A DNA stretch of 64,000 nt from positions 64,001 to 128,000 of the IMG/VR virus record IMGVR_UViG_3300032316_000329. One strand, given 5' to 3'. This DNA is from a virus. The position numbers and the translations under genes were made by a program. Positions within the stretch are counted from its first letter, which is position 1, and each line of letters opens with the position of its first letter. This document shows, in pieces, positions 1 to 64,000 of this stretch. A model generated the notes under the pieces. The model was not told the origin of the DNA. It made no database searches and saw only the letters and a list, made by a program, of their open reading frames with translations.

Positions 1-114
1 GATACTGCTGATGGAAGAGCAAAGGCTGCCCAATTACTTGAAGCAGGATTCAAAAATTCACCAGAAAGACAAACTATTGGCGGAGATAATTTTAAAAGTG
101 AATACTACTACTAA
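1..114 (+). CDS. 3' end of an upstream gene (partial), probably virion structural
   Basis: Frame 1 is open from base 1 (DTADGRAKAAQLLEAGFKNSPERQTIGGDNFKSEYYY) to TAA at 112-114. Confidence 0.5.
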   Translation, partial: DTADGRAKAAQLLEAGFKNSPERQTIGGDNFKSEYYY

Positions 115-135
115 TAAATTAGAGGAACAATTTTA

Positions 136-3129
136 ATGATAGGAATAAAACGACCAAGCACGGATTTAGATTCAATTACAGCGACTAGCATTGCTGTGGA
201 TCCAAATAAAACAGTTGTTACACACCCCACACAGGAAGTAACAGAGCAAGAAGCAGTCAGCACATTTTCAACTTCTTCCGAGACTTCTGCTGTTGTAAAT
301 CATTATATTCACCAGACCACATCTGTTCCTCAAACTACCTCGGTTAGTTATGTTGGTGATGTTAATACATATGCATTTGTTAGAAAGCAAAAAATTGATT
401 TTGTTTCCTATAATATGCGTCCGAATAGAAGAGTATATCCATTTTTTGATAGTAAGGATGTTACAAGACTAATTCAAGCACCAAATATTATTGAATTGGA
501 TAACAGTTCCGCATTTTATGGTATTGCTCCTTTTGCTATTAAAAACCATAATGAGATTACTGCTAATTCAACTGTTCCTGCAATCGTTTCACAAATTGAT
601 ACCTCTAGAGATATAGTTTATTTTGATGCTTCTGGTGATACATTTGCTTATGTTTATCACAATGAAAAAACAGCAACAGGTAATACAAGACTATATGTTT
701 CCGAAATTATTAGAAATAACACAAATGTTGCGATTACAGCAGGAACTCGCGTTTATAAATGGGCGACCGGTGGTCCTGGTTCTAATCCTAGTGGTCCTGG
801 AATAGGATTATATTACTTTTATCAACTGGCAGCAAATGTCGTAACATACCAGCATCAAAGTGGTATTATGGCTTTTGATACCACTGTTCCTAATTATACA
901 TCAACTTCAAATGTGTATTATACAGCAACGGCCAATACATATACAACCGCTAATACTATGTTTAATATGAAGGTTGTAACACTTGCTTATGATGCATCCG
1001 ATGAAGATGAATACTACACTGGTAATACCATTACACTCATTAATGCATATGTCCCAGGAGAAATCTGTGAAATTGTTTCATATAATGGTGATTCAAAAAT
1101 TGCTGTTGTAGAACCAGGATTCCTTGGTGGTATAGGTGTTGATGAAGAATTAATTTATACCATTGGTGATTCTCGTTCGGCAGAAGAAGAAGTTGCCAAA
1201 GATAGATATGCAAATAATGCATTATACACCACATCAAAAGGTTTCTTTTCAGGATCCCTTTATATACCATCACCGTGGAAACCAGGCGGATTCAATTTTA
1301 GAGTTGGTGAGAAACTATTTAAGATTACAGATTCACCAAATAACAATTCTTCTGATGCAACCACAATTTCTGAATATATCTATAACACCTTTGGTATTAG
1401 TATTTCAAAGGGTCAGTTAAACATTAATTATTTTAGCAATGAAACTGTAACAACAGGTGGTGATTTACCTTCATATGGTTCGCTTTCAAGACTATCGCCT
1501 ATTCAGAATCCAACCACCTCTGGTGATATTATTGAGGTTGATGATACAACAGAATTTTTAGGTCAGTCACCTATTCGTTCTGTTAAGACAAATCCTATGG
1601 CTCAGTCTTTCTATGTTTCAGAGATTGATTATCCAAGAGGATTTTATATTCCTTATATTGACCTATTCTTTGCTAATAAAGGTACACTTGGTATTGAATT
1701 ACAGATTAGACCTATTGTTAATGGATATCCAGATGCCAAGAATATTCTTCCAAACGCCGTAGCATTTATGCAGGCCGAAGATGTTAATGAAACTCCTTTG
1801 CCAAATGTAAATGATCCGGAATCATATACAAGATTTACTTTTAAGTCTCCTGTATATGTTATGCCTGGTCAAGAGTATTGCTTCGTCCTTTCTACAAACG
1901 ATTTTGAATATGATGTTTATGTATCAGAATTAGGCGAAAGAACAATTGGAACAAATAGACTTGTTTCCGAACAACCATATCTTGGTTCTCTATTCAAGTC
2001 ACAAAATTCATCCACTTATGATGCTATTCAATCTGAAGATTTGATGTTTGTTATTCATAAGTGCCAGTTTGTTAATTCTGGATTTATAGAGTTTCACGAA
2101 GAAAAATCTAATTCTCCTGCTAAAGAATTGTTTAACTATTACTATAATGGTAATACTACTATGGATACCTTTGAGGTACAGTCTAATATTATCAAACTAC
2201 CAGGAACAGATGTTGGATTTAGTTATAAAGCAACATCAATTGCTGATAATACACTAGATGCTGAGTTTTCAACAATCAAACCAGACTCTAGAGTTATTCT
2301 TATGAATAGAAAGAAGATTATATCATCTACTTTCCCAACCGAATCATTTAAAACGAGAATTGATCTATCAACGACGAATAGAGATATCTCACCGATTATC
2401 TTTAAGAGCCAAATTCAACTATACACCGGTGCTGTTCTAATTAATGATCTAGAACTTAGAGCTCCACTTGTTTCTGTTGCTAATAGTGGATCCGGATATA
2501 CTTATAGCAATACATCAATTGCTATTACATCCAATGGTAGTGGTTCTGGTGCAAATGCCACAATCATTGTTCCATTTGAAGATTACTCAACTGGTAGAAT
2601 AGACAGTCTGTTATTTGATTATAGCGGACAGAGTTACTATGATGATATTAAAGTGACTGTTACTGGTACCGGATCAGGAGCAAATGTTTCCATTAAATCC
2701 GAAACAGATCCATCAGGTGGCCCTGGTCTTGCCAAGTATATCTCTAAAACTGTTACACTAGCACCAGAATTTGATGCAGGTGATCTTAGAGTATTCGTAA
2801 CTGCTGCTAAACCACAGGGTTCGGAAATTCTTGTTTATTATAAGGTTAATAACCCTTATGATGAAGATGATATTGCTAACAAAAATTGGGTAAGAATGGA
2901 AAGAGTAACAGGTAAAATTGAATATTCTTCTGTGTTAGAACCAATTGAATATGAGTATCGTCCTTCGTTATCATCAAACAATATTGTTTATTCAACATCT
3001 ACAGCAACTTTTGATTCATTCAATCAGTTTAAGATTAAGATCGTCTTAGCATCTGTTTCAACATCACTGGCTGAAATTCCATATGTTTATGATATGAGAG
3101 CAGTTGCCTTACCTGCGGATAGTTACTAA
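136..3129 (+). CDS. Large virion structural/baseplate-associated protein (DUF4815-type, as in T4-like cyanophages)
   Basis: 997 aa; PMAQSF..IDLFF..LQIRPIVNGYP..ILP and YLGSLFKSQN.STY..Q.EDLMF motifs; C-terminal YISK.VTL..DLRV..F.QFKIKIVL; SD GAGG. Confidence 0.75.
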   Translation: MIGIKRPSTDLDSITATSIAVDPNKTVVTHPTQEVTEQEAVSTFSTSSETSAVVNHYIHQTTSVPQTTSVSYVGDVNTYAFVRKQKIDFVSYNMRPNRRVYPFFDSKDVTRLIQAPNIIELDNSSAFYGIAPFAIKNHNEITANSTVPAIVSQIDTSRDIVYFDASGDTFAYVYHNEKTATGNTRLYVSEIIRNNTNVAITAGTRVYKWATGGPGSNPSGPGIGLYYFYQLAANVVTYQHQSGIMAFDTTVPNYTSTSNVYYTATANTYTTANTMFNMKVVTLAYDASDEDEYYTGNTITLINAYVPGEICEIVSYNGDSKIAVVEPGFLGGIGVDEELIYTIGDSRSAEEEVAKDRYANNALYTTSKGFFSGSLYIPSPWKPGGFNFRVGEKLFKITDSPNNNSSDATTISEYIYNTFGISISKGQLNINYFSNETVTTGGDLPSYGSLSRLSPIQNPTTSGDIIEVDDTTEFLGQSPIRSVKTNPMAQSFYVSEIDYPRGFYIPYIDLFFANKGTLGIELQIRPIVNGYPDAKNILPNAVAFMQAEDVNETPLPNVNDPESYTRFTFKSPVYVMPGQEYCFVLSTNDFEYDVYVSELGERTIGTNRLVSEQPYLGSLFKSQNSSTYDAIQSEDLMFVIHKCQFVNSGFIEFHEEKSNSPAKELFNYYYNGNTTMDTFEVQSNIIKLPGTDVGFSYKATSIADNTLDAEFSTIKPDSRVILMNRKKIISSTFPTESFKTRIDLSTTNRDISPIIFKSQIQLYTGAVLINDLELRAPLVSVANSGSGYTYSNTSIAITSNGSGSGANATIIVPFEDYSTGRIDSLLFDYSGQSYYDDIKVTVTGTGSGANVSIKSETDPSGGPGLAKYISKTVTLAPEFDAGDLRVFVTAAKPQGSEILVYYKVNNPYDEDDIANKNWVRMERVTGKIEYSSVLEPIEYEYRPSLSSNNIVYSTSTATFDSFNQFKIKIVLASVSTSLAEIPYVYDMRAVALPADSY

Positions 3130-3371
3130 TGTTTATTAAAGTTAAAGATCATCCAGGATTGGTTAAGGATTCATATAGCGGCGCCATTTTAAATGTGGAT
3201 AAAAGGGCCGCCGAAGAATATCATAGACAAAAAAATATGCTAAATACCAATAATAAAAATAAAGAAGAAATTGCCGAGATTAAAGAAAAACTCGGTGAGA
3301 TTGATTCTCTCAAAAATGATATGAATGAGATTAAATCTCTTCTCAACAAACTTGTAGATAAAGGACAATAG
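3129..3371 (+). CDS. Small coiled-coil protein that typically follows the large structural gene in T4-like phages
   Basis: MFIKVKDHPGLVKDSYSGAILN N-terminus plus heptad-rich C-terminus; start overlaps upstream stop. Confidence 0.7.
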   Translation: MFIKVKDHPGLVKDSYSGAILNVDKRAAEEYHRQKNMLNTNNKNKEEIAEIKEKLGEIDSLKNDMNEIKSLLNKLVDKGQ

Positions 3372-3376
3372 ATAAA

Positions 3377-4174
3377 ATGCCAATCACAACCGTTTCTCTA
3401 ACAAATACGTTTGACGAGTGGAGAATCAAAACTAACCAGACTATCGTTGCTTTAGATGACGACTCTACTGGTATTTTGAGAGGTAATACCACTCTTACCG
3501 GATCAATTATTCTTACCAACCCCAATAAGTATGGTAGTAATGTAACTCTTAACGTTTCTAGCGGTATGATTAAGGGCGACGGTGGATTACTGACAAATCT
3601 CACTTTCCAAGGTGTTAATACTATTCAGAATGTTGTTACAGTAATTTACAACACCTCAAATACAGTTTATAATTTAACAAATACCGCCTATAATACAGCA
3701 AACGCCGCATTTGATGTTGCCAATGCTGCTGCCACATCTACAAATGCGGCCTCTGGATTTTCGGTTGCTAATGCGGCATTTAATAAAGCCAATGCTGCTC
3801 TTGCTAACACTACAACCACTTATGTCGGTGATCTAACTGTTGTAGGTAAGGTAATTCATACCGGCCGTTATAGTCAGACAGTAACAGCAGTATCAGCGTC
3901 AGCAATTGACTGTTCGCAGGGTAATTACTTTACTAAAACTGCTTCTAGCGGACTAACCTGGACATTTACAAATGTTCCAGCAAGTGGTGCTTATGTTGCC
4001 GTTTTAGAACTAACAAATGGTGGCACCGGAACACAGACATGGCCAGCAGCAGTTAAGTGGCCAAGTGGTGTAGCACCTGTTCTAACAACTTCTGGTGTTG
4101 ATTTGCTAGTGTTCATCACCGATGATGGTGGGACAAACTGGCGTGGGTTACAGTCAATGAGGGATAGTAAGTAA
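3377..4174 (+). CDS. Tail fibre-like protein (N-terminal attachment motif, Asn/Ala shaft, C-terminal beta domain)
   Basis: TNTFDEWRIKTN start; ANAAF repeats; C-terminal IDCSQGNYF..TWP..VKWP.G.AP.LT..GVD...DGGTNW domain common in phage fibres. Confidence 0.7.
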   Translation: MPITTVSLTNTFDEWRIKTNQTIVALDDDSTGILRGNTTLTGSIILTNPNKYGSNVTLNVSSGMIKGDGGLLTNLTFQGVNTIQNVVTVIYNTSNTVYNLTNTAYNTANAAFDVANAAATSTNAASGFSVANAAFNKANAALANTTTTYVGDLTVVGKVIHTGRYSQTVTAVSASAIDCSQGNYFTKTASSGLTWTFTNVPASGAYVAVLELTNGGTGTQTWPAAVKWPSGVAPVLTTSGVDLLVFITDDGGTNWRGLQSMRDSK

Positions 4175-6276
4175 TGATTAATAATTGGTTATTAACAGGT
4201 GCTGATGTTGTTCCTGATCAATTTACTCTTACAGATATAACGAATGCATCGCTTAATACAACTTATATCACTACATTAACACCTGTAGGATATGATGGTT
4301 TTGCAGCATGGAGTATTGATTCAGGTCTTGCCAATACTACGGGTAATACAACATTAGGAACATCTGGACTGATAGGATCTGGACAATCACTTTTTATTCG
4401 TAAAACATCTAGTTCTAATTATAATACAACCGTTGATACTGTTTTATCTATTAATGGTATTTCTGATACCTGGTCAATAACCACAAGAGCAGCGGATACG
4501 GTACCGAATCCATTTACTTTTACAAATGTAACATCTGCCGAAAGATCAAATACTTATTCTTCTTCTGTTATTTTAACAGATTATGATTTTGCTTCTTGGA
4601 ATGTTACCGCAGTTGGTGGAGAAGCACAAGGCAGTAATACTGGAACAACTTGGTCTACATCTGGTACAATCTTCTCTGGAGAAACTTTTTATATAAGAGC
4701 AAATTCAGGATCTGCTTTCGGTAATACAGTTATTGCTACTGCTAATGTTGGTGGAATTTCAAACACTTTTACTGTTACCTGTAGAGACGCAGATATATCT
4801 CCTGTTTCTAATAGTGATATCTTTATTGGTGCTGCTATTTTTACAGAATATACCAGTAATACATTAACTATCACAGGATTAGAAGCAAATTTTCCCGTTA
4901 ATGTTAGTGTTAGCGGATCAACAACAGCGTCGAGTCCGTCTTTTTCTGTTGGAACAAGTTCGATTAGCGGAACTTATTTATCTTCTAATACCACAGTAAC
5001 AACAAGCGGAAGCGGAACATTTGTTATTTCCGTGAAGGGAACAACAGGTTCTTCTTTAAATACAAATTATTATACTTATTTAAATGTAGGATCAACCAAT
5101 AATGCTGTAACTTTTAATATACTAACAAGACAAGCAGATGAAACTCCTAGTCAGTTTAACTTTACTGACATTAATGATGCTGTTTTATCCACACAATATA
5201 CAACTTCTACGGTTGTGGTGTCTGGACTAGAACCTAATTATCCAATAACAATTTCAGCATCCGGTGGAACAATTGATGCCGGGACATCATCATTAAGTGG
5301 CACCTTTGCATCGTCTAAGACGGTTAATACTTCTGCTTCCGGAACATTAGTAATGGCAGCAAGAGTGACATCTAGTTCATTTTATCTAACAACAGTAAAT
5401 TGTACCGTTACAATAGGCGGTGTTTCTGATATATATTCTGTTACAACTGGCGCTGTTGGAGAAGATGTTTATACTGCTCCGGGCACTTATTCTTGGACTG
5501 CGCCAGCTAACGTCACTTCCGTATGTGTGGTATGTGTGGGAGGCGGAGGCGGCGGTGGCCGCAACCACCCCAGCGGCGGCATGTATCGTGGCGGCGGAGG
5601 CGGCGGGTTAGGTTATGTTAACAATGTTTCTGTAACTCCAGGATTGAGTTATACTGTAGTAGTTGGAAGTGGTGGTACTGGTTTGAGTTCCGGGGTTAAT
5701 GGATCATCTGGTGGAGAGTCCAGATTTGCTACAACATGTTATGGATACGGCGGCGGAGGCGGCACCGGTTGTGTAGGAACGGGATGCACCGCATCTGCTT
5801 CTTCGGGTGGTAGTTATAGTGGCAGCGGCGGAGGTACCGGAGGTAACTCTCCGCAGCCTGCGGGTTCAACGACGACCTGGCCCAGGACCGGTGGAGGCGG
5901 CGCCGGCGGTTATAGTGGTAACGGCGGTGGCGGCGGAGATTCTGGTTCGGAACGACCTGGAACAGCAGGCAGCGGCGGCGCAGGTGGTGGTGCCGGGGGC
6001 GGTGGAAATGTTACCGGCGGCGGCGGCGGCGTAGGATTATACGGACAAGGAGCAAATGGTGCCGGAGGGATTGACAACGCAGGCGGAGGCGGAGGATCAG
6101 GAGGCAGCAGCGGAGGTACCGGAGGTAACCTTGGATCTACGCCTGGTGGATCATATGGAGGCGGCGGCGGCGCAACAACTAATGGCGACGGTTTACAAGT
6201 TGGATCAAGTGGCGCCGGCGGCGCCGTTCGTATTATTTGGGGTCCAGGTCGTTCATTCCCCAATAATGCAACTTAA
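4174..6276 (+). CDS. Gly-rich adhesin/fibre tip with four N-terminal ~100-aa Ser/Thr-rich beta repeats
   Basis: Repeats beginning D.VP..FT.T (DVVPDQF, DTVPNPF, DISPV, DETPSQF); C-terminal PGTYSWTAP..V.VVCVGGGG..GGAGGAVRIIWG Gly-rich domain. Confidence 0.75.
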   Translation: MINNWLLTGADVVPDQFTLTDITNASLNTTYITTLTPVGYDGFAAWSIDSGLANTTGNTTLGTSGLIGSGQSLFIRKTSSSNYNTTVDTVLSINGISDTWSITTRAADTVPNPFTFTNVTSAERSNTYSSSVILTDYDFASWNVTAVGGEAQGSNTGTTWSTSGTIFSGETFYIRANSGSAFGNTVIATANVGGISNTFTVTCRDADISPVSNSDIFIGAAIFTEYTSNTLTITGLEANFPVNVSVSGSTTASSPSFSVGTSSISGTYLSSNTTVTTSGSGTFVISVKGTTGSSLNTNYYTYLNVGSTNNAVTFNILTRQADETPSQFNFTDINDAVLSTQYTTSTVVVSGLEPNYPITISASGGTIDAGTSSLSGTFASSKTVNTSASGTLVMAARVTSSSFYLTTVNCTVTIGGVSDIYSVTTGAVGEDVYTAPGTYSWTAPANVTSVCVVCVGGGGGGGRNHPSGGMYRGGGGGGLGYVNNVSVTPGLSYTVVVGSGGTGLSSGVNGSSGGESRFATTCYGYGGGGGTGCVGTGCTASASSGGSYSGSGGGTGGNSPQPAGSTTTWPRTGGGGAGGYSGNGGGGGDSGSERPGTAGSGGAGGGAGGGGNVTGGGGGVGLYGQGANGAGGIDNAGGGGGSGGSSGGTGGNLGSTPGGSYGGGGGATTNGDGLQVGSSGAGGAVRIIWGPGRSFPNNAT

Positions 6277-6285
6277 GGTAATAAA

Positions 6286-6474
6286 ATGAAGTATGATCTA
6301 GAATTTATTAATCCACTTGGTAATCCTGGTACTCATTATGCTTTTGAGGCAGAAACCATTGAAGAAGCTGAGACACTATCTCCGCATTGGTTATCTGCTT
6401 CAAGTCAATGGAGACCAGAACAATTTAAAATAGTTTCTGTTAAAAAATCAATTTATGAAGAAAATAAGGAATAA
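6286..6474 (+). CDS. Hypothetical protein
   Basis: 62 aa ORF with SD AAGG, tightly packed in the operon. Confidence 0.55.
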   Translation: MKYDLEFINPLGNPGTHYAFEAETIEEAETLSPHWLSASSQWRPEQFKIVSVKKSIYEENKE

Positions 6475-6476
6475 AA

Positions 6477-6926
6477 ATGGCTTATGTCAATACTAAAACA
6501 AAAAAGGCACTAACACCTTTTGAAGTTAGAGCAGAAAATCCGAACATTAGTTTTCCTAATGGACCGTGGGACGATAAACTTTTATCTTCATTAGGATATG
6601 CAGAATTGCGTTTTCCTGATGAACACCCTCATCCAGGTCTTTATCAGAAGTTGGTTGAAGGTGAACCAAAACTAATTGGCAATGAATGGTTTAGAACACT
6701 TGCCGTTATTGATCTAACAGACGATGAAAAAAAATTATTATTAATTAATAAATGGTTAGAAGTTCGCCAGAATAGAAATGATCTACTTTCTGCTTGTGAT
6801 TGGACTCAACTCGCAGATGCGCCAATTACTAATAAAGAAGCATGGGTAGAGTATCGCCAGTTACTAAGAGACGTTACCAAAGTTGATGATCCACATAATG
6901 TAGTTTGGCCACAACCACCAGTATAA
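6477..6926 (+). CDS. Phage tail (fibre) assembly chaperone
   Basis: R..RN.LL..CDWTQL.D...W..YRQ.LRD....P..V.WP.PP signature. Confidence 0.85.
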   Translation: MAYVNTKTKKALTPFEVRAENPNISFPNGPWDDKLLSSLGYAELRFPDEHPHPGLYQKLVEGEPKLIGNEWFRTLAVIDLTDDEKKLLLINKWLEVRQNRNDLLSACDWTQLADAPITNKEAWVEYRQLLRDVTKVDDPHNVVWPQPPV

Positions 6927-6938
6927 GAAAGATAACAA

Positions 6939-7874
6939 ATGGCAAGTTTAGATTTTCCCAGCAGCCCGACAAACGGTCAGCAATATACACTTAATGGTAT
7001 AACATATTATTACGATTCTACTGTCGGTGCGTGGCTAACATCTGTAGTGGCTACAACATTTGATATACCAACACTATTTTCTGTATCTAATGCCTCTTAT
7101 GGTACCGCCAATGCCGCTTTTGAATTTGCTAATGGTGTATCAACCAATACCACGGCAGCATTTGCCTTTGCTAACGGTGTTGCTGTAAACGCGGCCGCTG
7201 CCTTTGCCGCCGGTAATGCCGAGTTCGCTTTTAGTAATACGATCTATGCGGCCGTTAATAGTGCCTTTGGTGTCATTAATGCTGCCTACACAAGTTCTAA
7301 TGCTGACTATGTGCTTACTAATGCTGCTTTTACAGTTACTAATGCGGCATTCGGTGTAGCAAATAATGCCTATACCGCAACTAATGGTGCTGCGGCATTT
7401 GCCTTTGCTAACGGTGTTGCGACTAATACAACTGCGGCATTTGCTAAGGCCAATGCAGCATTAGCAAATACTACCACAACACTAAACGGAACATTAACAA
7501 CTACCGGTGGTATTACAGTTGAATCTGATCTATCTATTAAAAAGGTTTCAGAAACTACTGTAGCATTAGGTAATAGTGGAACCGCTATAACAATCAACAT
7601 TGGAACAGGAACAGTATTCACCTGCACCTTAACAGGAAGTTGTACCTTTACTCTTTCAAATGTTACATCATCAAAAGCAGCATCTTTTAGTCTAATATTA
7701 ACTAACGACGCAACAGCAGGAAGATCAGTTGCTTGGTCTGGTGGAACTTTTCGTTATCCCGGAGGTTCTGTTTCCAGAACAACAGGCGCAAATGCGATTG
7801 ATATCTGGACTGGATTTACTCCAGACGGTGGAACAACTTGGTATCTAAATATACCTATGAAAAACATTTCTTAA
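6939..7874 (+). CDS. Tail fibre-like protein
   Basis: N-terminal FPSSPTNGQ..Y.YDST.GAW motif; AFAFANGV repeats; C-terminal TPDGGTTWY domain paralogous to 3377-4174. Confidence 0.7.
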   Translation: MASLDFPSSPTNGQQYTLNGITYYYDSTVGAWLTSVVATTFDIPTLFSVSNASYGTANAAFEFANGVSTNTTAAFAFANGVAVNAAAAFAAGNAEFAFSNTIYAAVNSAFGVINAAYTSSNADYVLTNAAFTVTNAAFGVANNAYTATNGAAAFAFANGVATNTTAAFAKANAALANTTTTLNGTLTTTGGITVESDLSIKKVSETTVALGNSGTAITINIGTGTVFTCTLTGSCTFTLSNVTSSKAASFSLILTNDATAGRSVAWSGGTFRYPGGSVSRTTGANAIDIWTGFTPDGGTTWYLNIPMKNIS

Positions 7875-7891
7875 TTTAAGGAGAAAATTTA

Positions 7892-8092
7892 ATGGCACTT
7901 ACAACAGATCAATTAGACCAATTGGAATACAGAAAAGCTGAACAAGTAATATCATTAAAATCCGAAATGGTTCGAGTAGCAAAAGATATTCTGATAGAAA
8001 ATAGTCGTAATAGTCCTGTTTCTGAAAGAGAGATAACCTCAAATAATGTTATTCAATTTGCAAGCGATCTGATTAACTTTATAATAGAATAA
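7892..8092 (+). CDS. Hypothetical protein
   Basis: 66 aa ORF with strong SD AAGGAG. Confidence 0.6.
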   Translation: MALTTDQLDQLEYRKAEQVISLKSEMVRVAKDILIENSRNSPVSEREITSNNVIQFASDLINFIIE

Positions 8093-8107
8093 AAGGATTT
8101 TTTTATA

Positions 8108-8689
8108 ATGGAATATATGTTGACACCATATAGTGATAAAATTGAATCTTTTGTTTACTGGGAAAATGCTTTTAACAAAGAGGAGTTAAACTATCTTCAA
8201 AATATTGCTGTGAAATCTCAACAAAATTCTTATGTCTCTGGAGGTGAAAACGGTATAATTAATGAAGATATTAGAAGATCAAAAGTTACTTGGTTACATA
8301 ACAATAAAGACTCTGAATGGTTATATCAAAGAATTGCTAATATTGTGTCTGAGTTGAACTCAAGGTTTTTTAGATTCAATCTGACTGGATTTGGTGAACC
8401 TTTTCAATTAACAAACTATGATAGTAGTTATCAAGGTACATATAATTGGCATCAAGATTTTGGTAGTAAAATAAGTAGGAAATTGTCTTGTGTTATGCAG
8501 TTAACAGATCCAAGTGAATATGAAGGAGGTAATCTAGAAATAATGACCTCTTCTACTTCTACAAAAATTAATAAATGTAGAGGTCTGATAACAATTTTTC
8601 CCTCTTGGACTTTACATAGAGTTTCTCCAGTTACGCAAGGTAGTAGACAATCTTTAGTTTCTTGGATATCGGGCCCGGAGTTTAAATAA
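8108..8689 (+). CDS. 2OG-Fe(II) oxygenase (PKHD/prolyl-hydroxylase-like)
   Basis: YNWHQD..RKLS..QL.DPSEYEGG.L..FPS...HRV.PVT.G.R.SLV.W: HxD..H..R facial triad. Confidence 0.9.
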   Translation: MEYMLTPYSDKIESFVYWENAFNKEELNYLQNIAVKSQQNSYVSGGENGIINEDIRRSKVTWLHNNKDSEWLYQRIANIVSELNSRFFRFNLTGFGEPFQLTNYDSSYQGTYNWHQDFGSKISRKLSCVMQLTDPSEYEGGNLEIMTSSTSTKINKCRGLITIFPSWTLHRVSPVTQGSRQSLVSWISGPEFK

Positions 8690-9282
8690 TGAGAACTGAA
8701 TTTAAAGAATTTTTTGGTATTTTTGATGATGTTTATCCTGAAAACTTTTGCGAACATTTGATAAATGAGTTTGAAAGAGTTCGGCAAGTTGGAGCAGGAA
8801 GCAACAGAATTAATTCAGAGGGCACTCTTCGCCATTATAAAGATGATTATCAGATATTTGATTTCAAATCGAGAGATTTGATAGATTTTGAACAGCAGAG
8901 ACCTGTGGATGTCTTTTTCAACGGACTTCAAAGTTGTTTTGAACGATATACCGAAAATTTTTCTACACTAAAGGACGTCAACATATATTGTGACACACTA
9001 AAAGCGCAAAAAACCGATCCCGGACAAGGGTATCATATTTGGCACGCCGAAAAGTCCTATAAAGAAATACAGAGAGTATTAGTTTATTGTTTATATTTGA
9101 ATAATCTTGAATCAGATGCCGGAGGCGAGACCGAGTTTTTATATCAAAGAATAAGATTCAAACCTATAAAAAACAGAATGTTAATTTGGCCAGCAGATTT
9201 TACTCATGTTCATAGAGGAAATGTTGTTCTAGGAAATGATTCAAAATATGTTATAACAGGATGGTTCCATTATGATAAATGA
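8689..9282 (+). CDS. 2OG-Fe(II) oxygenase (prolyl 4-hydroxylase-like)
   Basis: GYHIWHAE..R.L...LYLN...GGETEFLYQ..WPA.FTH.HRG....KY.ITGW. Confidence 0.9.
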   Translation: MRTEFKEFFGIFDDVYPENFCEHLINEFERVRQVGAGSNRINSEGTLRHYKDDYQIFDFKSRDLIDFEQQRPVDVFFNGLQSCFERYTENFSTLKDVNIYCDTLKAQKTDPGQGYHIWHAEKSYKEIQRVLVYCLYLNNLESDAGGETEFLYQRIRFKPIKNRMLIWPADFTHVHRGNVVLGNDSKYVITGWFHYDK

Positions 9283-9874
9283 ATATTTTAATTTTTTTAA
9301 ACAAAAAGGATATGTATTCATTCCGAATTTAATTGATGATCATTCTATAAAGATGGTATCTAAATATTTTGAGAACTGTTTAAAACAAAATCTATGGAAA
9401 TTAAAAAGCAACGATAATGATAAGGATTTGATAAGTTCATACAGTAGATATGCTGATCCTTTAGTAGAGATTATTTTGGAAAATTGTGTAGAAGATGTAA
9501 AGACTGTAACAGGTAAATCAGTAGTTCCAACATACTCATATTCAAGAATATATCTTAAAGGGGATGAATTAAAGAGACACACTGATAGACCTTCTTGCGA
9601 ATATTCAGTAACAGTTAATGTTGCTTCGGTAGGAGAAAAGTTGTCCCCTGTTTGGGTTAAGGCATTTAATGGTGAATCTAGAAAATATAATTTACAACCA
9701 GGTGATGCAATAATATATAAAGGTTGTGAGATAGAGCATTGGAGAGATCCTCTTACGGACACCGATATAAATGTTCAATTCATGTTACATTATGTTGATT
9801 TAAATGGACCTTATGCTGAATACAAGTGGGATAAAAGAGAATCCTTAGCTTTACCTAGTTCAGAAAGGAAATAA
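9272..9874 (+). CDS. 2OG-Fe(II) oxygenase
   Basis: PTYSYSRIY..GD.L.RH.DRPSCE.S.T..GDA.IY.GC...HWR...Q..LHYV. Confidence 0.85.
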   Translation: MINEYFNFFKQKGYVFIPNLIDDHSIKMVSKYFENCLKQNLWKLKSNDNDKDLISSYSRYADPLVEIILENCVEDVKTVTGKSVVPTYSYSRIYLKGDELKRHTDRPSCEYSVTVNVASVGEKLSPVWVKAFNGESRKYNLQPGDAIIYKGCEIEHWRDPLTDTDINVQFMLHYVDLNGPYAEYKWDKRESLALPSSERK

Positions 9875-9875
9875 T

Positions 9876-10817
9876 ATGTCTTTGATTTTTTCAAGGATTG
9901 GTAGACTTGGTGCAGGGTTAACGCCAGGTGGAACACAAACATTCAATTCAACAGGGACATTTACAATTCCTTCTGGAGTTACTAAAGTAAATGTTACTGG
10001 TTTAGGTGGAACAGGTAATCCTGGAAATCCAGGTAATCCAGGAACTCCCGGAGGAGGTGCTGGTGGGGGTGGAGGCGGCGGCGCAGGAGGCGCAGGTTCA
10101 CCATGGACGCCAGGCGGTACAGGTGGAGCCGGATACGGATCACCACAGCTGGCAGCGCCGCCCAGTTGGCCGGTAAATAATAGACAATGGAATGGACGCA
10201 GTGGAAGCTATTACTCTGCGCCCGCGGGTACTACCGGTACATCGGCCGATTGTGGACCTTCAGCTTGTAAGTACGGATCACCATTGGGATTATCCGGAAA
10301 TCCCGGCAGTGCTGGAATAGCGGGAAATCCATCTACAGCTTTTGGTTATAATTTTGCTGGAGGAAACTCAGGACCAGGGGGAACAGGCGGTTCGGGCGGA
10401 ACTACTGGACCTGGCGGGTATGGAGGAGGTGTAGGTCCATTAAATGTTGCTACTGCTGGTAATCCAGGTGGAGGTCCAGGGGCAGGAAATGGTGGCGCAG
10501 CTGGTGGGCCCCCTTCAACGCCAGGACAAAGTTTTGTTGGAAAAAACGGCAATCCGGGCACTTTATTTCAAAACTCAGGTGGAGGAGGAGGAGGCGGCGG
10601 CTTCAAGGCGGTAGGCTCACCGTTCACTCCCGACAATGGATCAGGTGGTGGAGGAGGAGGCGGCGGCCAATCTGGTAATCCAGGTAATTCAGGTGGGCCA
10701 GCTGGTCCTGTATCTCCATCTCAATTCAACTGTATTCCTGTCACCCCAGGTAGTCCTTATCCAATAGTAGTCGGATCTTCAGGTGGTCAAGTTACGATTT
10801 CGTGGAATCCACAATAA
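9876..10817 (+). CDS. Gly/Pro-rich adhesin with collagen-like Gly-X-Pro triplets
   Basis: GTFTIPSGVTKVNV.G.GG start; GNPGNPGNPGTPG, GNPG and GGPG runs; ends VTPG..YPIVVG..GGQVTISW. Confidence 0.75.
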   Translation: MSLIFSRIGRLGAGLTPGGTQTFNSTGTFTIPSGVTKVNVTGLGGTGNPGNPGNPGTPGGGAGGGGGGGAGGAGSPWTPGGTGGAGYGSPQLAAPPSWPVNNRQWNGRSGSYYSAPAGTTGTSADCGPSACKYGSPLGLSGNPGSAGIAGNPSTAFGYNFAGGNSGPGGTGGSGGTTGPGGYGGGVGPLNVATAGNPGGGPGAGNGGAAGGPPSTPGQSFVGKNGNPGTLFQNSGGGGGGGGFKAVGSPFTPDNGSGGGGGGGGQSGNPGNSGGPAGPVSPSQFNCIPVTPGSPYPIVVGSSGGQVTISWNPQ

Positions 10818-10831
10818 TTTGAGGTTATAAA

Positions 10832-11293
10832 ATGAAACTAGAAAATATGTCTAATTTAGAACTTAATGAAGAACTAGATAAACATGAGAAGTATATGTCT
10901 CTTTGTTCTTCAAAAGAAAGAATAAACAGAGCAAGGTCGTTTTGTGTTGGTACTGCTTTTGGAAACACGACCGAGATCATTATGAGAGCAGATGATAAAT
11001 ATATATGGGCAACTTTCAATCAACAAGAGATAGTTGAAATTATACATCAACTTGCTTCTAATATTGGATGTAACATATCTTTACAGCCAAGAGACGATTT
11101 TGCTTCTAGCGAGAGATGGAAAAATAGTAAAGAGAATACACCCTTAAATACTATATTTAATTCCTACTCTACTGTTTTTCATGGTTTACCAGGTTCTCCA
11201 GGATATAGTTTATACAACGAAGCGGGAACAAATAATCCTAGAGAAGTGCCGGGTGGATTAGGCGGCGGCCAAAGATTACCGGAAGAAGAATAA
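10832..11293 (+). CDS. Hypothetical protein
   Basis: 153 aa ORF with SD GAGG. Confidence 0.65.
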   Translation: MKLENMSNLELNEELDKHEKYMSLCSSKERINRARSFCVGTAFGNTTEIIMRADDKYIWATFNQQEIVEIIHQLASNIGCNISLQPRDDFASSERWKNSKENTPLNTIFNSYSTVFHGLPGSPGYSLYNEAGTNNPREVPGGLGGGQRLPEEE

Positions 11294-11307
11294 AATAGGA
11301 GAATAAA

Positions 11308-11715
11308 ATGTCCATTCTATGGCAACTAAAAAAGATTTCTACAGGGGAACCATTAAATGAACCTCAGGTTCTTCCCGAAAACTGGGGACCTATCTTCGGT
11401 ATGGAGGGTTTTAAAGATAAATTAAGTGATTTATCTTGGGTTGGTATTGAAGATCAAGGCTGGTTTATTGTTGGTGAAGGTGAAGGTTCTTCTCCTCAGA
11501 CAACTCCAAAGAAAGTTTTGGAATGGGAAAGAGCAAAACAACTATTAAGAGATTCAGATTGGTCTATGATGTCTGATGTTCAAATGACCAATGCTGAAAA
11601 ACAAGCATGGGAATTATATAGAAAGAATTTAAGAGAAATTACATTACAAAGTGGATTTCCTGATAATATCAAATGGCCTACTATTCCTGAGACACCTAAA
11701 TTTAATATGATGTAA
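11308..11715 (+). CDS. Phage tail (fibre) assembly chaperone
   Basis: AKQLLRDSDWSMMSD...W..YRK.LREI..Q.GFP..IKWP..P. Confidence 0.8.
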   Translation: MSILWQLKKISTGEPLNEPQVLPENWGPIFGMEGFKDKLSDLSWVGIEDQGWFIVGEGEGSSPQTTPKKVLEWERAKQLLRDSDWSMMSDVQMTNAEKQAWELYRKNLREITLQSGFPDNIKWPTIPETPKFNMM

Positions 11716-11734
11716 AAATTAAAGGTTTTTTATT

Positions 11735-12367
11735 ATGTATAATGATGTTATAAGATTTGACTATTTTCCATCTTCAATTTTTCGTGTTGAAAAGTATGAA
11801 TATTTGAACAATGTAAAAAATGTTTCTTATGAATATTTGAAAAAATCTAATCAAACAACAAAATTTAATGAAATATATCCTGTAACGATGACAGAAAATT
11901 TTAATAATGATGTAAGGCTATTAGATTTTACAGGATATATTTCTCAACTTGGGTGGGACATATTATCTTCACAAGGATATAGTGTAGAAGATAAACAAAC
12001 ATATATTACTGAAATGTGGTTACAAGATCATCAAAAATATTCTTCTATGGACTATCATGTGCATGGAGGAGATACTAAATTGATAGGATTTTATTTTTTA
12101 GAATGTTACGACAATGGATCAAAACTATCATTTCATGATCCAAGACCGAGTAAAATACAATCTGGTATACCAGAAAATAATATTGAAGAACTAACATATG
12201 CTAGTAATTCAGCTATGTTTACTCCCAAACCAGGAACATTAATAATTGCTAATTCTTGGTTGCCTCATTCTTTTACCAGAAATCCTTTAGATAAACCTAT
12301 AAGACTTATTCATTTTTGTCTAAGTATAGGTTCATTCCGAAATAATAATTCAGCAATAATAGTATGA
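11735..12367 (+). CDS. Putative 2OG-Fe(II) oxygenase (TIGR02466-like)
   Basis: MW...H.H....G.Y.L....L.F.DPR..PK.G.L....SWL.H..R..I.F. Confidence 0.75.
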   Translation: MYNDVIRFDYFPSSIFRVEKYEYLNNVKNVSYEYLKKSNQTTKFNEIYPVTMTENFNNDVRLLDFTGYISQLGWDILSSQGYSVEDKQTYITEMWLQDHQKYSSMDYHVHGGDTKLIGFYFLECYDNGSKLSFHDPRPSKIQSGIPENNIEELTYASNSAMFTPKPGTLIIANSWLPHSFTRNPLDKPIRLIHFCLSIGSFRNNNSAIIV

Positions 12368-12591
12368 AAAAATATTATATAAGATTCAACAAGACAAGAG
12401 GACAACCATACAGAGGTTCTATAGATCATGTTTGGAGGGTTTTTGAAGAAGATCAAGAATATATTTGTAAGAATGTTGAAATAAATGTTCCTTCACACGG
12501 CGAAAAAACAGGAGAAGATTGGAGTATTTGTTGTAATGGTGTTCTGACTATAGATAATGTTACTTCTACTGCTATTATAAATAAAGGGTAG
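12364..12591 (+). CDS. Hypothetical protein
   Basis: 75 aa ORF, translationally coupled to the upstream gene. Confidence 0.6.
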   Translation: MKKYYIRFNKTRGQPYRGSIDHVWRVFEEDQEYICKNVEINVPSHGEKTGEDWSICCNGVLTIDNVTSTAIINKG

Positions 12592-12607
12592 TATAGAATA
12601 CTAAATA
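12576..12607 (+). promoter_or_regulatory. T4-type late (gp55) promoter(s): TATAAATA 12576-12583 and CTAAATA 12601-12607
   Basis: Match to the T4 late consensus TATAAATA; (C/A)TAAATA recurs ahead of most structural genes. Confidence 0.7.
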
Positions 12608-12630
12608 ATAGTAGAACATAAAGGACAAAC

Positions 12631-12975
12631 ATGGCCGAGTATGTAGAACTCTATATTGATAAAGGTACCAACTTTAGCACCACTATCAATATCAATAATG
12701 ATGATACAAATTTGCCACAGAACCTTGCTGGATTTATTGTTACCAGTCAGTTAAGAAAGTCATTACTATCCGTTAATGCTTCTGCTAACTTAACTTGTTC
12801 TGTTTCAGATGCTCCTAATGGCGAGATTACACTAGCACTATCTTCTGCTAATTCTAGTAATCTATCAGCAGGTAGATATTTCTTTGATGTCAAAACTGTT
12901 GATACTCGGGCCGCGAACGCGGTTTCTAGGTTGATTGAAGGAATTATTATTGTTTCTCCATCAATAACTGGATAA
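12631..12975 (+). CDS. Conserved small T4-like virion protein (fibre base/adaptor, BppU-like)
   Basis: L.IDKGT.F..NL.G..V.SQLRKS..GEI.L.L....T..L.AGRY.FDV..R.IEG...VSP.IT pattern. Confidence 0.7.
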   Translation: MAEYVELYIDKGTNFSTTININNDDTNLPQNLAGFIVTSQLRKSLLSVNASANLTCSVSDAPNGEITLALSSANSSNLSAGRYFFDVKTVDTRAANAVSRLIEGIIIVSPSITG

Positions 12976-12978
12976 CAA

Positions 12979-13224
12979 ATGTCAAAAATCACAGTAACCA
13001 CAACACCTAAAAATCGGATTTCTATAAATACTCAACAGAAAGGTGTAGTCAGGGTTGGCAGCACAGGACTAACCGGAGCAGGTTTAGGTTCAACAAATAG
13101 ATTGGCCAATATGCTTGATGTTGATGCCTCTGACGCTGATACTAACGAAACATTAGTTTATGATGAAGGAACTGGAAAGTTTGTTGTGAAAGAATTACCT
13201 GTCCTCAATGGAGGGACATTTTAA
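12979..13224 (+). CDS. Small fibre-associated protein
   Basis: L..M.DVD....LVYD..TGKF; C-terminal LNGGTF. Confidence 0.65.
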   Translation: MSKITVTTTPKNRISINTQQKGVVRVGSTGLTGAGLGSTNRLANMLDVDASDADTNETLVYDEGTGKFVVKELPVLNGGTF

Positions 13225-13250
13225 GAATTAAATAACCAGGGAAAATTTAA

Positions 13251-14687
13251 ATGGCTAACACAACAATCCAGATTAAACGCTCTGGCGTTACATCACAACC
13301 GGCGTCACTAGCGGCCGCCGAACCAGCGTATTCCTATCTTTCTGATAAACTCTTTATAGGTAATGCCACAGGTTCAGGTGTTATCGCCATTGGCGGTAAG
13401 TATTTTATCGACCAGTTAAATGTTGCCTTTGCTGTTGCCAATGCCGCTTATGGTGTTGCTAATAGTTCAACGGTTGCTAATGCCGCATACGATGTTGCCA
13501 ATGCGGCATTCGGTAAAGCCAATGCGGCCAATGTTCTTGCTTATAATACCGGTATCGGTGCTAATGCCTATGCTACTTTGGTTGGTACATCAGGTAATGC
13601 CTATGCTACTTTGGTTGGTACATCAGGTAATGCCTATGCTGATGTAGTAGGTGCGGCATCTAATGCTTGGGCCAATACAGTTGGTACATCAGGTAATGCT
13701 TACGCATCCGTAGTTGGTACAAATGCCAATAACTATTCTAATGCTACATTCGTTAAATTAGTGGCAGGTTCACAAACAATCACCGGTGATTTTAGTATTA
13801 CTGGTAATCTGTTTATTGGTGGCAATACCACTTCTGTTTCAGCCAATAACTTGGTTGTTAACGATCCATTAATTTACTTGGCAAACGGTAATCCTTCGGA
13901 CATTGTTGATATCGGATTCGTTGGTAGTTATGTTAATGGCACATCAGCACACGTCCATACCGGTCTTTTCAGAGATCATTCTAGTAAGCAATATTACTTG
14001 TTTCAAGGATTTGATGCTGATCCAGAGTTGAATAATGATCTTACACCATATGCCAATAATATGGTTAATGCTACCTTGATTGCCGACTTTGTTACAAGCA
14101 ATCTAACTCTTGGTGGTGCTAATGCTATTGTTTGGATTAAGTCTGCTTACGATAATGCGAATGGTGGTTTTGGTGTTACAAATGCGGCATTCGGACACTC
14201 AAATACCACATATGCAGCAGTTAATTCCGCTTTTGGTGTTATTAATGCTTCCTTTGGTGTTGCTAATGCTTCTTACGGACAAGTTAATACACTTGCCACA
14301 TCAGCAAATGCTTATGCTACTGCCGTCGGAGCAGCCGGTAATGCTTACACAGTTTCAGTTGGAACATCTGGTAATGCTTATGCTTCTGCTGTTGGTACTT
14401 CTGCCAATGTATATGCCGCGGCAGTTGGTACATCTGCCAATGCTTATGCTGACATTGTTGGTGGTGCTGCTAATACAAATGCTGCTAATGCTTCTTACCT
14501 ATCAACAGGAACAGTAATCGTCGCAAGAGGCGGTACTGGATTAAACTCAATTACTGCAAATGGTGTTATCTATGGTAACGGAACAGGTGCTGTTGGAGTA
14601 ACCTCGGCCGGATCCGAAGGCAATGTTCTACAGGTAAATGCTTCTGGTATACCAGCATTTGGTATGCTCGATGGAGGTACTTTCTAA
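13251..14687 (+). CDS. Tail fibre protein with Asn/Ala coiled-coil shaft
   Basis: TIQIKRS..P.SL...E.AYSY...KLFIG N-terminus; 11-residue NAYA..VGTSG repeats; V.DPLI.LA..DIGF.G...HTG.FRD domain; ends LDGGTF. Confidence 0.75.
   Translation: MANTTIQIKRSGVTSQPASLAAAEPAYSYLSDKLFIGNATGSGVIAIGGKYFIDQLNVAFAVANAAYGVANSSTVANAAYDVANAAFGKANAANVLAYNTGIGANAYATLVGTSGNAYATLVGTSGNAYADVVGAASNAWANTVGTSGNAYASVVGTNANNYSNATFVKLVAGSQTITGDFSITGNLFIGGNTTSVSANNLVVNDPLIYLANGNPSDIVDIGFVGSYVNGTSAHVHTGLFRDHSSKQYYLFQGFDADPELNNDLTPYANNMVNATLIADFVTSNLTLGGANAIVWIKSAYDNANGGFGVTNAAFGHSNTTYAAVNSAFGVINASFGVANASYGQVNTLATSANAYATAVGAAGNAYTVSVGTSGNAYASAVGTSANVYAAAVGTSANAYADIVGGAANTNAANASYLSTGTVIVARGGTGLNSITANGVIYGNGTGAVGVTSAGSEGNVLQVNASGIPAFGMLDGGTF
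13562..13640 (+). repeat. 33-bp tandem repeat (~2.4 copies; 11 aa)
   Basis: TAATGCCTATGCTACTTTGGTTGGTACATCAGG repeated exactly. Confidence 0.9.
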
Positions 14688-14712
14688 TTATTAACAAAGT
14701 GGAGATTTGATT

Positions 14713-15222
14713 ATGGATCAACAAAAATATATTAATACATATGTTGATAAGTCAGTGGGAATGTTACACGAATATGTCAGTATTATTCTCCAGTTACGAA
14801 CACAACTACACATAGCAAATGACCTGATTAAAGAAAAAGATCAGGTCATTTCCGACCTACAAGAAAAAGCACAACAATTTAATAATGATGCTCAGGAATT
14901 GGATACGGCCAAGAATAATGCTCGTTCATGGGAAGATCAATATAATGCTATGAAGAATAAACTATCTCATATGGATACATTGATCAATCAGATCAATGAA
15001 ATGAAACAGGCATTAATATCAAAGAATACAGAAGCAGATGAACTAAGAAAAAATTTTGATAATGTTAATAACGAATTGATTAATAAAAATAATGAAATCA
15101 ATAATCTTCGTAAACTAGTTCCCAAAGAAACCACTCCTAAAAAGGCCATAAATACAAAGAGTAAAATTAAACCTTTTGTTATTGAAAATGAAAAACCGGT
15201 AGAAGAGACTGACGACTTTTAA
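14713..15222 (+). CDS. Coiled-coil protein
   Basis: ATG 14713 after GGAG; long heptad pattern. Confidence 0.7.
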   Translation: MDQQKYINTYVDKSVGMLHEYVSIILQLRTQLHIANDLIKEKDQVISDLQEKAQQFNNDAQELDTAKNNARSWEDQYNAMKNKLSHMDTLINQINEMKQALISKNTEADELRKNFDNVNNELINKNNEINNLRKLVPKETTPKKAINTKSKIKPFVIENEKPVEETDDF

Positions 15223-15884
15223 TGGCCAACACAGTAATCCAATTAAAGAAATCTGCGGTACCAACAGCACAACCGAATGCGGGGTCGTTAGCTAATGGTG
15301 AACTTGCTATTAACTATGCTGACGGTAAACTCTTCTATAAAGATTCCTCAGGCCTTATACAACAAATTTCTAGTGGTGGTAATACATTTTCTACCATCAA
15401 TGCTGCTGGTACATTGCTTGTTTCAGACTTACCTGGTGATATTCTAACAATTGACCAAGGTGATAATATCATCATTGTTCCTGAACCACTTAATGATAAA
15501 CTAACTATTTCGGCCAATCTATCGCCTGCCAACAATTACGCCGGGGCTATGGCCAACTCGGTCAATGCCTACACATCAACAACATATTCTACACTAACAC
15601 AATTTGGTTCTGTATTTGGTGTTGCTAATGCAGCGTTTGATAAGGCTAATACAGGATCAACAAATGTAAATACGTTTTCGTCTATTGCTGTTGCTGGTCA
15701 AGGTACCATATTAGCCTCATTGGAAGATACTCTAAACTTATCAGATGGTAATGGTATAAATATACAGACAGATCCGGTTACAAAAACAGTTTCATTTGGT
15801 ATAGTGCCAGGTACATATTCGGGAGATTACGGATTAATAACAGAACCGGTTAATATGATACACGACTACGGGGGTCTAGGATAA
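15222..15884 (+). CDS. Fibre-associated protein
   Basis: VIQLKKS..P...L..GELAINYADGKLFYKD N-terminus; two FS.I...G..DTL.I..G.NI.I repeats; ends DYGLI..DYGGL. Confidence 0.7.
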   Translation: MANTVIQLKKSAVPTAQPNAGSLANGELAINYADGKLFYKDSSGLIQQISSGGNTFSTINAAGTLLVSDLPGDILTIDQGDNIIIVPEPLNDKLTISANLSPANNYAGAMANSVNAYTSTTYSTLTQFGSVFGVANAAFDKANTGSTNVNTFSSIAVAGQGTILASLEDTLNLSDGNGINIQTDPVTKTVSFGIVPGTYSGDYGLITEPVNMIHDYGGLG

Positions 15885-18499
15885 TGTCCGTTCAGGTACA
15901 AATAAGAAGAGGTAATACAGCTCAAACTTCGGCATTTACCGGTGCTGTTGCTGAAATTACCGTCGATACAGATAAACAAACATTAGTTGTTCATAACGGA
16001 TCAAAGTCTGGTGGATTTCCTCTTGCTCCTAATACCGCTTTTGATGTCGCCAATGCTGCTTTCAACTCCGCAAACAATGTAGCACCTCAGGTTGCCCCCT
16101 CTTTTAATACTGCTAATGCTGCCTTTGATAAGGCCAATTCGGCCAATGTCCTTGCCTATAATACAGGTATTGGTGCAAATGCTTATACTGTATCCGTAGG
16201 TTCATCCGGTAATAATTATGCTGGTGCTATGGCCAACAGCATTAACGCATACACTACTGCCACTTATGCTACTCAAACAGATTTAAGTACCGGTCTCTCT
16301 GCTGGTAATACTTATACAGTTTCCGTTGGAACGAGTGCTAATAATTATGCAGGCGCAATGGCGAATGCCGCCAATGCATATGCAACGGCAACTTACGAAA
16401 CTCAAATTGTAGTATCAACCGGTCTTGCTTCTGGTAATGCTTATGCTAATTTTGTTGGAACGTCAGCAAACTCTTATGCCAATACTTCTACGGAAGCGGC
16501 AAATAACTATGCCGGATTTATGGCAAACGCATCCAATGCCTATGCTGCTTCATTAACACCAGATTTATCTCCGGCATTTAACAAGGCAAACGATGCCTAT
16601 ACACAGGCAAATGCTGCCTATTCCCATGCCAATGATGTGGCAACAGGTGCCAATGCCTATTCCGTTTCTGTTGGCGCCGCTGGTAATGCTTATGTTAATC
16701 TATCTACTGGTGCTGCAAATTCTTATACCGTAACAGTCGGTACATCTGCCAATAATTATGCCGGTGTTATGGCAAACTCAGCAAACGGAATTGCTGATGC
16801 TACTTACATCAAAAAAACTGCAACTACACAGATAATAACCGGTGATATACAGATTACTGGTAATTTGATACTATCTGGTAATGCTACCCAGATTTCTGCT
16901 AACAATCTGTCTATCCAGGATCCTCTTATATTCCTTGCCACAAACAATATCAGCGACATTGTTGATATTGGATTTATAGGTCATTATAACAATGGTTCCG
17001 CAAACGTTCATACAGGTGTCTATAGAGACCACGCATCTAAAGAATATTATATATTCAATGGTCTATTCGGTGAACCAGAACTAGTCAATGATATTGTTCC
17101 ATATGCTAACAATATGGTTAACGCCGTTCTTAATGCTGATTTAAGAACCAGTAATCTAAATCTTGGTGGTGCTAATGCTATTGTTTGGATTAGATCAGCA
17201 TATGATAACTCTAATGCTGCGTATAACAATGCTAATTCAATTGCCACTTCTGCCAATAATTATGCAGGAGCAATGGCTAATGCGGCTAATGCTTATGCAT
17301 CGTCTTTAACGCCAGATTTAACTCCAGCATTTAATAAGGCAAACGATGCCTATACTATTGCTAACGGAGCATTTGATAAGGCCAATTCTGCCAATGTTCT
17401 TGCTTATAATACAGGAATTGGTAGTAATGCTTATACTAATGTAGTAGGAACATCCGCAAATAACTATGCTGGTGCTATGGCTAATTCTGCCAATGCATAT
17501 GCTCTTTCATTAACACCAGATTTATCTCCTGCTTTTAATGTTGCTAATGGAGCCTTTAACAAGGCAAACTCTGCTAATGTATTGGCCAAGGCAGCATATG
17601 ATTATGCTAATACAATTACAGGCGGTGCTGTTGTTTCAGCAACAGCACCTTCATCACCTTCTGCGGGTTCATTTTGGTGGAATACTACTTATGGTAGACT
17701 ATTTGTTTATTACAATGATGGTAATACATCTCAATGGGTTGATGCTACTGCTACTGCTACTGCTGCAAGAGTAGTAACTACTGATACCGTACCAAACGGT
17801 GCGGTGGACGGACAACTTTGGTGGAACTCAGAATACGGTAGATTGTTTGTCTATTATAATGACGGTGATACTAGTCAATGGGTTGACACCAATCCTGCTA
17901 CGGATATTGGTGGTATAACGGACATTGCAAATGCTGCTTTTGATAAGGCTAATACAGGTGCCACCTTTGCTTATGTAAATACTTCTGCGGCCGCAGCAAA
18001 TGCTTATACCAATGTTTCAACAGGTGCTGCTAATGCTTATACCAATGTTTCAACAGGTGCTGCTAATGCTTATACCAATGTTTCTACGGCCGCGGCAAAT
18101 AATTGGGCAAACACAAAATTAGCAAACACAAATGTCGTCCTTGCTGGCAATTTAACATCTACACAAGGTGTTGCTGATAGGATAGGTGATGTAAGAAACT
18201 TACCAATTGTAAATCAAACATCATCATATACACTAACACTTGCTGATAATGGTGAGGTTATTTCTTTAACAACTGGTAACGTTTTTGTTACTGCTGGCAT
18301 ATTTTTTCCAGGTAATACTGTTTCTGTGTTTAACAATTCATCGGCAAATATAACCATCACACAGAATACCAGTGTTACATTGTATTCCGCTGGTACTTCT
18401 AATACTGGTAATAGAATCTTGCAGCAAAGAGGTATTGCTACAATCGTTTGCGTTGCTGCAAATACATTTGTTGTTACAGGTGCGGGTATGGTTCCATGA
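15884..18499 (+). CDS. Long tail fibre protein (Mtd-N-like N-terminus, Asn/Ala shaft, two WW..GRL.YY.DG..QWV modules)
   Basis: VQIRRG.T.....FTGA.AEITVDTDK..LVVH.G...GG.PLA; SANNYAGAMAN repeats; C-terminal YTL...DNG..I domain. Confidence 0.75.
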   Translation: MSVQVQIRRGNTAQTSAFTGAVAEITVDTDKQTLVVHNGSKSGGFPLAPNTAFDVANAAFNSANNVAPQVAPSFNTANAAFDKANSANVLAYNTGIGANAYTVSVGSSGNNYAGAMANSINAYTTATYATQTDLSTGLSAGNTYTVSVGTSANNYAGAMANAANAYATATYETQIVVSTGLASGNAYANFVGTSANSYANTSTEAANNYAGFMANASNAYAASLTPDLSPAFNKANDAYTQANAAYSHANDVATGANAYSVSVGAAGNAYVNLSTGAANSYTVTVGTSANNYAGVMANSANGIADATYIKKTATTQIITGDIQITGNLILSGNATQISANNLSIQDPLIFLATNNISDIVDIGFIGHYNNGSANVHTGVYRDHASKEYYIFNGLFGEPELVNDIVPYANNMVNAVLNADLRTSNLNLGGANAIVWIRSAYDNSNAAYNNANSIATSANNYAGAMANAANAYASSLTPDLTPAFNKANDAYTIANGAFDKANSANVLAYNTGIGSNAYTNVVGTSANNYAGAMANSANAYALSLTPDLSPAFNVANGAFNKANSANVLAKAAYDYANTITGGAVVSATAPSSPSAGSFWWNTTYGRLFVYYNDGNTSQWVDATATATAARVVTTDTVPNGAVDGQLWWNSEYGRLFVYYNDGDTSQWVDTNPATDIGGITDIANAAFDKANTGATFAYVNTSAAAANAYTNVSTGAANAYTNVSTGAANAYTNVSTAAANNWANTKLANTNVVLAGNLTSTQGVADRIGDVRNLPIVNQTSSYTLTLADNGEVISLTTGNVFVTAGIFFPGNTVSVFNNSSANITITQNTSVTLYSAGTSNTGNRILQQRGIATIVCVAANTFVVTGAGMVP
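17999..18084 (+). repeat. 33-bp tandem repeat (~2.6 copies)
   Basis: AATGCTTATACCAATGTTTCAACAGGTGCTGCT repeated (NAYTNVSTGAA). Confidence 0.9.
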
Positions 18500-19476
18500 C
18501 GATGATGAGTATATTGGCAGGAAATGCTTTCACTCCATCTGCATCATCGAGTGCTTTTGCATCAGCAACAGGTGGCACTCTGACTACTGCCACTATTAAT
18601 GGATTTTCTTACAATATTCATACATTTACTACAGTTGGCTCCAATAGCATAACTTTTACGAATGGCGGACCGATAGAAGTTTTTATGGTAGGTGGAGGCG
18701 GCGGTGGTGGATCTTTAGGCGGTGGTGGTGCTGGCGGCGCCGTGATGAATGTATCAAACACAATAGCATCAGGAACTTATTCTCTTACTGTTGGAGATGG
18801 TGGTGTTGGTGCTCAAGCTTGGTCCGTGTGTTGCCAAAATGGTTTAAATACAACAGGATTTGGTATAACTTGTTTTGCTGGTGGATCAGGATGTGTATAT
18901 TCGGCAGGTTGTCTAAACACTTATAACACAGCATCACAGGGAAACTTTGGTGGTAGATGTTTTGCGGTAAAATCCTATTCTAGTTCACCTACATCACCAT
19001 CAATACCCGCCGGTTGGTCAGGAATAGTTTATGCGGGTAATCTTGGCGGAACAATGACCGGTTCTTGTTGTCCTTGTAATGGTGCCGGCGGCGCCGGTGC
19101 TGGAGGTGCTGGTTCTAATCACAATGGTCCTCCAAATGGAGGCCCTGGTGTAACTGTTAATTTTACAGGTACATCTTATGTGTGGGCCGGCGGCGGAGGA
19201 GGTTCAGGTTATTGTTCTCAAGAAGCAGGTAATGGTGGATCTGGCGGAGGAGGTGGAGGAGGAACAACAACCGCAGGCGCCGTAGGAACCGGTGGTACCG
19301 GTGGATTAAATAATGGAAATCCTGGAGTCGGAACAACCGATCCTTCCGTTGGCGGCGCAGGTGGAAATAACACAGGTGCTGGTGGCGGCGCAGGTTCAAC
19401 CGGTTCAGGTACTGCCGGTGCCAACGGCGGCAAAGGTGGTTCAGGTATTATTATTGTTAGATATAGGACTTCATAA
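18496..19476 (+). CDS. Gly-rich adhesin with Cys-containing loops
   Basis: ATG 18496 overlaps the upstream TGA; ATGG..Y.IHTFT..IEV.MVGGGG..GG.GGSGIIIVRY Gly-rich domain. Confidence 0.8.
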   Translation: MTMMSILAGNAFTPSASSSAFASATGGTLTTATINGFSYNIHTFTTVGSNSITFTNGGPIEVFMVGGGGGGGSLGGGGAGGAVMNVSNTIASGTYSLTVGDGGVGAQAWSVCCQNGLNTTGFGITCFAGGSGCVYSAGCLNTYNTASQGNFGGRCFAVKSYSSSPTSPSIPAGWSGIVYAGNLGGTMTGSCCPCNGAGGAGAGGAGSNHNGPPNGGPGVTVNFTGTSYVWAGGGGGSGYCSQEAGNGGSGGGGGGGTTTAGAVGTGGTGGLNNGNPGVGTTDPSVGGAGGNNTGAGGGAGSTGSGTAGANGGKGGSGIIIVRYRTS

Positions 19477-20033
19477 TGAAAGATTTGAAAGTCACATTAG
19501 ATTTAAATACAGAACAATGGTGGATTGAAAATATACAGGACTTCAATCCAATCACAGAAGTTTTGTTCAATGTTAAACAAATAAACAAAGAAACTGTTTT
19601 CAACAATCTGAAGTTCGGTTTTACTTTAAAACTCAATGATATCATCATACAATCAATTAGCGAACCATCTGAAGGAATAACATATATCTCTTCTGATCAA
19701 GATTACTTAAAATCAATACCTATTAATGTTATCTACAACAGAGAATACGTCATTGACTTGTGGGTAGAAAACGATGGTAAGAGATATGAAAAATCTCATT
19801 ATATTACAACTCCTAAACCGGAACAACCATTCAATTCTTGGACATGGAATGAACAGTATGAATACTGGGAAGCACCGATAGCAAAACCAGAAAATCAACC
19901 AACTTATGTTTGGAGTGAAGATTCTAAAATGTGGGTACCACCTTTGAATTTAGATATGAAAACACCTGAAAATGCTATATGGAATCCTTCAACCAATCAA
20001 TGGGAGATATTGCCTGATTATGATCTCACATGA
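19476..20033 (+). CDS. Fibre-associated protein with Trp repeats
   Basis: PKP..PF.SWTWNE...WEAP..P....Y.W.E...W motif commonly found beside Gly-rich phage adhesins. Confidence 0.65.
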   Translation: MKDLKVTLDLNTEQWWIENIQDFNPITEVLFNVKQINKETVFNNLKFGFTLKLNDIIIQSISEPSEGITYISSDQDYLKSIPINVIYNREYVIDLWVENDGKRYEKSHYITTPKPEQPFNSWTWNEQYEYWEAPIAKPENQPTYVWSEDSKMWVPPLNLDMKTPENAIWNPSTNQWEILPDYDLT

Positions 20034-20208
20034 TGCAAACACTACTTTTTTCTTAACCAAAGAAGAAGCACAAGAGAGATATAACATTTGTAAGCAATGT
20101 GATAGTTTTATACCTTTAACATCACAGTGTAAAGAATGTGGTTGTCTCATGAAAATAAAAGCAAAGATTAGAAATTCCGACTGTCCATTATCAAAATGGA
20201 AAAACTAA
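20020..20208 (+). CDS. Small Cys-rich (probable Zn-binding) protein
   Basis: ERY.IC..C....QCKECGC.M..K.....CP..KW; ATG 20020. Confidence 0.7.
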   Translation: MISHDANTTFFLTKEEAQERYNICKQCDSFIPLTSQCKECGCLMKIKAKIRNSDCPLSKWKN

Positions 20209-20232
20209 ATACTACAAACAAGTAGAGATTAA

Positions 20233-21237
20233 ATGGCAAAAATTAATTTTCCAAGTTCGCCAACTAATGGCCAAACATTCAATCAAAACGGAGTGTATTA
20301 TACATACGACTCTACTTTTGGTGCTTGGGTAACTGCTCTCGTTCCTAAACCTTTGGATAATAGCAGAAACACACAAATTATCTTTAATGATGCCACTTAT
20401 GCCAATGGTTCTAACGGTATGACTTTTAGTAAGTCTGCCAATACGGCATACCTTGCCAATGTAGCAGTTACACAGAATGTTTATGCCAACTATTTTATAG
20501 GTAATGGTGCCGCACTAACAGGTATTGTTACAGACTTTTCGCCAGCTTATAATACCGCTAATGGTGCCTATAATGTTGCCAATGGTGCCTATACGACCGC
20601 TAACGGTGGATATAATGTTGCCAATGCGGCCTTTGGCAGGGCCAACACCGCATTACAGAACACCTCAGGTACCGTATTTACTGGAAATTTCTTTGTTGCC
20701 AATAGCGTTGGTGTTGGTAGATCAACCACTGGTTATGCTCTTGATGTTGTTGGTACAGTTAATGCTTCGGCACTACTTATTAACGGAGCAGCCTTATCAG
20801 GTGGTGCCACTGTTTCCGATCAAACAACTTCCGCATCAACATTCTATCCTGTAATTACAACCACAACTAGTGGTACAATGTCTGTTGCGAATGTTTCAAC
20901 TACCAAACTCTACTTCGTTCCATCTACCGGTACATTATCAGCAACGGTGTTCAACTCATTATCCGATATCACATTAAAGACTGATATTGAAGAGATTAAC
21001 GGAATAGAACTAATAAATAAGATAAACCCAATAGGTTTCAGATGGAAAGAGAATGGCACAAAGTCTTATGGTGTTATTGCTCAGGAACTGGAACAAGTAT
21101 TGCCGGAGTTGGTTCAGACCAATGAAGGCCTTAAATCGGTTTCTTATACTCCTATGATTGCTATGTTGATTGATACTGTTAAGAAACAAGAAAAACGAAT
21201 AGAAAAACTTGAACAATTATTAAGTAATCAAAAGTAA
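20233..21237 (+). CDS. Tail fibre with C-terminal intramolecular chaperone (peptidase S74)
   Basis: FPSSPTNGQ N-terminus; SD..LK.DI...F.WK...YGVIAQELE.VLPELV..V.Y..M...L..K; late promoter CTAAATA 20205-20211. Confidence 0.85.
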   Translation: MAKINFPSSPTNGQTFNQNGVYYTYDSTFGAWVTALVPKPLDNSRNTQIIFNDATYANGSNGMTFSKSANTAYLANVAVTQNVYANYFIGNGAALTGIVTDFSPAYNTANGAYNVANGAYTTANGGYNVANAAFGRANTALQNTSGTVFTGNFFVANSVGVGRSTTGYALDVVGTVNASALLINGAALSGGATVSDQTTSASTFYPVITTTTSGTMSVANVSTTKLYFVPSTGTLSATVFNSLSDITLKTDIEEINGIELINKINPIGFRWKENGTKSYGVIAQELEQVLPELVQTNEGLKSVSYTPMIAMLIDTVKKQEKRIEKLEQLLSNQK

Positions 21238-21248
21238 CGGAATAAGAT

Positions 21249-22406
21249 ATGCCAAATTTTAATAGTCCAGAAGGCGAACTAACTGATCTGTTTATGACGG
21301 ATGTAAGTATCCTGGATAGTTTTGTTGGTAATGAGTTGTGGGGATGGGGACGTAATGGTTATGGACAACTTGGTGACAACACAAGAACCAAAAGATCCTC
21401 ACCAGTCCAGACCGTATCTGGTGGAACCAACTGGAAGTTCGTTGCTTGTGGTTTTAATTACACCACTACCATTAAAACAGATGGAACGTTGTGGTCGTGG
21501 GGAGGAAATAGTTATGGTCAACTAGGTGATAACTCCAGAACCCATAGATCCTCTCCAGTCCAAACTGTATCTGGTGGTACCAATTGGAAACTAGTTGCTT
21601 GTGGTAGTTATCACACCACTGCCATTAAAACAGATGGTACCCTTTGGACCTGGGGTCAGAGTATTTATGGTCAACTAGGTGATAACTCAACAAACAATAG
21701 ATCCTCACCAGTCCAGACCGTATCTGCTGGTACAAATTGGAAACAAGTTGCTGGTGGTTTCAATCACACCACTGCCATTAAAACAGATGGTACATTATGG
21801 ACATGGGGAGGTAATGGTTATGGTCAACTAGGTGATAACTCAACAACCAGTAGATCCTCACCAGTTCAGACCGTATCTGCTGGTACCAATTGGAAACAGG
21901 TTGCTTGTGGTCAACACACTGCCGCCATCAAAACAGATGGTACATTATGGTTGTGGGGACGTAATGAATACGGTGCACTAGGTGATAATACAACAACCAA
22001 TAGATCCTCACCAGTCCAAACCGTATCTGGTGGAACCAACTGGAAACAAGTTGCTGGTGGTATTTACCACACCGCTGCCATTAAGACTGATGGAACCCTT
22101 TGGACCTGGGGATATAATACTGACGGTCAACTAGGTGACAATACAACAACCGATAGATCCTCACCAGTCCAAACCGTATCTGGTGGTACCAACTGGAAAC
22201 AGGTTGCTGGTGGTCGGTTTAACACTGCTGCCATTAAAACTGATGGTACATTGTGGGGATGGGGACGTAATACTGACGGTCAACTAGGTGATAACTCCAT
22301 AACCCATAGATCCTCACCGGTCCAGACTGTATCTAGTGGAACCAACTGGAAACTGGTTGCTGGTGGTAGTTATCACACTGCTGCCGTAACCTATACAGAA
22401 TCATAA
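21249..22406 (+). CDS. RCC1/BLIP-II-like 7-repeat beta-propeller protein A
   Basis: Seven ~51-aa repeats LW.WG.N..GQLGDN....RSSPVQTVS.GTNWK.VA.G..HT.AIKTDGT. Confidence 0.9.
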   Translation: MPNFNSPEGELTDLFMTDVSILDSFVGNELWGWGRNGYGQLGDNTRTKRSSPVQTVSGGTNWKFVACGFNYTTTIKTDGTLWSWGGNSYGQLGDNSRTHRSSPVQTVSGGTNWKLVACGSYHTTAIKTDGTLWTWGQSIYGQLGDNSTNNRSSPVQTVSAGTNWKQVAGGFNHTTAIKTDGTLWTWGGNGYGQLGDNSTTSRSSPVQTVSAGTNWKQVACGQHTAAIKTDGTLWLWGRNEYGALGDNTTTNRSSPVQTVSGGTNWKQVAGGIYHTAAIKTDGTLWTWGYNTDGQLGDNTTTDRSSPVQTVSGGTNWKQVAGGRFNTAAIKTDGTLWGWGRNTDGQLGDNSITHRSSPVQTVSSGTNWKLVAGGSYHTAAVTYTES

Positions 22407-22423
22407 TAAGAGGAAACAAAAAG

Positions 22424-23089
22424 ATGTTTGTAATCGTTCAAGACAATTTTGTAATAGATGGACCAAGGGATTGGAACAAGAAGAAGTTTGAAGAAGTTCT
22501 TTTAGAAGATTGTGAAGTAGATTTCACACTTGAAACCAGAAACGAATCCAACCTTCCAATCGTTGTTTCCGACACTGTTAAGATTCTTCCGGTAACCAAA
22601 CTTCCTGATCCAGTATTTAATTCCAAGACACAGATTCTTCAAGGGCCATTCTGGAACCTATCAGACACATTGGCCGAAGAATATTACACCGCGCAAGATA
22701 TGCCAGTGGATGCTGTTAAGAACTTTCTTACCTCTATTGTTGCTAATGCTCGGTATATTAAAGAAACTGCTGGTATTAAAATGACTATTCAAGGAACTCA
22801 GGTTTCTGTTGATACTGCTCGTGGTTCAAGAGATATATTCTTTCAGGCATTTTTATCTATTGGTGAAACTGAAACAATGAACTGGAAGTTTCCTGAGACC
22901 TGGTTAGAACTCACAAAGAGTGATCTGGGTTTGATTGTTTCTGCGGGTCGTAACCATATTCAGACATCTTTTGATTGGGAGAATGGTTGGGTCAATAGAG
23001 TTAGTGCTGCTGTTACATTGAATGATCTTAATACACTTTATAATGAACTGGAAGCGGAATTAAAACCACAGACAAATCCAACAGTATAA
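22424..23089 (+). CDS. Tail-fibre-associated protein (DUF4376-like C-terminus)
   Basis: VA.ARY.KE..G......V.T.R.SR....NWKF...W..LT..DL..I......HIQ..FDWE. Confidence 0.7.
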   Translation: MFVIVQDNFVIDGPRDWNKKKFEEVLLEDCEVDFTLETRNESNLPIVVSDTVKILPVTKLPDPVFNSKTQILQGPFWNLSDTLAEEYYTAQDMPVDAVKNFLTSIVANARYIKETAGIKMTIQGTQVSVDTARGSRDIFFQAFLSIGETETMNWKFPETWLELTKSDLGLIVSAGRNHIQTSFDWENGWVNRVSAAVTLNDLNTLYNELEAELKPQTNPTV

Positions 23090-23098
23090 GGTCGTATA

Positions 23099-24316
23099 AT
23101 GGCATATGGTTCAAATACAAATTATACTATTAGTGGTGTTGATGTAGGTAGACAACTTGTAACTAAAAGTTACTTGATTGATGTTTATCCATCTTTGGTT
23201 GGTACGTTTAAACAGGCAGGGTTATGGACCTGGGGGCGTAATGGTGCCGGTCAACTAGGTGACAATACAACAACCGGTAGATCATCTCCAGTTCAAACTG
23301 TATCTGGTGGTACAAATTGGAAACTGGTTGCTGGTGGTGGTTATCACACTGCTGCCATTAAGACTGATGGAACCCTATGGACCTGGGGAGGTAATTCTTA
23401 CGGTGCACTAGGCGACAATTCAACAAACTTTAGATCCTCACCAGTCCAGACTGTATCTGCTGGTACAAATTGGAAACAGGTTGCTTGTGGTTTTTTTCAC
23501 ACTGCTGCTATTAAGACTGATGGAACGTTATGGTTATGGGGAGATAATAGAAACGGTCAACTAGGTGACAATACAACAGCCCATAGATCCTCTCCAGTCC
23601 AAACTGTATCTAGTGGAACTAACTGGAAACTGGTTGCTAGTGGTCGTTATCACACCGCTGCCATTAAAACCGACGGAACCCTTTGGACCTGGGGAGCTAA
23701 TTATTCCGGTCAACTAGGTGACAATTCAACAAACCGTAAATCCTCACCAGTCCAGACCGTATCTGGAGGAACCAACTGGAAACTGGTTGCTTGTGGTGGT
23801 TTTCACAATGCTGCCATTAAAACTGATGGAACCCTTTGGACCTGGGGAGCTAATTATGCCGGTAATCTAGGTGATAACTCAATAACCAGTAAATCCTCAC
23901 CAGTCCAAACCGTATCTACTGGTACAAATTGGAAACTGGTTGCTGGTGGTAGTAGTCACACCTCTGCCATTAAGACTGATGGAACCCTATGGACCTGGGG
24001 ACATAATGGTTACGGTACACTAGGTGATAACTCCAGAACCCATAGATCCTCACCAGTCCAGACCGTATCTGGAGGAACCAACTGGAAACTGGTTGCTTGT
24101 GGTGGTTTTCACAATGCTGCCATTAAGACTGATGGAACCCTTTGGACCTGGGGATTTAATGCTTACGGTGCACTAGGTGATAACTCCGAAACCCGTAGAT
24201 CCTCACCAGTCCAAACCGTATCTGGTGGAACCAACTGGAAACAAGTTGCTGTTGGTGGTTATTACACTGCCTGTATCCGTGACGATTCAGCAGACATTTT
24301 CGGAAACACTATATGA
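23099..24316 (+). CDS. RCC1/BLIP-II-like 7-repeat beta-propeller protein B
   Basis: Seven 51-aa repeats as in protein A; distinct N-terminal leader. Confidence 0.9.
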   Translation: MAYGSNTNYTISGVDVGRQLVTKSYLIDVYPSLVGTFKQAGLWTWGRNGAGQLGDNTTTGRSSPVQTVSGGTNWKLVAGGGYHTAAIKTDGTLWTWGGNSYGALGDNSTNFRSSPVQTVSAGTNWKQVACGFFHTAAIKTDGTLWLWGDNRNGQLGDNTTAHRSSPVQTVSSGTNWKLVASGRYHTAAIKTDGTLWTWGANYSGQLGDNSTNRKSSPVQTVSGGTNWKLVACGGFHNAAIKTDGTLWTWGANYAGNLGDNSITSKSSPVQTVSTGTNWKLVAGGSSHTSAIKTDGTLWTWGHNGYGTLGDNSRTHRSSPVQTVSGGTNWKLVACGGFHNAAIKTDGTLWTWGFNAYGALGDNSETRRSSPVQTVSGGTNWKQVAVGGYYTACIRDDSADIFGNTI

Positions 24317-24819
24317 TCCATCCTCTTGTGAAGATTATAACCATTGATGGTTTTTTTAGTCAAGAAGAGGCCACCAGATTAGGTGAAATAACCAGAAACC
24401 TTCAATACACTCAAAACCAATTAGGTCAAGAGATAGAACATTTCAATATGGTTCCAGAAAACGCCAATGAAATGTTCTCTTTCATTCTAAATACAAAGAT
24501 AGAGGTGGATGAAGATCGTTCAGGTATATTCAGAAAGCCAGAGTTATTCATACACTTTGAGGAATTTGATACTCTTGATGAATGGGTTTTTGTTTGTGTT
24601 CTGGAACATACTATGTTTAATATATATCAGCACGAAAGCGGTGCCAAGAGTGCTTTGGATGGGTATCAGTTTAATTACAGGAACCTTATGGAATGGGGTT
24701 CTAATACAAAAGTTTCCTATGAACTATTGCCTGGAGAAGGCGTTCTGTTTAGACCGTGGTTGTTTCATTCGTTTAGTGGTGGTTTAATTCAGATATTCAG
24801 ATTAAAAGAGAGAGAATAG
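24313..24819 (+). CDS. Putative 2OG-Fe(II) oxygenase-like protein (DUF6445-like)
   Basis: IID.FF..FIHFE..H..SG....W...GVLFRPWLFHS. Confidence 0.6.
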   Translation: MIHPLVKIITIDGFFSQEEATRLGEITRNLQYTQNQLGQEIEHFNMVPENANEMFSFILNTKIEVDEDRSGIFRKPELFIHFEEFDTLDEWVFVCVLEHTMFNIYQHESGAKSALDGYQFNYRNLMEWGSNTKVSYELLPGEGVLFRPWLFHSFSGGLIQIFRLKERE

Positions 24820-25971
24820 ATGCCAACTTTTTATCAGGTTAACGGTGTATCGTTTGATGATCTGTTTGTAAGAAATGATTCATTCACAGAAGGTGGGTTG
24901 TGGACCTGGGGAAATAATGGTCTGGGTGAATTAGGTGATAACTCCAGAACCCATAGATCATCTCCAGTCCAAACCGTATCTGCTGGTACAAATTGGAAAC
25001 AGGTTGCTGGTGGTGGTAATCACACCGCTGCCATTAAAACTGATGGAACATTATGGTTATGGGGTAGTAATTTTTTTGGCCGATTAGGTGACAATACACA
25101 AACCGATAGATCCTCACCAGTTCAAACTGTATCTGCTGGTACAAATTGGAAACAGGTTGCTTGTGGTGGTACTCATACCGCTGCCATTAAGACTGACGGA
25201 ACCCTATGGACATGGGGACGTAATTATAATGGCCGATTAGGTGACAATACAACAACCGATACAACCTCACCAGTCCAAACCGTATCTGCTGGTACAAATT
25301 GGAAACAGGTTGCTTGTGGTGGTAATCACACCGCTGCCATTAAGACTGATGGAACCCTTTGGACCTGGGGACGTAATACTAACGGTCAACTAGGTGATAA
25401 CTCTTTAACCCATAGATCCTCACCAGTTCAAACTGTATCTGGAGGAACCAATTGGAAACAAGTTGCTGGTGGCGATAGTCATACTGCTGCCGTTAAAACT
25501 GATGGAACATTATGGATGTGGGGAGGCAATAGTTATGGTCAACTAGGTGATAACTCTTTAACCCATAGATCCTCACCAGTTCAAACTGTATCTGCTGGTA
25601 CAAATTGGAAGTTTGTTGCCAGTGGATATTATGCACATACTGCTGCCATTAAGACTGATGGAACCCTATGGACATGGGGACGTAATAATTTCGGTCAACT
25701 AGGTGATAACTCTTTAACCCATAGATCCTCACCAGTTCAAACTGTATCTGGTGGTGCCAATTGGAAACAAGTTTCTTGTGGTCGTTTTTACACAACTACC
25801 ATTAAAACTGATGGAACCCTGTGGACATGGGGACGTAATAGTTATGGTCAACTAGGTGATAATACAACAACCGGTAGATCATCACCAGTCCAAACCGTAT
25901 CTGCTGGTACAAATTGGAAACTAGTTGCTTGTGGCACTTATTTTACCGTCTCCATCCGAGATCAGTGGTAA
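24820..25971 (+). CDS. RCC1/BLIP-II-like 7-repeat beta-propeller protein C
   Basis: Seven ~51-aa repeats as in protein A. Confidence 0.9.
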   Translation: MPTFYQVNGVSFDDLFVRNDSFTEGGLWTWGNNGLGELGDNSRTHRSSPVQTVSAGTNWKQVAGGGNHTAAIKTDGTLWLWGSNFFGRLGDNTQTDRSSPVQTVSAGTNWKQVACGGTHTAAIKTDGTLWTWGRNYNGRLGDNTTTDTTSPVQTVSAGTNWKQVACGGNHTAAIKTDGTLWTWGRNTNGQLGDNSLTHRSSPVQTVSGGTNWKQVAGGDSHTAAVKTDGTLWMWGGNSYGQLGDNSLTHRSSPVQTVSAGTNWKFVASGYYAHTAAIKTDGTLWTWGRNNFGQLGDNSLTHRSSPVQTVSGGANWKQVSCGRFYTTTIKTDGTLWTWGRNSYGQLGDNTTTGRSSPVQTVSAGTNWKLVACGTYFTVSIRDQW

Positions 25972-25980
25972 TTTACAAGA

Positions 25981-25987
25981 CTAAATA
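25981..25987 (+). promoter_or_regulatory. Late promoter heading the modification-enzyme operon
   Basis: Intergenic CTAAATA. Confidence 0.6.
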
Positions 25988-26020
25988 CCAAAGTTAGACA
26001 ATTATTTTATGAGGGTTGTT

Positions 26021-26566
26021 ATGATAAAGTTGAACCTTGGTTCTGGTTACAAACATATTGATGGTTATCTAAATATTGATTCGGATCCAAAGTGTAATCC
26101 AGATCACTTACTAAACCTTGAAACCGACAGACTTCCCTTTGATGATAACACGGTAGACGAAGTTCTCTGCCACCATATTCTAGAACACATTGGTGATGGT
26201 TTCATTCATTTAATGAAAGAAATCTACCGAGTTTGTAAAAACGGTGCTATACTAGACATAGCAGTTCCACATCCCAGGCACGATGTTTTCCTCATAGACC
26301 CCACTCATAAACGGCCAATCTACTCTGATACTATTGATATGTTCTCTAAAAAAAGGAACCAAAAAACTATTGAAAATAAAGGTATGGAAACAACTCTTGG
26401 TATAATGAATGACATTGACATAGAAGTATTTGCCACTGACTATGTTCTTGATGAATACTATCAAAAACTCTTTCAAACATTACCAAACGAACAATGTGAT
26501 ATAATTGCTCGGTCTTATAATAATGTTATTATTGAAATCCTAATCAAGGCAATGGTGAATAAGTGA
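26021..26566 (+). CDS. SAM-dependent methyltransferase (type 11-like)
   Basis: KLNLGSG..GYLNID..LPFDDN.VDE....HILEH..KEIYRV.K.G...I.VP..DPTH; ATG after GAGG. Confidence 0.85.
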   Translation: MIKLNLGSGYKHIDGYLNIDSDPKCNPDHLLNLETDRLPFDDNTVDEVLCHHILEHIGDGFIHLMKEIYRVCKNGAILDIAVPHPRHDVFLIDPTHKRPIYSDTIDMFSKKRNQKTIENKGMETTLGIMNDIDIEVFATDYVLDEYYQKLFQTLPNEQCDIIARSYNNVIIEILIKAMVNK

Positions 26567-27885
26567 CAGTAGAATATCCAAACTGTGATCCTCTCGGAAC
26601 TGCCAAGTTTTTTATCAATTTAAAACAACCTGAAAAGGCCAAAGTTTCCCTTGATCAAGTAAAACCATATTGTCAGACAGTTCAACAGTTAGATGCTATT
26701 GGCAAACTCTATGCTGATTGTAGAGAATGGAATGATTCTCTTGAAATTGCCAAGAAGATTCATTCCCTACTTCCAAACAATCAATCCAAATATGATATTA
26801 GAACAAATATTGTTCGTTCTTTACTCAATTTAAACAATCCAGAAGAAGCACTAATTTATATCAATATGAATGAAAAGGTGAATCCAAACGATCATCCTAA
26901 TCGTATGGATAAAGCAATGGCTTTATTTCTACTAAACAAAAAAATAGAAGCCGAAGCAATACTGCGACAAATATTAGAAGAACCACATAATGATGATATT
27001 GACACAAGAGTAAAATTTAATCTAGGAACCTATGACATTAGAAATGGTAATTTTAAAGATGGTATCAAAAATTTTCTTCTTCACGGTAGAAAGTTAAATA
27101 TATGGGAGTCATATACTCTTCCGAAAAATAATTATTGGAAAGGCGATATACAACCTGGTAAAACTATTCTGATGTGTCACGATGGTGGTATTGGTGATGA
27201 AATAATCAATATAAGGTTTCAGAAACACATTAAAAAACTTGGTATGAATCCTATTTGGTTTACAGCAAGAAAAGACCTGGCTAAAGTCTTTGAAAGAAAT
27301 GGATTTACTGTAACAACAAATCCTAATGATTATAAATCTGATTGGTTGTGGTATTATTCAATGACTTCGCCAGTATTGCTTGATGTTGATGAGAATGACT
27401 TGTGGGATGGTCCTTATATAGAACCAATCAGAAAAGCAGAGAAACTTTCTGGTAAATTAAAGATCGGCCTAAAATGTGTTGGTAATCCAAAATATGATCA
27501 GGATCTAAACAGAACAGTTCCCTATAAAGAAGTTCTTGATATTTTACCAAAAGATGCGACGGTCTATTCATTTCATATTGACGAAGATATTGATGATCCT
27601 AGATTGATATCTCTTAAAGATAAGATCAAAACTTGGGACGATACGCTTGACTTTATAGATCAAATGGACTATATGATATCTAGTTGTACCTCAACAGCAC
27701 ACGCGGCATCTGCTATGGGTAAAAAGACTTTTGTTATGGTTCCTATCCTTAATTATTACCTTTGGGCAAAACCAGAAAACCACTCAAAGTGGTATTCGGA
27801 AAATACCAGAATAATCAGACAAACAACATATAAAAATTGGTATGATCCGATCAAAGAGTTGAAAGAACTCCTCAATGGTCAATAG
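26563..27885 (+). CDS. TPR-containing GT-B glycosyltransferase (GT9/heptosyltransferase-like; FlmG/FlbA-type architecture)
   Basis: Helical TPR-like N-half; W.G...GKTIL...GGIGD.I..R and D..IS.CTS.AH.A.AMGK.T.V...W..SKWY...R..RQ...W motifs. Confidence 0.8.
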   Translation: MTVEYPNCDPLGTAKFFINLKQPEKAKVSLDQVKPYCQTVQQLDAIGKLYADCREWNDSLEIAKKIHSLLPNNQSKYDIRTNIVRSLLNLNNPEEALIYINMNEKVNPNDHPNRMDKAMALFLLNKKIEAEAILRQILEEPHNDDIDTRVKFNLGTYDIRNGNFKDGIKNFLLHGRKLNIWESYTLPKNNYWKGDIQPGKTILMCHDGGIGDEIINIRFQKHIKKLGMNPIWFTARKDLAKVFERNGFTVTTNPNDYKSDWLWYYSMTSPVLLDVDENDLWDGPYIEPIRKAEKLSGKLKIGLKCVGNPKYDQDLNRTVPYKEVLDILPKDATVYSFHIDEDIDDPRLISLKDKIKTWDDTLDFIDQMDYMISSCTSTAHAASAMGKKTFVMVPILNYYLWAKPENHSKWYSENTRIIRQTTYKNWYDPIKELKELLNGQ

Positions 27886-28240
27886 AATTGTCAATTCGGT
27901 CAATATTAATTTAACTTCCATATCAACGAATGAACCGATTTCGGATGTTCCTTGTGGTTCGTGTAATATGTGTTGTAAGTTGTTATCACCTTTTCTCACA
28001 ACCGAAGAGATTGCTTCTGGTAAATATCCATTAAGTATAATTAACCCTTCTAATACAAACGAAGGGCCAACGGTGGTTTTGTTTAGAAATATAGAGGGTG
28101 GTTGTGGTATGTTAATAGATAATAAGTGTTCTATCTATGATGATAGACCTATTGCTTGTCGGCAATTTGATTGTCGCAGAGGTCATCATCCAAAAACAAA
28201 TATTGTGGCTAAAGAAAAGTTTGGAATTGATATACAATGA
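27875..28240 (+). CDS. YkgJ-family Cys-cluster (Zn/Fe-chelating) protein
   Basis: PC..C..CC....C..L....CSIY..RP..CR.FDC. Confidence 0.8.
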   Translation: MVNRIVNSVNINLTSISTNEPISDVPCGSCNMCCKLLSPFLTTEEIASGKYPLSIINPSNTNEGPTVVLFRNIEGGCGMLIDNKCSIYDDRPIACRQFDCRRGHHPKTNIVAKEKFGIDIQ

Positions 28241-29067
28241 AACACGGAAAAACAGCTGTCTATACAATCCTCAAAAACGAAAAAAAATATATTGAAAAAT
28301 GGTTATACTATGCCAATCCTTTTGACTATAAGGTTCTTCTTGACACGGGATCAACCGATGGTTCTTGGGAACTATTACAAGAATATGCCTCAAAAGATCC
28401 TAAACTAATCATTGAACAAAAAACCTTCGATCCATGGCGGTTTGATACAGCAAGAAACTATAATCTCAACATGGTACCAGAAGAAGTCGTCTGGTGCCTC
28501 TCTCCTGACTTGGACGAGTATTATTCCATCAATACACACGATGAAATGGAAGTTATTATATCTGCTGTTCCTGATATTACTTGTATTGCTTCCGATAGAT
28601 TAGATATTTATTCCCGTGTTGTTCGTGTCGGGCCTCCAAATCTACAAGCAACTAACAAGATTCACAGAAGGCACGATTATATCTGGAAAGAAAGAATCTA
28701 CGAACACATCTCCTGGAAACATGGTGGGTATGAGAAAGAATTATATTCTGATGATATCTTTCTGGTTCATGATCAAGACTTTAAAAAGAAAGAGAGATCA
28801 GAACTCTATATCAGACTAATGGAAGAGGAATGGGCCGAGAATCCTAAAAACTCATGGAATAATTGGTTTCTTCTTTATCATTACTTTAAGTCACAACAAC
28901 TGGAAAAGTATATTCCTGTTGCTTGTAATTACTTGCTATTTCACACAAAAAAACAAGATAAGAACTATGAGGATGTTACTAATACTCTAAAAGGAATTTT
29001 AGCGAGAGAGAAGATATCCGATCAACATAAACATTTAATTGTTGAAGCATTGAAGGTTGCTAGATGA
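28237..29067 (+). CDS. Glycosyltransferase family 2
   Basis: VY.I.KNE...DTGSTDG..PWRFD.ARN..L...CLS.DLDE (DxD). Confidence 0.85.
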   Translation: MKHGKTAVYTILKNEKKYIEKWLYYANPFDYKVLLDTGSTDGSWELLQEYASKDPKLIIEQKTFDPWRFDTARNYNLNMVPEEVVWCLSPDLDEYYSINTHDEMEVIISAVPDITCIASDRLDIYSRVVRVGPPNLQATNKIHRRHDYIWKERIYEHISWKHGGYEKELYSDDIFLVHDQDFKKKERSELYIRLMEEEWAENPKNSWNNWFLLYHYFKSQQLEKYIPVACNYLLFHTKKQDKNYEDVTNTLKGILAREKISDQHKHLIVEALKVAR

Positions 29068-29852
29068 AAACATTTCACTTTCTATCAGGATTACCTAGAA
29101 CAGGGTCAACGGTTCTTGAATCATTACTCAATCAAAATCCGCAAGTATATGTTACACCAACATCACCTCTACTACATCTATTAAATAAAAATCAAGAAGA
29201 GTTTCATCAATGTCCCGAGGTTATTGCTAATCCCGTCTCAGATATGCTTACTAATGTTTCTCGTGGTATGATAGAAGGTTGCTGGGAACACAGACCAGAA
29301 CCTATCATCATTGACAAGCATCGCGGTTGGGGTAAGAATATGCCGGCGACTACGATTGTTTTTGATAAAGAAATTAAAATGGTTGCTACTATCCGAGACA
29401 TACCTTCTATAATGGCCAGTTGGTTAACTCTTATTAGAAATCAACCAAACAACTTTATCAAAAGAACTGTTATTGAAAAAGGTTTTGAAGCAACAGAAGA
29501 AAATATGATGGCAGAAATGTGGTTTGGTCATGTTCTAGATTGTGTTGAGTCGGTTGCTATGGCAAGAAAGACAGCATCTAATAGAATGTTAGAAATACGG
29601 TATGATGACTTTATTAAAGATTCAAAACAACAGATTTCTAAAATTGAATCTTTTCTTGAACTACCTTCTTTTGAATATGATTTTGAAAACATACAAAATA
29701 ACAACATAAACAATGATCACGAAGCATTTGGATTCATTGATATGCATAAGGTCAGACCAAAGGTGGAAAAGATTGCTAAACATCCAAAAGATGTATTAGG
29801 TGATAGTCTTTACAATAGGTTTGTTGATCTTGAAAGGCAGTATTTGAGATGA
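29064..29852 (+). CDS. Sulfotransferase
   Basis: FLSGLPRTGST.L..LLNQNP PAPS-binding loop; IDK.R.W; IRD. Confidence 0.85.
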   Translation: MKTFHFLSGLPRTGSTVLESLLNQNPQVYVTPTSPLLHLLNKNQEEFHQCPEVIANPVSDMLTNVSRGMIEGCWEHRPEPIIIDKHRGWGKNMPATTIVFDKEIKMVATIRDIPSIMASWLTLIRNQPNNFIKRTVIEKGFEATEENMMAEMWFGHVLDCVESVAMARKTASNRMLEIRYDDFIKDSKQQISKIESFLELPSFEYDFENIQNNNINNDHEAFGFIDMHKVRPKVEKIAKHPKDVLGDSLYNRFVDLERQYLR

Positions 29853-30274
29853 AAAAGATTTTAATTATGGGACTACCCGGTTCAGGCAAGACGACATTTG
29901 CCGAAGAGTTGAGAAAACAACTATTAGCAAAGAGTAGAACTGCGGCCTGGTTTAATGCCGATGTTATTCGTAAAATGCATAACGATTGGGACTTTTCACC
30001 AGAAGGTCGTATAAGACAGGCTAATAGAATGAGAATATTGGCCGATGGTATGATGACTGATTATGTTATCTGCGATTTTGTGGCACCAACAGAAGAAATC
30101 AGAACACAATTTAAGGCAGACTTTACAATTTGGATGGACACCGAAACAAAATCAGATTATGAAGATACTGATAAATTGTTTGAGCGTCCAACCAAATGGG
30201 ATTATATTGTTAAGATGAAAGATGTTCCTAATACAGTTAGTCCATGCGTTGAACAAATTCTGAAACTTGGGTAA
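29849..30274 (+). CDS. cysC: Adenylylsulfate (APS) kinase-like protein, short
   Basis: GLPGSGKTT P-loop; NAD.IR....DFS.EGR.RQ..R; ICDFVAP...R; FE.P. Confidence 0.75.
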   Translation: MKKILIMGLPGSGKTTFAEELRKQLLAKSRTAAWFNADVIRKMHNDWDFSPEGRIRQANRMRILADGMMTDYVICDFVAPTEEIRTQFKADFTIWMDTETKSDYEDTDKLFERPTKWDYIVKMKDVPNTVSPCVEQILKLG

Positions 30275-31049
30275 ACTTATGGTCAAATACTTTTCTCGCA
30301 CAACTGTATGTCTGATACTTGCCTTTAATAATCTCAGGCATATCAATGAACTTAACCGGAACATTATACTTATCAGCAACAATCACTGCCACATCTAAGA
30401 ATGAAATAGGATGGGAACAACCTAAATCAAAGATACCTTCTTTGGCATTTGTTGTAATAATCTTAATGATATCACCAACCCAAACAAAGTCACGATAGGT
30501 ATTTTCCGACCCTTTGAAAATCTTAATCACTCCATCATTCTTAGCCTGCTCCGAGAAACGATAGACTGGTGAGGTACAAAAGTCCGATTTCTTTTCATCG
30601 GCACCATATACATTGAAATAACGATAACCTGTAATCGGTGCGGTAAAAGATGACCTATTTTCCATAACCCACAAATCAACGGTATACTTAGAAACAGCAT
30701 AGTAGTTTAGTGGATTATAATCATATGTTTTATTAACCGCCATAGACTGGCCATATACAGAACCAGAAGATGCATAGTGAACAGGAATCTTATGCTTAAT
30801 GGCCTTCTCAAAAATCTCAACCGATGACTGGACATTCCATCGCATTACCTTCAATACATCTAGTTCGGTTGTATTAGAGATAGCACCTTGGTGATAAATC
30901 ATTGTAATCTTATCCCACGGTACCTGTTTTGCCAATTCAATTGGGTCACCATCTACGGCATCAAAACCATATACCTTATTACCTTGTTGTTCTAAATGCT
31001 TTACAAGGTTTCTACCAATAAATCCTTTATGTCCTGTAACTAAAATCAT
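30237..31049 (-). CDS. hldD: ADP-L-glycero-D-manno-heptose 6-epimerase
   Basis: VTG.KGFIG; HQGAISNTTE; YASSGSVYG; PLNYYAVSK (YxxxK); RYFNVYG; RDFVWV.D. Confidence 0.85.
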   Translation of the reverse strand: MILVTGHKGFIGRNLVKHLEQQGNKVYGFDAVDGDPIELAKQVPWDKITMIYHQGAISNTTELDVLKVMRWNVQSSVEIFEKAIKHKIPVHYASSGSVYGQSMAVNKTYDYNPLNYYAVSKYTVDLWVMENRSSFTAPITGYRYFNVYGADEKKSDFCTSPVYRFSEQAKNDGVIKIFKGSENTYRDFVWVGDIIKIITTNAKEGIFDLGCSHPISFLDVAVIVADKYNVPVKFIDMPEIIKGKYQTYSCARKVFDHKFTQVSEFVQRMD

Positions 31050-31396
31050 TGTCCGTCTCCTGGTATAACTCTATAACTATCACTATCATAATGTGTGGTT
31101 GATACTTCTATAAGAACCGAATTGTCCTCTAGAGCCTCAATCTGATGTGGTCGACCTGGTTCATTTACCCAAGTATCACCTTCTTTAAGTATAATATTAT
31201 GTTTAGAGGCATCTTTTGTTTCTATCCAGTGGATTTTAAACATACCGCTTTGAACATAGAATGTTTCATGTTTCTTCATATGGAAATGCATTGACCCTTT
31301 TGAACCGGCCTTGTCGTGTATAAGGAGTTTGCCACAATACATTTCATTATTGGCAAAAATGACCTCTCTACCCCATTTCTTTTCAACAGTGTCCAT
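31046..31396 (-). CDS. Cupin (sugar-phosphate isomerase-like)
   Basis: K.WG.E....YCGKLL..SMHFH..K.ETFYV..G..P...H......EVST. Confidence 0.75.
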   Translation of the reverse strand: MDTVEKKWGREVIFANNEMYCGKLLIHDKAGSKGSMHFHMKKHETFYVQSGMFKIHWIETKDASKHNIILKEGDTWVNEPGRPHQIEALEDNSVLIEVSTTHYDSDSYRVIPGDGQ

Positions 31397-32561
31397 TCAA
31401 ATGCTCCAATATATTCGTGGTAGAAAATCCTTCAACATACGGTATAATAGTTGTAACAACTGGCCGTCCATTAACATCATATGTTTTAGAAACATAGTCA
31501 CCACCTTTTGTAATGATATCTGGATTAACTTTCTTGATCAACTCGTATGGTGAATCCTCTTCAAATATAATTACCTCGTCCACACAAGAAAGGGACTCCA
31601 ATATTAATTTTCGGTCCTCTTGTTTGTTAAACGGTCTATCGTTACCTTTGCGCCTTCTCACAGAATCATCCGAGTTCAAACCAACAATAAGATAATCACC
31701 AAGTTCTTTTGACTTTTGTAGATATTCAATATGTCCTTTGTGAATAACATCAAAGCAACCGTTGGTGAATACAATTTTCTTTTCTACGGTTCTTATATCA
31801 TCCTCAGTTAGTGTATAGGTTCCAAAGTGACTAACCGATAATGCTGCTAGTTTATTCGCCTTGACACAGGCCTTATGTATATCTTCTCCTTTGGCCAGAT
31901 AATATGTCATAGCGGCAATAAACACATCACCAGCACCCGTAACATCGGCAACCTCTTTATCAATACCTTCTAATTTGATTATCCGACCTTCCTCTACAAT
32001 AATAGGTCCTTTGCTACCACGAGTAATAACAAAAGTTCCAACATTGTAGAACTTTCTGGTATCTTGATAACTATCACCTACCATAGCAAACTTATGGTAT
32101 TCTTCCTCATTCATCTTGATAATATCGGCACCTTCATAGTTGACCAGAGATTTCTTTGGATCAACTATTACAATCTTACCCTGTTGTTTTAGTTTATGAA
32201 TTAGTTGCTGACTTTTAGATAAGACACCTTTATTATAATCGGAAAGAATGACATATTTGGTTTCTTCAGGAAATTCTATTTGAGAGATATCAGCGGTGCT
32301 AATCTTATCTTCATCCACACGGAACATAATGTGACCGTTACATACATATCTTTTCTTGACCGAATAATCAAGGGCATCAGAATAGTAATCTACACATACA
32401 CCAAGGTTTATTAGATTGTTATTAACATTAGAGGCGCCGCCGGCACGACTTTCTTCTTTAATGATATCAAAGATAGGAATGGGAGATTCTGGAGAGAACC
32501 GGTTCATTTTTCCATAAATATAGATATCCGATATATGATCACCAATCAATCCGATTTTCAT
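31383..32561 (-). CDS. hldE: Bifunctional heptose-7-phosphate kinase / heptose-1-phosphate adenylyltransferase
   Basis: PfkB domain (SPE.PIP, GGA.NV, SDY.KG, VDPK, DVTGAGD) fused to VFTNGCFD.IH.GH..GLNSD.SV..KG..RP..KGGDY; ATG 32561 after GGAG. Confidence 0.9.
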   Translation of the reverse strand: MKIGLIGDHISDIYIYGKMNRFSPESPIPIFDIIKEESRAGGASNVNNNLINLGVCVDYYSDALDYSVKKRYVCNGHIMFRVDEDKISTADISQIEFPEETKYVILSDYNKGVLSKSQQLIHKLKQQGKIVIVDPKKSLVNYEGADIIKMNEEEYHKFAMVGDSYQDTRKFYNVGTFVITRGSKGPIIVEEGRIIKLEGIDKEVADVTGAGDVFIAAMTYYLAKGEDIHKACVKANKLAALSVSHFGTYTLTEDDIRTVEKKIVFTNGCFDVIHKGHIEYLQKSKELGDYLIVGLNSDDSVRRRKGNDRPFNKQEDRKLILESLSCVDEVIIFEEDSPYELIKKVNPDIITKGGDYVSKTYDVNGRPVVTTIIPYVEGFSTTNILEHLNGHC

Positions 32562-32583
32562 TATATACTCCGAGTTGTCGGAC

Positions 32584-32612
32584 ACTGTAACATAAATATA
32601 TATAGTAGTCAA
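32584..32612 (-). promoter_or_regulatory. Putative sigma70 promoter for hldE-cupin-hldD, overlapping the divergent late promoter ATAAATA (32592-32598, +) of gp13
   Basis: Minus strand TTGACT-17 bp-TACAGT with a TG extension. Confidence 0.5.
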
Positions 32613-32627
32613 CCATAGGCCAGTGGA

Positions 32628-33377
32628 ATGTCACAATCTAAACCAGCAAATAAAGAAGAACTTAAAGATTTCTGCCTACGTCAGTTAGGATTTCCGGTCA
32701 TACAAATTAATGTGGATGATGTCCAGGTTGATGATGCTGTTGAACTGGCATTTGAGTATTGGAATGAGTTTCACTTTGACGGAACAGAACGGACATATGT
32801 TAAGCACCAAGTAACACAGACGAATAAAGACAATGGATATGTCCAGTTGTCTGATGCTATTATCGGTGCTGTAAGAATTTTCCCTGTTGGTGGCACCAAT
32901 CAGTCCATGGGTATGTTTGATTTGAGATATCAACTCCGTCTAAACGATTTATGGGATTTGTCATCAACATCTTATACCAACTATTCACTCACCATGCAGC
33001 ATTTAAGAACACTAGATATGTTGTTTTCTGGTGAAACACCAGTCCGTTTCAATAAGATTAACAACCGTCTTTATATAGATCAGGCCTGGGCCACCGATGT
33101 TGATGTTGGTGAATGGATTATTGTAGAGGCTATGGTTATTACCGACCCTAGTGCATATACAAAAGTATGGAATGATCGTATGTTAAAGAAACTATGCACC
33201 GCCTATGTTAAGAAACAATGGGGTGTTAATATGAAAAAGTTCGGCGGTATGCAGTTACCAGGTGGTGTCACTATGAACGGTCAGCAAATCTTTGATGAGG
33301 CGGTTAAAGAGATTACCGAGGCAGAAACCGAGATTAGAAATACATACGAGCAACCACCAATTTTTCTTGTAGGATAA
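32628..33377 (+). CDS. gp13: Neck protein
   Basis: ELKDFCLR.LG.PVI.INV...Q..D; KKQWG.N.KKF.G.QLPGGVT.NG. Confidence 0.95.
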   Translation: MSQSKPANKEELKDFCLRQLGFPVIQINVDDVQVDDAVELAFEYWNEFHFDGTERTYVKHQVTQTNKDNGYVQLSDAIIGAVRIFPVGGTNQSMGMFDLRYQLRLNDLWDLSSTSYTNYSLTMQHLRTLDMLFSGETPVRFNKINNRLYIDQAWATDVDVGEWIIVEAMVITDPSAYTKVWNDRMLKKLCTAYVKKQWGVNMKKFGGMQLPGGVTMNGQQIFDEAVKEITEAETEIRNTYEQPPIFLVG

Positions 33378-33378
33378 T

Positions 33379-34278
33379 ATGGCAGTCAACGGATACTTCA
33401 ACAATTTTCCAGGACAAGCAAGAATTAATAATGAACATATGCTCATGGAGGATGTTATTGTTGAAAGCATCCAGGTTATGGGCCATAATGTTTATTATAT
33501 TCCAAGAGAATCACTTGACAATGTAGATATGATCTTTGGTGAATCCACCAAGGTCAAGTTTAAACACGCTTATCTTATAGAAGCATACCTTGCGAATGTT
33601 GAAGGTTTTGAGGGTGATAACGATTTCTTCTCCAAGTTTGGTTTAGAGATTAGAGATACTTCCAACTTTGTTCTATCACGCCGGTCATTTGCCAAATATG
33701 TTCCTTCTTCTTTAAGACAGAGGCCACAGGAAGGCGATCTTGTTTATGTTCCAGTATTACATCGTATGTTTGAGATTAAGTTTATTGAAGAAGAATTAAT
33801 GTTCTTCTCATTAGGCAAGAGAAATCCTTTTGTCTATGAAATGCGTTGCGAACAGTTCCGTTATAGTCAAGAAGAGTTTGATACTGGCGTTGGTGAGGTT
33901 GATGAGGTTGAAGAAGAAAACGCATACACCATTAAGATTACACTAAACACAACTGGCACAGGTTCATTTATTGATGGTGAAACAATCTATCAATCACCAG
34001 ACAGGACATGGGCCAATAACTCGGCATCAGGTAGAATTAAAGAATGGTATGCTGCTAATGGTATGATGTTACTTTATGATGTTGAAGGATCATTTAGTGC
34101 TAATTCTAATGTTTATTCTAATACCACAAATGCAGTCTATAAAACAATTATTAGTGCAACTGGTATTGATATTATGACCGATTATAATGACTATGATATG
34201 TCCGATAATGAAGATTTTAATGAAGGTGCTACACTTATTCTTGATCTATCCGAACTTAACCCATTTGGCGTCCCATAA
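33379..34278 (+). CDS. gp14: Neck protein
   Basis: ESIQ..G..VYYIPR; GFEG...FFSKFGLEIRD; RP.EGDL; FSE/LSE.NPFG-type C-terminus. Confidence 0.95.
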   Translation: MAVNGYFNNFPGQARINNEHMLMEDVIVESIQVMGHNVYYIPRESLDNVDMIFGESTKVKFKHAYLIEAYLANVEGFEGDNDFFSKFGLEIRDTSNFVLSRRSFAKYVPSSLRQRPQEGDLVYVPVLHRMFEIKFIEEELMFFSLGKRNPFVYEMRCEQFRYSQEEFDTGVGEVDEVEEENAYTIKITLNTTGTGSFIDGETIYQSPDRTWANNSASGRIKEWYAANGMMLLYDVEGSFSANSNVYSNTTNAVYKTIISATGIDIMTDYNDYDMSDNEDFNEGATLILDLSELNPFGVP

Positions 34279-35285
34279 TGTTACAAAACGCACATTTTTA
34301 TCACCAACTTACACGCAAGGCAGTCATTCTATTCGGTAGATTGTTTGATGATGTTTTTGTTATCAGAAAGAATAATACCACCGGTAAAGAGGTAGACCGT
34401 TTCTTAGTTCCTATCATCTATTCTCCTAAGGAGAAGATGGTTACTCGTTTGTTTTCGGATCCGGATCTCCAGAAGCAACTTCAAGTTGTTTTACCAAGAA
34501 TGTCTTTTGAGATTACTGGTATTTCCTATGACGCAACCAGAAAACAAAATTCTCTATTAAGATCTGCTAAGTCTAATACATCTACCCGTGTTTCATCTTC
34601 ATATATGGGTGTTCCTTATGATATTACATTTTCTCTAAACATCTATGCAAGAAACATTGATGATGGCACTCATATTGTAGAACAGATTTTACCGTTCTTT
34701 AATCCAGATTTCACAGTAACAACTAATATGATTCCTGATCTAGGATTCTTAAAAGATATTCCTGTAATTCTGAATAGTGTAACAAACAATATTGAATATG
34801 AAGGTAACTTTGACTCTGTAAGATATGTGAATTGGACTTTAACATTCACTATGAAGATGCATTACTATGGCCCAATTAGTTATCCAAAGATTATTCGTAC
34901 CGTTTATGCAAACATCTATAATGATCCTAAATTGCAATCAGGTTATATAACAAGATTGAATGTTGTAAATGCTAATGGTACATTTAAACAAGAAGATATG
35001 GTTTATCAAGGTAGCAATTATAGAACCGCAAATGCATACGGTATCGTTGTTAGTTATAGTGCAAATAATTCTAAATTGATATTAGGTGCTACACAAGGTC
35101 AATTTGTGGTTAATAATACGATTCGTGCAGTATCAACAAACGGTGTATGCAAAATTCAATCTTTTGAGGCAACACCATTAAAATTGACGGAAATTAAAAT
35201 CCAACCGGATCCTATTACAGCGGAACCGGGCGATGATTATGGATATGATATTGAGATAACAGAGTGGCCTGACACAGAAACATAA
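34278..35285 (+). CDS. gp15: Tail sheath stabilizer/terminator
   Basis: FYH...RK.V..FG.LF; VPI.Y.PKEK; LPRMSFEI; IVEQILPFF.P. Confidence 0.95.
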   Translation: MLQNAHFYHQLTRKAVILFGRLFDDVFVIRKNNTTGKEVDRFLVPIIYSPKEKMVTRLFSDPDLQKQLQVVLPRMSFEITGISYDATRKQNSLLRSAKSNTSTRVSSSYMGVPYDITFSLNIYARNIDDGTHIVEQILPFFNPDFTVTTNMIPDLGFLKDIPVILNSVTNNIEYEGNFDSVRYVNWTLTFTMKMHYYGPISYPKIIRTVYANIYNDPKLQSGYITRLNVVNANGTFKQEDMVYQGSNYRTANAYGIVVSYSANNSKLILGATQGQFVVNNTIRAVSTNGVCKIQSFEATPLKLTEIKIQPDPITAEPGDDYGYDIEITEWPDTET

Positions 35286-35321
35286 ATAGGTTAAACCTTT
35301 AACAATTTAATAGGCAGAATT

Positions 35322-37613
35322 ATGCAAGAAGAAATTAATGTAGGTACAGTTGCTAATGATGGTACAGGTGACACGCTCCGAGTAGCATTTATCCGAACCA
35401 ATAACAACTTTTCCGAGTTGTATTATCACCACGCCAATACAACCGCCAACATTGCCAATCTTACAAATATTGTAAGTTCTTTTGACCTTTCCATTTATAC
35501 TACACTAAATTCAGCATTTAATGTTGCCAACTCTGCCTATGTGTTTGCAAACGGTGTTTCTGTTAATACGACATCTGGTTATGCTGTTATCAATAGTTCT
35601 TTTGGTTTTGCTAATTCAGTTTCTATTGTAGCAAACGCAGGATTTTCGGTATCAAACTCTGCATACGGTATTGCTAACATAGCATTTGGATTTGCCAATG
35701 GTGTTGCTACTAATACAACGGCAGCATTTGGATTTGCCAATGGTGTATCAACCAATACAACGGCAGGATATGCTGTTGCCAATTCGGCGTATAATTTTGC
35801 TAACGGTGTTTCAACAAACACCACGGCAGCATTTGGATTTGCTAACGGTGTTTCTACCAATACAACGGCCGCATTTGGATTTGCCAATACAGTTAATACA
35901 TTTGCCTACGGTGTTAATGCTAATTTAACATCTGGATATGCTGTTGCCAACTCCGCGTATAATTTTGCCAATGGTGTATCAACCAATACTTCTGCTGCAT
36001 TTGGATTTGCTAACGGTGTTTCCACCAACACAACTTCCGCATTTGATTTAGTTAATGTCGTTTTTGGTTATGCAAATACAATCTCGGTCGCAGGTAATGT
36101 TAATGCAACGGTAGAACTTATTACAGGTGTTTTTGGTGTTGCTAACATAGCATTTAATACTGCCAATGCCGCTTTTGGAAATGCTAATGCCGTCTTAGTA
36201 TTGGCATCAGCAGCATTTGACCGTGCCAATCTTTCCAATGATGTTCTTTATGTGGCATCTGCTTTTAATACCGCGAATGCCGCTTTTGGAAACTCAAACG
36301 CAATTTTGGTTTTAGCATCAGCAGCATTTGACCGTGCCAATCTTTCCAATGATGTTCTTTATGTGGCATCTGCTTTTGATAAAGCTAACGCAGCAAATGT
36401 TCTAGCATATGATACAGGTATTGCCGCCAATAATTATGCTGGTTCTATGGCAAATGCCGCTAATGCTTATGCGGCGTCATTAACACCAAACTTATCTCCT
36501 GTTTTCATCGTTGCCAATGCGGCCTTTAATGCTGCGAATAATGCGGTAACAGATTTTAGTCCTGCGTTTAATAAGGCTAATGATGCCTATACTTTGGCAA
36601 ATAATGCCTATATTTCATCAAATGGTGTTTTACTTGTGGCATCGGCCGCTTTCGCTCGGGCCAATGCTGCCAATGATGTTTTATTTGTAGCGGCCGCCTA
36701 TGATACTACTAATGCCGCATTTGGTAAAGCAAATGCTGCTTTTTCTAAGGCAAACATAGGTGCCGTATCAGTATCAAATACCGCACCTACTTCACCATCA
36801 GCAAATTCCCTTTGGTGGAATCCCGATTATGGTAGGATGTTCATATATTATAACGATGGTGACACCTCACAATGGGTTGATACTAATCGTGCTTCTGACT
36901 ATTCTAATATGTTTTCTGTTGCTAACGCAGCATTTAACTATGCCAATTCTACTAATACCTTTATCATTGCCAATTATGCTACTCAAACGTCACTATCTAC
37001 GGCATTTGGATTAGCCAATACTTATGCTGGATCTATGGCCAATTCAGCAAATGTTTATGCTGGATCTATGGCCAATTCAGCAAATGTTTATGCTGGATCT
37101 ATGGCAAATAGTGTTAATACATTCACCAGTGCTACATATGCCACTATAACAAATGCGGCCGCATCCTTTACAGTTGCTAATGCGGCATTTAATAAAGCAA
37201 ATACCGGTGGACTTTCCGTCAATACAGAAACATCATCATCTTCAACATATTATCCATTATTTACATCAAATACAACCGGAACTATCGCATATGCTAATAT
37301 TTCTAATAGTGGTTTATATTTTGTTCCATCAACCGGAACACTGTCAGCAACGGTGTTTAACTCATTATCTGATATAACAGTTAAAGAAAACATTTCACCA
37401 ATCAATAACGCACTAGACATTGTTGATAAAATGCAAGGTGTAGGATTTACATGGAAGAAAACCGGTCGTCCATCATTCGGTGTTATTGCTCAGGAACTAG
37501 AAAAGGTCGCGCCAGAATTGGTAGATCAGGTAGATGGACTAAAAACAGTTAACTATGATGCGATCATTGCGTTCCTTATTGAAGCAATTAAAGAATTAAA
37601 AAATAAAGAATGA
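35322..37613 (+). CDS. Long Asn/Ala-repeat fibre with S74 chaperone (candidate neck/whisker fibre)
   Basis: INVGT.ANDGTGD.LR.AF...N.NF.ELY N-terminus (gp9/10/wac-like); 14-aa AFGFANGVSTNTTA repeats; WW..GR..YY.DG..QWV module; S74 C-terminus; late promoter 35282-35288. Confidence 0.8.
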   Translation: MQEEINVGTVANDGTGDTLRVAFIRTNNNFSELYYHHANTTANIANLTNIVSSFDLSIYTTLNSAFNVANSAYVFANGVSVNTTSGYAVINSSFGFANSVSIVANAGFSVSNSAYGIANIAFGFANGVATNTTAAFGFANGVSTNTTAGYAVANSAYNFANGVSTNTTAAFGFANGVSTNTTAAFGFANTVNTFAYGVNANLTSGYAVANSAYNFANGVSTNTSAAFGFANGVSTNTTSAFDLVNVVFGYANTISVAGNVNATVELITGVFGVANIAFNTANAAFGNANAVLVLASAAFDRANLSNDVLYVASAFNTANAAFGNSNAILVLASAAFDRANLSNDVLYVASAFDKANAANVLAYDTGIAANNYAGSMANAANAYAASLTPNLSPVFIVANAAFNAANNAVTDFSPAFNKANDAYTLANNAYISSNGVLLVASAAFARANAANDVLFVAAAYDTTNAAFGKANAAFSKANIGAVSVSNTAPTSPSANSLWWNPDYGRMFIYYNDGDTSQWVDTNRASDYSNMFSVANAAFNYANSTNTFIIANYATQTSLSTAFGLANTYAGSMANSANVYAGSMANSANVYAGSMANSVNTFTSATYATITNAAASFTVANAAFNKANTGGLSVNTETSSSSTYYPLFTSNTTGTIAYANISNSGLYFVPSTGTLSATVFNSLSDITVKENISPINNALDIVDKMQGVGFTWKKTGRPSFGVIAQELEKVAPELVDQVDGLKTVNYDAIIAFLIEAIKELKNKE
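37022..37105 (+). repeat. 33-bp tandem repeat (~2.5 copies)
   Basis: TTATGCTGGATCTATGGCCAATTCAGCAAATGT repeated (YAGSMANSANV). Confidence 0.9.
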
Positions 37614-37628
37614 TAAAGGTGTTATACT

Positions 37629-38111
37629 ATGGGCGTTGAAAAAAATCTATCAGATGCTTTGGGCATAGACCACGAAACACCTCCTGCTGAACCACGGCAG
37701 GAGGTTATTCCATATGAAGAACCTGAAACTCCTATTAATACAATGCAGGATCAAGAGGATGATTATCGTCTAGCAAGAAGGGTTCTTAGAAATCTTATCA
37801 CCAAAGGTAATGATGCGATTGAAGAAATTAGCCAGATTGCTAGACAGAATGAAAGTGCTAGAGGTTATGAGGTTGTTTCTACATTAATTAAAACGGTGGC
37901 AGATACGACTAAGGACCTATATAATGTTCAGAAGATGACAAAGGACTTAAAAGGTCCTGATCCTGACAGTGATCCACGTAAGAAAAGTGCGGACGCTGGC
38001 AATATCAACGTAGAACAAGCCGTATTCGTCGGTTCTGCGGCTGAATTGTTGGATGCTATTAAAAAGAAAAAAGAGCAAGATGGCCCGGACTCCTTACACA
38101 TATCAGAATAA
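37629..38111 (+). CDS. gp16: Terminase small subunit
   Basis: DY..AR..L..LI.KG..A...AR..E..R.YEV; N...AVFVGS..EL. Confidence 0.9.
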   Translation: MGVEKNLSDALGIDHETPPAEPRQEVIPYEEPETPINTMQDQEDDYRLARRVLRNLITKGNDAIEEISQIARQNESARGYEVVSTLIKTVADTTKDLYNVQKMTKDLKGPDPDSDPRKKSADAGNINVEQAVFVGSAAELLDAIKKKKEQDGPDSLHISE

Positions 38112-39756
38112 TCCTAACCTCCCTAACGAACAGTATAGGCACGCCTTTACTCAACATGAACTTGATGAATATATCAAGTGTGAGTCCGACCCAGTTTACT
38201 TTTCCACAAAGTATATCAAGATTGTTAACGTTGACCACGGTCTAATGCCTTTCAAGATGTGGGACTTTCAAAAAGATATGCTTTCAAAGTTTCATGAGAA
38301 TAGATTTAGTATTTGCAAACTACCACGACAGGTCGGTAAGTCTACCACATCGGTAGCATATATTTTACATCAAGTTCTATTCAATAAAGATATGATGATT
38401 GCCATCCTTGCTAACCGTGCGCCTACGGCCCGTGAGTTATTACAGAAACTAAAACTAGCATTTGAATACTTACCTATGTTTCTTAAACAAGGTATCAAAG
38501 AGTGGAACAAGGGTTCTATCTTTCTTGCTAATGGTTCTAGAGTTCTAGCAGATTCCACCTCAGGCAGTTCCGTCCGTGGTTTCTCATTTAACATTATCTT
38601 TCTTGACGAGTTTGCGTTCGTACCTAATAACATTGCCGAAGAGTTCTTTAACTCAACCTATCCTACCATTTCATCTGGTAAAACTTCCAAGGTCATTATC
38701 GTTTCTACACCAAACGGTATGAACCTATTCTACCGAATGTGGACAAAGGCCGTTGAAAAGTTAAGTGACTATGTGCCTATTGAAATCCACTGGTCTATGG
38801 TACCCGGCAGAGACGCAGCATGGGCAGAAGAAACTATCCGTAACACTAGTCAAAGACAATTTGACCAAGAGTTTGGTTGTGAGTTCCTAGGTTCATCTAA
38901 TACACTTATTGCTGGTTCTAAACTGGCATCATTGGCCATTAAGAATCCTATACAAAGTCAAGATTGCCTAGACATATACGATTTACCACAACCTAAACAC
39001 ACCTATGTAATGTGTGTAGATGTGGCCGAGGGACAAGGACTAGATTACTCTACATTCTCCATCTTTGACGTTACAGAAATACCATATAGGCAGGTTGCTA
39101 AATACCGTAACAACGAAATTAGTCCAATGCTTTTTCCGGCAGTCATATACTCGGCTGCTATGAGATATAACGAAGCATTTGTCCTTGTGGAAATTAACTC
39201 TATCGGATTACAGGTAGCAGACATTCTACACTTTGAGTTGAACTATGAGAACCTTCTAAAGTTCCAGATAAAAGGTAAACAAGGTATTCAGGCTTCTGGC
39301 GGTTTTGCTGCCGGTAAAAACAGACTTGCATTTGGTTTGAAGATTAGTCCTCAGACTAAAATGATTGGGTGTTCTAACCTAAAAACATTGATTGAGTCCG
39401 ATAAACTTATTGTCAATGATGAACATACAATTTCGGAACTATATTCTTTCTCGGCTGATAAGAAATCTTTTAGGGCCGAAGAAGGTAGTAACGACGACCT
39501 TGCAATGACATTGGTTCATTTTGGTTGGCTTACTGCACAAAAACTATTTAAAGAAACCGTATCTAATGACATTAGGTTCGTTTTGCAATCCGAGCAAGCA
39601 TATTTGCAAGATGTGGAAAATGTACCTTTTGGTTTTATTGATGACGGGTTAAATGAAACAGTGGAAAAAGATGCCAATGGTGACTTATGGAGTCGTGATA
39701 GAGAACAATTATATCCATTTGACGATTTCAACTATAGTTGGAACAGTCGCCTATAA
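38080..39756 (+). CDS. gp17: Terminase large subunit
   Basis: PRQVGKST Walker A; IFLDEFAF Walker B; STPNGMN; DVAEG.G.DYS; DDL.M; no intein. Confidence 0.97.
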   Translation: MARTPYTYQNNPNLPNEQYRHAFTQHELDEYIKCESDPVYFSTKYIKIVNVDHGLMPFKMWDFQKDMLSKFHENRFSICKLPRQVGKSTTSVAYILHQVLFNKDMMIAILANRAPTARELLQKLKLAFEYLPMFLKQGIKEWNKGSIFLANGSRVLADSTSGSSVRGFSFNIIFLDEFAFVPNNIAEEFFNSTYPTISSGKTSKVIIVSTPNGMNLFYRMWTKAVEKLSDYVPIEIHWSMVPGRDAAWAEETIRNTSQRQFDQEFGCEFLGSSNTLIAGSKLASLAIKNPIQSQDCLDIYDLPQPKHTYVMCVDVAEGQGLDYSTFSIFDVTEIPYRQVAKYRNNEISPMLFPAVIYSAAMRYNEAFVLVEINSIGLQVADILHFELNYENLLKFQIKGKQGIQASGGFAAGKNRLAFGLKISPQTKMIGCSNLKTLIESDKLIVNDEHTISELYSFSADKKSFRAEEGSNDDLAMTLVHFGWLTAQKLFKETVSNDIRFVLQSEQAYLQDVENVPFGFIDDGLNETVEKDANGDLWSRDREQLYPFDDFNYSWNSRL

Positions 39757-39832
39757 TTCTGAAAATCAACAAAACAATAAATAAAGGTATTGGAATACTT
39801 TACACCATTCCAACCTATAAAAGGAGTAAAAG

Positions 39833-41539
39833 ATGGCATATCAACTTTCACCAGGTGTGACATGGTCCGAAATAGATTTGACGACCGTTGTTCCCGCCGT
39901 TGCTACTACTGAAGGAGGTTTTGCCGGAGATTTTGATTGGGGTCCTGTTAATGAGATTAAGACCGTTGCCAATGAAGTAGAACTTGTTCGTTATTTTGGT
40001 AAACCAAGTGCTAATACCTTCAAATCATTTTTCACCGCTGCAAACTTTCTAAATTATGGACAGAACTTACGCCTAATTCGTTCTGCCAATACAACCGTTG
40101 CTAAAAACGCTACAAACGGTACAGCACTACTTATTAGGAATAAAGATCAGTATGAAGTAGAGTATATGGATCTTTCTGCCGCAAATACAGCAGGTATGTT
40201 TGCAGCACGTTATGCAGGCGATCTAGGAAATAGCATTAGAGTTTCGCTTTGGGCTTCTTCTAATTCCATAGCATTTAATAGCTGGACATATGCAGAAGAA
40301 TTTCCAGGTGCTACAGCAACATCAAACTTTACTGGTACAAGAGGTGGTGCTAATGACGAAATGCATATCATCGTAGTTGACGTTGATGGTAGAATTTCTG
40401 GTTACGCTAACACCGTTCTAGAAAAATTTGCCTATGTATCTAAAGCATTTGATGCAAAGAACGATGATGGTTCTTCTAATTACTGGGTAAATATTATTTC
40501 TGATAAGTCAGAATACATTTATGCCATGAATCCTGCACAGAACACCACTACACAGGTTGTAGAAACTACAACTTGGGGTTCAACTGCCGCAAATACTACA
40601 TTTGCTCAGACATCAAATGAATATACAGCAAGACTAGCAGGAGGTTCAGTTGCAGCACCAACCGATGCTGATCTATCTAGATCCTATGATCTATTTGTTA
40701 ATTCTGAAGATGTTGATGTTTCCTTAATTATGACCGGTGCTGCTTCTCAGACAGTTTCCGAATATATTATCAATAACATCGCAGAAGTTCGTAAAGATTG
40801 TGTTGTATTCATTTCACCACTTTACGCCGATGCTGTTAATAACGATGGCGGTGAGGTTACCGATATTGTTGCTTATCGTAACGATTTCCCATCTTCATCT
40901 TATGCTGTTCTAGATTCAGCATGGAAGAAACAGTTTGATAAATATAACAATGTTTATCGTTGGATTCCTTTCAATGGCGACATTGCCGGTCTTTGTGCCC
41001 GCACAGACTTTGATCGTGATCCATGGTGGTCACCAGCTGGTCTAAATCGTGGTATTATCAAGAATGTTACAAAACTTTCTTGGAATCCATCAAAAGCTGA
41101 AAGAGACGATCTTTATAAGAATGGTATTAACCCGATTGTTCAGTTTGCTGGCGAAGGCACAGTCCTTTACGGTGATAAGACAATGCTTGCTAAACCGTCT
41201 GCGTTTGATCGTATTAATGTCCGTCGTCTTTTTATTGTCCTTGAAAAGGCAATTTCAAGAGCGGCAAAATACTCACTCTTTGAGTTCAACGATGAATTTA
41301 CAAGAGCGCAGTTTATAGCCCTAGTTGAACCTTTCCTGCGTGATGTCAAGGGCCGTCGTGGTATCTATGACTTCAAGGTTGTTTGTGACGAAACAAACAA
41401 CACACCAGAGGTCATCGACAGAAACGAATTTGTCGGAGACATTTACATTAAGCCAGCCCGTGCCATTAACTTTATTCAGCTTAATTTCGTGGCTGTTAGA
41501 ACTGGTGTTGCCTTCTCCGAAGTTGTTGGCAAATTTTAA
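39833..41539 (+). CDS. gp18: Tail sheath protein
   Basis: LSPGV...EIDLT; PWWSPAG.NRG; AFDRINVRRLF; IKPARAINFI.LNFVA; late promoter ATAAATA 39777-39783. Confidence 0.97.
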   Translation: MAYQLSPGVTWSEIDLTTVVPAVATTEGGFAGDFDWGPVNEIKTVANEVELVRYFGKPSANTFKSFFTAANFLNYGQNLRLIRSANTTVAKNATNGTALLIRNKDQYEVEYMDLSAANTAGMFAARYAGDLGNSIRVSLWASSNSIAFNSWTYAEEFPGATATSNFTGTRGGANDEMHIIVVDVDGRISGYANTVLEKFAYVSKAFDAKNDDGSSNYWVNIISDKSEYIYAMNPAQNTTTQVVETTTWGSTAANTTFAQTSNEYTARLAGGSVAAPTDADLSRSYDLFVNSEDVDVSLIMTGAASQTVSEYIINNIAEVRKDCVVFISPLYADAVNNDGGEVTDIVAYRNDFPSSSYAVLDSAWKKQFDKYNNVYRWIPFNGDIAGLCARTDFDRDPWWSPAGLNRGIIKNVTKLSWNPSKAERDDLYKNGINPIVQFAGEGTVLYGDKTMLAKPSAFDRINVRRLFIVLEKAISRAAKYSLFEFNDEFTRAQFIALVEPFLRDVKGRRGIYDFKVVCDETNNTPEVIDRNEFVGDIYIKPARAINFIQLNFVAVRTGVAFSEVVGKF

Positions 41540-41566
41540 TAAATAGAAACAAAGGAGAAATCACAA

Positions 41567-42136
41567 ATGGCATTTAATGTTCAACAGTTTAGATCAAGTC
41601 TCGTTAATGACGGTGCAAGAGCCGCCCTTTTTGAGGTGATTATGACTTTACCTCCAACAATTGGAATTGGTGCTGCATTAGACCAAGAAGTTCGCTTCAA
41701 GGCTCGCGCGACATCACTACCAGGTGATTCAGTTTCTTCAATCTCCGTCAATTACTTTGGTCGTGAGATTAAGGTTGCTGGTACTAGAACATTCCCAGAT
41801 TGGTCAATCACAGTTATCAATGACGAGAACTTTAGAATCCGTAACAATCTAGAAATCTGGATGTCCGGTCTAAATTCACATGTTGGTAACCTACGTTCAC
41901 CAAATCTTGTCAATAATGCACAATATCAGACCGATGCTTGGGTTAATCAGTATGCCAAGAGCGGTCAGATCATTAAGCAATACAAGATTGTTGGACTATT
42001 TCCAACTGATGTTGCGCCGATCGATCTAGATTGGGCATCAGGTGACCAGATCGAGGAGTTTTCAGTAACCTGGGCATATCAGTGGTGGGAGTCACTATTC
42101 CCAGTAGTCACAACCGACTCGGTTGGTGCTATCTAA
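41567..42136 (+). CDS. gp19: Tail tube protein
   Basis: GAR..LFEV; YFGR.IK.AG.RTF.DW..TVINDE.F; IEEF.VT..Y.WW; late promoter 41539-41545. Confidence 0.97.
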   Translation: MAFNVQQFRSSLVNDGARAALFEVIMTLPPTIGIGAALDQEVRFKARATSLPGDSVSSISVNYFGREIKVAGTRTFPDWSITVINDENFRIRNNLEIWMSGLNSHVGNLRSPNLVNNAQYQTDAWVNQYAKSGQIIKQYKIVGLFPTDVAPIDLDWASGDQIEEFSVTWAYQWWESLFPVVTTDSVGAI

Positions 42137-42147
42137 ATACCTCTATA

Positions 42148-42175
42148 ATACCGTGGGGAGAAATCCCCACGGTAT
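42148..42175 (+). other. 12-bp perfect hairpin with GAAA tetraloop in the gp19-gp20 intergenic region
   Basis: ATACCGTGGGGA-GAAA-TCCCCACGGTAT, just after late promoter CTAAATA 42133-42139; no U-tract. Confidence 0.8.
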
Positions 42176-42196
42176 CTAATAAAAAGGACAGTCATA

Positions 42197-44017
42197 GTGA
42201 AATTATTTGGTTTTCAAATTGGTGGTGATGATACTGACAAAAAAAAGCAGCAAGAACAGGATGTAAAGAATAAATCATTCACGCTACCTCAAAACGAGGA
42301 TGGCGCTGTTACCGTTGCTGGTGCTGGTTATTATGGTACATATGTTGACCTTGACGGTACCTTCCGTAACGAAACTCAATTAATCACCAAGTATAGAGAA
42401 ATGGCCATTCAACCAGAATTGGAAACGGCTATTGATGAAATTGTTAATGAAGCCATTGTTCATGAAGATGATGGACAGTCGGTTGAGATTAATACAGACA
42501 AAACTAAACTACCAGAAAATATTAAGAAAAGAATACAAGACGAATTTGAGTATATTCTAAAACTACTCAACTTTGGTAATATGGGCCATTAAATTCTTAG
42601 AAGATGGTATATTGATGGCCGTCTATTCTATCATATCGTTATTGACGAAACTAATCCAAATAACGGTATCATAGAGTTGAAGTATATCGATCCTCGTCGT
42701 ATTAGAAAGATCCGCGAAATCCAAAAGATGAAGGACCCTAATACAGGTATTGAATTAATCAAAAGACATATAGAGTATTACCTTTATAATGAAAAAGGTA
42801 TGATCGGTGCTGGTACCAATCTTGGTGCTAAGATTGCCGTTGACTCTATCGTAAATGTCAATTCAGGCATCATGGATCCAAAACAGACTATGGTGCTATC
42901 TTATATTCACAAGGCAATTAAACCACTTAATAACCTACGCATGATTGAAGATGCCACGGTTATCTACCGTCTCTCCAGAGCACCAGAACGCCGTATCTTT
43001 TATATTGATGTTGGTAATATGCCTACCATTAAAGCGGAACAATATGTCCGTGATATTATGGTCAAGTATCGTAACAAGTTGGTTTATAACTCCGATACTG
43101 GTGAAATCAAGGATGACCGTAAACATCTATCTATGCTTGAGGATTTTTGGTTACCACGTCGTGAAGGTTCTAAGGGAACCGAAATCTCTACACTACAAGG
43201 TGCTATGAACCTTGGTGAATTAGAAGATGTTAAGTATTTTGAAAAGAAACTAATGAAGGCCCTTGGTATTCCTATGTCTCGCCTTGAACAGAACCAGGGT
43301 TTCTCACTAGGTCGTACCACTGAGATTAGCAGAGATGAAATCAAGTTTAATAAATTTATTGAGCGTCTCCGTAATAAATTTGCCACTCTCTTTGACGACC
43401 TTCTTCGTGTTCAACTTGTAATGAAACGCATTTGTACCGAAGAAGAATGGAAAGAGTTCAAAGAAGATATTTGGTATGACTATAAGAAAGATAATAATTT
43501 TGATGAAATGAAAGAAGCCGAACTATTAAATGTTCGTGTTGATACACTCGCTAAGTTGGACCCTTTTGTTGGTAAGTATTTCAGTATTGAATGGGTTCGT
43601 AAGAATGTTCTACAACAGACCGATGAAGATATAGAAGAAATCAACGGTCAGATAGAACAAGAGGGTGCCGTTATTGCTCAACAGCAACAGCAACAAATGA
43701 TTGCCCAGCAACAAGCCGATGCCCAAGCACAACAAGATAATATGGAACTACAGGCACAGCAACAGTTTAATCAAGCCGCTATTCAAGATAAAATTCAAAA
43801 AACATTTGGTAATGATGAAAAAGAAATAGTCAATAAAGACCATGAACAGTCTGTGTTGGATAAGAAGATTGAATTGGAAAGACTTAAATCTAAAAAGACA
43901 ATTAAAGAGGCCAGAAATCTTGGTCTAACATATATTGGTAATAACCAATACGCTAATAATGAAGGACAAGTCACTCATTTAGCACAAAATGGTTATCTAG
44001 TTGAAATAACTAAATAA
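42197..44017 (+). CDS. gp20: Portal protein, interrupted by one in-frame TAA at 42590-42592
   Basis: AIDEIVNEAI..LNF..GH*ILRRWYIDGR..YIDPR..YR.SRAPERRIFYID.GN.P..LEDFWLPRREG.KGTEI.TL; both ORF-track fragments share one frame. Confidence 0.93.
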
Positions 44018-44027
44018 GGATTAGGTT

Positions 44028-45524
44028 TTGGCAAAAGGTCTTAAAAGTGTTTCTACACTATCAGCAAAAGAGATTGCCGAAAAACACGGTTTATCTCTTG
44101 CTTATATCGCAAAGCAAATTGTTAAAGGTGTAAAGGTAGAGAAAGAACACACCAAGTCAACCAGAGAGGCAAATGAAATTGCCCGTGATCATCTTGGTGA
44201 GAGACCTGATTACTATATTAAACTAGATAAAATGGAAAAGACTAAAGTTATTAATGAACTAGGTGAGTATGATAATAAAGGTGGTTCACCAGTAGTTGGT
44301 GACTTGACGGGTTCATCTAGAAAAGTTTCTAAAGTAGATGAAGGTAAAAGATTAGACAAGGCAAAAAAAGCGGTTATGGCAGGAGTTACTGCTGCTAATA
44401 TGTATACCTTGGCAGATGTTGCTGGAAGAGCAACGGAGGGCGGACATGGTTCACCTAAAGGGGATATTGTTAGAGCCGCAACAGCATTACCAGGTGCCGC
44501 AGGATGGGGTGCTACTGCCGTCCATTATGGTAAAAAAGGTTATGATGCTGCAAAAGAAGTATTAAAGAAAAAGAAATCTTCTATGGAAGAAGAAACCGTT
44601 AAAGAAGATTTGCGTAAATGGTTTAGAGAAAAATGGGTTCGCTACGACACAAAAGGAAACATAAAAGGTCCTTGTGCGAGAGAAGAAGGTGAAGGTAAAC
44701 CAAAATGCAGACCACTTGCAAGTGCCAGAGCAATGAGTAAAGATGAAAGAGCGAAATCCGCAAGACGAAAAAGAAGGGAAGACCCAGTGGCAGATAGACC
44801 AGGAAAAGGTGGTAAACCTATTATGGTTAATACCAACGAAGAAACACTTTTAGAAAAAAATGTTCCTACAAATCCTGAGTTGTGGGCTAGAGCAAAGTCC
44901 CAAGCAAAAGCAAAGTTTGATGTTTATCCTTCTGCTTATGCTAATGGTTGGGCTTCCAAATGGTATAAATCAAAAGGTGGTGGATGGAAATCTGCTGCTA
45001 ATGAATCAGTTGATGAAGCGTGTTGGGATAATTATAAACAAGAGGGTATGAAGAAAAAAGGCAATAAGATGGTACCTAATTGTGTACCAGTTGAAGAACA
45101 AGGTCAGGTAATGTCAAGATATACCGAAAGACCAACTTACGAAAGTAGAACTACAAAAGGTGATACATTTGGTCAGTCTATTGAACGTGGAATTTATGAA
45201 AAGCAAATTGATGAAATCTCCGCAGAGTTAGTCGGCAAGGTTTCTAATGCTCGTTTCTGGAGAGGCGAAGTACCATCTAAGACACTGGCCCGTGCCATAA
45301 ATAAAAAGTTTATTGAATCTGGTAAGAAAAAAGATGTTAAAAAACAAACAGTAAAAGAGGAAACAATGGATACCAAAGAACAAATCCACGAAGCAATCGG
45401 AAATATTATGGAAGAGAATCTCCATGAAATGAAAGAAAACTTCCTTGCTGTTCTACAAGAAAAGGCTATTGAGAAACTTGAAGAACGCAAGAAAGAAATC
45501 GCAGCAAATTATTTCGGTCAGTAA
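44028..45524 (+). CDS. Modular prohead core/internal head protein; gp67-like C-terminus
   Basis: Basic modules (G.KVE.EHT..EIA.DHL.E.PDYY; EDLRKWF.EKW; KFDVYPSAYAN.W; EACW..Y...G.K.K..K.VPNCVP) separated by hydrophobic-x-E sites; lies between gp20 and gp21. Confidence 0.75.
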   Translation: MAKGLKSVSTLSAKEIAEKHGLSLAYIAKQIVKGVKVEKEHTKSTREANEIARDHLGERPDYYIKLDKMEKTKVINELGEYDNKGGSPVVGDLTGSSRKVSKVDEGKRLDKAKKAVMAGVTAANMYTLADVAGRATEGGHGSPKGDIVRAATALPGAAGWGATAVHYGKKGYDAAKEVLKKKKSSMEEETVKEDLRKWFREKWVRYDTKGNIKGPCAREEGEGKPKCRPLASARAMSKDERAKSARRKRREDPVADRPGKGGKPIMVNTNEETLLEKNVPTNPELWARAKSQAKAKFDVYPSAYANGWASKWYKSKGGGWKSAANESVDEACWDNYKQEGMKKKGNKMVPNCVPVEEQGQVMSRYTERPTYESRTTKGDTFGQSIERGIYEKQIDEISAELVGKVSNARFWRGEVPSKTLARAINKKFIESGKKKDVKKQTVKEETMDTKEQIHEAIGNIMEENLHEMKENFLAVLQEKAIEKLEERKKEIAANYFGQ

Positions 45525-45533
45525 GGAGATACG

Positions 45534-46826
45534 ATGAAAACGATCAAGCAGATTCGTGAAGAATACGATGCTAACTTTTTAGATCAGGTAGAATATCTAC
45601 CTGGTGAAATCGTGCTTGACGAGGCAAAGATATCTCCAAAATATACTGTGCCATCTTCTAGAGAAATGCCTGTTATGCTTATCTTTAGAAGAATTACTTA
45701 CCGAACATACCCAAATAAACAAACCGTAGCACTATACTATTCCAAGTTAGTTGATAAGTATCTTTCTATCCCATTTGGTCCAGGCGGTAATCTAAATCTT
45801 TCCGAAGCACAAGTTGTAGAAGGTAAGATGTTAGATGCTATTAAGGGCGGAGCAAAAGGAGCATTATCTGGTGCTTTAAAAGGTGCTGCGATAGGTAATG
45901 TAGCACATCTTCCTGGATCGGCCGCAGGTGCGGTTGTCGGTGGTGCTATTGGTGCTTATAAAGGTGCTAAAAAAGCATTACGAAACGAAGAAGAGATTGA
46001 TGAAGATTGGCAGTCAGTAAACCGTAAAGATAAGACCGATGGTCTATCTCAAAAGGCAGTTAATGCTTACCGTAGAGAGAACCCAGGTTCTAAATTGCAA
46101 ACTGCCGTTACAGAAAAGAATCCATCTGGTAAAAGAGCATCCCGCCGTAAATCATTCTGTTCGCGTATGGGTGGAATGAAAAAGAGATTAACATCTGCTA
46201 AAACAGCAAGAGATCCAGATTCAAGAATTAATAAGGCACTACGCCGTTGGAACTGTGAAGAAGATTTCCAGATAAAGTTATATGAACTTCGTGTGCAACA
46301 AGACGAAGGTGTTATGTGGGATACATTATCTGGTGCTGCCAAAGGAGCATTTGCAGGACGTGCTGGAGGAATACCAGGTATGGCGGCTGGTGCATTAGCA
46401 GGTGGTGCTGCCAGTTATTTAAAAAGCAAACTACAACAGAAACCGGAAGACAGTGAAAAACCCGAATCAGCGGAAACCGGAAGAAAATCTGGAGAAAAAA
46501 TTAGACCAGTTTCTGGTCCAAAAACATATAGTTCATTTAGTAAAAAACCTGAAGGTTCACCTATCACAAAAGAAAAAGAACGTCAACGTGTGATGAGTAT
46601 GAAAGAAAATAAAATTTCTGACATACAGAAGATGATTAGAGAAGGTATTGATTCTATAGACCTTCCCATTAATGGAAGGCAAGTTACACTAAATACCTCT
46701 ATGGCAAAAAGAATACTTGAAGTTTACGACTCGGTCAATACCAAAAACAAAAAGATTGTAGAAGGTATGTTAAATGATGACCTAGAGTCCTTCAAGAAAC
46801 TATTAAACTTTTCAATAAAGGCATAA
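45534..46826 (+). CDS. Modular prohead core/internal head protein with two glycine zippers
   Basis: MKTIKQIREE leader (resembles the T4 capsid-targeting sequence); VALYY..KY.SIP module; RRKSFC.RM.G..SRINKALR.WNC module; VYD.VN.KNK C-terminus. Confidence 0.75.
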   Translation: MKTIKQIREEYDANFLDQVEYLPGEIVLDEAKISPKYTVPSSREMPVMLIFRRITYRTYPNKQTVALYYSKLVDKYLSIPFGPGGNLNLSEAQVVEGKMLDAIKGGAKGALSGALKGAAIGNVAHLPGSAAGAVVGGAIGAYKGAKKALRNEEEIDEDWQSVNRKDKTDGLSQKAVNAYRRENPGSKLQTAVTEKNPSGKRASRRKSFCSRMGGMKKRLTSAKTARDPDSRINKALRRWNCEEDFQIKLYELRVQQDEGVMWDTLSGAAKGAFAGRAGGIPGMAAGALAGGAASYLKSKLQQKPEDSEKPESAETGRKSGEKIRPVSGPKTYSSFSKKPEGSPITKEKERQRVMSMKENKISDIQKMIREGIDSIDLPINGRQVTLNTSMAKRILEVYDSVNTKNKKIVEGMLNDDLESFKKLLNFSIKA

Positions 46827-46830
46827 GTAA

Positions 46831-47340
46831 ATGGCAAACGTAATCACAGAGCAGAAGGTTATCGATAACCACAATAGAGCATTGCTAAAATATGTTATCC
46901 GTTTCGATGGGACAACAACTGCCAATACTCTTTTGGTTGATGTATCACAGTTGGCGTATGCCATGAATACTAGTAACAAAATTATGGTTTCTAATACTAA
47001 TCCAAAAACATCATATCATAACAGTATCAGAAGAATTTTTGGCCAAGGTCAATTCAAATCAGGATTTGGTGTAGCACTTGGTTGGCATTCAGATTCCAAT
47101 ACAGACATTGTTACAATCGGTAGCGGTATTTTTGATTACAATTTTGACCCACAAGGATTAACTGCTGCTATTCCAATGACAGGAGCAAATGCTACAGGCG
47201 ATATTCTTTTGAGTAATATTGGTAGTGTCGCCTCTGGTGATGCAGTTACCATTTTTATCGACCTTAAGAAAGATAATCGTGATTATGATAACGGTCAGAC
47301 TGCCGATCCATCCGCATTTAACGTTACAGGTATTCTATAA
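46831..47340 (+). CDS. Conserved head-region protein of unknown function
   Basis: 169 aa beta-rich ORF in the head operon; CTAAATA at 46689 upstream. Confidence 0.7.
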   Translation: MANVITEQKVIDNHNRALLKYVIRFDGTTTANTLLVDVSQLAYAMNTSNKIMVSNTNPKTSYHNSIRRIFGQGQFKSGFGVALGWHSDSNTDIVTIGSGIFDYNFDPQGLTAAIPMTGANATGDILLSNIGSVASGDAVTIFIDLKKDNRDYDNGQTADPSAFNVTGIL

Positions 47341-48131
47341 TGTTTCAATTACTAGAACACATTCTCAATAAAGATTATCTTTCTGCCAATGAACTTTTTG
47401 AATCTTCATTAGATACAATCGTTGAGAAAAAACTATATGAAATAAAACGCATGATCCAATCTGAGGCTGCCGGTGGTATGTCTAGAGCAGATTTTGAACG
47501 CCGTAAAAAAGCAGGATTTATGAAAGCTTCTGATTATTTTGAGGCATTAAAGGCAGCAAAAGAAATTGAAAGAAAAGCAAAAAGTGATATCACACCTGGT
47601 ATAACCAAAAAGAAAAAAATATCGGAAGCAAATACAGGTATAGGTTCTGGTTCACAAGAAGAATTAGAAAAAAAAGCAAAAAAGTCCGCTGTTGCACTTG
47701 GTCAAGCAATTAAAAGTGCTTCAAAAGCACAGGCTGAAAGAGTTAGTCGTGAACAGGCAAAAAGAGCCGCTATGAAGAAAAGTGCCACTAAATCACAAGC
47801 AGCACCTGTTCCTCCTTCAGTACCTCAAAAACCTACTTCCGGTACGGTTCCTACAATAGAACCAGAGGTTAGAGTAAAGAAACTTGCTCCTAAATCCGCT
47901 GCTAAAACACCAGAAGATAGACAAAAGCAAGTTGCTAAAATAGCAGATATAGCCAAGCGTCTTAAAGCAAGAGGTCATAGCGATCCTTATGGAAAATTAA
48001 AAAAAGTATCTCCATTAGGTTATCAAACACATAAAGTCAAAACTGCTATGACAAATATTGGAGACTTTAAAAGAAAAGCAGATTCCAAAGCAGGTCAAAT
48101 TGCCGGACATTTTGGATCATCAGCAATTTAA
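47340..48131 (+). CDS. Prohead core-like protein with Lys/Ala-rich tail
   Basis: L...IL..D...A.E.FE..L......KL.E N-terminus (gp67/68-like); IQSE and ISE candidate cleavage sites; basic remainder. Confidence 0.65.
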   Translation: MFQLLEHILNKDYLSANELFESSLDTIVEKKLYEIKRMIQSEAAGGMSRADFERRKKAGFMKASDYFEALKAAKEIERKAKSDITPGITKKKKISEANTGIGSGSQEELEKKAKKSAVALGQAIKSASKAQAERVSREQAKRAAMKKSATKSQAAPVPPSVPQKPTSGTVPTIEPEVRVKKLAPKSAAKTPEDRQKQVAKIADIAKRLKARGHSDPYGKLKKVSPLGYQTHKVKTAMTNIGDFKRKADSKAGQIAGHFGSSAI

Positions 48132-48162
48132 AATAACTAAATATACCTAATAGGTTAAAGAA

Positions 48163-48810
48163 ATGAAATTAATTACAGAAGAAATTCAAGATATTCAATA
48201 CCTCGTAGAGTCCGATGGTAAAGGTGGTAAAAACCACTTTATCACTGGTATCTTTATGCAGGCAGAGAAGCAGAACCGTAACGGTCGTGTATATCCTATG
48301 TCTGTTCTTTCAAAAGAGGCAGAAAGATATAACCGAGACTATGTTACGAAAGGCAGAGCATTTGGTGAACTAGGTCATCCAGAGAATCCTCAAATCAACC
48401 TAGACCGTGTGTCCCACATGATTACATCATTGAAACCTGAAGGGACAAACTTTATTGGTAAAGCAAAGATTTTAGATACTCCTAACGGTAAGATTGTTAA
48501 GAGTTTATTAGATGGAGGTGCAAGTCTTGGTGTATCAACGAGAGGCGTAGGGTCTCTAAAAGCATACAATGGATACCAGCAGGTACAAGACGATTATAAG
48601 TTAGCAACAGCAGCAGATGTTGTGGCCGACCCATCAGCACCAGACGCCTTCGTTCAGGGGATTATGGAAGGTAAAGAGTGGATCTTTGAGAATGGTAAGT
48701 GGAAAGAGCGTGATTTTTATCGTGCCAAGAAACTTATCACCGAAGCGTCTAAAAACGAAATTGAAGATGTAGCACTGAAAATTTTCAGTAACTATATTTC
48801 AAAACTTTGA
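48163..48810 (+). CDS. gp21: Prohead protease
   Basis: MKLITE; GIFMQAE..NRNGRVYP; GELGHP; LGVSTRG.GS; DVVADPSAPDAFV.GI.E. Confidence 0.97.
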   Translation: MKLITEEIQDIQYLVESDGKGGKNHFITGIFMQAEKQNRNGRVYPMSVLSKEAERYNRDYVTKGRAFGELGHPENPQINLDRVSHMITSLKPEGTNFIGKAKILDTPNGKIVKSLLDGGASLGVSTRGVGSLKAYNGYQQVQDDYKLATAADVVADPSAPDAFVQGIMEGKEWIFENGKWKERDFYRAKKLITEASKNEIEDVALKIFSNYISKL

Positions 48811-48853
48811 AAATACTAAATAACAATTAGGATAATAAAGGAGTATCTATCCA

Positions 48854-50266
48854 ATGGCATCACTAACTGAAACTGCAAAGGCAGTTCTAGAAGGTAAAAC
48901 GCTGGTAGAGGGTATCCCAACCGTTGGTTCAACCAGTGGCGGAGTTTCTAACCCAAACCCAGTAGACCCTTCAACCGCCTCTACAGGCAATGCTAAAACA
49001 CTACGCCCTGGTTCAAAGGCCAAGGATGAGCGTCACTCACAGAGCGCCGGTTCTGCCGACGTTTCATCATTCTCTGGTGTTGACGACCTCGATGGTGCTA
49101 CACCAACAGAAACACCTGACGAGAATCTTGGCGCCAATGCTGCTAAGAAAGTCGGCAAGGACACCTCTCGTTCATCTAAATCATCCGTTGCTGCTGATCC
49201 AACAAAGAAGCTAAATGCTATGGCAGAAGAAATGGAAGATGAAGGTGAAGTTGTTGAAGAAGGTATGACAGTTGCCGAGCGTTTAAAGGCCCTCAAAGAA
49301 GCCAAGAAAGAAAAGGCTGAAAAAGAGGAAGACCACGAAGAAGAAGATGATAAGCACGAAGGCAAGATGGAAAAGTGCGACGAAGAGGTTGAACTCTCCG
49401 AAGAACTAGAAGATTTCATCGCCGAGGCTATTGAAGCCGGTCTTTCAGAAGAAGAAATTCTTGCTGCTATTGACGAAAACTTTGAGTTTATCTCAGAAGA
49501 AGATGAATCAGAGATTTCAGAAGCCTTAGAGACCTACGAGGTCGATATGGCCGAACACGTTAATGCACTACTAGAAGGTGAAAACCTTTCAGAAGAGTTC
49601 CATGCTAAGGCTACAACAATCTTCGAAGCAGCCGTTAAGGCAAAGTTAGAAGAAGAAGTTGCCCTACTAGAGCAGGCTTATGCCGAGACTCTTGAGGAAC
49701 GTGTTGCTCAGATTGAAGAGGAACTATCTTCACAGGTTGACGAATATCTAAACTACGTTGTTGAACAGTGGATTGAAGAAAACGAAGTTGCTGTTGAGTC
49801 CGCTCTCCGTAGCGAACTTACAGAGGACTTTATCTCTGGTCTCCGTTCACTATTTGCAGAACACTACATTGACGTTCCTGAAGAGGAAGTTCAGGTAGTT
49901 GAGGAACTATCACAGACAGTTGAAGAACTTGAAGCAAAGCTAAACGAAGAAATTCAGCGTAATGTTGAACTAACCGGTATGCTTGCCGAGTCACGTAAGG
50001 TTGAATTGACCGCTGTTGTTTGTGAAGGCCTAACCAGCACCCAAGCTGCCAAACTACAGGCACTTGCTGAAGGTGTTGACTATACATCTGATGAACAATT
50101 TATAGAAAAAGTTTCTACACTTAAGGAAAATTATTTCCCAGTGTCGGCTAAGAACGATGCTGTCCTAGACAAAGTTGAGTCAAATGACCCACAGTCTCTT
50201 AATGAGAACCTAGAAGGTCCGATGTCTCGCTACGTTCAGGCTCTTGGCAGAAGTCTTCCAAATTAA
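48854..50266 (+). CDS. gp22: Prohead scaffold/core protein
   Basis: Very acidic; LSEEF..KA.TIFEAAV; VD.YL.YVVE.W..EN..A; F.EHYI.VPEE; M..YV.AL. Confidence 0.95.
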   Translation: MASLTETAKAVLEGKTLVEGIPTVGSTSGGVSNPNPVDPSTASTGNAKTLRPGSKAKDERHSQSAGSADVSSFSGVDDLDGATPTETPDENLGANAAKKVGKDTSRSSKSSVAADPTKKLNAMAEEMEDEGEVVEEGMTVAERLKALKEAKKEKAEKEEDHEEEDDKHEGKMEKCDEEVELSEELEDFIAEAIEAGLSEEEILAAIDENFEFISEEDESEISEALETYEVDMAEHVNALLEGENLSEEFHAKATTIFEAAVKAKLEEEVALLEQAYAETLEERVAQIEEELSSQVDEYLNYVVEQWIEENEVAVESALRSELTEDFISGLRSLFAEHYIDVPEEEVQVVEELSQTVEELEAKLNEEIQRNVELTGMLAESRKVELTAVVCEGLTSTQAAKLQALAEGVDYTSDEQFIEKVSTLKENYFPVSAKNDAVLDKVESNDPQSLNENLEGPMSRYVQALGRSLPN

Positions 50267-50302
50267 TTTAACTTAAAAAACATAGAAAGAAGGGTAAAAC
50301 AA

Positions 50303-51643
50303 ATGTATCTTACAGAAAACCTAGAGAAGAAGTGGTCACCAGTTCTTGACCACAACGGTCTCGACACCATTAAGGATTCATATCGCCGTGCTGTTACAGC
50401 GGTTATCCTTGAGAACCAAGAAAAGGCAATGGCTGAAGAGTCACGTGCCCTTAACGAAGCCGCTCCAACTAACGCTGGTGGCGGTCTCGGTGCAGGCACC
50501 AATGTTGCTTCATACGACCCAATTCTTATCTCACTCGTTCGTCGTGCGCTTCCTAACCTAATCGCATACGACATCTGCGGCGTTCAGCCAATGACCGGTC
50601 CAACCGGCCTTATCTTCGCAATGCGTTCTAAGTATAAGACAATGGATGGCGGCGAAGCACTATTTCTCGAAGCAAACACAGCATTTTCTTCACAGAACTC
50701 TGCTGGTGGTCTTGCTGGTGCTGTTTCTGGCGTTTCTGGTAACACCAACCCAGTTCTAGACCTTGGCGACTCCGCTACATTCGGTGTTGGTAAGGGCATG
50801 ACTACTGCTCAGTCAGAAGCTCTCGGCGATGCTGCTGGTAACATGTTTGCTGAAATGGCATTCTCAATCGAGAAGGTTACTGTAACCGCTCGTTCACGTG
50901 CCCTAAAAGCAGAATACACCACAGAACTTGCTCAGGATCTTAAGGCAATTCACGGCCTAGATGCTGAAACAGAACTTGCTAACATCCTTTCAACAGAGAT
51001 TCTTGCTGAAATTAACCGTGAGGTTATCCGCAGCATTTATCGTTCTGCTACAACAGGTGCTCAGTATGGTGTAACAACCGCTGGTACATTCGATCTTGAC
51101 ACAGACTCAAACGGCCGTTGGTCAGTTGAGAAGTTCAAGGGTCTTATTTTCCACATTGAGCGTGAAGCAAACGCAATCGCAAAAGCAACCCGTAGAGGCA
51201 AAGGCAATGTCCTTATCGTTTCTTCAGACGTTGCTTCAGCAATGGCTATGGCTGGTGTTCTCGACTACACCCCTGCTCTACAGGCTAACCTAACCGTTGA
51301 CGATACAGGCAACACATTTGTTGGCGTTCTTCACGGCCGTATTAAGGTCTATATCGACCCTTACTTCGGTGGTTCAGCAAACGGCGACGAACTCGTAACC
51401 GTTGGTTACCGTGGTTCTTCACCATTTGACGCTGGTCTATTCTACTGCCCATACGTTCCACTACAGATGGTTCGTGCTATCGGCCAGGATACATTCCAGC
51501 CAAAGATTGGATTTAAAACCCGCTACGGCATGGTTGCAAATCCATTCGCAACTTCAAATGCTGATGGTGTTGTTGGTGACCGCAATACTGCTGGTCAGGC
51601 AAACATCTACTATCGTATTTTCCGTGTGCGTAACCTCACATAA
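50303..51643 (+). CDS. gp23: Major capsid protein
   Basis: KW.PVL; LENQE; LVRR..P.LIAYD.CGVQPMTGPTGLIFAMR; ELAQDLKAIHGLDAE.EL; FQPKIGFKTRYG. Confidence 0.98.
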   Translation: MYLTENLEKKWSPVLDHNGLDTIKDSYRRAVTAVILENQEKAMAEESRALNEAAPTNAGGGLGAGTNVASYDPILISLVRRALPNLIAYDICGVQPMTGPTGLIFAMRSKYKTMDGGEALFLEANTAFSSQNSAGGLAGAVSGVSGNTNPVLDLGDSATFGVGKGMTTAQSEALGDAAGNMFAEMAFSIEKVTVTARSRALKAEYTTELAQDLKAIHGLDAETELANILSTEILAEINREVIRSIYRSATTGAQYGVTTAGTFDLDTDSNGRWSVEKFKGLIFHIEREANAIAKATRRGKGNVLIVSSDVASAMAMAGVLDYTPALQANLTVDDTGNTFVGVLHGRIKVYIDPYFGGSANGDELVTVGYRGSSPFDAGLFYCPYVPLQMVRAIGQDTFQPKIGFKTRYGMVANPFATSNADGVVGDRNTAGQANIYYRIFRVRNLT

Positions 51644-51678
51644 AATCAATAACTTATACACACTTATAAGTGTATAAG
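51644..51678. promoter_or_regulatory. IHF-consensus site overlapping an inverted repeat
   Basis: AATCAATAACTTA (51644-51656) fits WATCARNNNNTTR; CTTATACAC/GTGTATAAG arms; palindrome ACACTTATAAGTGT 51660-51673. Confidence 0.45.
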
Positions 51679-51685
51679 CAAGACT

Positions 51686-51712
51686 GGCGGGGATTTATTC
51701 CCCGCCTTTTTT
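51686..51712 (+). terminator. Rho-independent terminator after gp23
   Basis: GGCGGGGA-TTTAT-TCCCCGCC followed by TTTTTT. Confidence 0.9.
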
Positions 51713-51758
51713 GTGTCTTTTGGCAAGACCTAAATACCTTGTAAAGAGGTAACCGCAA

Positions 51759-52286
51759 ATGACCACTGAAAGCCTTACATCTAATACACCTGAAAACACA
51801 TCAATATTACAAAGCACAAAATTTACGTTTATCATTCCTGATAAACCATTCTTAAAGTATTTCTGCCAAACAGTTCAGTTACCTTCTGTAACCACCTCCG
51901 AAGTCATGGTACCTACACCATTTTCCAATACATATCGACATGGTGACAAAATGTCATTTGAACCATTAACGGTTACAGCACTTATGGACGAAAATCTTCG
52001 TGTATGGGAAGAAACATATAAATGGATGGAATCTCTCACACGTCCATCTTCTTATGATCAGTATGCCAAGAAAACATTAAGAGACGTTCAGACACCTCTA
52101 TATTTTGATGGTTACCTAACTATTAATACAAATGCGAATAATCCTAATATTCGTGTTAAATTCCACAACTGTCATCCTACCTCAATCGGTATGATTAACT
52201 TTGATACCAAGGTTGATGCCGATGTTATTCCTACCGCAGACTTTACCTTCCGTTACGATATCTTTGAGATAGAACGCTTGACATAA
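51759..52286 (+). CDS. gp3: Tail completion/sheath stabilizer
   Basis: LQ..KF.F....YFCQ.V.LP.V; GD...FE.L.V....DE.L..W.E...WM; F....P.S...I.F; late promoter 51730-51736. Confidence 0.88.
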   Translation: MTTESLTSNTPENTSILQSTKFTFIIPDKPFLKYFCQTVQLPSVTTSEVMVPTPFSNTYRHGDKMSFEPLTVTALMDENLRVWEETYKWMESLTRPSSYDQYAKKTLRDVQTPLYFDGYLTINTNANNPNIRVKFHNCHPTSIGMINFDTKVDADVIPTADFTFRYDIFEIERLT

Positions 52287-52306
52287 TGATCTGTTTATGA
52301 TACATT
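52278..52306 (+). promoter_or_regulatory. Sigma70 promoter for uvsY-uvsW
   Basis: TTGACA-17 bp-TACATT with a TG extension. Confidence 0.75.
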
Positions 52307-52346
52307 AAGATGGTTTATGATTCATTTATGATACAAAAGGAACACT

Positions 52347-52808
52347 ATGTTTTTGCGACCACCTGTAACCCTTGACCAGTTGAATGACGAATGGGAAAAA
52401 GATTGTAATATTGACCATACCGATATTGATTTGGAGTTGTTAAAGATTTCTTCTTTACATTCCAAGTATTGTCGTATCCGTTCCCATCATAAACAAGTAT
52501 CCTTTTCCCTAGATGAAAAGTATAGAAACATGAAAGAACTCCGTAGGGAGTGGATTGAAGGTAAATCGGAACAGGAAACTTTGGAAAAGTATGGATGGCA
52601 CCAGTATCAAGGTCAACCAGTCACCATGCGAACGGCTCAGGAATCTAAACTGGAGCACGATCCAGAACTCACCAAAATACTATTGAAGAAGAAACTACAG
52701 GACCTCATTGTAGAGCAATGTGACCTAAACATTAGAGAACTTAATAATAGAAACTTTGCCTTAAGAGGCGTCATTGATGTGAGAAGGTTCCTAAAGGGTA
52801 ATGATTAG
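52347..52808 (+). CDS. uvsY: Recombination mediator
   Basis: W.KD..ID...L..E..KI..LHSKY; L..R.F.....ID...F..G; upstream of uvsW. Confidence 0.85.
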   Translation: MFLRPPVTLDQLNDEWEKDCNIDHTDIDLELLKISSLHSKYCRIRSHHKQVSFSLDEKYRNMKELRREWIEGKSEQETLEKYGWHQYQGQPVTMRTAQESKLEHDPELTKILLKKKLQDLIVEQCDLNIRELNNRNFALRGVIDVRRFLKGND

Positions 52809-54267
52809 AATTAGCAATAAAGATGAATCCTATATTAGGGTTGATTGTGAAGAAAGCATAGCATGGGAACTCCGTGATGCCTTCTCCTTCCGCCCACCTG
52901 GATTTCAGTTTGTTCCGGCCTATAAGCAAAAACTTTGGGATGGATATTTGCGCCTCTACGACACCAACAAAAGACAAATCTACCGTGGTCTAGCACCACA
53001 AGTTATGGAATGGGCAACTAAAAGAGGTTATACTTATGAATATGAAGATGAATCCTATGACACCGATTTTTCATTGGAAGAAGCCAATCAGTTCGTTGAG
53101 GTACTTAATCCAAAATACCCACCCCGTGACTACCAACTTAATTCCTTCGTTCATGCGATACGTTCTCAACGGCGTATTGTATTGTCACCAACTGGGTCTG
53201 GTAAATCTCTATTACTATATCTCATTAGCATGTATCTACTCCGGCAGGGAAAGAGAGGACTACTAATCGTTCCTCGTTCGGCCTTGGTTGAACAAATGTT
53301 CTCCGACTTTCAAGACTATTCTTGTAACAATGGTAAAGATATGTTCAAGTATTGTTGGAAAGTATATTCAGGTAGAGATAAAGACTCCGAGCATCCAATC
53401 ATTATCTCCACTTGGCAGTCATTACAGAGAATGCCTAAGGAGTATTTTGTAAAGTTTGATTATGTAATCTGTGATGAGGTTCATCTGGCACAAGCAAAAG
53501 CCCTATCTGATATTGTGACTAAGTGTACCAATGCCCAGTATAGACTTGGTGTTACCGGTACCTTATCTGGTGCCAAGGCACATGAATGGGTGCTAGTTGG
53601 TTTGTTTGGACAAATCTATAAGGCCACTACCTCAAAAGAACTAATGGATAAGAAGCAACTTGCGGAACTCACCATTAAATGTCTGCTATTGAAATATAGT
53701 GAAGAAGAATGTGAGTATATGAAACATGCTACTTACCAGCAGGAGATTGAGTATATCATTTCCAATAAGGCAAGAAATAAGTTCATATGTAATCTTACCC
53801 TCTCTTTAGATGGCAATAGTCTACTGCTATTCAACTATGTTGATAAGCATGGCACCGTCTTATACGACATGCTAAATAAGAAGGTTAAAGAAGGTCGAAA
53901 AGTATTCTTTATACATGGAGGAACAGATGTTGAGGATCGTGAACAGATTAGAAAGATTATGGAACAAGAAACCAATGCTATCATTGTTGGTTCTATCGGC
54001 GTTCTCAGTACCGGCACTAACATCGTGCGACTCAATAACATCATATTTGCATCCCCAAGTAAGTCCAAAATTAGGAATCTACAGTCAATCGGTAGGGGCC
54101 TCCGTGTTAATGACACCAAACAATCCGCCACTCTCTTTGACATTGCCGACGACTTTAGCTGGAAAAAGAAAGAAAACTTTACTCTTAAACACTTCTTCGA
54201 ACGCCTCAAAACCTACACAGAAGAACAGTTCAAGTTTAAACTCTACAAAATCCAAATCAAAGACTAA
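52801..54267 (+). CDS. uvsW: SF2 DNA/RNA-DNA helicase
   Basis: WDG.LRL; PRDYQ; SPTGSGKS; DEVH; SPSKS.IR.LQSIGRGLR. Confidence 0.96.
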   Translation: MIRISNKDESYIRVDCEESIAWELRDAFSFRPPGFQFVPAYKQKLWDGYLRLYDTNKRQIYRGLAPQVMEWATKRGYTYEYEDESYDTDFSLEEANQFVEVLNPKYPPRDYQLNSFVHAIRSQRRIVLSPTGSGKSLLLYLISMYLLRQGKRGLLIVPRSALVEQMFSDFQDYSCNNGKDMFKYCWKVYSGRDKDSEHPIIISTWQSLQRMPKEYFVKFDYVICDEVHLAQAKALSDIVTKCTNAQYRLGVTGTLSGAKAHEWVLVGLFGQIYKATTSKELMDKKQLAELTIKCLLLKYSEEECEYMKHATYQQEIEYIISNKARNKFICNLTLSLDGNSLLLFNYVDKHGTVLYDMLNKKVKEGRKVFFIHGGTDVEDREQIRKIMEQETNAIIVGSIGVLSTGTNIVRLNNIIFASPSKSKIRNLQSIGRGLRVNDTKQSATLFDIADDFSWKKKENFTLKHFFERLKTYTEEQFKFKLYKIQIKD

Positions 54268-54276
54268 GAGAAGATA

Positions 54277-54708
54277 ATGAATGATGTAAGTGAAGAACCA
54301 TCTGTCAAATTTATCCGATTAAACAACGGTGATGATATTATAGCAGAAGTGGTAGAGGTAGGTGATGATACACAGACCGATTATATGGTAATTAATCCAT
54401 TAAAAGTAGTTTATATACCTTCCCAGAGAGGTTCATCGTATCTACAAGTGGCATTTATGCCTTGGGTTTTTACCAAAATCTGTGAAGAACAGGAGTTTCT
54501 AATTCATTCAGATGATATCGTTACCATAGGTAATGTAAGTGAATATATGTTAGAATATTACTGGAAGAATATGGATTACTTTATTACTTCGGAAGATTCA
54601 ACAGTGGTGAGTGAAGAAAAACCAGAACCAGAAGAAACAGAACCAGAAGAAACATCTTTAGAAGAACTATTAGAAGCAATCAAATCATCAAGAAGGACTT
54701 TTCACTAA
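54277..54708 (+). CDS. Conserved Sm-like protein downstream of uvsW
   Basis: IRL.NGDDII......NP..V....F.PW; acidic tail ending RTFH. Confidence 0.65.
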   Translation: MNDVSEEPSVKFIRLNNGDDIIAEVVEVGDDTQTDYMVINPLKVVYIPSQRGSSYLQVAFMPWVFTKICEEQEFLIHSDDIVTIGNVSEYMLEYYWKNMDYFITSEDSTVVSEEKPEPEETEPEETSLEELLEAIKSSRRTFH

Positions 54709-55007
54709 TGGCAACCATAGCAACTAACGAATACCTTACACTAGATGATGCTGAACTTGTAGATGATTTCGGATTTACCTTTGGTAATGAGGACGATATC
54801 GTTGCCGAGGCCATCGCACCAGCATCCGACGAGATTACAGACCTTAAGAAAAGACTAGAGGCCGTTCGGAAGATTTATCTACCTCTCCTTGAAAACCTTA
54901 ATAAGAATTCCGACCAACCTATCATTAAGTGGCCAAATCGTGGTCCTATCCTTACAAAGCAGATTACAAAGTTAAAAATGCTCACCGAACCAGGTTTCGT
55001 TAAGTAG
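54708..55007 (+). CDS. Hypothetical T4-like protein
   Basis: DFGFTF..PLL.NL.KN....I.WPNR. Confidence 0.65.
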   Translation: MATIATNEYLTLDDAELVDDFGFTFGNEDDIVAEAIAPASDEITDLKKRLEAVRKIYLPLLENLNKNSDQPIIKWPNRGPILTKQITKLKMLTEPGFVK

Positions 55008-55079
55008 TTGCTTCGCAACTGTCTCGCTACGCTCGACGGGTTGCTTTTGGTTAATATTGGTGGTGGTTTTCTTTCCAAG

Positions 55080-55109
55080 ATTATACACACAAAACTGGAA
55101 CCTTGTCAA
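55080..55109 (-). promoter_or_regulatory. Leftward sigma70 promoter with no credible downstream ORF
   Basis: Minus strand TTGACA (55109-55104)-18 bp-TATAAT (55085-55080). Confidence 0.65.
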
Positions 55110-55133
55110 GCCCCGGAATGAAAAAATCCGCCA

Positions 55134-55162
55134 TTGACAATAACTTTTTTTTATTATATAAT
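55134..55162 (+). promoter_or_regulatory. Consensus sigma70 promoter for gp55
   Basis: TTGACA-17 bp-TATAAT. Confidence 0.85.
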
Positions 55163-55189
55163 GTATCCAATAACTATAAGAGGATTGTT

Positions 55190-55738
55190 ATGGCAAAGAA
55201 ACCCAACCACTATGTAGATAACCAAAAGTTTTTAGCAGAGATTATTGAGTATAAGGACAAATGTAAAAAGGCCGCAGACAACGGCCTAGAAAAACCTCGG
55301 GTCTCAGAGTATATCGGATCTTGTATTCTATTGATTGCTGAAAGACTTAGTACCAAACCTAGGTTTATGAACTACTCATTCCGTGATGAGTTGGTTTCCG
55401 ATGCCTTAGAGAATTGCTTTCTATACTTTGATAATTTCAATCCAGAGATTAGTCAGAATCCTTTTGCCTACTTTACACAAATCATCTACTATGCCTTCCA
55501 TAGACGAATCTCAAAAGAAGAAAAAAATCGTTATATTATTTACAAAAAATTTCAAGAATCCGTCCTACATACCTCAGATGCATCCTTGATGATTGATGCT
55601 GATGATAATCACTTGATTTCCTCCGCAATGTATGATAACCTAAATGACTTCATAGGAAAGTTTGAAAAGCGAGAAGCGGAAAAGAAAGAGAAACGCAAGC
55701 AGGTCAAACAAGGATTAGAAAATTTTACCGAGGAGTGA
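55190..55738 (+). CDS. gp55: Late-transcription sigma factor
   Basis: HYVDN..F; YIG.C...IAE.LS.KP.F.NY.FRDE..SD.LENC; NPFAYFTQI.YYAF.RRI.KEEK; ATG 55190. Confidence 0.95.
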   Translation: MAKKPNHYVDNQKFLAEIIEYKDKCKKAADNGLEKPRVSEYIGSCILLIAERLSTKPRFMNYSFRDELVSDALENCFLYFDNFNPEISQNPFAYFTQIIYYAFHRRISKEEKNRYIIYKKFQESVLHTSDASLMIDADDNHLISSAMYDNLNDFIGKFEKREAEKKEKRKQVKQGLENFTEE

Positions 55739-55950
55739 AAACAATGAAGGAAGAGTTTGACGTACCTTTTCAAGTTCAGATGGTGATTGACTCACTAAAG
55801 AACAAGAATGAACGACCAACTATTCGTGGTAATTACCGTATGCGATTAGATGGTATTCGTAAGGCCATTGATAATGCGATTAATGAATATGATACAGAAA
55901 TGGGAACGGCAAGTACCTTTGGTCGCCGTAAGTCCAATGGATCTAGATGA
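55735..55950 (+). CDS. Hypothetical protein
   Basis: 71 aa ORF coupled to gp55 (ATG 55744 is an alternative start). Confidence 0.6.
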   Translation: MKTMKEEFDVPFQVQMVIDSLKNKNERPTIRGNYRMRLDGIRKAIDNAINEYDTEMGTASTFGRRKSNGSR

Positions 55951-56119
55951 TATCGTAAAAGAGGTTGACCAGCAGATTGAATGGTTCTGTGATAAGGTTA
56001 TAGAGCCATATCCTATACATCGCAAAGATAAAGAAAAAATCTTTGAACGGATGAAAACCTTAGGATGGATTCGGCAATCAGAGATTGATACCTATAATGA
56101 AATTACCAAAGAAGATTGA
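55937..56119 (+). CDS. Hypothetical protein
   Basis: MDLDDIVKEV..; 60 aa from ATG 55937. Confidence 0.55.
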   Translation: MDLDDIVKEVDQQIEWFCDKVIEPYPIHRKDKEKIFERMKTLGWIRQSEIDTYNEITKED

Positions 56120-56144
56120 CGAGGTCATTTTTTTAGTATATACT
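56116..56144 (+). promoter_or_regulatory. Sigma70 promoter for gp47
   Basis: TTGACG-17 bp-TATACT. Confidence 0.7.
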
Positions 56145-56182
56145 GTATCTAAGAGTTTGTTACTTGAACTAAAGGATAGATT

Positions 56183-57259
56183 ATGGCGTTGATTGCTATG
56201 CCGACTGATACACACGCCGGAGTAAGAAATGACAATCCAGCGTTTCAGTTGTATCAGAAGAAATGCTGGAAGTGGTTCTTTGATTACATTGATGAACATA
56301 ACATTAAGCATGTTGTTCATCTTGGTGATATCTATGACCGCCGTAAGTATGTGAATTTTATGTCCGCCAAGAGACTGCGTGAGGATTTTCTTGAACCTCT
56401 GGAGGAACGAGGCGTTGAGACACATATTATACAAGGCAATCATGATTCATATTACAAGGATACACACGAGGTTAATGCCTTAGATGAACTTGTCGCAGGA
56501 AAGTATAGGTATATTAGGACTCATTCTGTACCTAGCATTATCAATATTGATGGGTTGGATATCCAAATAATGCCTTGGATTACCGACAGTAATCGTGAAG
56601 AGGCATTTGAAGCAATAACAAAACCAAGAGCGCCAATACTAATGGGCCATTTAGAATTGAATGGTTTCCAAATGCATAGAGGCACTATTTCAGACCACGG
56701 AATGGATAGAAATGTATTTGATAAATTTGATGCGGTATACTCGGGACATTACCATCATCGTTCTACTATTGGTAATGTTTCTTACATTGGTGCCTTTGCT
56801 GAATATACTTGGTCTGATTACGACGACCCTCGAGGATTTAGTATATTGGATACTGAATCACGACAAACCACCTTTTTAAGAAATCCTTATAGGATGTTCA
56901 GACTGGCCAAGTATGATGATGTTGCAAATCCTAATATCATTGAGAAGATACAAAATACTGACTTTTCAAAATATGCTGACACTTATGTTAAACTGGTTGT
57001 TGTTAACAAAAGTAATCCGTATGCTTTTGACTTGTTGTTTGATAGCATATACAAGGCAGGGCCTCTTGACATTACTATTATTGAGGACCCTACGGTTTTA
57101 TTAGATAATGAAGAAGAAGCGGAAGTTAATGAAGCGGAAGATACCGCTACTATATTGAGAAAGTATATTGGCGGTCTTACTTTACCAATAGATAATGATA
57201 AAATGAAAGAGTTCATGCTTGATGTTTATCAAGAGGCCCTTCAAGTGGAAACTGTCTAA
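56183..57259 (+). CDS. gp47: Recombination endonuclease subunit (Mre11/SbcD-like)
   Basis: TDTH.G; HLGD..DRRK; GNHD.YYK; GHLEL.GF; SGHYH. Confidence 0.95.
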
Positions 57260-57285
57260 ATAGTATAATATGTATAGGAAGGTTT

Positions 57286-59079
57286 ATGAATATGAAAAAA
57301 TATTTCCCTTGGGTGCTGTTGATTGCCGTTACTATTGGTCTTGCAATCTTTATGATGGAAGGCCAGGGAAAGAAGGCAGTTGCGGATGTCAACTTTACAG
57401 ATTTTATTGCTCAGGTTGACCGTAATAACGTTCATGACGTTATCATTAGTGGTTCACATGTTGTAGGACATTTTAGAGATAGTAATAGGGTTTTTACAAC
57501 TACTATTGCAGGCATTTCATCACTATTACCTCGGTTAGAGGAACATAATGTTAACATTGAGATTAAAGGAGAAGGTGAGGATTCTTTCTGGACCACACTC
57601 TTTCTTAATGCTTTCCCTATGTTTATTTTTATTGCTGTTTGGATTTACTTTGCTCGTAGAGGTACCGGCGGCCCTGGTGGTATCTCCGCATTTGGTAAGT
57701 CAAAGGCCAAACTACTAACAGAGGCCACAGGCACAAAGACATTTGAAGATGTTGCTGGTGTTGATGAAGCAAAGGAAGACCTACAAGAGGTTGTAGAGTT
57801 TCTACAGGATCCCGGTAAGTTTGAACGTCTCGGTGGTCGTATTCCAAAGGGTGTTCTACTCGTTGGTCCACCTGGCACAGGTAAGACATTGCTTGCCCGT
57901 GCCGTTGCTGGTGAAGCAGGTGTTCCATTCTTCTCTATCTCTGGTTCAGACTTTGTTGAAATGTTTGTGGGTGTGGGTGCTTCCCGTGTCCGTGACATGT
58001 TTGAACAGGCCAAGAAAAACGCACCATGCATTATCTTCATTGACGAAATTGATGCCGTTGGTCGCTCCCGTGCCAATGGTATCTCAGGTAACGATGAAAG
58101 AGACCAGACACTAAACGCCATGCTGGTTGAAATGGACGGTTTCAATGATAATGAAGGTATCATTGTTATTGCTGCTACAAACCGTGTGGATGTTCTAGAT
58201 GCTGCATTAACACGTCCTGGTCGTTTTGACCGTCAGATTCAGGTTCCTAATCCTGACTTTGTTGGTCGTGAGAAAATCCTTAAAGTTCATTCTCGCAAGG
58301 TTCCAATCGGTCCTGATGTCAACCTCAAGACAGTTGCAAAGGGCACACCAGGGTTCTCTGGAGCAGACCTGGCGAACCTTGTAAACGAGGCCGCACTACT
58401 AGCAGCAAGACGTTCAAAGCGTATTGTTACTGCTAAGGAGTTTGAAGATGCCCGAGATAAAATCCTCATGGGTGCCGAGCGCCGAACTCTATTGATGACC
58501 GAAGAAGAAAAGAGTATGACTGCCTATCACGAAGCAGGTCACGCCCTTGTCTCTATGCGTATGCCTGCATCCACCCCTATTCATAAGGCAACAATCATTC
58601 CTCGTGGTCGTGCATTAGGTATGGTTCAGTCTCTACCAGAACGTGACCGTATCTCTATGCATTATGAAGAAATGATTGCTCAACTTGCTATGGCAATGGG
58701 TGGTCGTGTAGCAGAGGAATTAATCTTTGGTAAAGACAAGGTATCTTCTGGTGCTTCTGGTGATATTCAGCAAGCAACCCAGTTGGCCCGTGCCATGGTT
58801 ACCGAGTATGGGTTCTCCTCCAAGTTAGGAAGAATGGCATATACAACACCTAATGCTGATATGTTTCATACACCTAAGATTTCGGAGAAAACACAAGAAA
58901 CGGTAGATAAAGAAGTCCTTAAACTTGTAGAAGAAGGATATGATACTGCTAAGAAAATCTTGACGGATGAAAAGAAACATCTTGACACAATAGCAAAAAG
59001 TCTGATAGAATATGAAACTCTATCAGGTAATGAACTCAAGGACTTGTTAGAAGGAAAGAAGCCAACAAGAGATTATTGA
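57286..59079 (+). CDS. ftsH: ATP-dependent zinc metalloprotease FtsH (full length, 2 TM)
   Basis: Two TM helices; GPPGTGKT; FIDEID; ATNR..LD.AL.RPGRFD; HEAGH; GGR.AEE. Confidence 0.97.
58982..59011 (+). promoter_or_regulatory. Putative sigma70 promoter inside the ftsH 3' end, serving gp46
   Basis: TTGACA-18 bp-TAGAAT with a TG extension. Confidence 0.55.
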
Positions 59080-60800
59080 TGATTACTTTTCATTATGTCA
59101 AGTGGAAAAACTTTTTATCTGCTGGTAATAATTTTACTGAGATAGAACTAGACACACACAAGAATACCCTTATTATGGGACACAATGGGTCGGGGAAGTC
59201 AACCTTCCTCGACGCATTAACTTTTGCTCTATTCGGCAAACCTTTTCGTAAGGTAAACAAGGGTAATGTCGTTAACTCTATCAACCAAAAGAACTGCGAG
59301 GTTCAGATTGAGTTTACTATTTCCAATAAGAGATACAAAGTTATTCGTGGTGTAAAACCGAACATCTTTGAAATCTTTTGTGAAAGTGTTATGGTGAATC
59401 AAGATGCGGCCGCCAAGGACTACCAGGATTACCTTGAGAAGCACATTCTCAAGATGAACTTTAAATCATTCACACAGATTGTTATTCTAGGATCGGCCTC
59501 GTTTACTCCGTTTATGCAACTATCTCCCAATGACCGTAGAACTATCATCGAGGATCTTTTAGATATCCAAATCTTCTCGGCTATGTCTACTGTTGTTAAG
59601 AACCGATTACAATTGAACCGTGAAGGCCTAGAGAAGAATAGAATTACACTTACCAGCAAAGAAGAAAATAAAACTTACATTGAAACTACCTTAGCATCAT
59701 TAAGAGTAAATAATGAAGATAAACTTTCTCAATTGAGAGAAAAAGAACAGGAACTAAAAGATAGTTTAGTTTCCGAAAAATCAACAATTTCCCAGTTAGA
59801 GAATCAAAGAGATAAAATTTTAGAGAATGGTATTGACCTTACACCATTAAAGTCTAAGCATTCCAAACTAATTGGTTTCAAGGCCAAAATGGAAGGTAAT
59901 ATTGAGCGTATTCAAAAAGATAACTCGTTTTTTGAGACGAATGATACTTGTCCCACTTGCCGTCAGAGCATTGAAGAATCATTCAAAAAAGAAACAATCA
60001 ATTCTAACGAAAAGAAGATTACAGAAATTGATGATGGACTAAATAAGGTTTCCGAACAGATAGACTCAGTTCTAGCCGAGATAGAGAAAATAGATGCTGT
60101 CCTCCGAGAGATCAACCAAATTAAAATGGATCTTTCATCTGCTAATTCTACCTATAACAATATCTCTAATAATCTTAAACAAATTGTGGGTCAGATTGAG
60201 ACCTTCGCAGGATCAGACAAGACAACACAAGATAGCGAACGACAACTTGAAACCGTCCAATATGATATTTCCACCCTCGAAGAAGAAAAGAAGGCCCTTC
60301 TAGATGAAAGACAATATGTGGATTTGGCAACAACTCTTCTTAAAGACGGTGGCATTAAGACCAAGATTATTAAACAATATCTACCTATCATCAATAAGCA
60401 TATCAACAAATACCTGGCCAAACTGGGTTTCTTTGTTAACTTTAACATCAATGAATCCTTTGAAGAATCTATCAAGTCTAGATACAGAGACGAGTTCTCC
60501 TATCACAATTTCTCCGAAGGTGAGAAGTTGCGAATTGATTTGGCCATTCTACTGACATGGAGACAAATTGCCAAACTAAAGAACTCCGTAAATGTTAACA
60601 TTATTGTGTTTGATGAAATCCTTGACCGTGCTATGGACAATACTGGCATTGACGAGTTTATGAAGATTATGTGGGATGACCTGGGTAAAGATTCCAATGT
60701 CTTTGTCATTTCTCATAAGGAAACTATGACCGAAAGATTCCAAAGGACTCTTCGTTTTGAAAAGGTGAAAAACTTTAGTAGCTTGACAAAAGAGACCTGA
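59076..60800 (+). CDS. gp46: Recombination ATPase subunit (Rad50/SbcC-like)
   Basis: WKNFLS.GN; G.NGSGKST; CPTC zinc hook; FSEGEK.RIDLA; FDE; ISH. Confidence 0.96.
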
Positions 60801-60811
60801 TAGTCTATGAT
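60783..60811 (+). promoter_or_regulatory. Sigma70 promoter
   Basis: TTGACA-17 bp-TATGAT. Confidence 0.75.
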
Positions 60812-60834
60812 ATAGACCGTCGAAAGGAAAATCT

Positions 60835-61134
60835 ATGTTCAATAAGGAAATGATCCGAACATTGGCTGAATCCGAACGAATGATGGACCGAGGCGAAACT
60901 CCATTTGTTTGGATGATGTCTAATGGCGGACAATATGAACGAATGGCCGTTGCTCCTCAAATTATGGAAGAATTAGGATTAGAACAAGGTCAAACAATTA
61001 ACACTATCATACAGGATGCCATAGCACAACTATCTTTACAATTACTTGCTGAAAGATTGGATAAACTTGTTGAACAGGCACAAGATAGTTTACTAGATGA
61101 AAACTTTGACTTTCGTAAGGAGATGGATAAGTGA
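60835..61134 (+). CDS. Hypothetical protein
   Basis: 99 aa; SD AAGGA. Confidence 0.65.
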   Translation: MFNKEMIRTLAESERMMDRGETPFVWMMSNGGQYERMAVAPQIMEELGLEQGQTINTIIQDAIAQLSLQLLAERLDKLVEQAQDSLLDENFDFRKEMDK

Positions 61135-61244
61135 TTACTATTGTATATAATACACAGTATGGTTATCAGACATATAATCTAGATAATCTTTGGACTGGCC
61201 TTTTGCAAATGGGTGATGTGAATGTTAACCTCGAAACAAATTGA
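61131..61244 (+). CDS. Possible 37-aa protein
   Basis: GTG overlapping the upstream stop; not in ORF track. Confidence 0.3.
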   Translation: MITIVYNTQYGYQTYNLDNLWTGLLQMGDVNVNLETN

Positions 61245-61461
61245 ATTTTTCTTTGAGTGGGTTTCTACCTTCATTCTGTTGGCAGGTGCTGCTCTAACAT
61301 CTTTAAACATCTATCCTATGAATGTCTTCCTTTCATTGGCAGGCAATCTAGGGTGGTTAGTAGTTTCTCTAATGTGGCGTAAGCCCTCACTAATAGTAAT
61401 CCAGTTAGTGATATCCTTTATCTATGTTGCTGGTCTAATCGATAAAGGAGTTATTCTATGA
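61222..61461 (+). CDS. Small 3-TM membrane protein
   Basis: EW..T..LL.GA.LTS.NIYP.N.....GN..W....W....L; hydrophobic. Confidence 0.65.
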   Translation: MLTSKQIEFFFEWVSTFILLAGAALTSLNIYPMNVFLSLAGNLGWLVVSLMWRKPSLIVIQLVISFIYVAGLIDKGVIL

Positions 61462-61565
61462 GATATAATCACTGGTTCTGGAATAGTAGATTTATGAATT
61501 GCGTGGCCCGTTTATTCGTCAATGCTAACAACTATATCTGGAGTAAGCAGTATGGCAAAAACTGA
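61458..61565 (+). CDS. 35-aa protein (MRYNHWFWNSRFMNCVARLFVNANNYIWSKQYGKN)
   Basis: SD AAGGAG, ATGA overlap with upstream gene; not in ORF track. Confidence 0.5.
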   Translation: MRYNHWFWNSRFMNCVARLFVNANNYIWSKQYGKN

Positions 61566-61728
61566 TCCATATAAAACACATAGTTATTCCCAAGATTACA
61601 TATTGATGACTGCCTTTCAAACAGAAATTAATAGCTTGACAGTCCGCAAAAATAATGATAATATAACACCTATAGTTGAAGAATACCTTAGAGACCGTGT
61701 AAAAGAGATTAAAGAACGATGGAAGTAA
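61552..61728 (+). CDS. Hypothetical protein
   Basis: ATG 61552 after GGAG; contains TTGACA-17-TAATAT promoter (61636-61664). Confidence 0.55.
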   Translation: MAKTDPYKTHSYSQDYILMTAFQTEINSLTVRKNNDNITPIVEEYLRDRVKEIKERWK

Positions 61729-61898
61729 ATGTCGGCGACTTCTACTACCATAAACATATGTATCAAAAGTTCCAAGTTATGGCGATTGATAGTAATTATG
61801 TATGGTTGAAAAGTGAAGAATATTACCTCACTACAACTATAGGCGAATTGGAGAAAGAAAAGGCACCACTGCCTTTACCTGATAATGGAGTTAAGTGA
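61719..61898 (+). CDS. 59-aa protein (MEVNVGDFYYHKH..)
   Basis: Fills the gap between neighbours; not in ORF track. Confidence 0.5.
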   Translation: MEVNVGDFYYHKHMYQKFQVMAIDSNYVWLKSEEYYLTTTIGELEKEKAPLPLPDNGVK

Positions 61899-63158
61899 TT
61901 GGCAAAAAGTGAAGATGAACTAAAAGATGTTGAACGCCAGTGGGATCAGTTTCAAGAAACATTTGTAGCACCAGAGGCCCTTAATGATGACCAACTAAAA
62001 AAGGCCGTCGTTGAGGACCTTACAAATGTTTCCGCAATGACTGTAGAGGAATATACTCTCTATCAAAAGTGGCTTGAAATTCATATCAAGTATCCTACAC
62101 ATGAAGCTCTATTCGGTACCTGTTTACAAGATGGTGAACAGGAACTTGCAATCAATAAGATTAAAGATAACATCTGGATTCCTAATGATCCAATGGACTA
62201 TGCGAAACTGAAACCAGTCCTTGTATATACTCCTGAGTTTGATATGCAAGACACTTGGAACACTATTCGTAACTTTACCTCAACTATGAAGAACAACTCC
62301 AACATCGGCCGTAATTTATCTTATATTGTGCAGGATGATGTTACAGGTAAATATCTTGGTGTTATTTGCATTTCATCGGACTTTCTTGATCTTACACCAA
62401 GAGATAACCATATTGGTTGGTCCCGTGAGGTAAAGACTAATCAAGGTATGATTAATCACACGGCCATTGGTTCTACTATTGTGCCTTTACAACCTCTTGG
62501 TTATAATTATACAGGCGGTAAACTTTTAGCATTACTTTGTCTTTGTGATAAGGTACAACAAGATTGGAAAAAACAATATGGTGATACACTCATTGGCGTT
62601 ACTACTACATCATTATATGGTAAGTCTAAAACTAACCAGTTATCGCAGTATGATCGCCTACAACATTGGAAGAAAATGGGCTTCACATCAGGCTCTGTCT
62701 CTTATGAAGCAAGAAAACCTACTGTAAAATTAATGCTTGATTGGTTGAAGAAGAACCATACAAGGAAATACTTTGAGTGGTATGTTGCAAAGAACCTTGA
62801 CGGTATGCCTTACAAAAGAGACCACAAGAACCGATCCTATACATTTATGTATTCTCAGTTAAATGTTCCTAAAGAGTTGATTAGATCCGAGCACGCCCGT
62901 GGTATCTATTTCAGTCCTTTATACACAAACACAAATGAATTCCTACGTAAGGAAATTACCGAAGATAAACTTGCCAAAGCATTTGATTCCAGTTATGATG
63001 CACTGGTTGGTCTATGGAAAGACAAGTATGCAGCAAAACGGATCAAGTCCTTAGTTGAACAAGACCGTGTTTCTAAGGAAACTCTTTTCTATGATGACCT
63101 AATCTATATGGATTGGCAACAAACTAAAGACAAATATCTGGGCCAGGTTGGGAGATAA
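61899..63158 (+). CDS. DUF4338 / Druantia DruA-like protein
   Basis: GR.L...V.D..TGKYLG.I...SD.....PRD..IGW; IVP.QP.GYNY.GGKLLALL; W...YGD.L.GVTTTSLYG..SQY. Confidence 0.75.
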   Translation: MAKSEDELKDVERQWDQFQETFVAPEALNDDQLKKAVVEDLTNVSAMTVEEYTLYQKWLEIHIKYPTHEALFGTCLQDGEQELAINKIKDNIWIPNDPMDYAKLKPVLVYTPEFDMQDTWNTIRNFTSTMKNNSNIGRNLSYIVQDDVTGKYLGVICISSDFLDLTPRDNHIGWSREVKTNQGMINHTAIGSTIVPLQPLGYNYTGGKLLALLCLCDKVQQDWKKQYGDTLIGVTTTSLYGKSKTNQLSQYDRLQHWKKMGFTSGSVSYEARKPTVKLMLDWLKKNHTRKYFEWYVAKNLDGMPYKRDHKNRSYTFMYSQLNVPKELIRSEHARGIYFSPLYTNTNEFLRKEITEDKLAKAFDSSYDALVGLWKDKYAAKRIKSLVEQDRVSKETLFYDDLIYMDWQQTKDKYLGQVGR

Positions 63159-63159
63159 A

Positions 63160-63678
63160 ATGGCACACTATGATCTTTTTGACGGTAGTATAAAACTAAG
63201 TGAATTTGATCTTGCTAAAGAGGTTTATATTTCTTTGGAAAGAAAAGAACTCATAAGAGTTACGGGTGAAAAAACAGAGAAAGGAGTTTCTCTAAGTGTG
63301 GGTTTAGATGAAATTCCTCAAGTTGCAGGAAATTATCTGATATATTATAAGGATAGTTTCAATCAATATATTTGTGTATATGCTGGAGAATCAAATTCAG
63401 AAGAAGGAGGCCTGCGTTACAGAATATATAGATTTGTAAAAGAATTGGCCGACATGTCGAGAGATGATGAAGGACATAGTGCCGCAAAGAAAATAAGACA
63501 ATTAGGATTACTTAGACATGATGATGATATCTATGTAAGATATATAACAAAGTTGGAAATGTATTACATCGTTGCAAGTACCTTATGTAATCATTTGCAT
63601 TTGGTGTTGAGAAATATTGATGAGTGCATTGCCCATTTAGCCGGTGCAATCTTTAATAAGAGAGTGAAAAAGGCATGA
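63160..63678 (+). CDS. GIY-YIG-like nuclease
   Basis: GNYLIY..CVYAGES...LRYRI..F; ATG 63160 after GGAG. Confidence 0.5.
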   Translation: MAHYDLFDGSIKLSEFDLAKEVYISLERKELIRVTGEKTEKGVSLSVGLDEIPQVAGNYLIYYKDSFNQYICVYAGESNSEEGGLRYRIYRFVKELADMSRDDEGHSAAKKIRQLGLLRHDDDIYVRYITKLEMYYIVASTLCNHLHLVLRNIDECIAHLAGAIFNKRVKKA

Positions 63679-63812
63679 AATATACACCAACATACTTTAA
63701 CTTTGATGGATTAGAATTTAAACAGGAAATATTGGAAATATTCCTTACCGTAGCGGTTGTTTACATTCTAATATTCACTACCGCCTGGGTTTACAATCGA
63801 CTAGACCGCTAA
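63675..63812 (+). CDS. 45-aa single-TM protein
   Basis: MKYTPTYF..IFLTVAVVYILIFTTAWVY; ATGA overlap; not in ORF track. Confidence 0.5.
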   Translation: MKYTPTYFNFDGLEFKQEILEIFLTVAVVYILIFTTAWVYNRLDR

Positions 63813-63861
63813 CCTACTGATTCCATTTGGACTTGACAAACCAGTTTCGATTTGCTATAAT
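63810..63861 (+). promoter_or_regulatory. Strong early sigma70 promoter with an upstream IHF-like site
   Basis: TTGACA (63833)-17 bp-TATAAT with TG extension; 63810-63822 on the minus strand reads AATCAGTAGGTTA (WATCARNNNNTTR). Confidence 0.8.
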
Positions 63862-63885
63862 ACTGAAAATCGAGAAAGGTTATCA

Positions 63886-64000
63886 ATGAAAACGGAATCA
63901 CAGTCTCTACTAGCTAAACTGCTGGCTACGGAAAATATTACGGTTCAACAAACACCCGGTATTAAAACGGCAATGTTTGACCTCAAGAACCGTGTCCTTA
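63886..64000 (+). CDS. N-terminus (partial) of the T4-like metallopeptidase/VWA (CobT-like) protein
   Basis: SLLAKLLATENITV....TAMFDLKNRVL. Confidence 0.75.
   Translation, partial: MKTESQSLLAKLLATENITVQQTPGIKTAMFDLKNRVL

Follow-up and report, generated by a model that had tools for sequence, protein, structure and literature searches.

The DNA analysed here (the window: 64,000 nucleotides, positions 64,001 to 128,000 of the virus record IMGVR_UViG_3300032316_000329) belongs to a T4-like myovirus and carries genes for a gp13-like adaptor, gp14, gp15, portal, prohead protease and scaffold. The whole record has 165,114 bp and is 99% complete (a genome of about 165 kb), and the source phage is large, freshwater and T4-like. 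The 29 kb that end at the gp13-like gene (Table 1) have the content claimed for them in an earlier note, namely a fibre island with five 2OG-Fe(II) oxygenase genes, a late operon and an hldD-cupin-hldE trio. The domains of the fibre region, as recognized by Pfam and PHROG matches, are tail-fibre chaperones, Gly_rich_2, Mtd_N, Peptidase_S74, DUF4376 and three RCC1 propellers.

Table 1. Genes of the island and its right border (positions in the window).
Feature	Position	Strand	Matches and remarks
Variable fibre genes	3377-7874	+	3377-4174; Gly-rich 4174-6276; chaperone 6477-6926; 6939-7874; Pfam and PHROG tail-fibre matches
2OG-Fe(II) oxygenase 1	8108-8689	+	PF13640
2OG-Fe(II) oxygenase 2	8689-9282	+	PF13640
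2OG-Fe(II) oxygenase 3	9272-9874	+	HTD...H motif; prolyl-4-hydroxylase/PF13640 clusters (ESM Atlas); no match in Pfam search
Gly/Pro-rich protein	9876-10817	+	33% Gly, 12% Pro; GNPGNPGNPGTPGG repeats (X-Pro-Gly triplets)
Small protein	10832-11293	+	
Phage_tail_APC fibre chaperone	11308-11715	+	PF16778
2OG-Fe(II) oxygenase 4	11735-12367	+	PF13759
75-aa protein	12364-12591	+	
Variable fibre genes	12631-20033	+	13251-14687; 15222-15884; Mtd_N fibre 15884-18499; Gly-rich 18448-19476; small ORFs; Pfam, PHROGs
Short fibre, Peptidase_S74 intramolecular-chaperone C-terminus	20233-21237	+	PF13884; many tail-fibre PHROGs
RCC1 propeller 1, seven-bladed	21249-22406	+	PF25390/PF00415
DUF4376 fibre-chaperone-like protein	22424-23089	+	Between RCC1 genes
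RCC1 propeller 2, seven-bladed	23099-24316	+	PF25390/PF00415
2OG oxygenase 5	24313-24819	+	Between RCC1 genes; oxygenase fold (model); no match in Pfam search
RCC1 propeller 3, seven-bladed	24820-25971	+	PF25390/PF00415
Class I SAM methyltransferase, Methyltransf_11	26009-26566	+	PF08241
TPR-GT9	26563-27885	+	About 180 residues of TPR helices and a compact GT-B domain, GT9 (heptosyltransferase) type
YkgJ-type CxxCxxCC metal-binding protein	27875-28240	+	PF03692
GT2 glycosyltransferase	28237-29067	+	PF13704/PF00535; phrog_13126
PAPS-type sulfotransferase	29064-29852	+	PF00685/PF13469
Short APS-kinase-like P-loop kinase (141 aa)	29849-30274	+	PF01583, 43 bits
HldD-like epimerase	30237-31049	-	TIGR02197, 199 bits against a cut-off of 275
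WbuC-like cupin	31046-31396	-	Best NCBIfam match, below cut-off
HldE-like kinase/adenylyltransferase	31383-32561	-	NF008454, E 2e-84, 284 bits against a cut-off of 521
gp13-like neck/adaptor	32628-33377	+	phrog_211; followed by gp14 and gp15; right border of the island

Two cassettes and a late motif

The earlier note had treated all of these genes as one pathway. The tie between the operon and genes of the fibre region stands, but the 29 kb break down into two or more cassettes, which relatives carry independently of each other. Cassette A (8108-12591) comprises four oxygenases, the Gly/Pro-rich GNP-repeat protein and a fibre chaperone, and cassette B (20233-30274) comprises the S74 fibre, three RCC1 propellers, the DUF4376 protein, the fifth oxygenase and the enzyme operon (26009-30274). 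The fibre genes at 3377-7874 are almost unmatched in 195 related loci, and those at 12631-20033 are sporadic in relatives.

Cassette A is kept as a unit in about 10 loci. Its three consecutive oxygenases (8108-9874) differ from one another; homologues of the 8108 and 9272 oxygenases occur together in 60 of 80 related viral loci, and the genes at 10832-12591 are syntenic with the cassette A oxygenases in L117-L126. At least seven related loci have, in the position behind the oxygenases, an orthologue of the Gly/Pro-rich protein with 30-37% Gly and conserved ends. The Gly/Pro-rich protein is a candidate oxygenase substrate, and the pairing of the oxygenases with its X-Pro-Gly repeats suggests prolyl hydroxylation.

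The T4 late motif TATAAATA showed no enrichment. The heptamer CTAAATA has 18 copies on the plus strand and none on the minus strand, and lies 18-64 nt upstream of the portal, prohead protease and scaffold genes. It is also found 28 nt upstream of the S74 fibre gene (at 20205) and 28 nt upstream of the methyltransferase gene, the first of the enzyme operon (at 25981). It is thus plausible that CTAAATA is the late motif of this phage and that the operon is co-expressed with the structural genes, as the earlier designation of a late-promoter operon implied.

In cassette B, the 21 RCC1 blades have a framework that hardly varies, while positions in their loops are hypervariable. The model of the fifth oxygenase (pLDDT 89) matches almost exclusively 2OG oxygenases among the PDB entries listed, and its predicted triad is H81-x-E83...H152. 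Neither a signal peptide nor a transmembrane segment was found in the enzymes or RCC1 proteins of the phage.

The TPR-GT9 enzyme and its RCC1 neighbours

Searches of Pfam and of PDB sequences gave no direct match to the phage TPR-GT9 itself, and its assignment to GT9 is by structural and transitive similarity. In the model (pLDDT 90), residues 194-440 are closest, by VIA, to the ADP-heptose transferases, including TibC (3tov, Z 16.1; TibC, 16.1; WaaF, 15.8; WaaC, 15.2), whereas the next unrelated GT-B fold scores 11.3; the combination of TPR and GT-B domains is as had been claimed. In the ESM Atlas, 28 of its 30 matches are PF01075 (GT9) clusters; relatives found by profile match PF01075 above the cut-off, and a G-x-G-D-E motif and other residues are invariant in homologues down to 32% identity. 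Lipid A-Kdo is the classic acceptor of GT9 enzymes, so that the substrate here may also be a lipid or a polysaccharide. With the whole protein, Foldseek matched the TPR protein glycosyltransferases SPY and OGT. The TPR domain of FlmG binds its flagellin substrates (PMC7591256), and TibC heptosylates adhesins (PMC4358343).

The neighbourhood of TPR-GT9 was compared in 37 phage lineages (grouped at 80% identity). RCC1 genes are near it in 36 of these, the methyltransferase (adjoining) and the sulfotransferase in 28 each, the S74 fibre gene (upstream of the RCC1 genes) in 26, the kinase in 15, the adjoining YkgJ-type gene in 14 and GT2 in six. From TPR-GT9 outward, RCC1 genes are no more than 10 kb away in 42 of 46 loci, and at least three (L002, L011 and L037) of the four loci without them have less than 1 kb upstream of the TPR gene; from RCC1 outward, TPR-GT9 is found in 55 of 69 loci. 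Synteny within the shared T4-like backbone reflects inheritance in part, rather than selection. The linkage persists through rearrangement (L024 and L063). Among the 50,697 records of a cultured-phage collection, TPR-GT9 occurs in only four, which are exactly the four best RCC1 matches, and the two genes are adjacent in S-SRM01 and BUCT-ZZ01. Thus, in accordance with the earlier note, the transferases are not stand-alone metabolic genes; their conserved partners, however, are not fibres in general, but the RCC1 propellers and the S74 fibre only.

Several of the other enzymes retain the residues of their families. The cysteines of the YkgJ-type protein are kept in 23 homologues, and the 5'-PSB loop (GLPRTGST) and R...S 3'-PB residues of the sulfotransferase in 58. 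The APS-kinase-like protein has APS kinases as its best matches, yet falls far under the cut-offs of the NCBIfam APS-kinase models; its alignment to the APS kinases 2gks and 2yvu covers the P-loop, D..R and FS..R motifs, which are kept in 25 homologues. Its gene stands beside the sulfotransferase gene in phages and in the Bdellovibrionaceae locus L232, and a putative role is the supply of PAPS. GT2 possibly extends a glycan.

The same association occurs in chromosomes of the Bdellovibrionaceae (Bdellovibrio are predatory bacteria). Of the 13 genomes with a GT9 homologue, seven have it within about 7 kb of RCC1 genes, where a rough estimate of chance adjacency is about 3% per bacterial genome, and these RCC1 genes are the most phage-like ones there. 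The methyltransferase also adjoins TPR-GT9 in these loci, and L232 holds the full enzyme set in the order RCC1, kinase (with a hydrophobic stretch at its N-terminal start), sulfotransferase, TPR-GT9, two methyltransferases and RCC1. In these bacteria the RCC1 proteins have twin-arginine signals for export, which are absent from the GT9, methyltransferase and sulfotransferase homologues; hence, enzyme and propeller would meet only in the cytoplasm, before export of the folded protein.

The heptose genes

The hldD-cupin-hldE trio lies at the same place in L002-L004, L009, L033 and L034, and near the module in only 5-9 of the 37 lineages. Full-length HldE was detected in one of 10 large related records and not in S-SRM01. 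The heptose genes are therefore an accessory add-on, rare in relatives, and not the integral part of a single pathway that had been proposed. The start of the HldE-like protein is probably Met18 of the listed ORF. The absence of gmhA, gmhB and ATP sulfurylase, noted before for the window, extends to the whole record, in which no gmhA (SIS_2), HAD-type gmhB, ATP sulfurylase or CysD-type genes were found. Cyanobacteria are one host group of the relatives, and their LPS is often without heptose.

Possible roles of the enzyme kit

Clusters of "LPS genes" in T4-like cyanophages have long been read as auxiliary metabolic genes, as proposed for those of P-SSM2 (Sullivan et al. 2005, PMC1079782), and the sugar, sulfate and methyl enzymes would then alter the host's LPS core, its capsule or its S-layer in the infected cell, for example so that superinfection is prevented or progeny do not adsorb. 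HldE, HldD and GT9 are indeed classic LPS inner-core functions, many cyanophages have heptose genes with gmhA and a carbamoyltransferase, and the trio, which is encoded on the other strand and preceded by a weak sigma-70-like site (32612-32584), is placed as expected for an early metabolic gene with a host-type promoter. For the trio alone, such a role may apply. The transferase operon, however, has the late motif and not an early one, and TPR arms are typically found in transferases that act on proteins. The kit accompanies RCC1 in phages of hosts as different as a methanotroph (judged by pmoC) and Synechococcus, and in the Bdellovibrionaceae, so that a self-contained substrate fits better than a host-specific glycan. 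Because the same enzymes adjoin Tat-exported RCC1 proteins in Bdellovibrionaceae chromosomes, host LPS remodelling, the alternative that the earlier note had offered, is less likely, and we consider envelope remodelling unlikely for the kit.

The propellers might instead be modified but act outside the virion, as soluble late proteins that are released at lysis or stay intracellular (decoys, lectins or effectors), with the kit tuning their function. They are almost bare propellers, with N-termini of only 28-45 residues and no recognizable fibre-attachment domain; their homologues in bacteria are exported and are not subunits of appendages, and the PHROG RCC1 families are filed under nucleotide metabolism, with weak tail matches only. 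Their genes, however, belong to the block of late structural genes, where they are preceded by the S74 fibre gene, followed by the neck genes and interleaved with a DUF4376 fibre-chaperone-like gene, and in BUCT-ZZ01 the RCC1 domain is inside a 700-aa protein encoded directly after a tail-fibre gene. In phage GAP32 an RCC1 protein was detected in the virion by mass spectrometry (PMC5259590), a distant precedent that, together with gene position, makes the propellers putative virion surface proteins here. A role outside the virion thus seems quite improbable. That the genes form no functional unit at all, being independent morons piled up in a hyperplastic fibre-to-neck island in an order inherited from a T4-like ancestor, is very improbable. 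Hypervariable islands of this kind do gather accessory genes of all sorts, many flanking genes differ among relatives, and GT2, YkgJ and the hld genes are present in some and missing from others; but the pairing of RCC1 with TPR-GT9 holds down to 32% identity and through rearrangements, their distributions in the cultured-phage records are identical, and their adjacency in bacterial genomes is far above the rough chance estimate.

The linkage of TPR-GT9 and RCC1 in phage lineages, cultured phages and the Bdellovibrionaceae makes the propellers, rather than host lipopolysaccharide, the likely substrate of the kit, and TPR-GT9 is proposed to be an RCC1-modifying glycosyltransferase. From gene identities, folds, conserved motifs, synteny and co-occurrence we infer a substrate, a donor, an order of steps and a place in the virion as follows. 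The three hypervariable propellers would be made in the cytoplasm, where the fifth oxygenase may hydroxylate a residue beforehand; TPR-GT9 would bind them through its TPR arm, and its GT9-type catalytic domain would attach a sugar, in this phage probably heptose from ADP-heptose. Extension of this mark would fall to GT2 and its methylation to the methyltransferase; the sulfotransferase would add sulfate from PAPS, which the APS-kinase-like protein would produce from host APS. The trio would be an optional extra that boosts or modifies the supply of the donor, with GmhA and GmhB coming from the host. In short, we somewhat favour the view that the phage has two late cassettes, each tying putative virion surface proteins to their own modifying enzymes, and that the kit of cassette B decorates the RCC1 propellers, which, with the help of the DUF4376 chaperone-like protein, would then join the virion together with the S74 fibre and take part in recognizing the host.

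Gene content and probable timing of the locus

The viral record (IMG/VR) is 165,114 bp long with an estimated completeness of 99%, and the window is its middle 64 kb. The genes of a T4-like myovirus were recognized in it, namely those for a gp13-like adaptor, gp14, gp15, terminase, portal, prohead protease and scaffold. The gp15 protein is only about 29-44% identical to those of the nearest isolates, and a megablast search of 26000-33000 against 50,697 phage records gave no match; the phage is related to isolates only distantly. Every gene listed in the earlier note was found in the window by Pfam, NCBIfam, fold and motif checks. The note had also reported gmhA, gmhB and ATP sulfurylase as absent from the window; this agrees with a search of the whole genome, in which models of SIS_2 (gmhA), HAD-like (gmhB), ATP-sulfurylase and PAPS_reduct (CysD-type) had no match anywhere. 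Outside the island, a second S74-type fibre gene with a T4 gp9/10-like N-terminus and a C-terminal Peptidase_S74 chaperone directly follows gp15. The portal gene is present as two ORFs 84 nt apart, which could be the result of a frameshift, an intervening element or an assembly error.

Features of the window discussed in the text (window positions)
Feature	Position	Strand	Basis or remark
2OG oxygenase (cassette A)	8108-8689		Pfam
2OG oxygenase (cassette A)	8689-9282		Pfam
2OG oxygenase (cassette A)	9272-9874		HTD...H motif; among prolyl-4-hydroxylase/PF13640 clusters of ESM Atlas
2OG oxygenase (cassette A)	11735-12367		Pfam
S74 fibre gene (cassette B)	20233 (start)		CTAAATA 28 nt upstream
Three RCC1 propellers (cassette B)	21249-25971		21 blades
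Fifth 2OG oxygenase (cassette B)	24313-24819		no Pfam match; 14 homologues aligned (alignment A2); model pLDDT 89
Enzyme operon (cassette B)	26009-30274		Methyltransf_11 enzyme, TPR protein, CxxCxxCC/YkgJ protein, GT2, sulfotransferase, 141-aa P-loop kinase; CTAAATA 28 nt upstream of the methyltransferase gene (26009)
TPR-GT9	26563-27885		TPR protein of the operon
hld trio	30237-32561	minus	HldD-like epimerase, WbuC-like cupin, HldE-like bifunctional enzyme; NCBIfam, all scores under curated cut-offs
Cupin of the hld trio	31046-31396	minus	WbuC-like
Second S74-type fibre	35322-37613		763 aa
Portal, first ORF	42197-42592		131 aa; Portal_T4 positions 2-72
Portal, second ORF	42677-44017		446 aa
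FtsH-like protease	57286-59079		full length; FtsH_ext, AAA, AAA_lid_3, Peptidase_M41; CTAAATA 30 nt before

The enzyme operon had been ascribed to a late promoter. The T4 late promoter TATAAATA shows no enrichment, with 3 sites where 7.4 would be expected; the motif is instead CTAAATA, all 18 copies of which are on the plus strand. Copies precede the portal, prohead protease and scaffold genes by 18-64 nt, and others stand before both the S74 fibre gene and the enzyme operon (see table). To judge from these positions, the RCC1 block and the operon both look late; the ascription has to be corrected as to the motif. No CTAAATA motif accompanies the hld trio. A weak sigma-70-like site was noted before hldE; since the sigma-70 scan of 19800-33500 yielded 54 sites against 48.5 expected, which is not above chance, this site is a weak lead only.

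The TPR-GT9 protein and its RCC1 neighbours

TPR-GT9, named for its TPR helices and GT9-type GT-B domain, has 595 homologues, mostly near 58-60% identity and without an annotated catalytic domain; in Pfam it gives weak TPR matches. A model built from 35 sequences (pLDDT 90) predicts ten TPR-type helices (residues 12-176) and, after them, a compact Rossmann-type domain of two lobes, that is, an N-terminal TPR superhelix and a C-terminal GT-B domain. The best whole-chain Foldseek matches were SPY (SPINDLY), XcOGT and human OGT, with TM-scores of only 0.3-0.4; the TPR-plus-GT-B arrangement of OGT, SPY and FlmG is a shared architecture and not a homologous family. When residues 194-440 were compared by VIA-align, which is independent of Foldseek, the best matches were 3tov (Z 16.1), TibC (4rap, 16.1), WaaF (1psw, 15.8) and WaaC (2h1f, 15.2), all GT9 alignments of 220-236 residues at rmsd 3.0-3.5 Å, and the next different GT-B fold reached Z 11.3. 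GT9 clusters likewise made up 28 of the 30 ESM Atlas matches. TPR-GT9 itself had no match to PF01075 at E 0.01, and PDB searches with its sequence and with its family profile returned nothing relevant; three of the profile homologues scanned, at E below 1e-90, matched PF01075 at 54-59 bits (cut-off 22).

A profile of the catalytic domain (alignment A4) retrieved 33,071 cluster representatives at E 1e-3, which places this domain in a very large uncharacterised family. Its best matches (P0121-P0270) are bacterial proteins of 1.3-3.1 kaa with 3-6 TPR-plus-GT9 modules, for example from Oscillatoriales and SAR86, and one such giant is fused to an FkbM methyltransferase. Because G-x-G-D-E and a dozen other positions are invariant in the TPR-GT9 family down to 32% identity, the protein is probably active as an enzyme; we take G-x-G-D-E to stand at the place of the catalytic Asp of WaaC (Asp13).

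Viral relatives of the locus were fetched starting from TPR-GT9 (46 loci) and from RCC1 (69 loci). RCC1 genes lie within 10 kb of TPR-GT9 in 42 of the 46, and in at least three of the four loci without RCC1 (L002, L011 and L037) the contig extends less than 1 kb upstream of the TPR gene; in the opposite direction, TPR-GT9 was found in 55 of the 69 loci, most of the others being contigs that end too early. The common order is S74 fibre, RCC1, DUF4376, RCC1, (oxygenase), RCC1, methyltransferase, TPR-GT9, YkgJ, (GT2), sulfotransferase, kinase, (hldD-cupin-hldE) and gp13, and the RCC1/TPR-GT9 pairing is kept through inversions and insertions (e.g. L024 and L063). After collapsing at 80% identity to 37 lineages, RCC1 is present in 36, DUF4376 in 30, methyltransferase and sulfotransferase in 28 each, S74 fibre in 26, oxygenase in 17, kinase in 15, YkgJ in 14, hldD in nine, and hldE and GT2 in six each. 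In the separate collection of 50,697 phage records, TPR-GT9 is confined to four (two of S-SRM01, BUCT-ZZ01 and one marine single-cell virus), and the four best RCC1 matches in that collection are exactly these records; in the cultured phages the two genes are adjacent and downstream of a tail-fibre gene. The earlier proposal that the enzymes form a unit tied to surface-protein genes is thus borne out by synteny and co-occurrence in relatives. The S-SRM01 paper neither mentions these genes nor includes virion proteomics (PMC8557907), and our literature search turned up no published connection between RCC1 and GT9, whether in phages or in Bdellovibrio.

Across the 21 RCC1 blades, a frame of 51 residues (TDGTLWTWG.N..G.LGDN...T.RSSPVQTVS.GTNWK.VA.G...TAAIKT) is almost invariant. 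Their differences cluster at three loop sites, as would be expected of a diversified binding surface. One further locus (L200; CAYVOK010000005.1, 135,617 bp), binned as an Acidimicrobiaceae MAG, holds two TPR-GT9 genes, an epimerase, a methyltransferase, a sulfotransferase, a small oxygenase and GT2, which are 27-51% identical to their counterparts in the window; this contig has the look of phage DNA sorted into a bacterial bin.

Species-representative genomes gave no match to the close-family TPR-GT9 alignment; when a more divergent one was used, homologues came to light, most of them in Bdellovibrionaceae and Oligoflexia. Of 61 Bdellovibrionaceae genomes sampled, 36 contain RCC1 genes and 13 the GT9 homologue. 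In seven of these 13, no more than about 7 kb separates the two, against a rough chance expectation of about 3% per genome, and the RCC1 genes beside GT9 are the most phage-like of the family (56% identity). On the chromosome of B. bacteriovorus Bd16, the order among housekeeping genes is secreted protein, GT9-like protein, methyltransferase homologue, two RCC1 proteins (~1,080 residues) and Ig-like lipoprotein. Another locus of this family, L232, reads RCC1, kinase, sulfotransferase, TPR-GT9, two methyltransferases, a gap and RCC1, and thus matches the enzyme set of the phage in full. Its kinase homologue (3043-3756 of that locus, 237 aa) has a hydrophobic, membrane-like N-terminal stretch, unlike the phage kinase.

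The N-termini of the bacterial RCC1 proteins carry twin-arginine motifs (e.g. SRRAFL, TRRGFL and SRRKFL), and no signal was found on the bacterial GT9, methyltransferase and sulfotransferase homologues. Since the Tat pathway exports folded proteins, enzymes and propellers would meet only in the cytoplasm, before export. By analogy with TibC and its autotransporter, such a meeting would follow the logic of a substrate relationship.

Predicted sulfation, heptose and hydroxylation genes

The sulfotransferase scores 54.8 bits, against Pfam cut-offs of 22 and 27 (PF00685/PF13469), and its PAPS-binding motifs, the 5'-PSB loop GLPRTGST and the 3'-PB residues R110...S119, are kept in 58 homologues. 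Its neighbour in phages and in L232, the 141-aa kinase, falls below the APS kinase (CysC) cut-offs (TIGR00455, 32.7 bits against 138.7; NF004041, 37.6 against 127), and the models align with its N-terminal 90-100 residues only, the full length of CysC being about 180-200 residues. It aligns with the APS kinases 2gks and 2yvu over GLPGSGKTT, NADVIR and DFSPEGRIRQ; these motifs, the first of them the P-loop, are kept in 25 homologues, and the last (DFS..GR.RQ) falls on the region where solved APS kinases bind APS. Because it is short and under the family cut-offs, it is best labelled APS-kinase-like and not a proven CysC. ATP sulfurylase must be supplied by the host.

The heptose genes had been regarded as an integral part of the pathway. 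This is not upheld: only a minority of lineages have them at the end of the module, and just one of ten large TPR-GT9 records yielded a full-length HldE, with none in S-SRM01, so that they are an accessory, optional module of putative ADP-heptose supply attached to the kit. The candidate donor genes adjoin the operon in this phage and in few relatives. The HldE-like protein has PfkB and cytidylyltransferase domains, with NF008454 as its best match (E 2e-84, 284 bits against a cut-off of 521); its domain II scores 166.9 against 181.5, and its kinase domain diverges over the N-terminal third. The HldD-like protein, 270 aa long against about 310, best matches TIGR02197 at 199 bits (cut-off 274.6). 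A small cupin is the constant companion of phage heptose genes (also at 8841-9272 of L197 and 8438-8794 of L198), and in P-TIM68 and P-SSM2 it is annotated as 'cysteine dioxygenase' beside gmhA. It may be a nucleotide-heptose epimerase giving a modified heptose; a role as replacement for the missing GmhA is ruled out by the side-by-side presence of both genes in those two phages.

All five oxygenases of the window are assigned, on the grounds given in the table, to the 2OG-Fe(II) enzymes, which are marked by a double-stranded beta-helix fold and an H-x-D/E...H iron triad. For the fifth, the listed PDB matches of the model are almost all Fe(II)/2OG oxygenases (Z 11-12), among them 5c5t, a collagen prolyl hydroxylase of viral origin; the iron triad of the fifth oxygenase is H81/E83/H152, with Leu in place of H81 in two distant homologues. 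A paralogous origin with the last oxygenase of cassette A was considered and dropped, as hhalign covered only a 22-residue C-terminal motif (probability 7%); the fold search settled its identity. The other four oxygenases, together with a Gly/Pro-rich GNP-repeat protein and a Phage_tail_APC chaperone, are a separate second unit (cassette A, 8108-12591), which is found by itself in some ten further viral loci, where an orthologue fills the slot of the Gly-rich gene, and the island's remaining fibre genes are not common to the relatives examined. Thus, the earlier view of the whole 29 kb as one pathway has to be narrowed to cassette B (20233-30274).

Probable target and comparison with known systems

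The main rival explanation is that these genes, especially the hld trio, remodel the host surface, as the 'LPS gene' clusters of cyanophages have been interpreted (PMC1079782). The T4-like cyanophages P-SSM2, S-CAM1 and P-TIM68 carry homologues, at 31-38% identity, of the heptose kinase/nucleotidyltransferase, epimerase and cupin genes, and the P-SSM2 cluster likewise lies between tail-fibre genes with a 2OG oxygenase, a parallel that is suggestive, not decisive; however, kinase and transferase are split in these phages, gmhA and a carbamoyltransferase are present, and TPR-GT9 and RCC1 genes are absent. WaaC and WaaF resemble TPR-GT9 in fold and in an N-terminal G-D motif, and relatives of TPR-GT9 carry their family model, PF01075, but they act on Kdo2-lipid A, lack a TPR domain and are encoded in waa operons, and their conserved D-T-G-x-x-H is S-C-T-S-x-A-H in TPR-GT9. 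For the enzyme unit, a protein target is the best reading. TibC and AAH are cytoplasmic GT9-like GT-B enzymes that take ADP-heptose as donor and hyperglycosylate a repetitive adhesin ahead of its export (PMC4358343); TibC is a joint top structural match, and the proposed RCC1 substrate, with its near-identical blades, is also repetitive. TibC differs in having no TPR arm, in its iron-finger and dodecamers, and in its beta-helical autotransporter substrates; it has no sequence-level similarity to TPR-GT9, whose domain is about 100 residues shorter. The window contains no autotransporter, and the CxxCxxCC protein next door to TPR-GT9 is separately encoded. FlmG (PMC7591256), OGT and SPINDLY share the N-terminal TPR substrate-binding arm and C-terminal GT-B catalytic domain, whereas their catalytic domains belong to GT41 or other families, with UDP-GlcNAc, GDP-fucose or CMP-pseudaminic acid as donors; the phage domain fits GT9 better.

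A phage-encoded kit that decorates RCC1 propeller adhesins is, in our judgement, the best reading, and one to which we give slightly better than even chances. To judge from their position in the late structural block and the interleaved DUF4376 and S74 genes, the propellers would be located on the virion, as is a distant RCC1 protein of phage GAP32 detected there by mass spectrometry (PMC5259590). Mycobacteriophages similarly encode, beside structural genes, transferases that glycosylate their own particle, although the enzyme families are different and the targets are the capsid and tail tube (Freeman et al. 2023, PMC10527164). For the YkgJ protein, an identity as a FliB-type lysine methylase was considered and dropped, as no NCBIfam model matched at E 0.01. 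Chloroviruses (major capsid protein) and mimivirus (fibrils) also glycosylate their particles with transferases of their own, again of other families. For none of these viruses is a TPR-GT9 known to take part, nor RCC1 propellers or sulfation by way of a dedicated PAPS kinase.

A broader proposal, rather unlikely as it stands, is that RCC1, TPR-GT9, methyltransferase, sulfotransferase and a dedicated PAPS kinase form an undescribed decoration system common to T4-like phages and the predatory Bdellovibrionaceae, giving a sulfated, methylated (heptose-based) glycan per blade. The glycan would be added in the cytoplasm to the blades of the hypervariable propeller adhesins, ahead of particle assembly in the phages and of export by the Tat pathway in the bacteria. 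If true, no sulfated glycoprotein would have been known earlier from a phage particle, and two kinds of bacterial predator would have a toolkit for prey or host recognition in common.

The sugar-metabolism islands of T4-like phages of aquatic bacteria have been read for twenty years as tools that alter the host surface. The locus described here suggests another, testable reading, in which a self-contained kit decorates the phage's own hypervariable receptor-binding propellers. RCC1 and TPR-GT9 would then be a substrate-enzyme pair abundant in freshwater viromes, linking phage biology to prey recognition by Bdellovibrio, with S-SRM01, BUCT-ZZ01 (on Synechococcus elongatus PCC 7942) and B. bacteriovorus as cultured, tractable carriers. 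Coating adhesins with glycan and sulfate could have consequences in nature for host range, for the stability of particles and for their resistance to grazing or enzymes.

Follow-up and report, generated by a model that had tools for sequence, protein, structure and literature searches.

We found that three neighbouring genes (RCC1-A, RCC1-B and RCC1-C) of a large lake phage, whose 165-kb genome is 99%-complete and carries pmoC, encode what sequence profiles and a structural model indicate to be stand-alone seven-bladed RCC1-like propellers. These proteins are fairly likely to be parts of the tail-fibre apparatus, with one face diversified by mutation, selection, copying among blades and exchange. 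The genes are located in the window, i.e., the whole 64,000-nucleotide stretch analysed here. All three open reading frames proposed in the preliminary description were confirmed (Table 1), as was its division of each of the three paralogues into seven repeats of ~51 residues: Pfam reported seven RCC1 repeats per gene, and the same number was obtained by anchoring on the W.WG motif, with a spacing of 50–52 residues. A blade corresponds to a 51-residue RCC1 unit, giving 21 units across the three genes. The RCC1 profile (PF00415) matched seven stretches per protein at 245–266 bits (cut-off 21.7) and the WD40_RLD profile (PF25390) scored 276–326 bits (cut-off 150) in the three proteins, while TRF identified a 153-bp period with 81–82% matches. 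All 21 RCC1 matches of the genome were inside RCC1-A, -B and -C.

Table 1. Features of the RCC1 propeller locus (coordinates are those of the window).
Feature	Position	Strand	Description
S74 short fibre protein, 334 aa	20233..21237	+	Pfam PF13884 at residues 244-294
RCC1-A	21249..22406	+	30-residue A-type leader (21249-21338), then seven-bladed RCC1 propeller
RCC1-A blade starts	21339, 21492, 21645, 21798, 21948, 22101, 22254	+	
DUF4376 tail-fibre-like protein, 221 aa	22424..23089	+	Between RCC1-A and RCC1-B
RCC1-B	23099..24316	+	42-residue B-type leader (23099-23224), then seven blades
RCC1-B blade starts	23225, 23378, 23531, 23684, 23837, 23990, 24143	+	
Conversion tract, blade B4	23740..23820	+	81 nt identical to blade B6 (24046-24126)
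168-aa protein	24313..24819	+	Between RCC1-B and RCC1-C
RCC1-C	24820..25971	+	27-residue C-type leader (24820-24900), then seven blades
RCC1-C blade starts	24901, 25054, 25207, 25360, 25513, 25669, 25822	+	
Shared patch, blade C4	25383..25442	+	Also in C5 (25537-25594) and C6 (25692-25751)

The repeats had been described as near-identical, which is true of the protein scaffold but not of the DNA, in which units were ~84% identical outside the hypervariable codons and dS among units was ~0.46. With the first W of W.WG taken as column 0, the hypervariable columns of each blade were 4, 6, 7, 17, 38 and 39, in agreement with an earlier count of about six widely varying positions per repeat; two to four further residues per blade were moderately variable. 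Each hypervariable column contained 5–10 different residues (7–10 in all but column 39), and the site after WG showed exactly the ten residues listed previously. Two loops accommodated the variable residues: a long one that follows WG (WG-x-N-x-x-G-x ... T-x-T-x-R) and a short one, G-x-x-H.

RCC1-A, -B and -C are closely packed in one operon together with genes for an S74 fibre and a DUF4376 protein. Their neighbours (an Mtd_N fibre, a Gly-rich protein, the S74 fibre and the DUF4376 protein) make up a tail-fibre module, and thus the location originally suggested from the flanking S74 and DUF4376-like genes was borne out by Pfam. The 334-aa protein directly 5' of RCC1-A ends in a Peptidase_S74 intramolecular chaperone and matched many PHROG families of tail fibres and long-tail-fibre distal subunits. 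The 221-aa protein matched Pfam PF14301 (E = 3.2e-5, 24.8 bits, slightly below the 25-bit cut-off) and also PHROG 10508, “tail fiber protein”. For the 168-aa protein, a Pfam search returned nothing above cut-off, and ESM Atlas structures with TM of 0.69–0.75 to 2OG-FeII_Oxy_3, 2OG-FeII_Oxy_5 and DUF6445 provided a lead only, to a possible 2OG-Fe(II)-oxygenase-like fold. When the S74, DUF4376 and 168-aa proteins and three upstream ORFs were aligned with one another, no common domain was found. The RCC1 proteins themselves have only 27–42 non-propeller residues, with no recognisable fibre-attachment domain; each type-specific N-terminal leader would probably attach its propeller to a distinct partner in the virion.

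An AlphaFold2 model of RCC1-A (pLDDT 81.8, pTM 0.83) contained 28 strands (7 x 4). Foldseek gave TM of 0.80–0.85 to UVR8, HERC2 and RCC1; the top solved matches were UVR8, HERC and RCC1, and UVR8 was the best of them (TM 0.83, 31–32% identity). In the model, columns 4–17 and 38–39 occupied alternate loops of the four-strand meander, i.e., loops on the same side of the propeller, and this parity places them on one face. The residue register to UVR8, derived from a phmmer alignment calibrated on the W285F chain, led to the same placement. Columns 6 and 7 corresponded to UVR8 E43 and D44, columns 4 and 6 to W94 and D96, column 17 to D107, and columns 38 and 39 to W233/R234, W285/R286 and W337/R338. 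It has been reported that the UVR8 dimer contains the inter-monomer salt bridges R286-D96/D107 and R338-D44/E43 (PMC5091643), and the six columns thus align with dimer-interface residues. Loop parity and UVR8 homology together predict that the variable columns lie on one face, which supports the earlier proposal of a conserved scaffold that carries a single variable binding face. Since both loops open on this face, they should form a composite surface of ~42–56 variable residues per propeller, and each propeller would present a surface rich in Tyr, Asn, Ser, Gly and Arg. The term “antibody-like repertoire” used in the preliminary description was nevertheless too strong: each genome has three fixed binding surfaces, and a repertoire is present across the phage family but not within one genome.

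The N-terminal leaders fell into three orthology groups represented in 33–45 loci (A-type, 36 genes in 33 loci; B-type, 45 in 45; C-type, 38 in 34), and D15, K23, Y25 and Y30 were invariant in the B-type leader. Judged by these leaders, the three paralogues are ancient; synteny was conserved although neighbouring genes were just 24–59% identical. Yet the 18 full-length units of the window formed one clade in which the three genes were intermixed (the gene label changed 6 times inside the clade), and therefore the blades appear to evolve in concert. On the unit tree, the genome label changed 35 times, compared with 146–168 times in shuffles. Segment copying between repeats could be seen as conversion tracts, consistent with the earlier suggestion of diversification by repeat shuffling. 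For example, the tract shared by blades B4 and B6 carried hypervariable columns 38–39 and included 44 consecutive identical polymorphic sites, a run length reached in 0/300 permutations. Similarly, a patch of 58–60 identical nt containing variable columns 9, 15 and 17 was shared by C4, C5 and C6 (permutation P 0.03–0.07 per pair). Tracts of 58–81 nt are thus probably copied from unit to unit, both inside a gene and from one gene to another, which would move variable patches across the 21 blades while keeping the scaffold homogeneous. Between phages, propeller bodies were either identical or saturated, with no blade-position signal even when leaders were 96% identical; whole propeller bodies are probably exchanged among phages, the breakpoints lying close to where leader and propeller meet.

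Nucleotide diversity at codon positions 1, 2 and 3 was 0.65, 0.58 and 0.245 for hypervariable codons and 0.047, 0.027 and 0.267 for scaffold codons, i.e., hypervariable positions 1–2 were near saturation. Nei-Gojobori dN/dS, a check on the aligned repeats that had been proposed earlier, was 2.2 for the six hypervariable columns versus 0.06 for the scaffold; the value of 2.2 is rough, as the repeats are paralogous, recombining and near saturation, and constraint on silent sites would inflate the ratio. Point mutations at codon positions 1–2 would then be fixed through diversifying selection. Unconstrained loop positions that drift neutrally, without positive selection, might be considered instead, given that the loops are surface-exposed and the dN/dS estimate is approximate, but we regard this as quite improbable. 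Within the same units, positions 1–2 (0.58–0.65) were more than twice as diverse as the silent third positions of the scaffold. Besides, residue composition was biased: Tyr, Asn and Ser accounted for 47% of hypervariable sites, and Lys, Glu, Gln, Met and Trp for 8% compared with 20% genome-wide. The same columns were also hypervariable throughout the family, in 416 distinct units from 66 loci.

The codon bias noted in the preliminary description was reproduced: 78 of the 84 codons at columns 4, 6, 7 and 17 were NNY; the site before GQL in gene B (column 7) always ended in C (GCC, TAC, AAC, TCC, GCC, TAC, TAC); and variable Arg and Ser were mostly CGT (12/14) and AGT (11/13), in contrast to AGA and TCN in the scaffold. 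For all six hypervariable columns, NNY was observed in 117 of 125 codons, whereas 98.2 +/- 3.6 would be expected given the residues encoded and the codon usage of the genome (z = 5.3), although the common ancestry of the blades means that the codons counted are not independent. Background codon usage (57% NNY genome-wide), with which the preliminary description had proposed a comparison, was therefore exceeded. However, the diversity of the third base in hypervariable codons (0.245) matched that of silent scaffold sites (0.267), and across 24 genomes the two quantities were correlated with a Spearman coefficient of 0.79 and a slope of 1.0. Moreover, residues codable only as NNY occupied 44% of hypervariable sites family-wide versus 23% genome-wide. 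These observations suggest that NNY reflects descent together with a Tyr/Asn/Ser-rich binding face: the third base would be inherited from a homogenised ancestral unit and have diverged since then only at the silent rate, and the binding face may prefer residues codable solely as NNY (Tyr, Asn, Asp, His, Phe).

The NNY excess is genuine, and a DGR, in which a reverse transcriptase copies an AAY template repeat, mutagenises adenines and writes NNY into the blades, had been considered as its source, possibly with a remote template. An Mtd_N domain was indeed found by Pfam in the upstream 871-aa fibre gene; this is an N-terminal module of fibres, which has no diagnostic value for DGRs. No reverse transcriptase (RVT_1) was found in a search of the 99%-complete genome, nor did any match exceed the Pfam cut-off in the records of 30 relatives, four of which were at least 99% complete. 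All DNA matches to the repeat unit (19/19) were within RCC1-A, -B and -C, with no extra, non-coding copy in the genome. Adenine mutagenesis was also contradicted by the scaffold, in which 15 nucleotide columns were A in 21/21 units and 25 were A in at least 19, including those of Asn5, which has hypervariable codons on either side. Columns 9 and 15 changed C, G or T but retained A at the third position (NNA). In addition, RCC1 genes were identical across different metagenomes in 84 gene pairs, a stability judged from near-identical pairs in other lineages and from assembled consensus, where low-frequency population variants are invisible; and the third base of hypervariable codons varied freely in relatives with greater silent divergence. 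As far as sequence can go, the DGR explanation is refuted, with hardly any probability left to it.

It is also very unlikely, in our view, that NNY on the binding face is maintained by targeted diversification of a non-RT type or by second-order selection for evolvability. Through changes at positions 1–2, NNY codons reach 15 amino acids and never a stop, and these positions were saturated in all lineages examined. NNY usage for degenerate residues at hypervariable sites was somewhat high family-wide (Ser 0.85, Thr 0.74, Ala 0.73, compared with 0.51–0.66 in genome usage), but a mild excess is expected when changes at positions 1–2 start from NNY-only neighbours. The silent-like third base, the NNA columns and the stability of RCC1 genes between samples all argue against such maintenance, as does Arg at hypervariable sites, which was mostly AGA family-wide. 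If true, it would represent convergence on DGR coding logic without a retroelement. Most likely, the diversity is accounted for by ordinary mutation and selection, together with the copying of segments from blade to blade, with no dedicated mutagenic machine; positive selection on homogenised repeats, which the preliminary description had offered as the alternative to a DGR, was the explanation favoured by these tests.

With regard to relatives, megablast of positions 20000–27000 against GenBank phages matched nothing, each of the RCC1-A, -B and -C proteins was the single member of its 90% cluster, a sequence look-up found no exact copies of the proteins, and no relatives of this lineage were found in the accessible metagenome records via the DUF4376 protein. 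Among 69 related IMG/VR loci, the S74-to-RCC1 order was conserved in most; the position of the DUF4376 gene was conserved family-wide (24–46% identity) and that of the 168-aa protein in many relatives (29–58% identity). In some relatives, a single protein contained collagen repeats together with one or more RCC1 propellers and ended in a Peptidase_S74 domain, such as the fused proteins of loci L027 (1117 aa) and L039 (2445 aa with 27 blades). Longer multi-propeller relatives were abundant in a protein search (>7,800 at E <= 1e-20), and Pfam detected RCC1 domains only, plus sub-threshold noise, in five such homologues to which additional precomputed families had been assigned. The fusion of the propeller into collagen-like, S74-ended fibres suggests a role in host recognition. 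The ligand of the variable surface would most likely be a component of the host surface, with three specificities per virion.

The propellers could instead be intracellular or released binders of, for example, host defence or takeover targets, which diversify in an arms race and are not virion adhesins. Protein binding is a generic function of the RCC1 face, BLIP-II and Legionella RCC1-like effectors bind host proteins, and the phage propellers are separate proteins whose leaders are very short. Phage phAPEC6 has eleven RCC1-like paralogues whose role was not assigned (PMC7247149). We nevertheless consider such a function unlikely, as the order S74 fibre, RCC1, DUF4376, RCC1 is kept in dozens of loci, intergenic gaps suggest coupled translation, and the same propeller occurs within the S74-terminated fibres described above.

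Several known systems share features with these putative adhesins. The gp38 adhesins of T2/T6-type phages have hypervariable segments between conserved glycine-rich motifs; their attachment to the fibre tip has been shown, and the hypervariable loops set host range. In T4-like phages gp38 is likewise a small separate gene adjoining the distal fibre gene and combines a conserved framework with hypervariable loops, but it is a polyglycine sandwich rather than a propeller, and the phage studied here has three paralogues, whose attachment to a fibre tip is putative. DGR proteins such as Mtd of Bordetella phage BPP-1 resemble the propellers in having a phage receptor-binding surface (putative here), NNY variable residues and a stable scaffold; however, Mtd has a C-type lectin fold, and in our case there was no RT, template repeat or adenine specificity and the genes were stable between samples. 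UVR8, the HERC1/HERC2 RLDs and human RCC1 have the same seven-bladed fold, and the dimer/partner-binding face of UVR8 coincides with the phage hypervariable columns. Unlike these proteins, the phage propellers lack the Trp chromophore cluster, their blades are far more alike one another, and they occur in a phage context; no guanine-nucleotide exchange role is implied. In phAPEC6 (eleven RCC1-like copies) and GAP32, a DNA-organising role has been proposed (PMC7247149). These phages, likened here by description, also have several RCC1-like genes per large genome, but the paper describes neither a hypervariable face nor a fibre link (PMC7247149).

The closest parallel was found in fungi. In HNWD and other fungal NLR WD40 proteins, repeats evolve in concert while a few residues per repeat diversify on the interaction face, and the diversity is generated by the supply of mutations, the reshuffling of repeats and selection (PMC1805685, PMC4986451). 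As in Podospora anserina HNWD, the phage propellers consist of highly similar repeats that are concerted within and between paralogues (units intermix between the phage genes), and a few columns on the interaction face have dN > dS. In contrast, the phage repeats are 51-residue RCC1 units instead of WD40 repeats, vary at six to ten sites in each blade (four in the fungal repeats), are part of a fibre module and not of a NACHT/HET immune receptor, are free of RIP (fungal repeat-induced point mutation), and reside in propeller bodies that are exchanged between genomes. A NACHT/NB-ARC (STAND) architecture was absent, Pfam finding RCC1-type domains only in the three proteins. The likeness is therefore one of evolutionary mode and not of family membership, and the propellers may be viewed as a phage analogue.

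If the propellers are adhesins, they would constitute a major host-recognition scaffold of large freshwater phages; our literature search found no paper describing an RCC1 propeller family in this capacity. They would generate receptor-binding diversity without a retroelement, through concerted blades, selection on one face, patch copying and body exchange, a strategy whose closest described parallel is that of fungal immune receptors. A rigid scaffold with ~50 tolerant positions on one face may also serve as a natural template for engineered binders. The presence of pmoC in the genome suggests a methane-oxidising host, and the determinants of host range in this phage may thus bear on the viral control of methane oxidation.

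The three RCC1 genes of the window (A, B and C) were co-oriented and formed part of a string in the order S74 fibre protein (S74, the Peptidase_S74 chaperone domain), A, DUF4376 protein, B, 168-aa protein and C, with genes separated by -4 to 17 nt. The S74 fibre and DUF4376-like genes reported at the flanks of the propellers in the preliminary description were both present. In each RCC1 protein a leader was followed by seven repeats (blades, or units) at a spacing of 50–52 residues; Pfam RCC1 matched seven times per protein, the RCC1-like-domain model scored 276–326 bits, and TRF detected a period of 153 bp with 81–82% matches. All 21 RCC1 matches of the genome were located inside A, B and C. 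The source IMG/VR record (165,114 bp, estimated completeness 99%), of which the window spans bases 64001–128000, also contains a full-length pmoC/AmoC gene outside the window, which places it among the large freshwater pmoC phages, and a methanotroph is the probable host. The 168-aa protein had no Pfam match above cut-off; its predicted fold is 2OG-Fe(II)-oxygenase-like (Atlas structure rows, TM about 0.7). Eukaryotic JMJD5 hydroxylates an RCC1-domain protein, and the phage protein, judging from its predicted fold, might modify fibre or propeller proteins. The methyltransferase gene and the next, 440-aa gene hold their position 3' of RCC1-C in most relatives.

Features of the RCC1 region and of related loci (window positions unless stated)
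Feature	Position	Remarks
Fibre protein, 871 aa	15884-18499	Mtd_N domain at start; tail-fibre PHROG matches
S74 fibre protein	20233-21237	First in string
Tandem repeat in S74 fibre gene	20548-20616	21 bp, 3.3 copies, encoding a reiterated NTANGAY-like heptad
RCC1-A	21249-22406	385 residues; leader of 30 residues
Leader, A	21249-21338	Leader groups (A, B, C) conserved across 33-45 related loci
DUF4376 protein	22424-23089	Between A and B; PHROG "tail fiber protein" match
RCC1-B	23099-24316	405 residues; leader of 42 residues
Leader, B	23099-23224	
Conversion tract, fourth and sixth blades of B (B4/B6)	23740-23820 and 24046-24126	81 identical nt, columns 38-39 included
168-aa protein	24313-24819	Between B and C
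RCC1-C	24820-25971	383 residues; leader of 27 residues
Leader, C	24820-24900	
Shared patch, C4/C5/C6		58-60 nt; carries columns 9, 15, 17
Methyltransferase-domain gene	26009-26566	Directly 3' of RCC1-C
Gly-rich-domain protein		Among neighbours of RCC1 genes
pmoC/AmoC	G000:C1:146363-147076	Outside window, in its genome; E = 8.7e-110
Giant fibre, locus L027	4648-7998 of L027	1117 aa
Giant fibre, locus L039	664-7998 of L039	2445 aa

Numbering each blade from the first W of W.WG as column 0, columns 4, 6, 7, 17, 38 and 39 were hypervariable (5–10 residues each, entropy 2.0–3.0 bits), about ten others were moderately variable and thirty nearly invariant. The repeats had been called near-identical, which holds for the protein scaffold but not for the DNA (about 84% identical, dS about 0.46). 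Over the six hypervariable columns 117 of 125 codons were NNY, against 98.2 +/- 3.6 expected from the residues present and genome codon usage (z = 5.3); the genome-wide fraction was 57%. Our recount of columns 4, 6, 7 and 17 agreed with the earlier figure of 78 of 84, and the gene B site before GQL, column 7, did always end in C. At variable sites, CGT encoded 12 of 14 Arg residues and AGT 11 of 13 Ser residues.

This codon pattern had been read as a possible product of adenine mutagenesis by a diversity-generating retroelement (DGR). No reverse transcriptase was present in the window's genome, and none was found above the Pfam cut-off in the records of 30 relatives, including four with a completeness of 99% or more. 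A remote template was also looked for: the unit as DNA query gave 19 matches, all inside A, B and C, and thus no template copy. Nor was variation anchored on adenine. Fifteen nucleotide columns were A in 21 of 21 units and 25 were A in at least 19; Asn5 was AAT in 20 of 21 units with a hypervariable codon on either side; and columns 9 (CAA, GCA, ACA, GAA, CGA) and 15 (AGA, ACA, ATA, GAA, CAA, TTA) varied as NNA, with non-A bases changed and the third-position A kept. Furthermore, related phages of different metagenomes shared 84 identical RCC1 gene pairs. In the few near-identical pairs, differences affected the leader or silent patches, and the only hypervariable-site change was GCA to TCA at column 17 between loci L069 and L073. 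Judged from consensus assemblies, which rare variants may escape, these genes are not rewritten between samples. With no reverse transcriptase, template or adenine anchoring, and with stable genes, the RCC1 genes were ruled out as DGR targets, and their reading as a new diversity machine was without support. An Mtd_N module also forms the N terminus of the DGR target of BPP-1; in a genome lacking reverse transcriptase, that of the 871-aa protein is only a fibre-attachment module.

The NNY excess is instead explained by a third base inherited in the homogenised unit together with a paratope-like residue preference. Nucleotide diversity at positions 1, 2 and 3 was 0.65, 0.58 and 0.245 in hypervariable codons and 0.047, 0.027 and 0.267 in scaffold codons, so that the hypervariable third base varies as silent sites do, with positions 1–2 near saturation. 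Across 24 family genomes, hypervariable third-base diversity rose in step with that of silent scaffold sites (slope 1.0, Spearman 0.79), with positions 1–2 always saturated. Nei-Gojobori dN/dS was 2.2, 1.25 and 0.06 for hypervariable, moderate and scaffold columns, respectively; these values are rough because units are paralogous and recombining and hypervariable sites nearly saturated. Family-wide (416 distinct units from 66 loci), the same six columns were hypervariable, with NNY at 0.71–0.87 in each. Tyr, Asn and Ser made up 47% of residues at these sites, NNY-only residues 44% (23% genome-wide), and Lys, Glu, Gln, Met and Trp 8% (20% genome-wide). Arg was mostly AGA family-wide, and the CGT of the window is therefore a lineage trait.

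In the AlphaFold2 model (mean pLDDT 81.8, pTM 0.83; the best of five and the only confident one), each repeat had four strands; the loop that follows the WG strand holds columns 4–17, and the loop two strands on holds columns 37–39. Both variable loops of this antiparallel meander are thus predicted to share one face, with the invariant SGGTNW and TDG loops on the opposite face. The best solved structure matches were UVR8 (TM 0.83, 31–32% identity), HERC1/HERC2 RLDs and RCC1. An in-register phmmer alignment to UVR8, calibrated via the W285F chain, placed columns 6 and 7 at E43 and D44, columns 4 and 6 at W94 and D96, column 17 at D107, and columns 38 and 39 at W233/R234, W285/R286 and W337/R338. 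In the UVR8 dimer, R286-D96/D107 and R338-D44/E43 form salt bridges between the monomers (PMC5091643), so all six columns match a known protein-interaction face. Model loop parity and alignment agree in supporting the proposed single variable face.

Leaders fell into A-type (36 genes), B-type (45) and C-type (38) orthology groups, with one window gene in each; D15, K23, Y25 and Y30 were invariant in the B-type leader. The order S74, RCC1, DUF4376, RCC1, 168-aa protein, RCC1, methyltransferase, 440-aa protein was conserved even though neighbour genes were just 24–59% identical, indicating that the three paralogues are old. The nearest neighbour of every full-length window unit (18 of 18) was nevertheless inside the window. 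A tree built on the scaffold alone, with 211 units of 12 genomes, grouped the window units into one clade with A, B and C intermixed (6 gene label changes), and the genome label changed 35 times versus 146–168 in shuffles. Silent scaffold distance was 0.27 among window units and 0.52 between these and units of other genomes. Repeat shuffling, as had been suggested, was evident in the B4/B6 tract, whose run length was reached in 0 of 300 permutations, and in the C4/C5/C6 patch. On sequence comparison, the B-type gene of locus L081 is a clear recombinant of an L056-like 5' end (first 60 nt 97% identical) and an L068 body (100% identical), which suggests exchange of whole propeller bodies among phages, the breakpoints falling within or close to the leader. 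In some phage pairs leaders were 96% identical yet bodies were saturated at silent and hypervariable sites.

The same evolutionary mode is known from Podospora HNWD and fungal NLR WD40 repeats (PMC1805685, PMC4986451): these evolve in concert within paralogues as well as between them, and in each repeat a small number of residues on the interaction face are under positive selection. However, the phage family does not belong to this group, as its repeats are RCC1 and it has no STAND domain. The propellers are functionally similar to gp38-type adhesins and DGR variable proteins but lack their folds and mechanism. RCC1-like paralogues have been reported for jumbo phage phAPEC6, where they were given no role (PMC7247149), and full-text literature searches turned up no account of phage RCC1 proteins with a hypervariable face.

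The RCC1 genes of the window are neighboured by fibre genes encoding the 871-aa Mtd_N, Gly-rich-domain, S74 and DUF4376 proteins. In relatives, the same propeller shares a single polypeptide chain with collagen triple-helix repeats and, at the C terminus, a Peptidase_S74 chaperone, and this fusion ties the RCC1 domain to fibres; L027 has one propeller immediately ahead of the S74 domain, and L039 has 27 blades in four groups with G-x-T collagen stretches between them. Both giant fibres have a domain at the N terminus and the Peptidase_S74 at the C terminus, with long collagen-like stretches of G-x-T and one to four propellers along the fibre; an AIQxExDxxLLDQ-like motif occurs after each propeller. 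We infer that the stand-alone propellers of the window are located on the virion and bind ligands, and the type-specific leaders are obvious candidate docking peptides for their attachment.

Follow-up and report, generated by a model that had tools for sequence, protein, structure and literature searches.

Why does a T4-like phage keep, in the midst of its replication and recombination genes, a sigma70 promoter of perfect consensus that is directed against all neighbouring genes and leads into no gene of its own? The question is raised by a locus in the 64,000-nt window analysed here (bases 64001–128000 of a 165,114-bp IMG/VR virus record; GC 38.8%), which comes from a freshwater T4-like myovirus. 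The gp55 of this phage is only about 54% identical to that of marine cyanophages. Its genome lacks psbA but has a gene for AmoC/PmoC; the probable host is therefore an organism that oxidises methane or ammonia, and not a cyanobacterium.

A gene-less promoter in the uvsY–gp47 block

The promoter is part of a compact module of about 105 bp that sits within the uvsY–uvsW–gp55–gp47 replication/recombination block (Table 1). A first-pass annotation of this DNA had placed the element next to a uvsW operon, and both uvsY and uvsW were indeed found just upstream. PHROG and Pfam searches with the 99-aa protein produced no match, and searching the PDB by sequence with the 99-aa and 143-aa proteins was likewise unproductive. 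Synonymous-site constraint was absent from the 3′ end of the 99-aa gene, and no element reaches into the gene.

Table 1 Features of the module and its surroundings, in coordinates of the window
Feature	Position	Strand	Remarks
uvsY	52347–52808	+	local gene order
uvsW	52801–54267	+	local gene order
143-aa DUF6561/Sm-like protein	54277–54708	+	local gene order
99-aa gene	54708–55007	+	ORF list; last of the uvsY–uvsW–(Sm-like)–99-aa block; stop TAG 55005–55007
Hairpin H1	55006–55020	-	6-bp stem; invariant GC-GAA-GC core on minus strand (GC-TTC-GC on plus); overlaps last two stop-codon bases of 99-aa gene
Hairpin H2	55021–55037	-	on minus strand: 3-bp outer stem, tandem G·A/G·A internal loop, GC/GC pair, GTA loop; holds 13-nt core shared with ColE1
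Linear motif GC(A/G/T)TTTGG	55043–55050	+	from alignment; 3–9 nt past H2
TGGTGG motif	55058–55066	+	CCACCA in leftward transcript; fixed 18–22 nt from -10 hexamer
Weak mini-hairpin H3	55071–55079		CTT-TCC-AAG in window; abuts -10 and spans predicted start
Leftward (backward) sigma70 promoter, gene-less	55080–55109	-	-35 TTGACA 55109–55104, 18-nt spacer, -10 TATAAT 55085–55080; 12/12
Rightward sigma70 promoter of gp55	55134–55162	+	TTGACA 55134–55139, 17-nt spacer, TATAAT 55157–55162; 12/12
gp55, late-transcription sigma factor	55190–55738	+	right-hand neighbour of module; ATG at 55190; PHROG 234, E = 2.9e-56
gp47	56183–57259	+	local gene order

Two back-to-back sigma70 promoters had been described at this locus, the rightward one serving gp55 and the leftward one serving no credible reading frame, and this description held throughout. 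Both matched the consensus perfectly, the rightward promoter is that of gp55, and no credible minus-strand frame starts past the predicted start of the leftward transcript at about 55073; the minus-strand frames of 71 and 45 aa start inside the leftward promoter itself. A leader peptide in the leftward transcript was ruled out, as a conserved ATG or frame is absent. The 165-kb genome contains 16 perfect 12/12 promoters on the plus strand and a single one on the minus strand, which is the leftward promoter of the module, and these perfect-consensus promoters are the early promoters of the phage genome. The rightward gp55 promoter was found in only 17 of the 42 assessable relatives and stands outside the conserved core.

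Between the leftward -10 hexamer and H2 lies a spacer of 34–64 nt that is variable in sequence and 55% AT (sd 6%), compared with 61% for the genome. The predicted leader RNA, of 35–65 nt, is C/A-rich and G-poor (skew -0.40) and unconserved except for CCACCA. Of the 39 aligned modules, 20 had the corresponding TGGTGG at its fixed position, where shuffled spacers would give 1.7, and 28 had a looser form. Beyond H2, the linear GC(A/G/T)TTTGG motif is the only T-rich stretch able to serve as a weak U-tract for plus-strand transcripts, and GTTGC at 55040–55044 is able to pair with the 3′ half of H1.

Two adjacent hairpins and a match to ColE1

The GC-rich island downstream of the leftward promoter had been proposed to carry two GNA mini-hairpins on the non-template strand, and two adjacent hairpins, H1 and H2, were found there (the 39-nt string quoted in the first-pass annotation is the minus strand from 55044 to 55006). 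Among close relatives, 88.5% of cells in the H1 stem were paired and six of the eight pairs showed compensatory changes, with slid controls at 28–42% and none of 500 shuffles reaching the score. H2 gave 95.2% of cells paired and compensatory changes in four of five pairs (slid controls 16–43%). This covariation indicates that H1 and H2 are real structures. The sequence of the H1 stem is very diverse among the relatives and its GC-TTC-GC core (read on the plus strand) unchanging; in H2 the outer stem covaries, and the inner pairs are kept together with the TC/TC mismatch, which the minus strand reads as G·A/G·A.

These invariant parts follow the sequence rules of the DNA mini-hairpin d(GCGNAGC) (PMC13037366): in H1 and H2 of all relatives the core reads GC-G-N-A-GC or its GNNA equivalent, and the minus-strand loops are exclusively GAA, GTA or GTTA. 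The sole variant of the H1 loop, in relative L186, is GC-GTTA-GC on the minus strand, and GTTA is an acceptable loop for DNA mini-hairpins (PMC13037366). Structures of the d(GCGNAGC) type are extraordinarily stable as DNA, with a Tm of 76.5 °C, and far less so as RNA (PMC13037366). Mini-hairpins of this kind, d(GCGNAGC)/d(GCGNNAGC), are known at the priming site of the G4 complementary-strand origin, at RSF1010 ssiA and at the promoters of the N4 virion RNA polymerase, with the same GC-GNA-GC core and short stems as in the module (PMC13037366). GCGNAGC heptamers are rarer than expected in the phage genome (14 observed, 28 expected), and just four of them have stems or G·A flanks; all four lie on the minus strand, in the element or in a second copy of it described below.

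Nearest-neighbour folding energies, calculated for each strand as RNA and as DNA, were not significantly below those of shuffled sequences (z about -1 to -1.5). Such models omit the special stability of mini-hairpins, and the case for the hairpins rests on covariation. G·T versus A·C mismatches at the stem ends did not single out the strand that folds, and RNAalifold scored both strands alike. A nucleotide search of a phage collection with the element gave no match, and an exact search of viral contigs for a 24-nt core returned no occurrence beyond its own record.

The resemblance to ColE1 noted in the first-pass annotation proved accurate: positions 1331–1348 of ColE1 (NC_001371) agree with the minus strand of the module (plus-strand positions 55018–55035) at 17 of 18 bases, and none of 200 shuffles matched with three or fewer mismatches. 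In ColE1 the 18-mer is located between rop and the origin region. By what is known of pBR322, it belongs to the strand that leading-strand synthesis displaces, at a point about 150 nt beyond the RNA–DNA switch, and it probably falls within the mapped lagging-strand PriA site. The n′-pas (ssiA) of ColE1, a lagging-strand primosome assembly site, is a hairpin downstream of the origin that recruits helicase and primase on the displaced (RNA-like) strand, and the core of H2 with its flank occupies the equivalent strand in the module.

Conservation, duplication and the reach of the backward promoter

Relatives were fetched by homology to the 99-aa protein, which samples loci without DNA-motif bias. 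Conservation among them had been set beforehand as a check on the first-pass proposal, and the module was kept throughout: the 12/12 leftward promoter, H1 and H2 were present in 45/45 distinct loci with at least 57% identity in the 99-aa protein, spaced 34–64 nt apart from promoter to hairpins. The whole module was absent from 11 more distant homologues. The Sm-like (DUF6561) gene is a constant neighbour. The right-hand junction is plastic, being followed by differing genes or a GIY-YIG-like ORF in the relatives, and an extra gene separates the module from gp55 in 18 of 42 of them. In clade A, 25 of 42 loci are followed by a gene that lacks its own sigma70 promoter and begins 7–30 nt beyond the backward -35, so that rightward transcription must cross the module.

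The same genome holds a second copy (G000, 14008–14107), in the interval that separates a DUF7207 gene from a 149-aa gene, and in this copy the hairpins are 96% identical, the spacer has diverged and the leftward promoter scores 11/12. Promoter and hairpins keep the same spacing there and therefore behave as one unit. Five related large records have one copy each. A partial third match on the minus strand at 51179–51197 lies inside a coding region without hairpins and was set aside as chance or irrelevant. In a sister clade, B, of T4-like contigs (GC 32–34%), the same mini-hairpins occur with the H2–H1 block inverted relative to the promoter, accompanied by one extra hairpin and, about 100–130 nt away, by a backward promoter scoring 11/12; in this clade one copy separates the Sm-like gene from gp55, and another separates the tail tube gene from uvsY. 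The inversion puts the GNA loops of the block on the template strand, and only the extra hairpin keeps GNA on the displaced strand. Arrays or palindromes of the same mini-hairpins, with no evident promoter, were found in other low-GC phage contigs.

The backward promoter reaches well beyond the hairpins. In a wider survey of 79 diverse gp55 loci (44–88% identity; 250-nt bins within 3 kb), a minus-strand promoter scoring at least 11/12 lay within the 250 nt before gp55 in 24 loci, compared with 0–3 for any other bin. Upstream of gp55, S-RIM8, Syn9, P-SSM2 and S-PM2 each have an 11/12 backward promoter, which in Syn9 is interdigitated with the forward promoter and in P-SSM2 has a -35 position in common with it; in HTVC008M the match is 12/12. 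T4 has no backward promoter upstream of gene 55. In the lineages beyond the hairpin clades that do have one, the mini-hairpins are absent and a distance of 10–30 nt separates the predicted start from the upstream stop codon, so that a transcript must be antisense to the upstream gene; Syn9, S-PM2, P-SSM2 and S-RIM8 have, instead of hairpins, a common conserved G-rich start of the backward transcript. By this distribution, the backward promoter is older than the hairpins, which are a lineage-specific addition. The conserved function therefore cannot have a pas-like hairpin at its core, as so many lineages have the promoter without one.

A candidate replication origin and its rivals

We tentatively read the module as a transcript-primed replication origin with hairpin-assisted helicase loading, and give this reading somewhat less than an even chance. 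In the mechanism that we infer, host sigma70 RNA polymerase would launch an untranslated leftward RNA through the C/A-rich leader and then across the two hairpins; this RNA, or a piece of it processed by RNase H, would stay annealed to the plus strand and, in the manner of ColE1 and T4 oriF/oriG, prime leading-strand synthesis to the left. The minus strand, once displaced, would fold into the two extra-stable hairpins with their GNA loops and tandem G·A pairs, which would resist re-annealing and coating by SSB and offer fork-like junctions of single- and double-stranded DNA at which a helicase could be loaded, either by the phage gp59/gp41 or, before phage proteins accumulate, by host PriA. 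To our knowledge, T4-type replication needs no PriA, which counts against this reading.

Several features speak for this candidate origin. The invariant parts of the hairpins seem to fit stability as single-stranded DNA rather than as RNA; the early promoter is gene-less, perfect and unique on the minus strand, and stands in a replication block; the module is kept by all 45 relatives and duplicated as a promoter–hairpin unit; and the 17/18 identity to ColE1 would follow the same strand logic. The phage also encodes the helicase loader gp59. T4 origins are units of about 100 bp that comprise a promoter and a downstream element and whose RNA primes synthesis (Kreuzer and Brister 2010, PMC3016281), and the module resembles oriF(uvsY), oriG(34) and oriE in being a unit of that size built on a promoter of which the transcript, not a product, would matter. 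It likewise lies in a replication/recombination block next to uvsY and uvsW, and the exposure of the non-template strand for gp59/gp41 loading at T4 origins is what we propose here. Branched DNA is a binding target of gp59, and T4 oriE works from an early promoter (PMC3016281); the promoter lying in cis in the module is also of the early type, a plain sigma70 promoter rather than a middle, MotA-dependent one as at T4 oriF and oriG. T4 origins coincide with recombination hot spots, going by the title of a reference cited in PMC3016281, and the plastic right-hand junction of the module may be a parallel. The G4, RSF1010 and N4 mini-hairpins stand beside initiation sites, the setting we propose for those of the module, and the GTTA loop variant of one relative is a further likeness; unlike in those cases, the genome here is double-stranded and exposure of the hairpins would require transcription, replication or supercoiling.

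Other features do not fit. Unlike the promoters of T4 origins, that of the module runs against the genes and serves none, and where T4 oriF and oriG have an A+T-rich unwinding element, none was found downstream of the module promoter, which is followed by the C/A-rich leader and then the GC-rich mini-hairpins. By what is known of RNA–DNA hybrid stability, a G-poor RNA is not conducive to the nucleation of an R-loop. In ColE1, pMB1 and p15A, RNA from a promoter primes the leading strand, much as proposed for the module transcript, but ColE1 has a structured 555-nt RNA II, RNA I and Rop, and the module has none of these: at about 105 bp it had no Rfam match and no opposing small-RNA promoter inside. 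The distance from start to hairpin is about 30–60 nt, whereas the ColE1 hairpin presumably lies about 150 nt past the RNA–DNA switch. PriA sites feature an AAGCGG hexamer, which is absent from the module. GC skew, named in the first-pass annotation as a check, lent no support, being monotonic locally and genome-wide with no inflection at either copy; it follows gene orientation and is therefore uninformative on an origin. The ColE1-like R-loop origin first proposed thus stands in part, favoured by its anatomy, the ColE1 match, conservation and gp59, and weakened by the missing A+T-rich element, the G-poor leader, the inversion in clade B and the lineages without hairpins.

A small non-coding or cis-antisense early RNA gene is a somewhat unlikely but serious contender. 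A gene-less promoter followed by hairpins is standard sRNA anatomy, and the product could be a short RNA of about 70–110 nt, with the C/A-rich 5′ leader and the two 3′ hairpins as terminator or stabiliser; the CCACCA at its fixed position could be a seed, and the constant neighbour encodes an Sm-like protein. It could also be a longer 'anti-late'-type RNA, antisense into the 99-aa/Sm-like/uvsW operon and damping it early, on the model of lambda OOP RNA; the R-loop helicase UvsW, for example, would then be withheld for as long as early promoters are active. The conservation of the backward promoter near gp55 across distant lineages agrees with an RNA gene, as do the extra copies directed into the 3′ ends of other operons (at the tail tube gene in clade B and at the DUF7207 gene in this genome). 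Like the transcript predicted for the module, OOP RNA is short, leftward and made from a gene-less promoter; it runs against the main operon at the 3′ end of an upstream gene, near replication genes, and a role in priming replication was at one time suggested for it. OOP, however, possesses a canonical intrinsic terminator and a 55-nt overlap with cII, whereas the predicted start in the module lies 66 nt from the upstream stop codon with the hairpins in between, before the upstream gene. A scan for intrinsic terminators (a GC-rich uninterrupted stem and at least five T) called none at 55006–55050 on either strand, and the run of T after the interrupted hairpin stem amounts to only 3–4 on the plus strand and is missing on the minus, which leaves a leftward RNA without a U-tract. 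If the hairpins did terminate it, the RNA would be antisense to no gene in clade A. Rfam 15, searched at E values up to 10, gave only chance-level matches to eukaryotic families, far under gathering scores. An RNA is further disfavoured by the non-significant fold energy, by a leader unconserved apart from CCACCA and by the conserved GAA triloop on two G–C pairs, which confers special stability on DNA and not on RNA.

The same terminator result weighs on a transcription boundary or timing device, which we consider quite unlikely. Here the hairpins would end or stabilise the mRNA of the upstream operon, and the opposing promoter would act by its activity and not its product, through collision with or occlusion of rightward read-through, or through competition with the gp55 promoter or its activation by supercoiling, so that the timing and amount of the late sigma factor are set. 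Backward promoters do accumulate only in the 250 nt before gp55, the overlap or interdigitation of backward and forward promoters in P-SSM2 and Syn9 implies mutually exclusive binding, rightward transcription must cross the module at the 25 clade-A loci noted above, and the hairpins stand at the precise end of the operon, with a short T-rich motif coming next. A plus-strand RNA, however, would carry UC/UC mismatches and UUC triloops, which make poor RNA hairpins; the gene between module and gp55 in 18 relatives and the second copies that precede unrelated genes also count against such a device, and it leaves the strict DNA-type mini-hairpin core and the ColE1 identity unexplained. We hold it very improbable that the module is a mobile regulatory cassette like the PeSLs, a strong sigma70 promoter with a stem-loop, that mediates recombination or gene shuffling and whose transcript has no dedicated role. 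The module shares with PeSLs a strong sigma70-like promoter and stem-loop, an intergenic position, duplication at unrelated sites (seen both in clade B and in the present genome) and variable gene content immediately to its right, and the inverted hairpin block and the mini-hairpin arrays of other low-GC contigs would suit a mobile cassette. The PeSLs of RB49 and phi1, which Arbiol et al. are said to have described in 2010, reportedly have promoters that point with the genes and occur in many copies; the module instead is anti-directional, present in one or two copies per genome and held in a syntenic position across deep divergence. The weight left after these four readings goes to some other explanation.

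We know of no experimental mapping of replication origins in cyanophages or in other marine or freshwater T4-like phages. For Syn9, a review gives just a predicted single theta origin (PMC2984593), and we found no description of the element in the literature searched. The sequence comparisons make the module a good candidate origin, precise and conserved, for a large group of phages, and the backward promoters of the cultured phages Syn9, S-PM2, P-SSM2, S-RIM8 and HTVC008M make the question directly testable. A transcript-primed origin of this design would be a plasmid-style solution inside a T4-type replication system. It is conceivable, although we regard it as doubtful, that the backward promoter by gp55 is the primary transcript-primed origin of all non-T-even T4-like phages (marine cyanophages, pelagimyophages and freshwater pmoC phages), the freshwater clade having acquired ColE1-like ssi hairpins, extra-stable DNA mini-hairpins that would load the helicase on the displaced strand. 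If the module is an antisense or timing device instead, the late sigma factor or the UvsW helicase would be controlled at a conserved point, and the T4-like developmental programme would have an unrecognised layer. In either case, selection has kept the Hirao-type rules for DNA mini-hairpins and tandem G·A pairs exactly over dozens of diverged genomes, which would be unusually clear evidence that such structures act in vivo.

Three smaller observations concern the leader. A Chi-like reading of (G)NTGGTGG was rejected; the motif is strongly plus-biased genome-wide (59 versus 11), which coding strand and Gly codons explain. A DnaA box overlapping TGGTGG and H3 was likewise rejected, as its best match in the alignment was 7/9, confined to a subset, and the window gave 5/9. 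H3 itself takes the form xGC-GGA/GAA/AAA-GCx on the plus strand in most relatives, with 69% of cells paired and a covariation score of 0.41 against 0.06–0.21 in slid controls, weaker than for H1 and H2; its GGA and GAA loops at the promoter resemble the loops of the N4 promoter hairpins.

Backward promoter and mini-hairpins in other phages

The backward promoter, the gene-less minus-strand σ70 promoter that lies upstream of gp55 and faces against the neighbouring genes, recurs in cultured marine phages. In the cyanophages Syn9, P-SSM2, S-PM2 and S-RIM8, a G-rich stretch (around CTGTCAGGGTT; backward strand) is conserved at the predicted start of the backward transcript. The backward promoter of Syn9 and of P-SSM2 overlaps the forward promoter that serves gp55, so that binding of RNA polymerase to the two is mutually exclusive. 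In the pelagimyophage HTVC008M (L245), a backward promoter matching at 12 of 12 positions lies around 150 nt before gp55, and a palindromic hairpin (AGGCA-CA-TGCCT) adjoins its −10. This hairpin occupies the identical position, against the backward −10, to H3, the weak third mini-hairpin of the window phage and its close relatives.

Many diverse T4-like contigs contain a tandem −35 within the backward promoter upstream of gp55, in which TTGACA is followed after 4–6 nt by CTTGACA. The second copy lies too close to the backward −10 to serve it; its possible roles are a site for protein binding or a −35 that the forward promoter shares.

Mini-hairpins of the same GC-GAA-GC and tandem-G·A types as those of the module also build large intergenic palindromes and arrays in other low-GC phage contigs, where no consensus promoter was found within 300 nt of them.

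Locations of features in the window, the full 165,114-bp genome (G000) and other phage genomes and contigs (L-numbers)
Feature	Location	Remarks
DUF6561 protein	window 54277-54708; L236:1923-2384 (S-RIM8); L147:2729-3106	constant left neighbour of module; sub-threshold Sm-like match
597-aa protein	window 57286-59079	between gp47 and next large ORF (59076-60800); AAA+ ATPase-type PHROG matches
AmoC/PmoC gene, full-length	G000:C1:146363-147076	~18 kb past window end; Pfam PF04896, E = 8.7e-110
GIY-YIG-like ORF	L215	~100 nt right of backward −35
G-rich transcript-start sequence	L243 (Syn9); L242 (P-SSM2); L244 (S-PM2); L236:2380-2470 (S-RIM8)	backward strand; each ≤150 nt upstream of gp55
Tandem −35	L007, L009, L014, L017, L024, L028, L055, L058, L069, L071, L078	upstream of gp55
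Mini-hairpin palindromes/arrays	L116:8168-8266; also L106, L121, L124	contigs 26–32% GC

Genes flanking the module

Judged from its sequence match, the DUF6561 neighbour is a putative Sm-fold RNA or DNA binder adjoining the element. Its S-RIM8 homologue bears the RefSeq label 'methylamine utilization', apparently an inherited misnomer. The junction to the right of the module is plastic; one relative has the GIY-YIG-like ORF, with a YIGKG motif at its N terminus, inserted immediately there, and in 17 other relatives a gene of around 250 aa (MFSFFHR...) occupies this position instead of gp55.

Host and genome-wide features

The genome encodes AmoC/PmoC and no psbA was found in it; the host is likely a methane or ammonia oxidiser. 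Across the whole genome, all 18 copies of the E. coli Chi octamer GCTGGTGG lie on the plus strand, and GNTGGTGG is similarly skewed (59 plus-strand versus 11 minus-strand occurrences). Both biases probably reflect a coding-strand and glycine-codon effect, and the Chi-type polarity is striking despite this probable origin. Repetition marks several genes of the window: a 153-bp repeat (family D1; at least 17 copies, 61–84% identity) builds three paralogous genes at 21249-25971, and 21-bp periodic repeats, rich in alanine and asparagine, occur in several large structural genes (3.6–7.5 kb, 13–18 kb and 35–37 kb).
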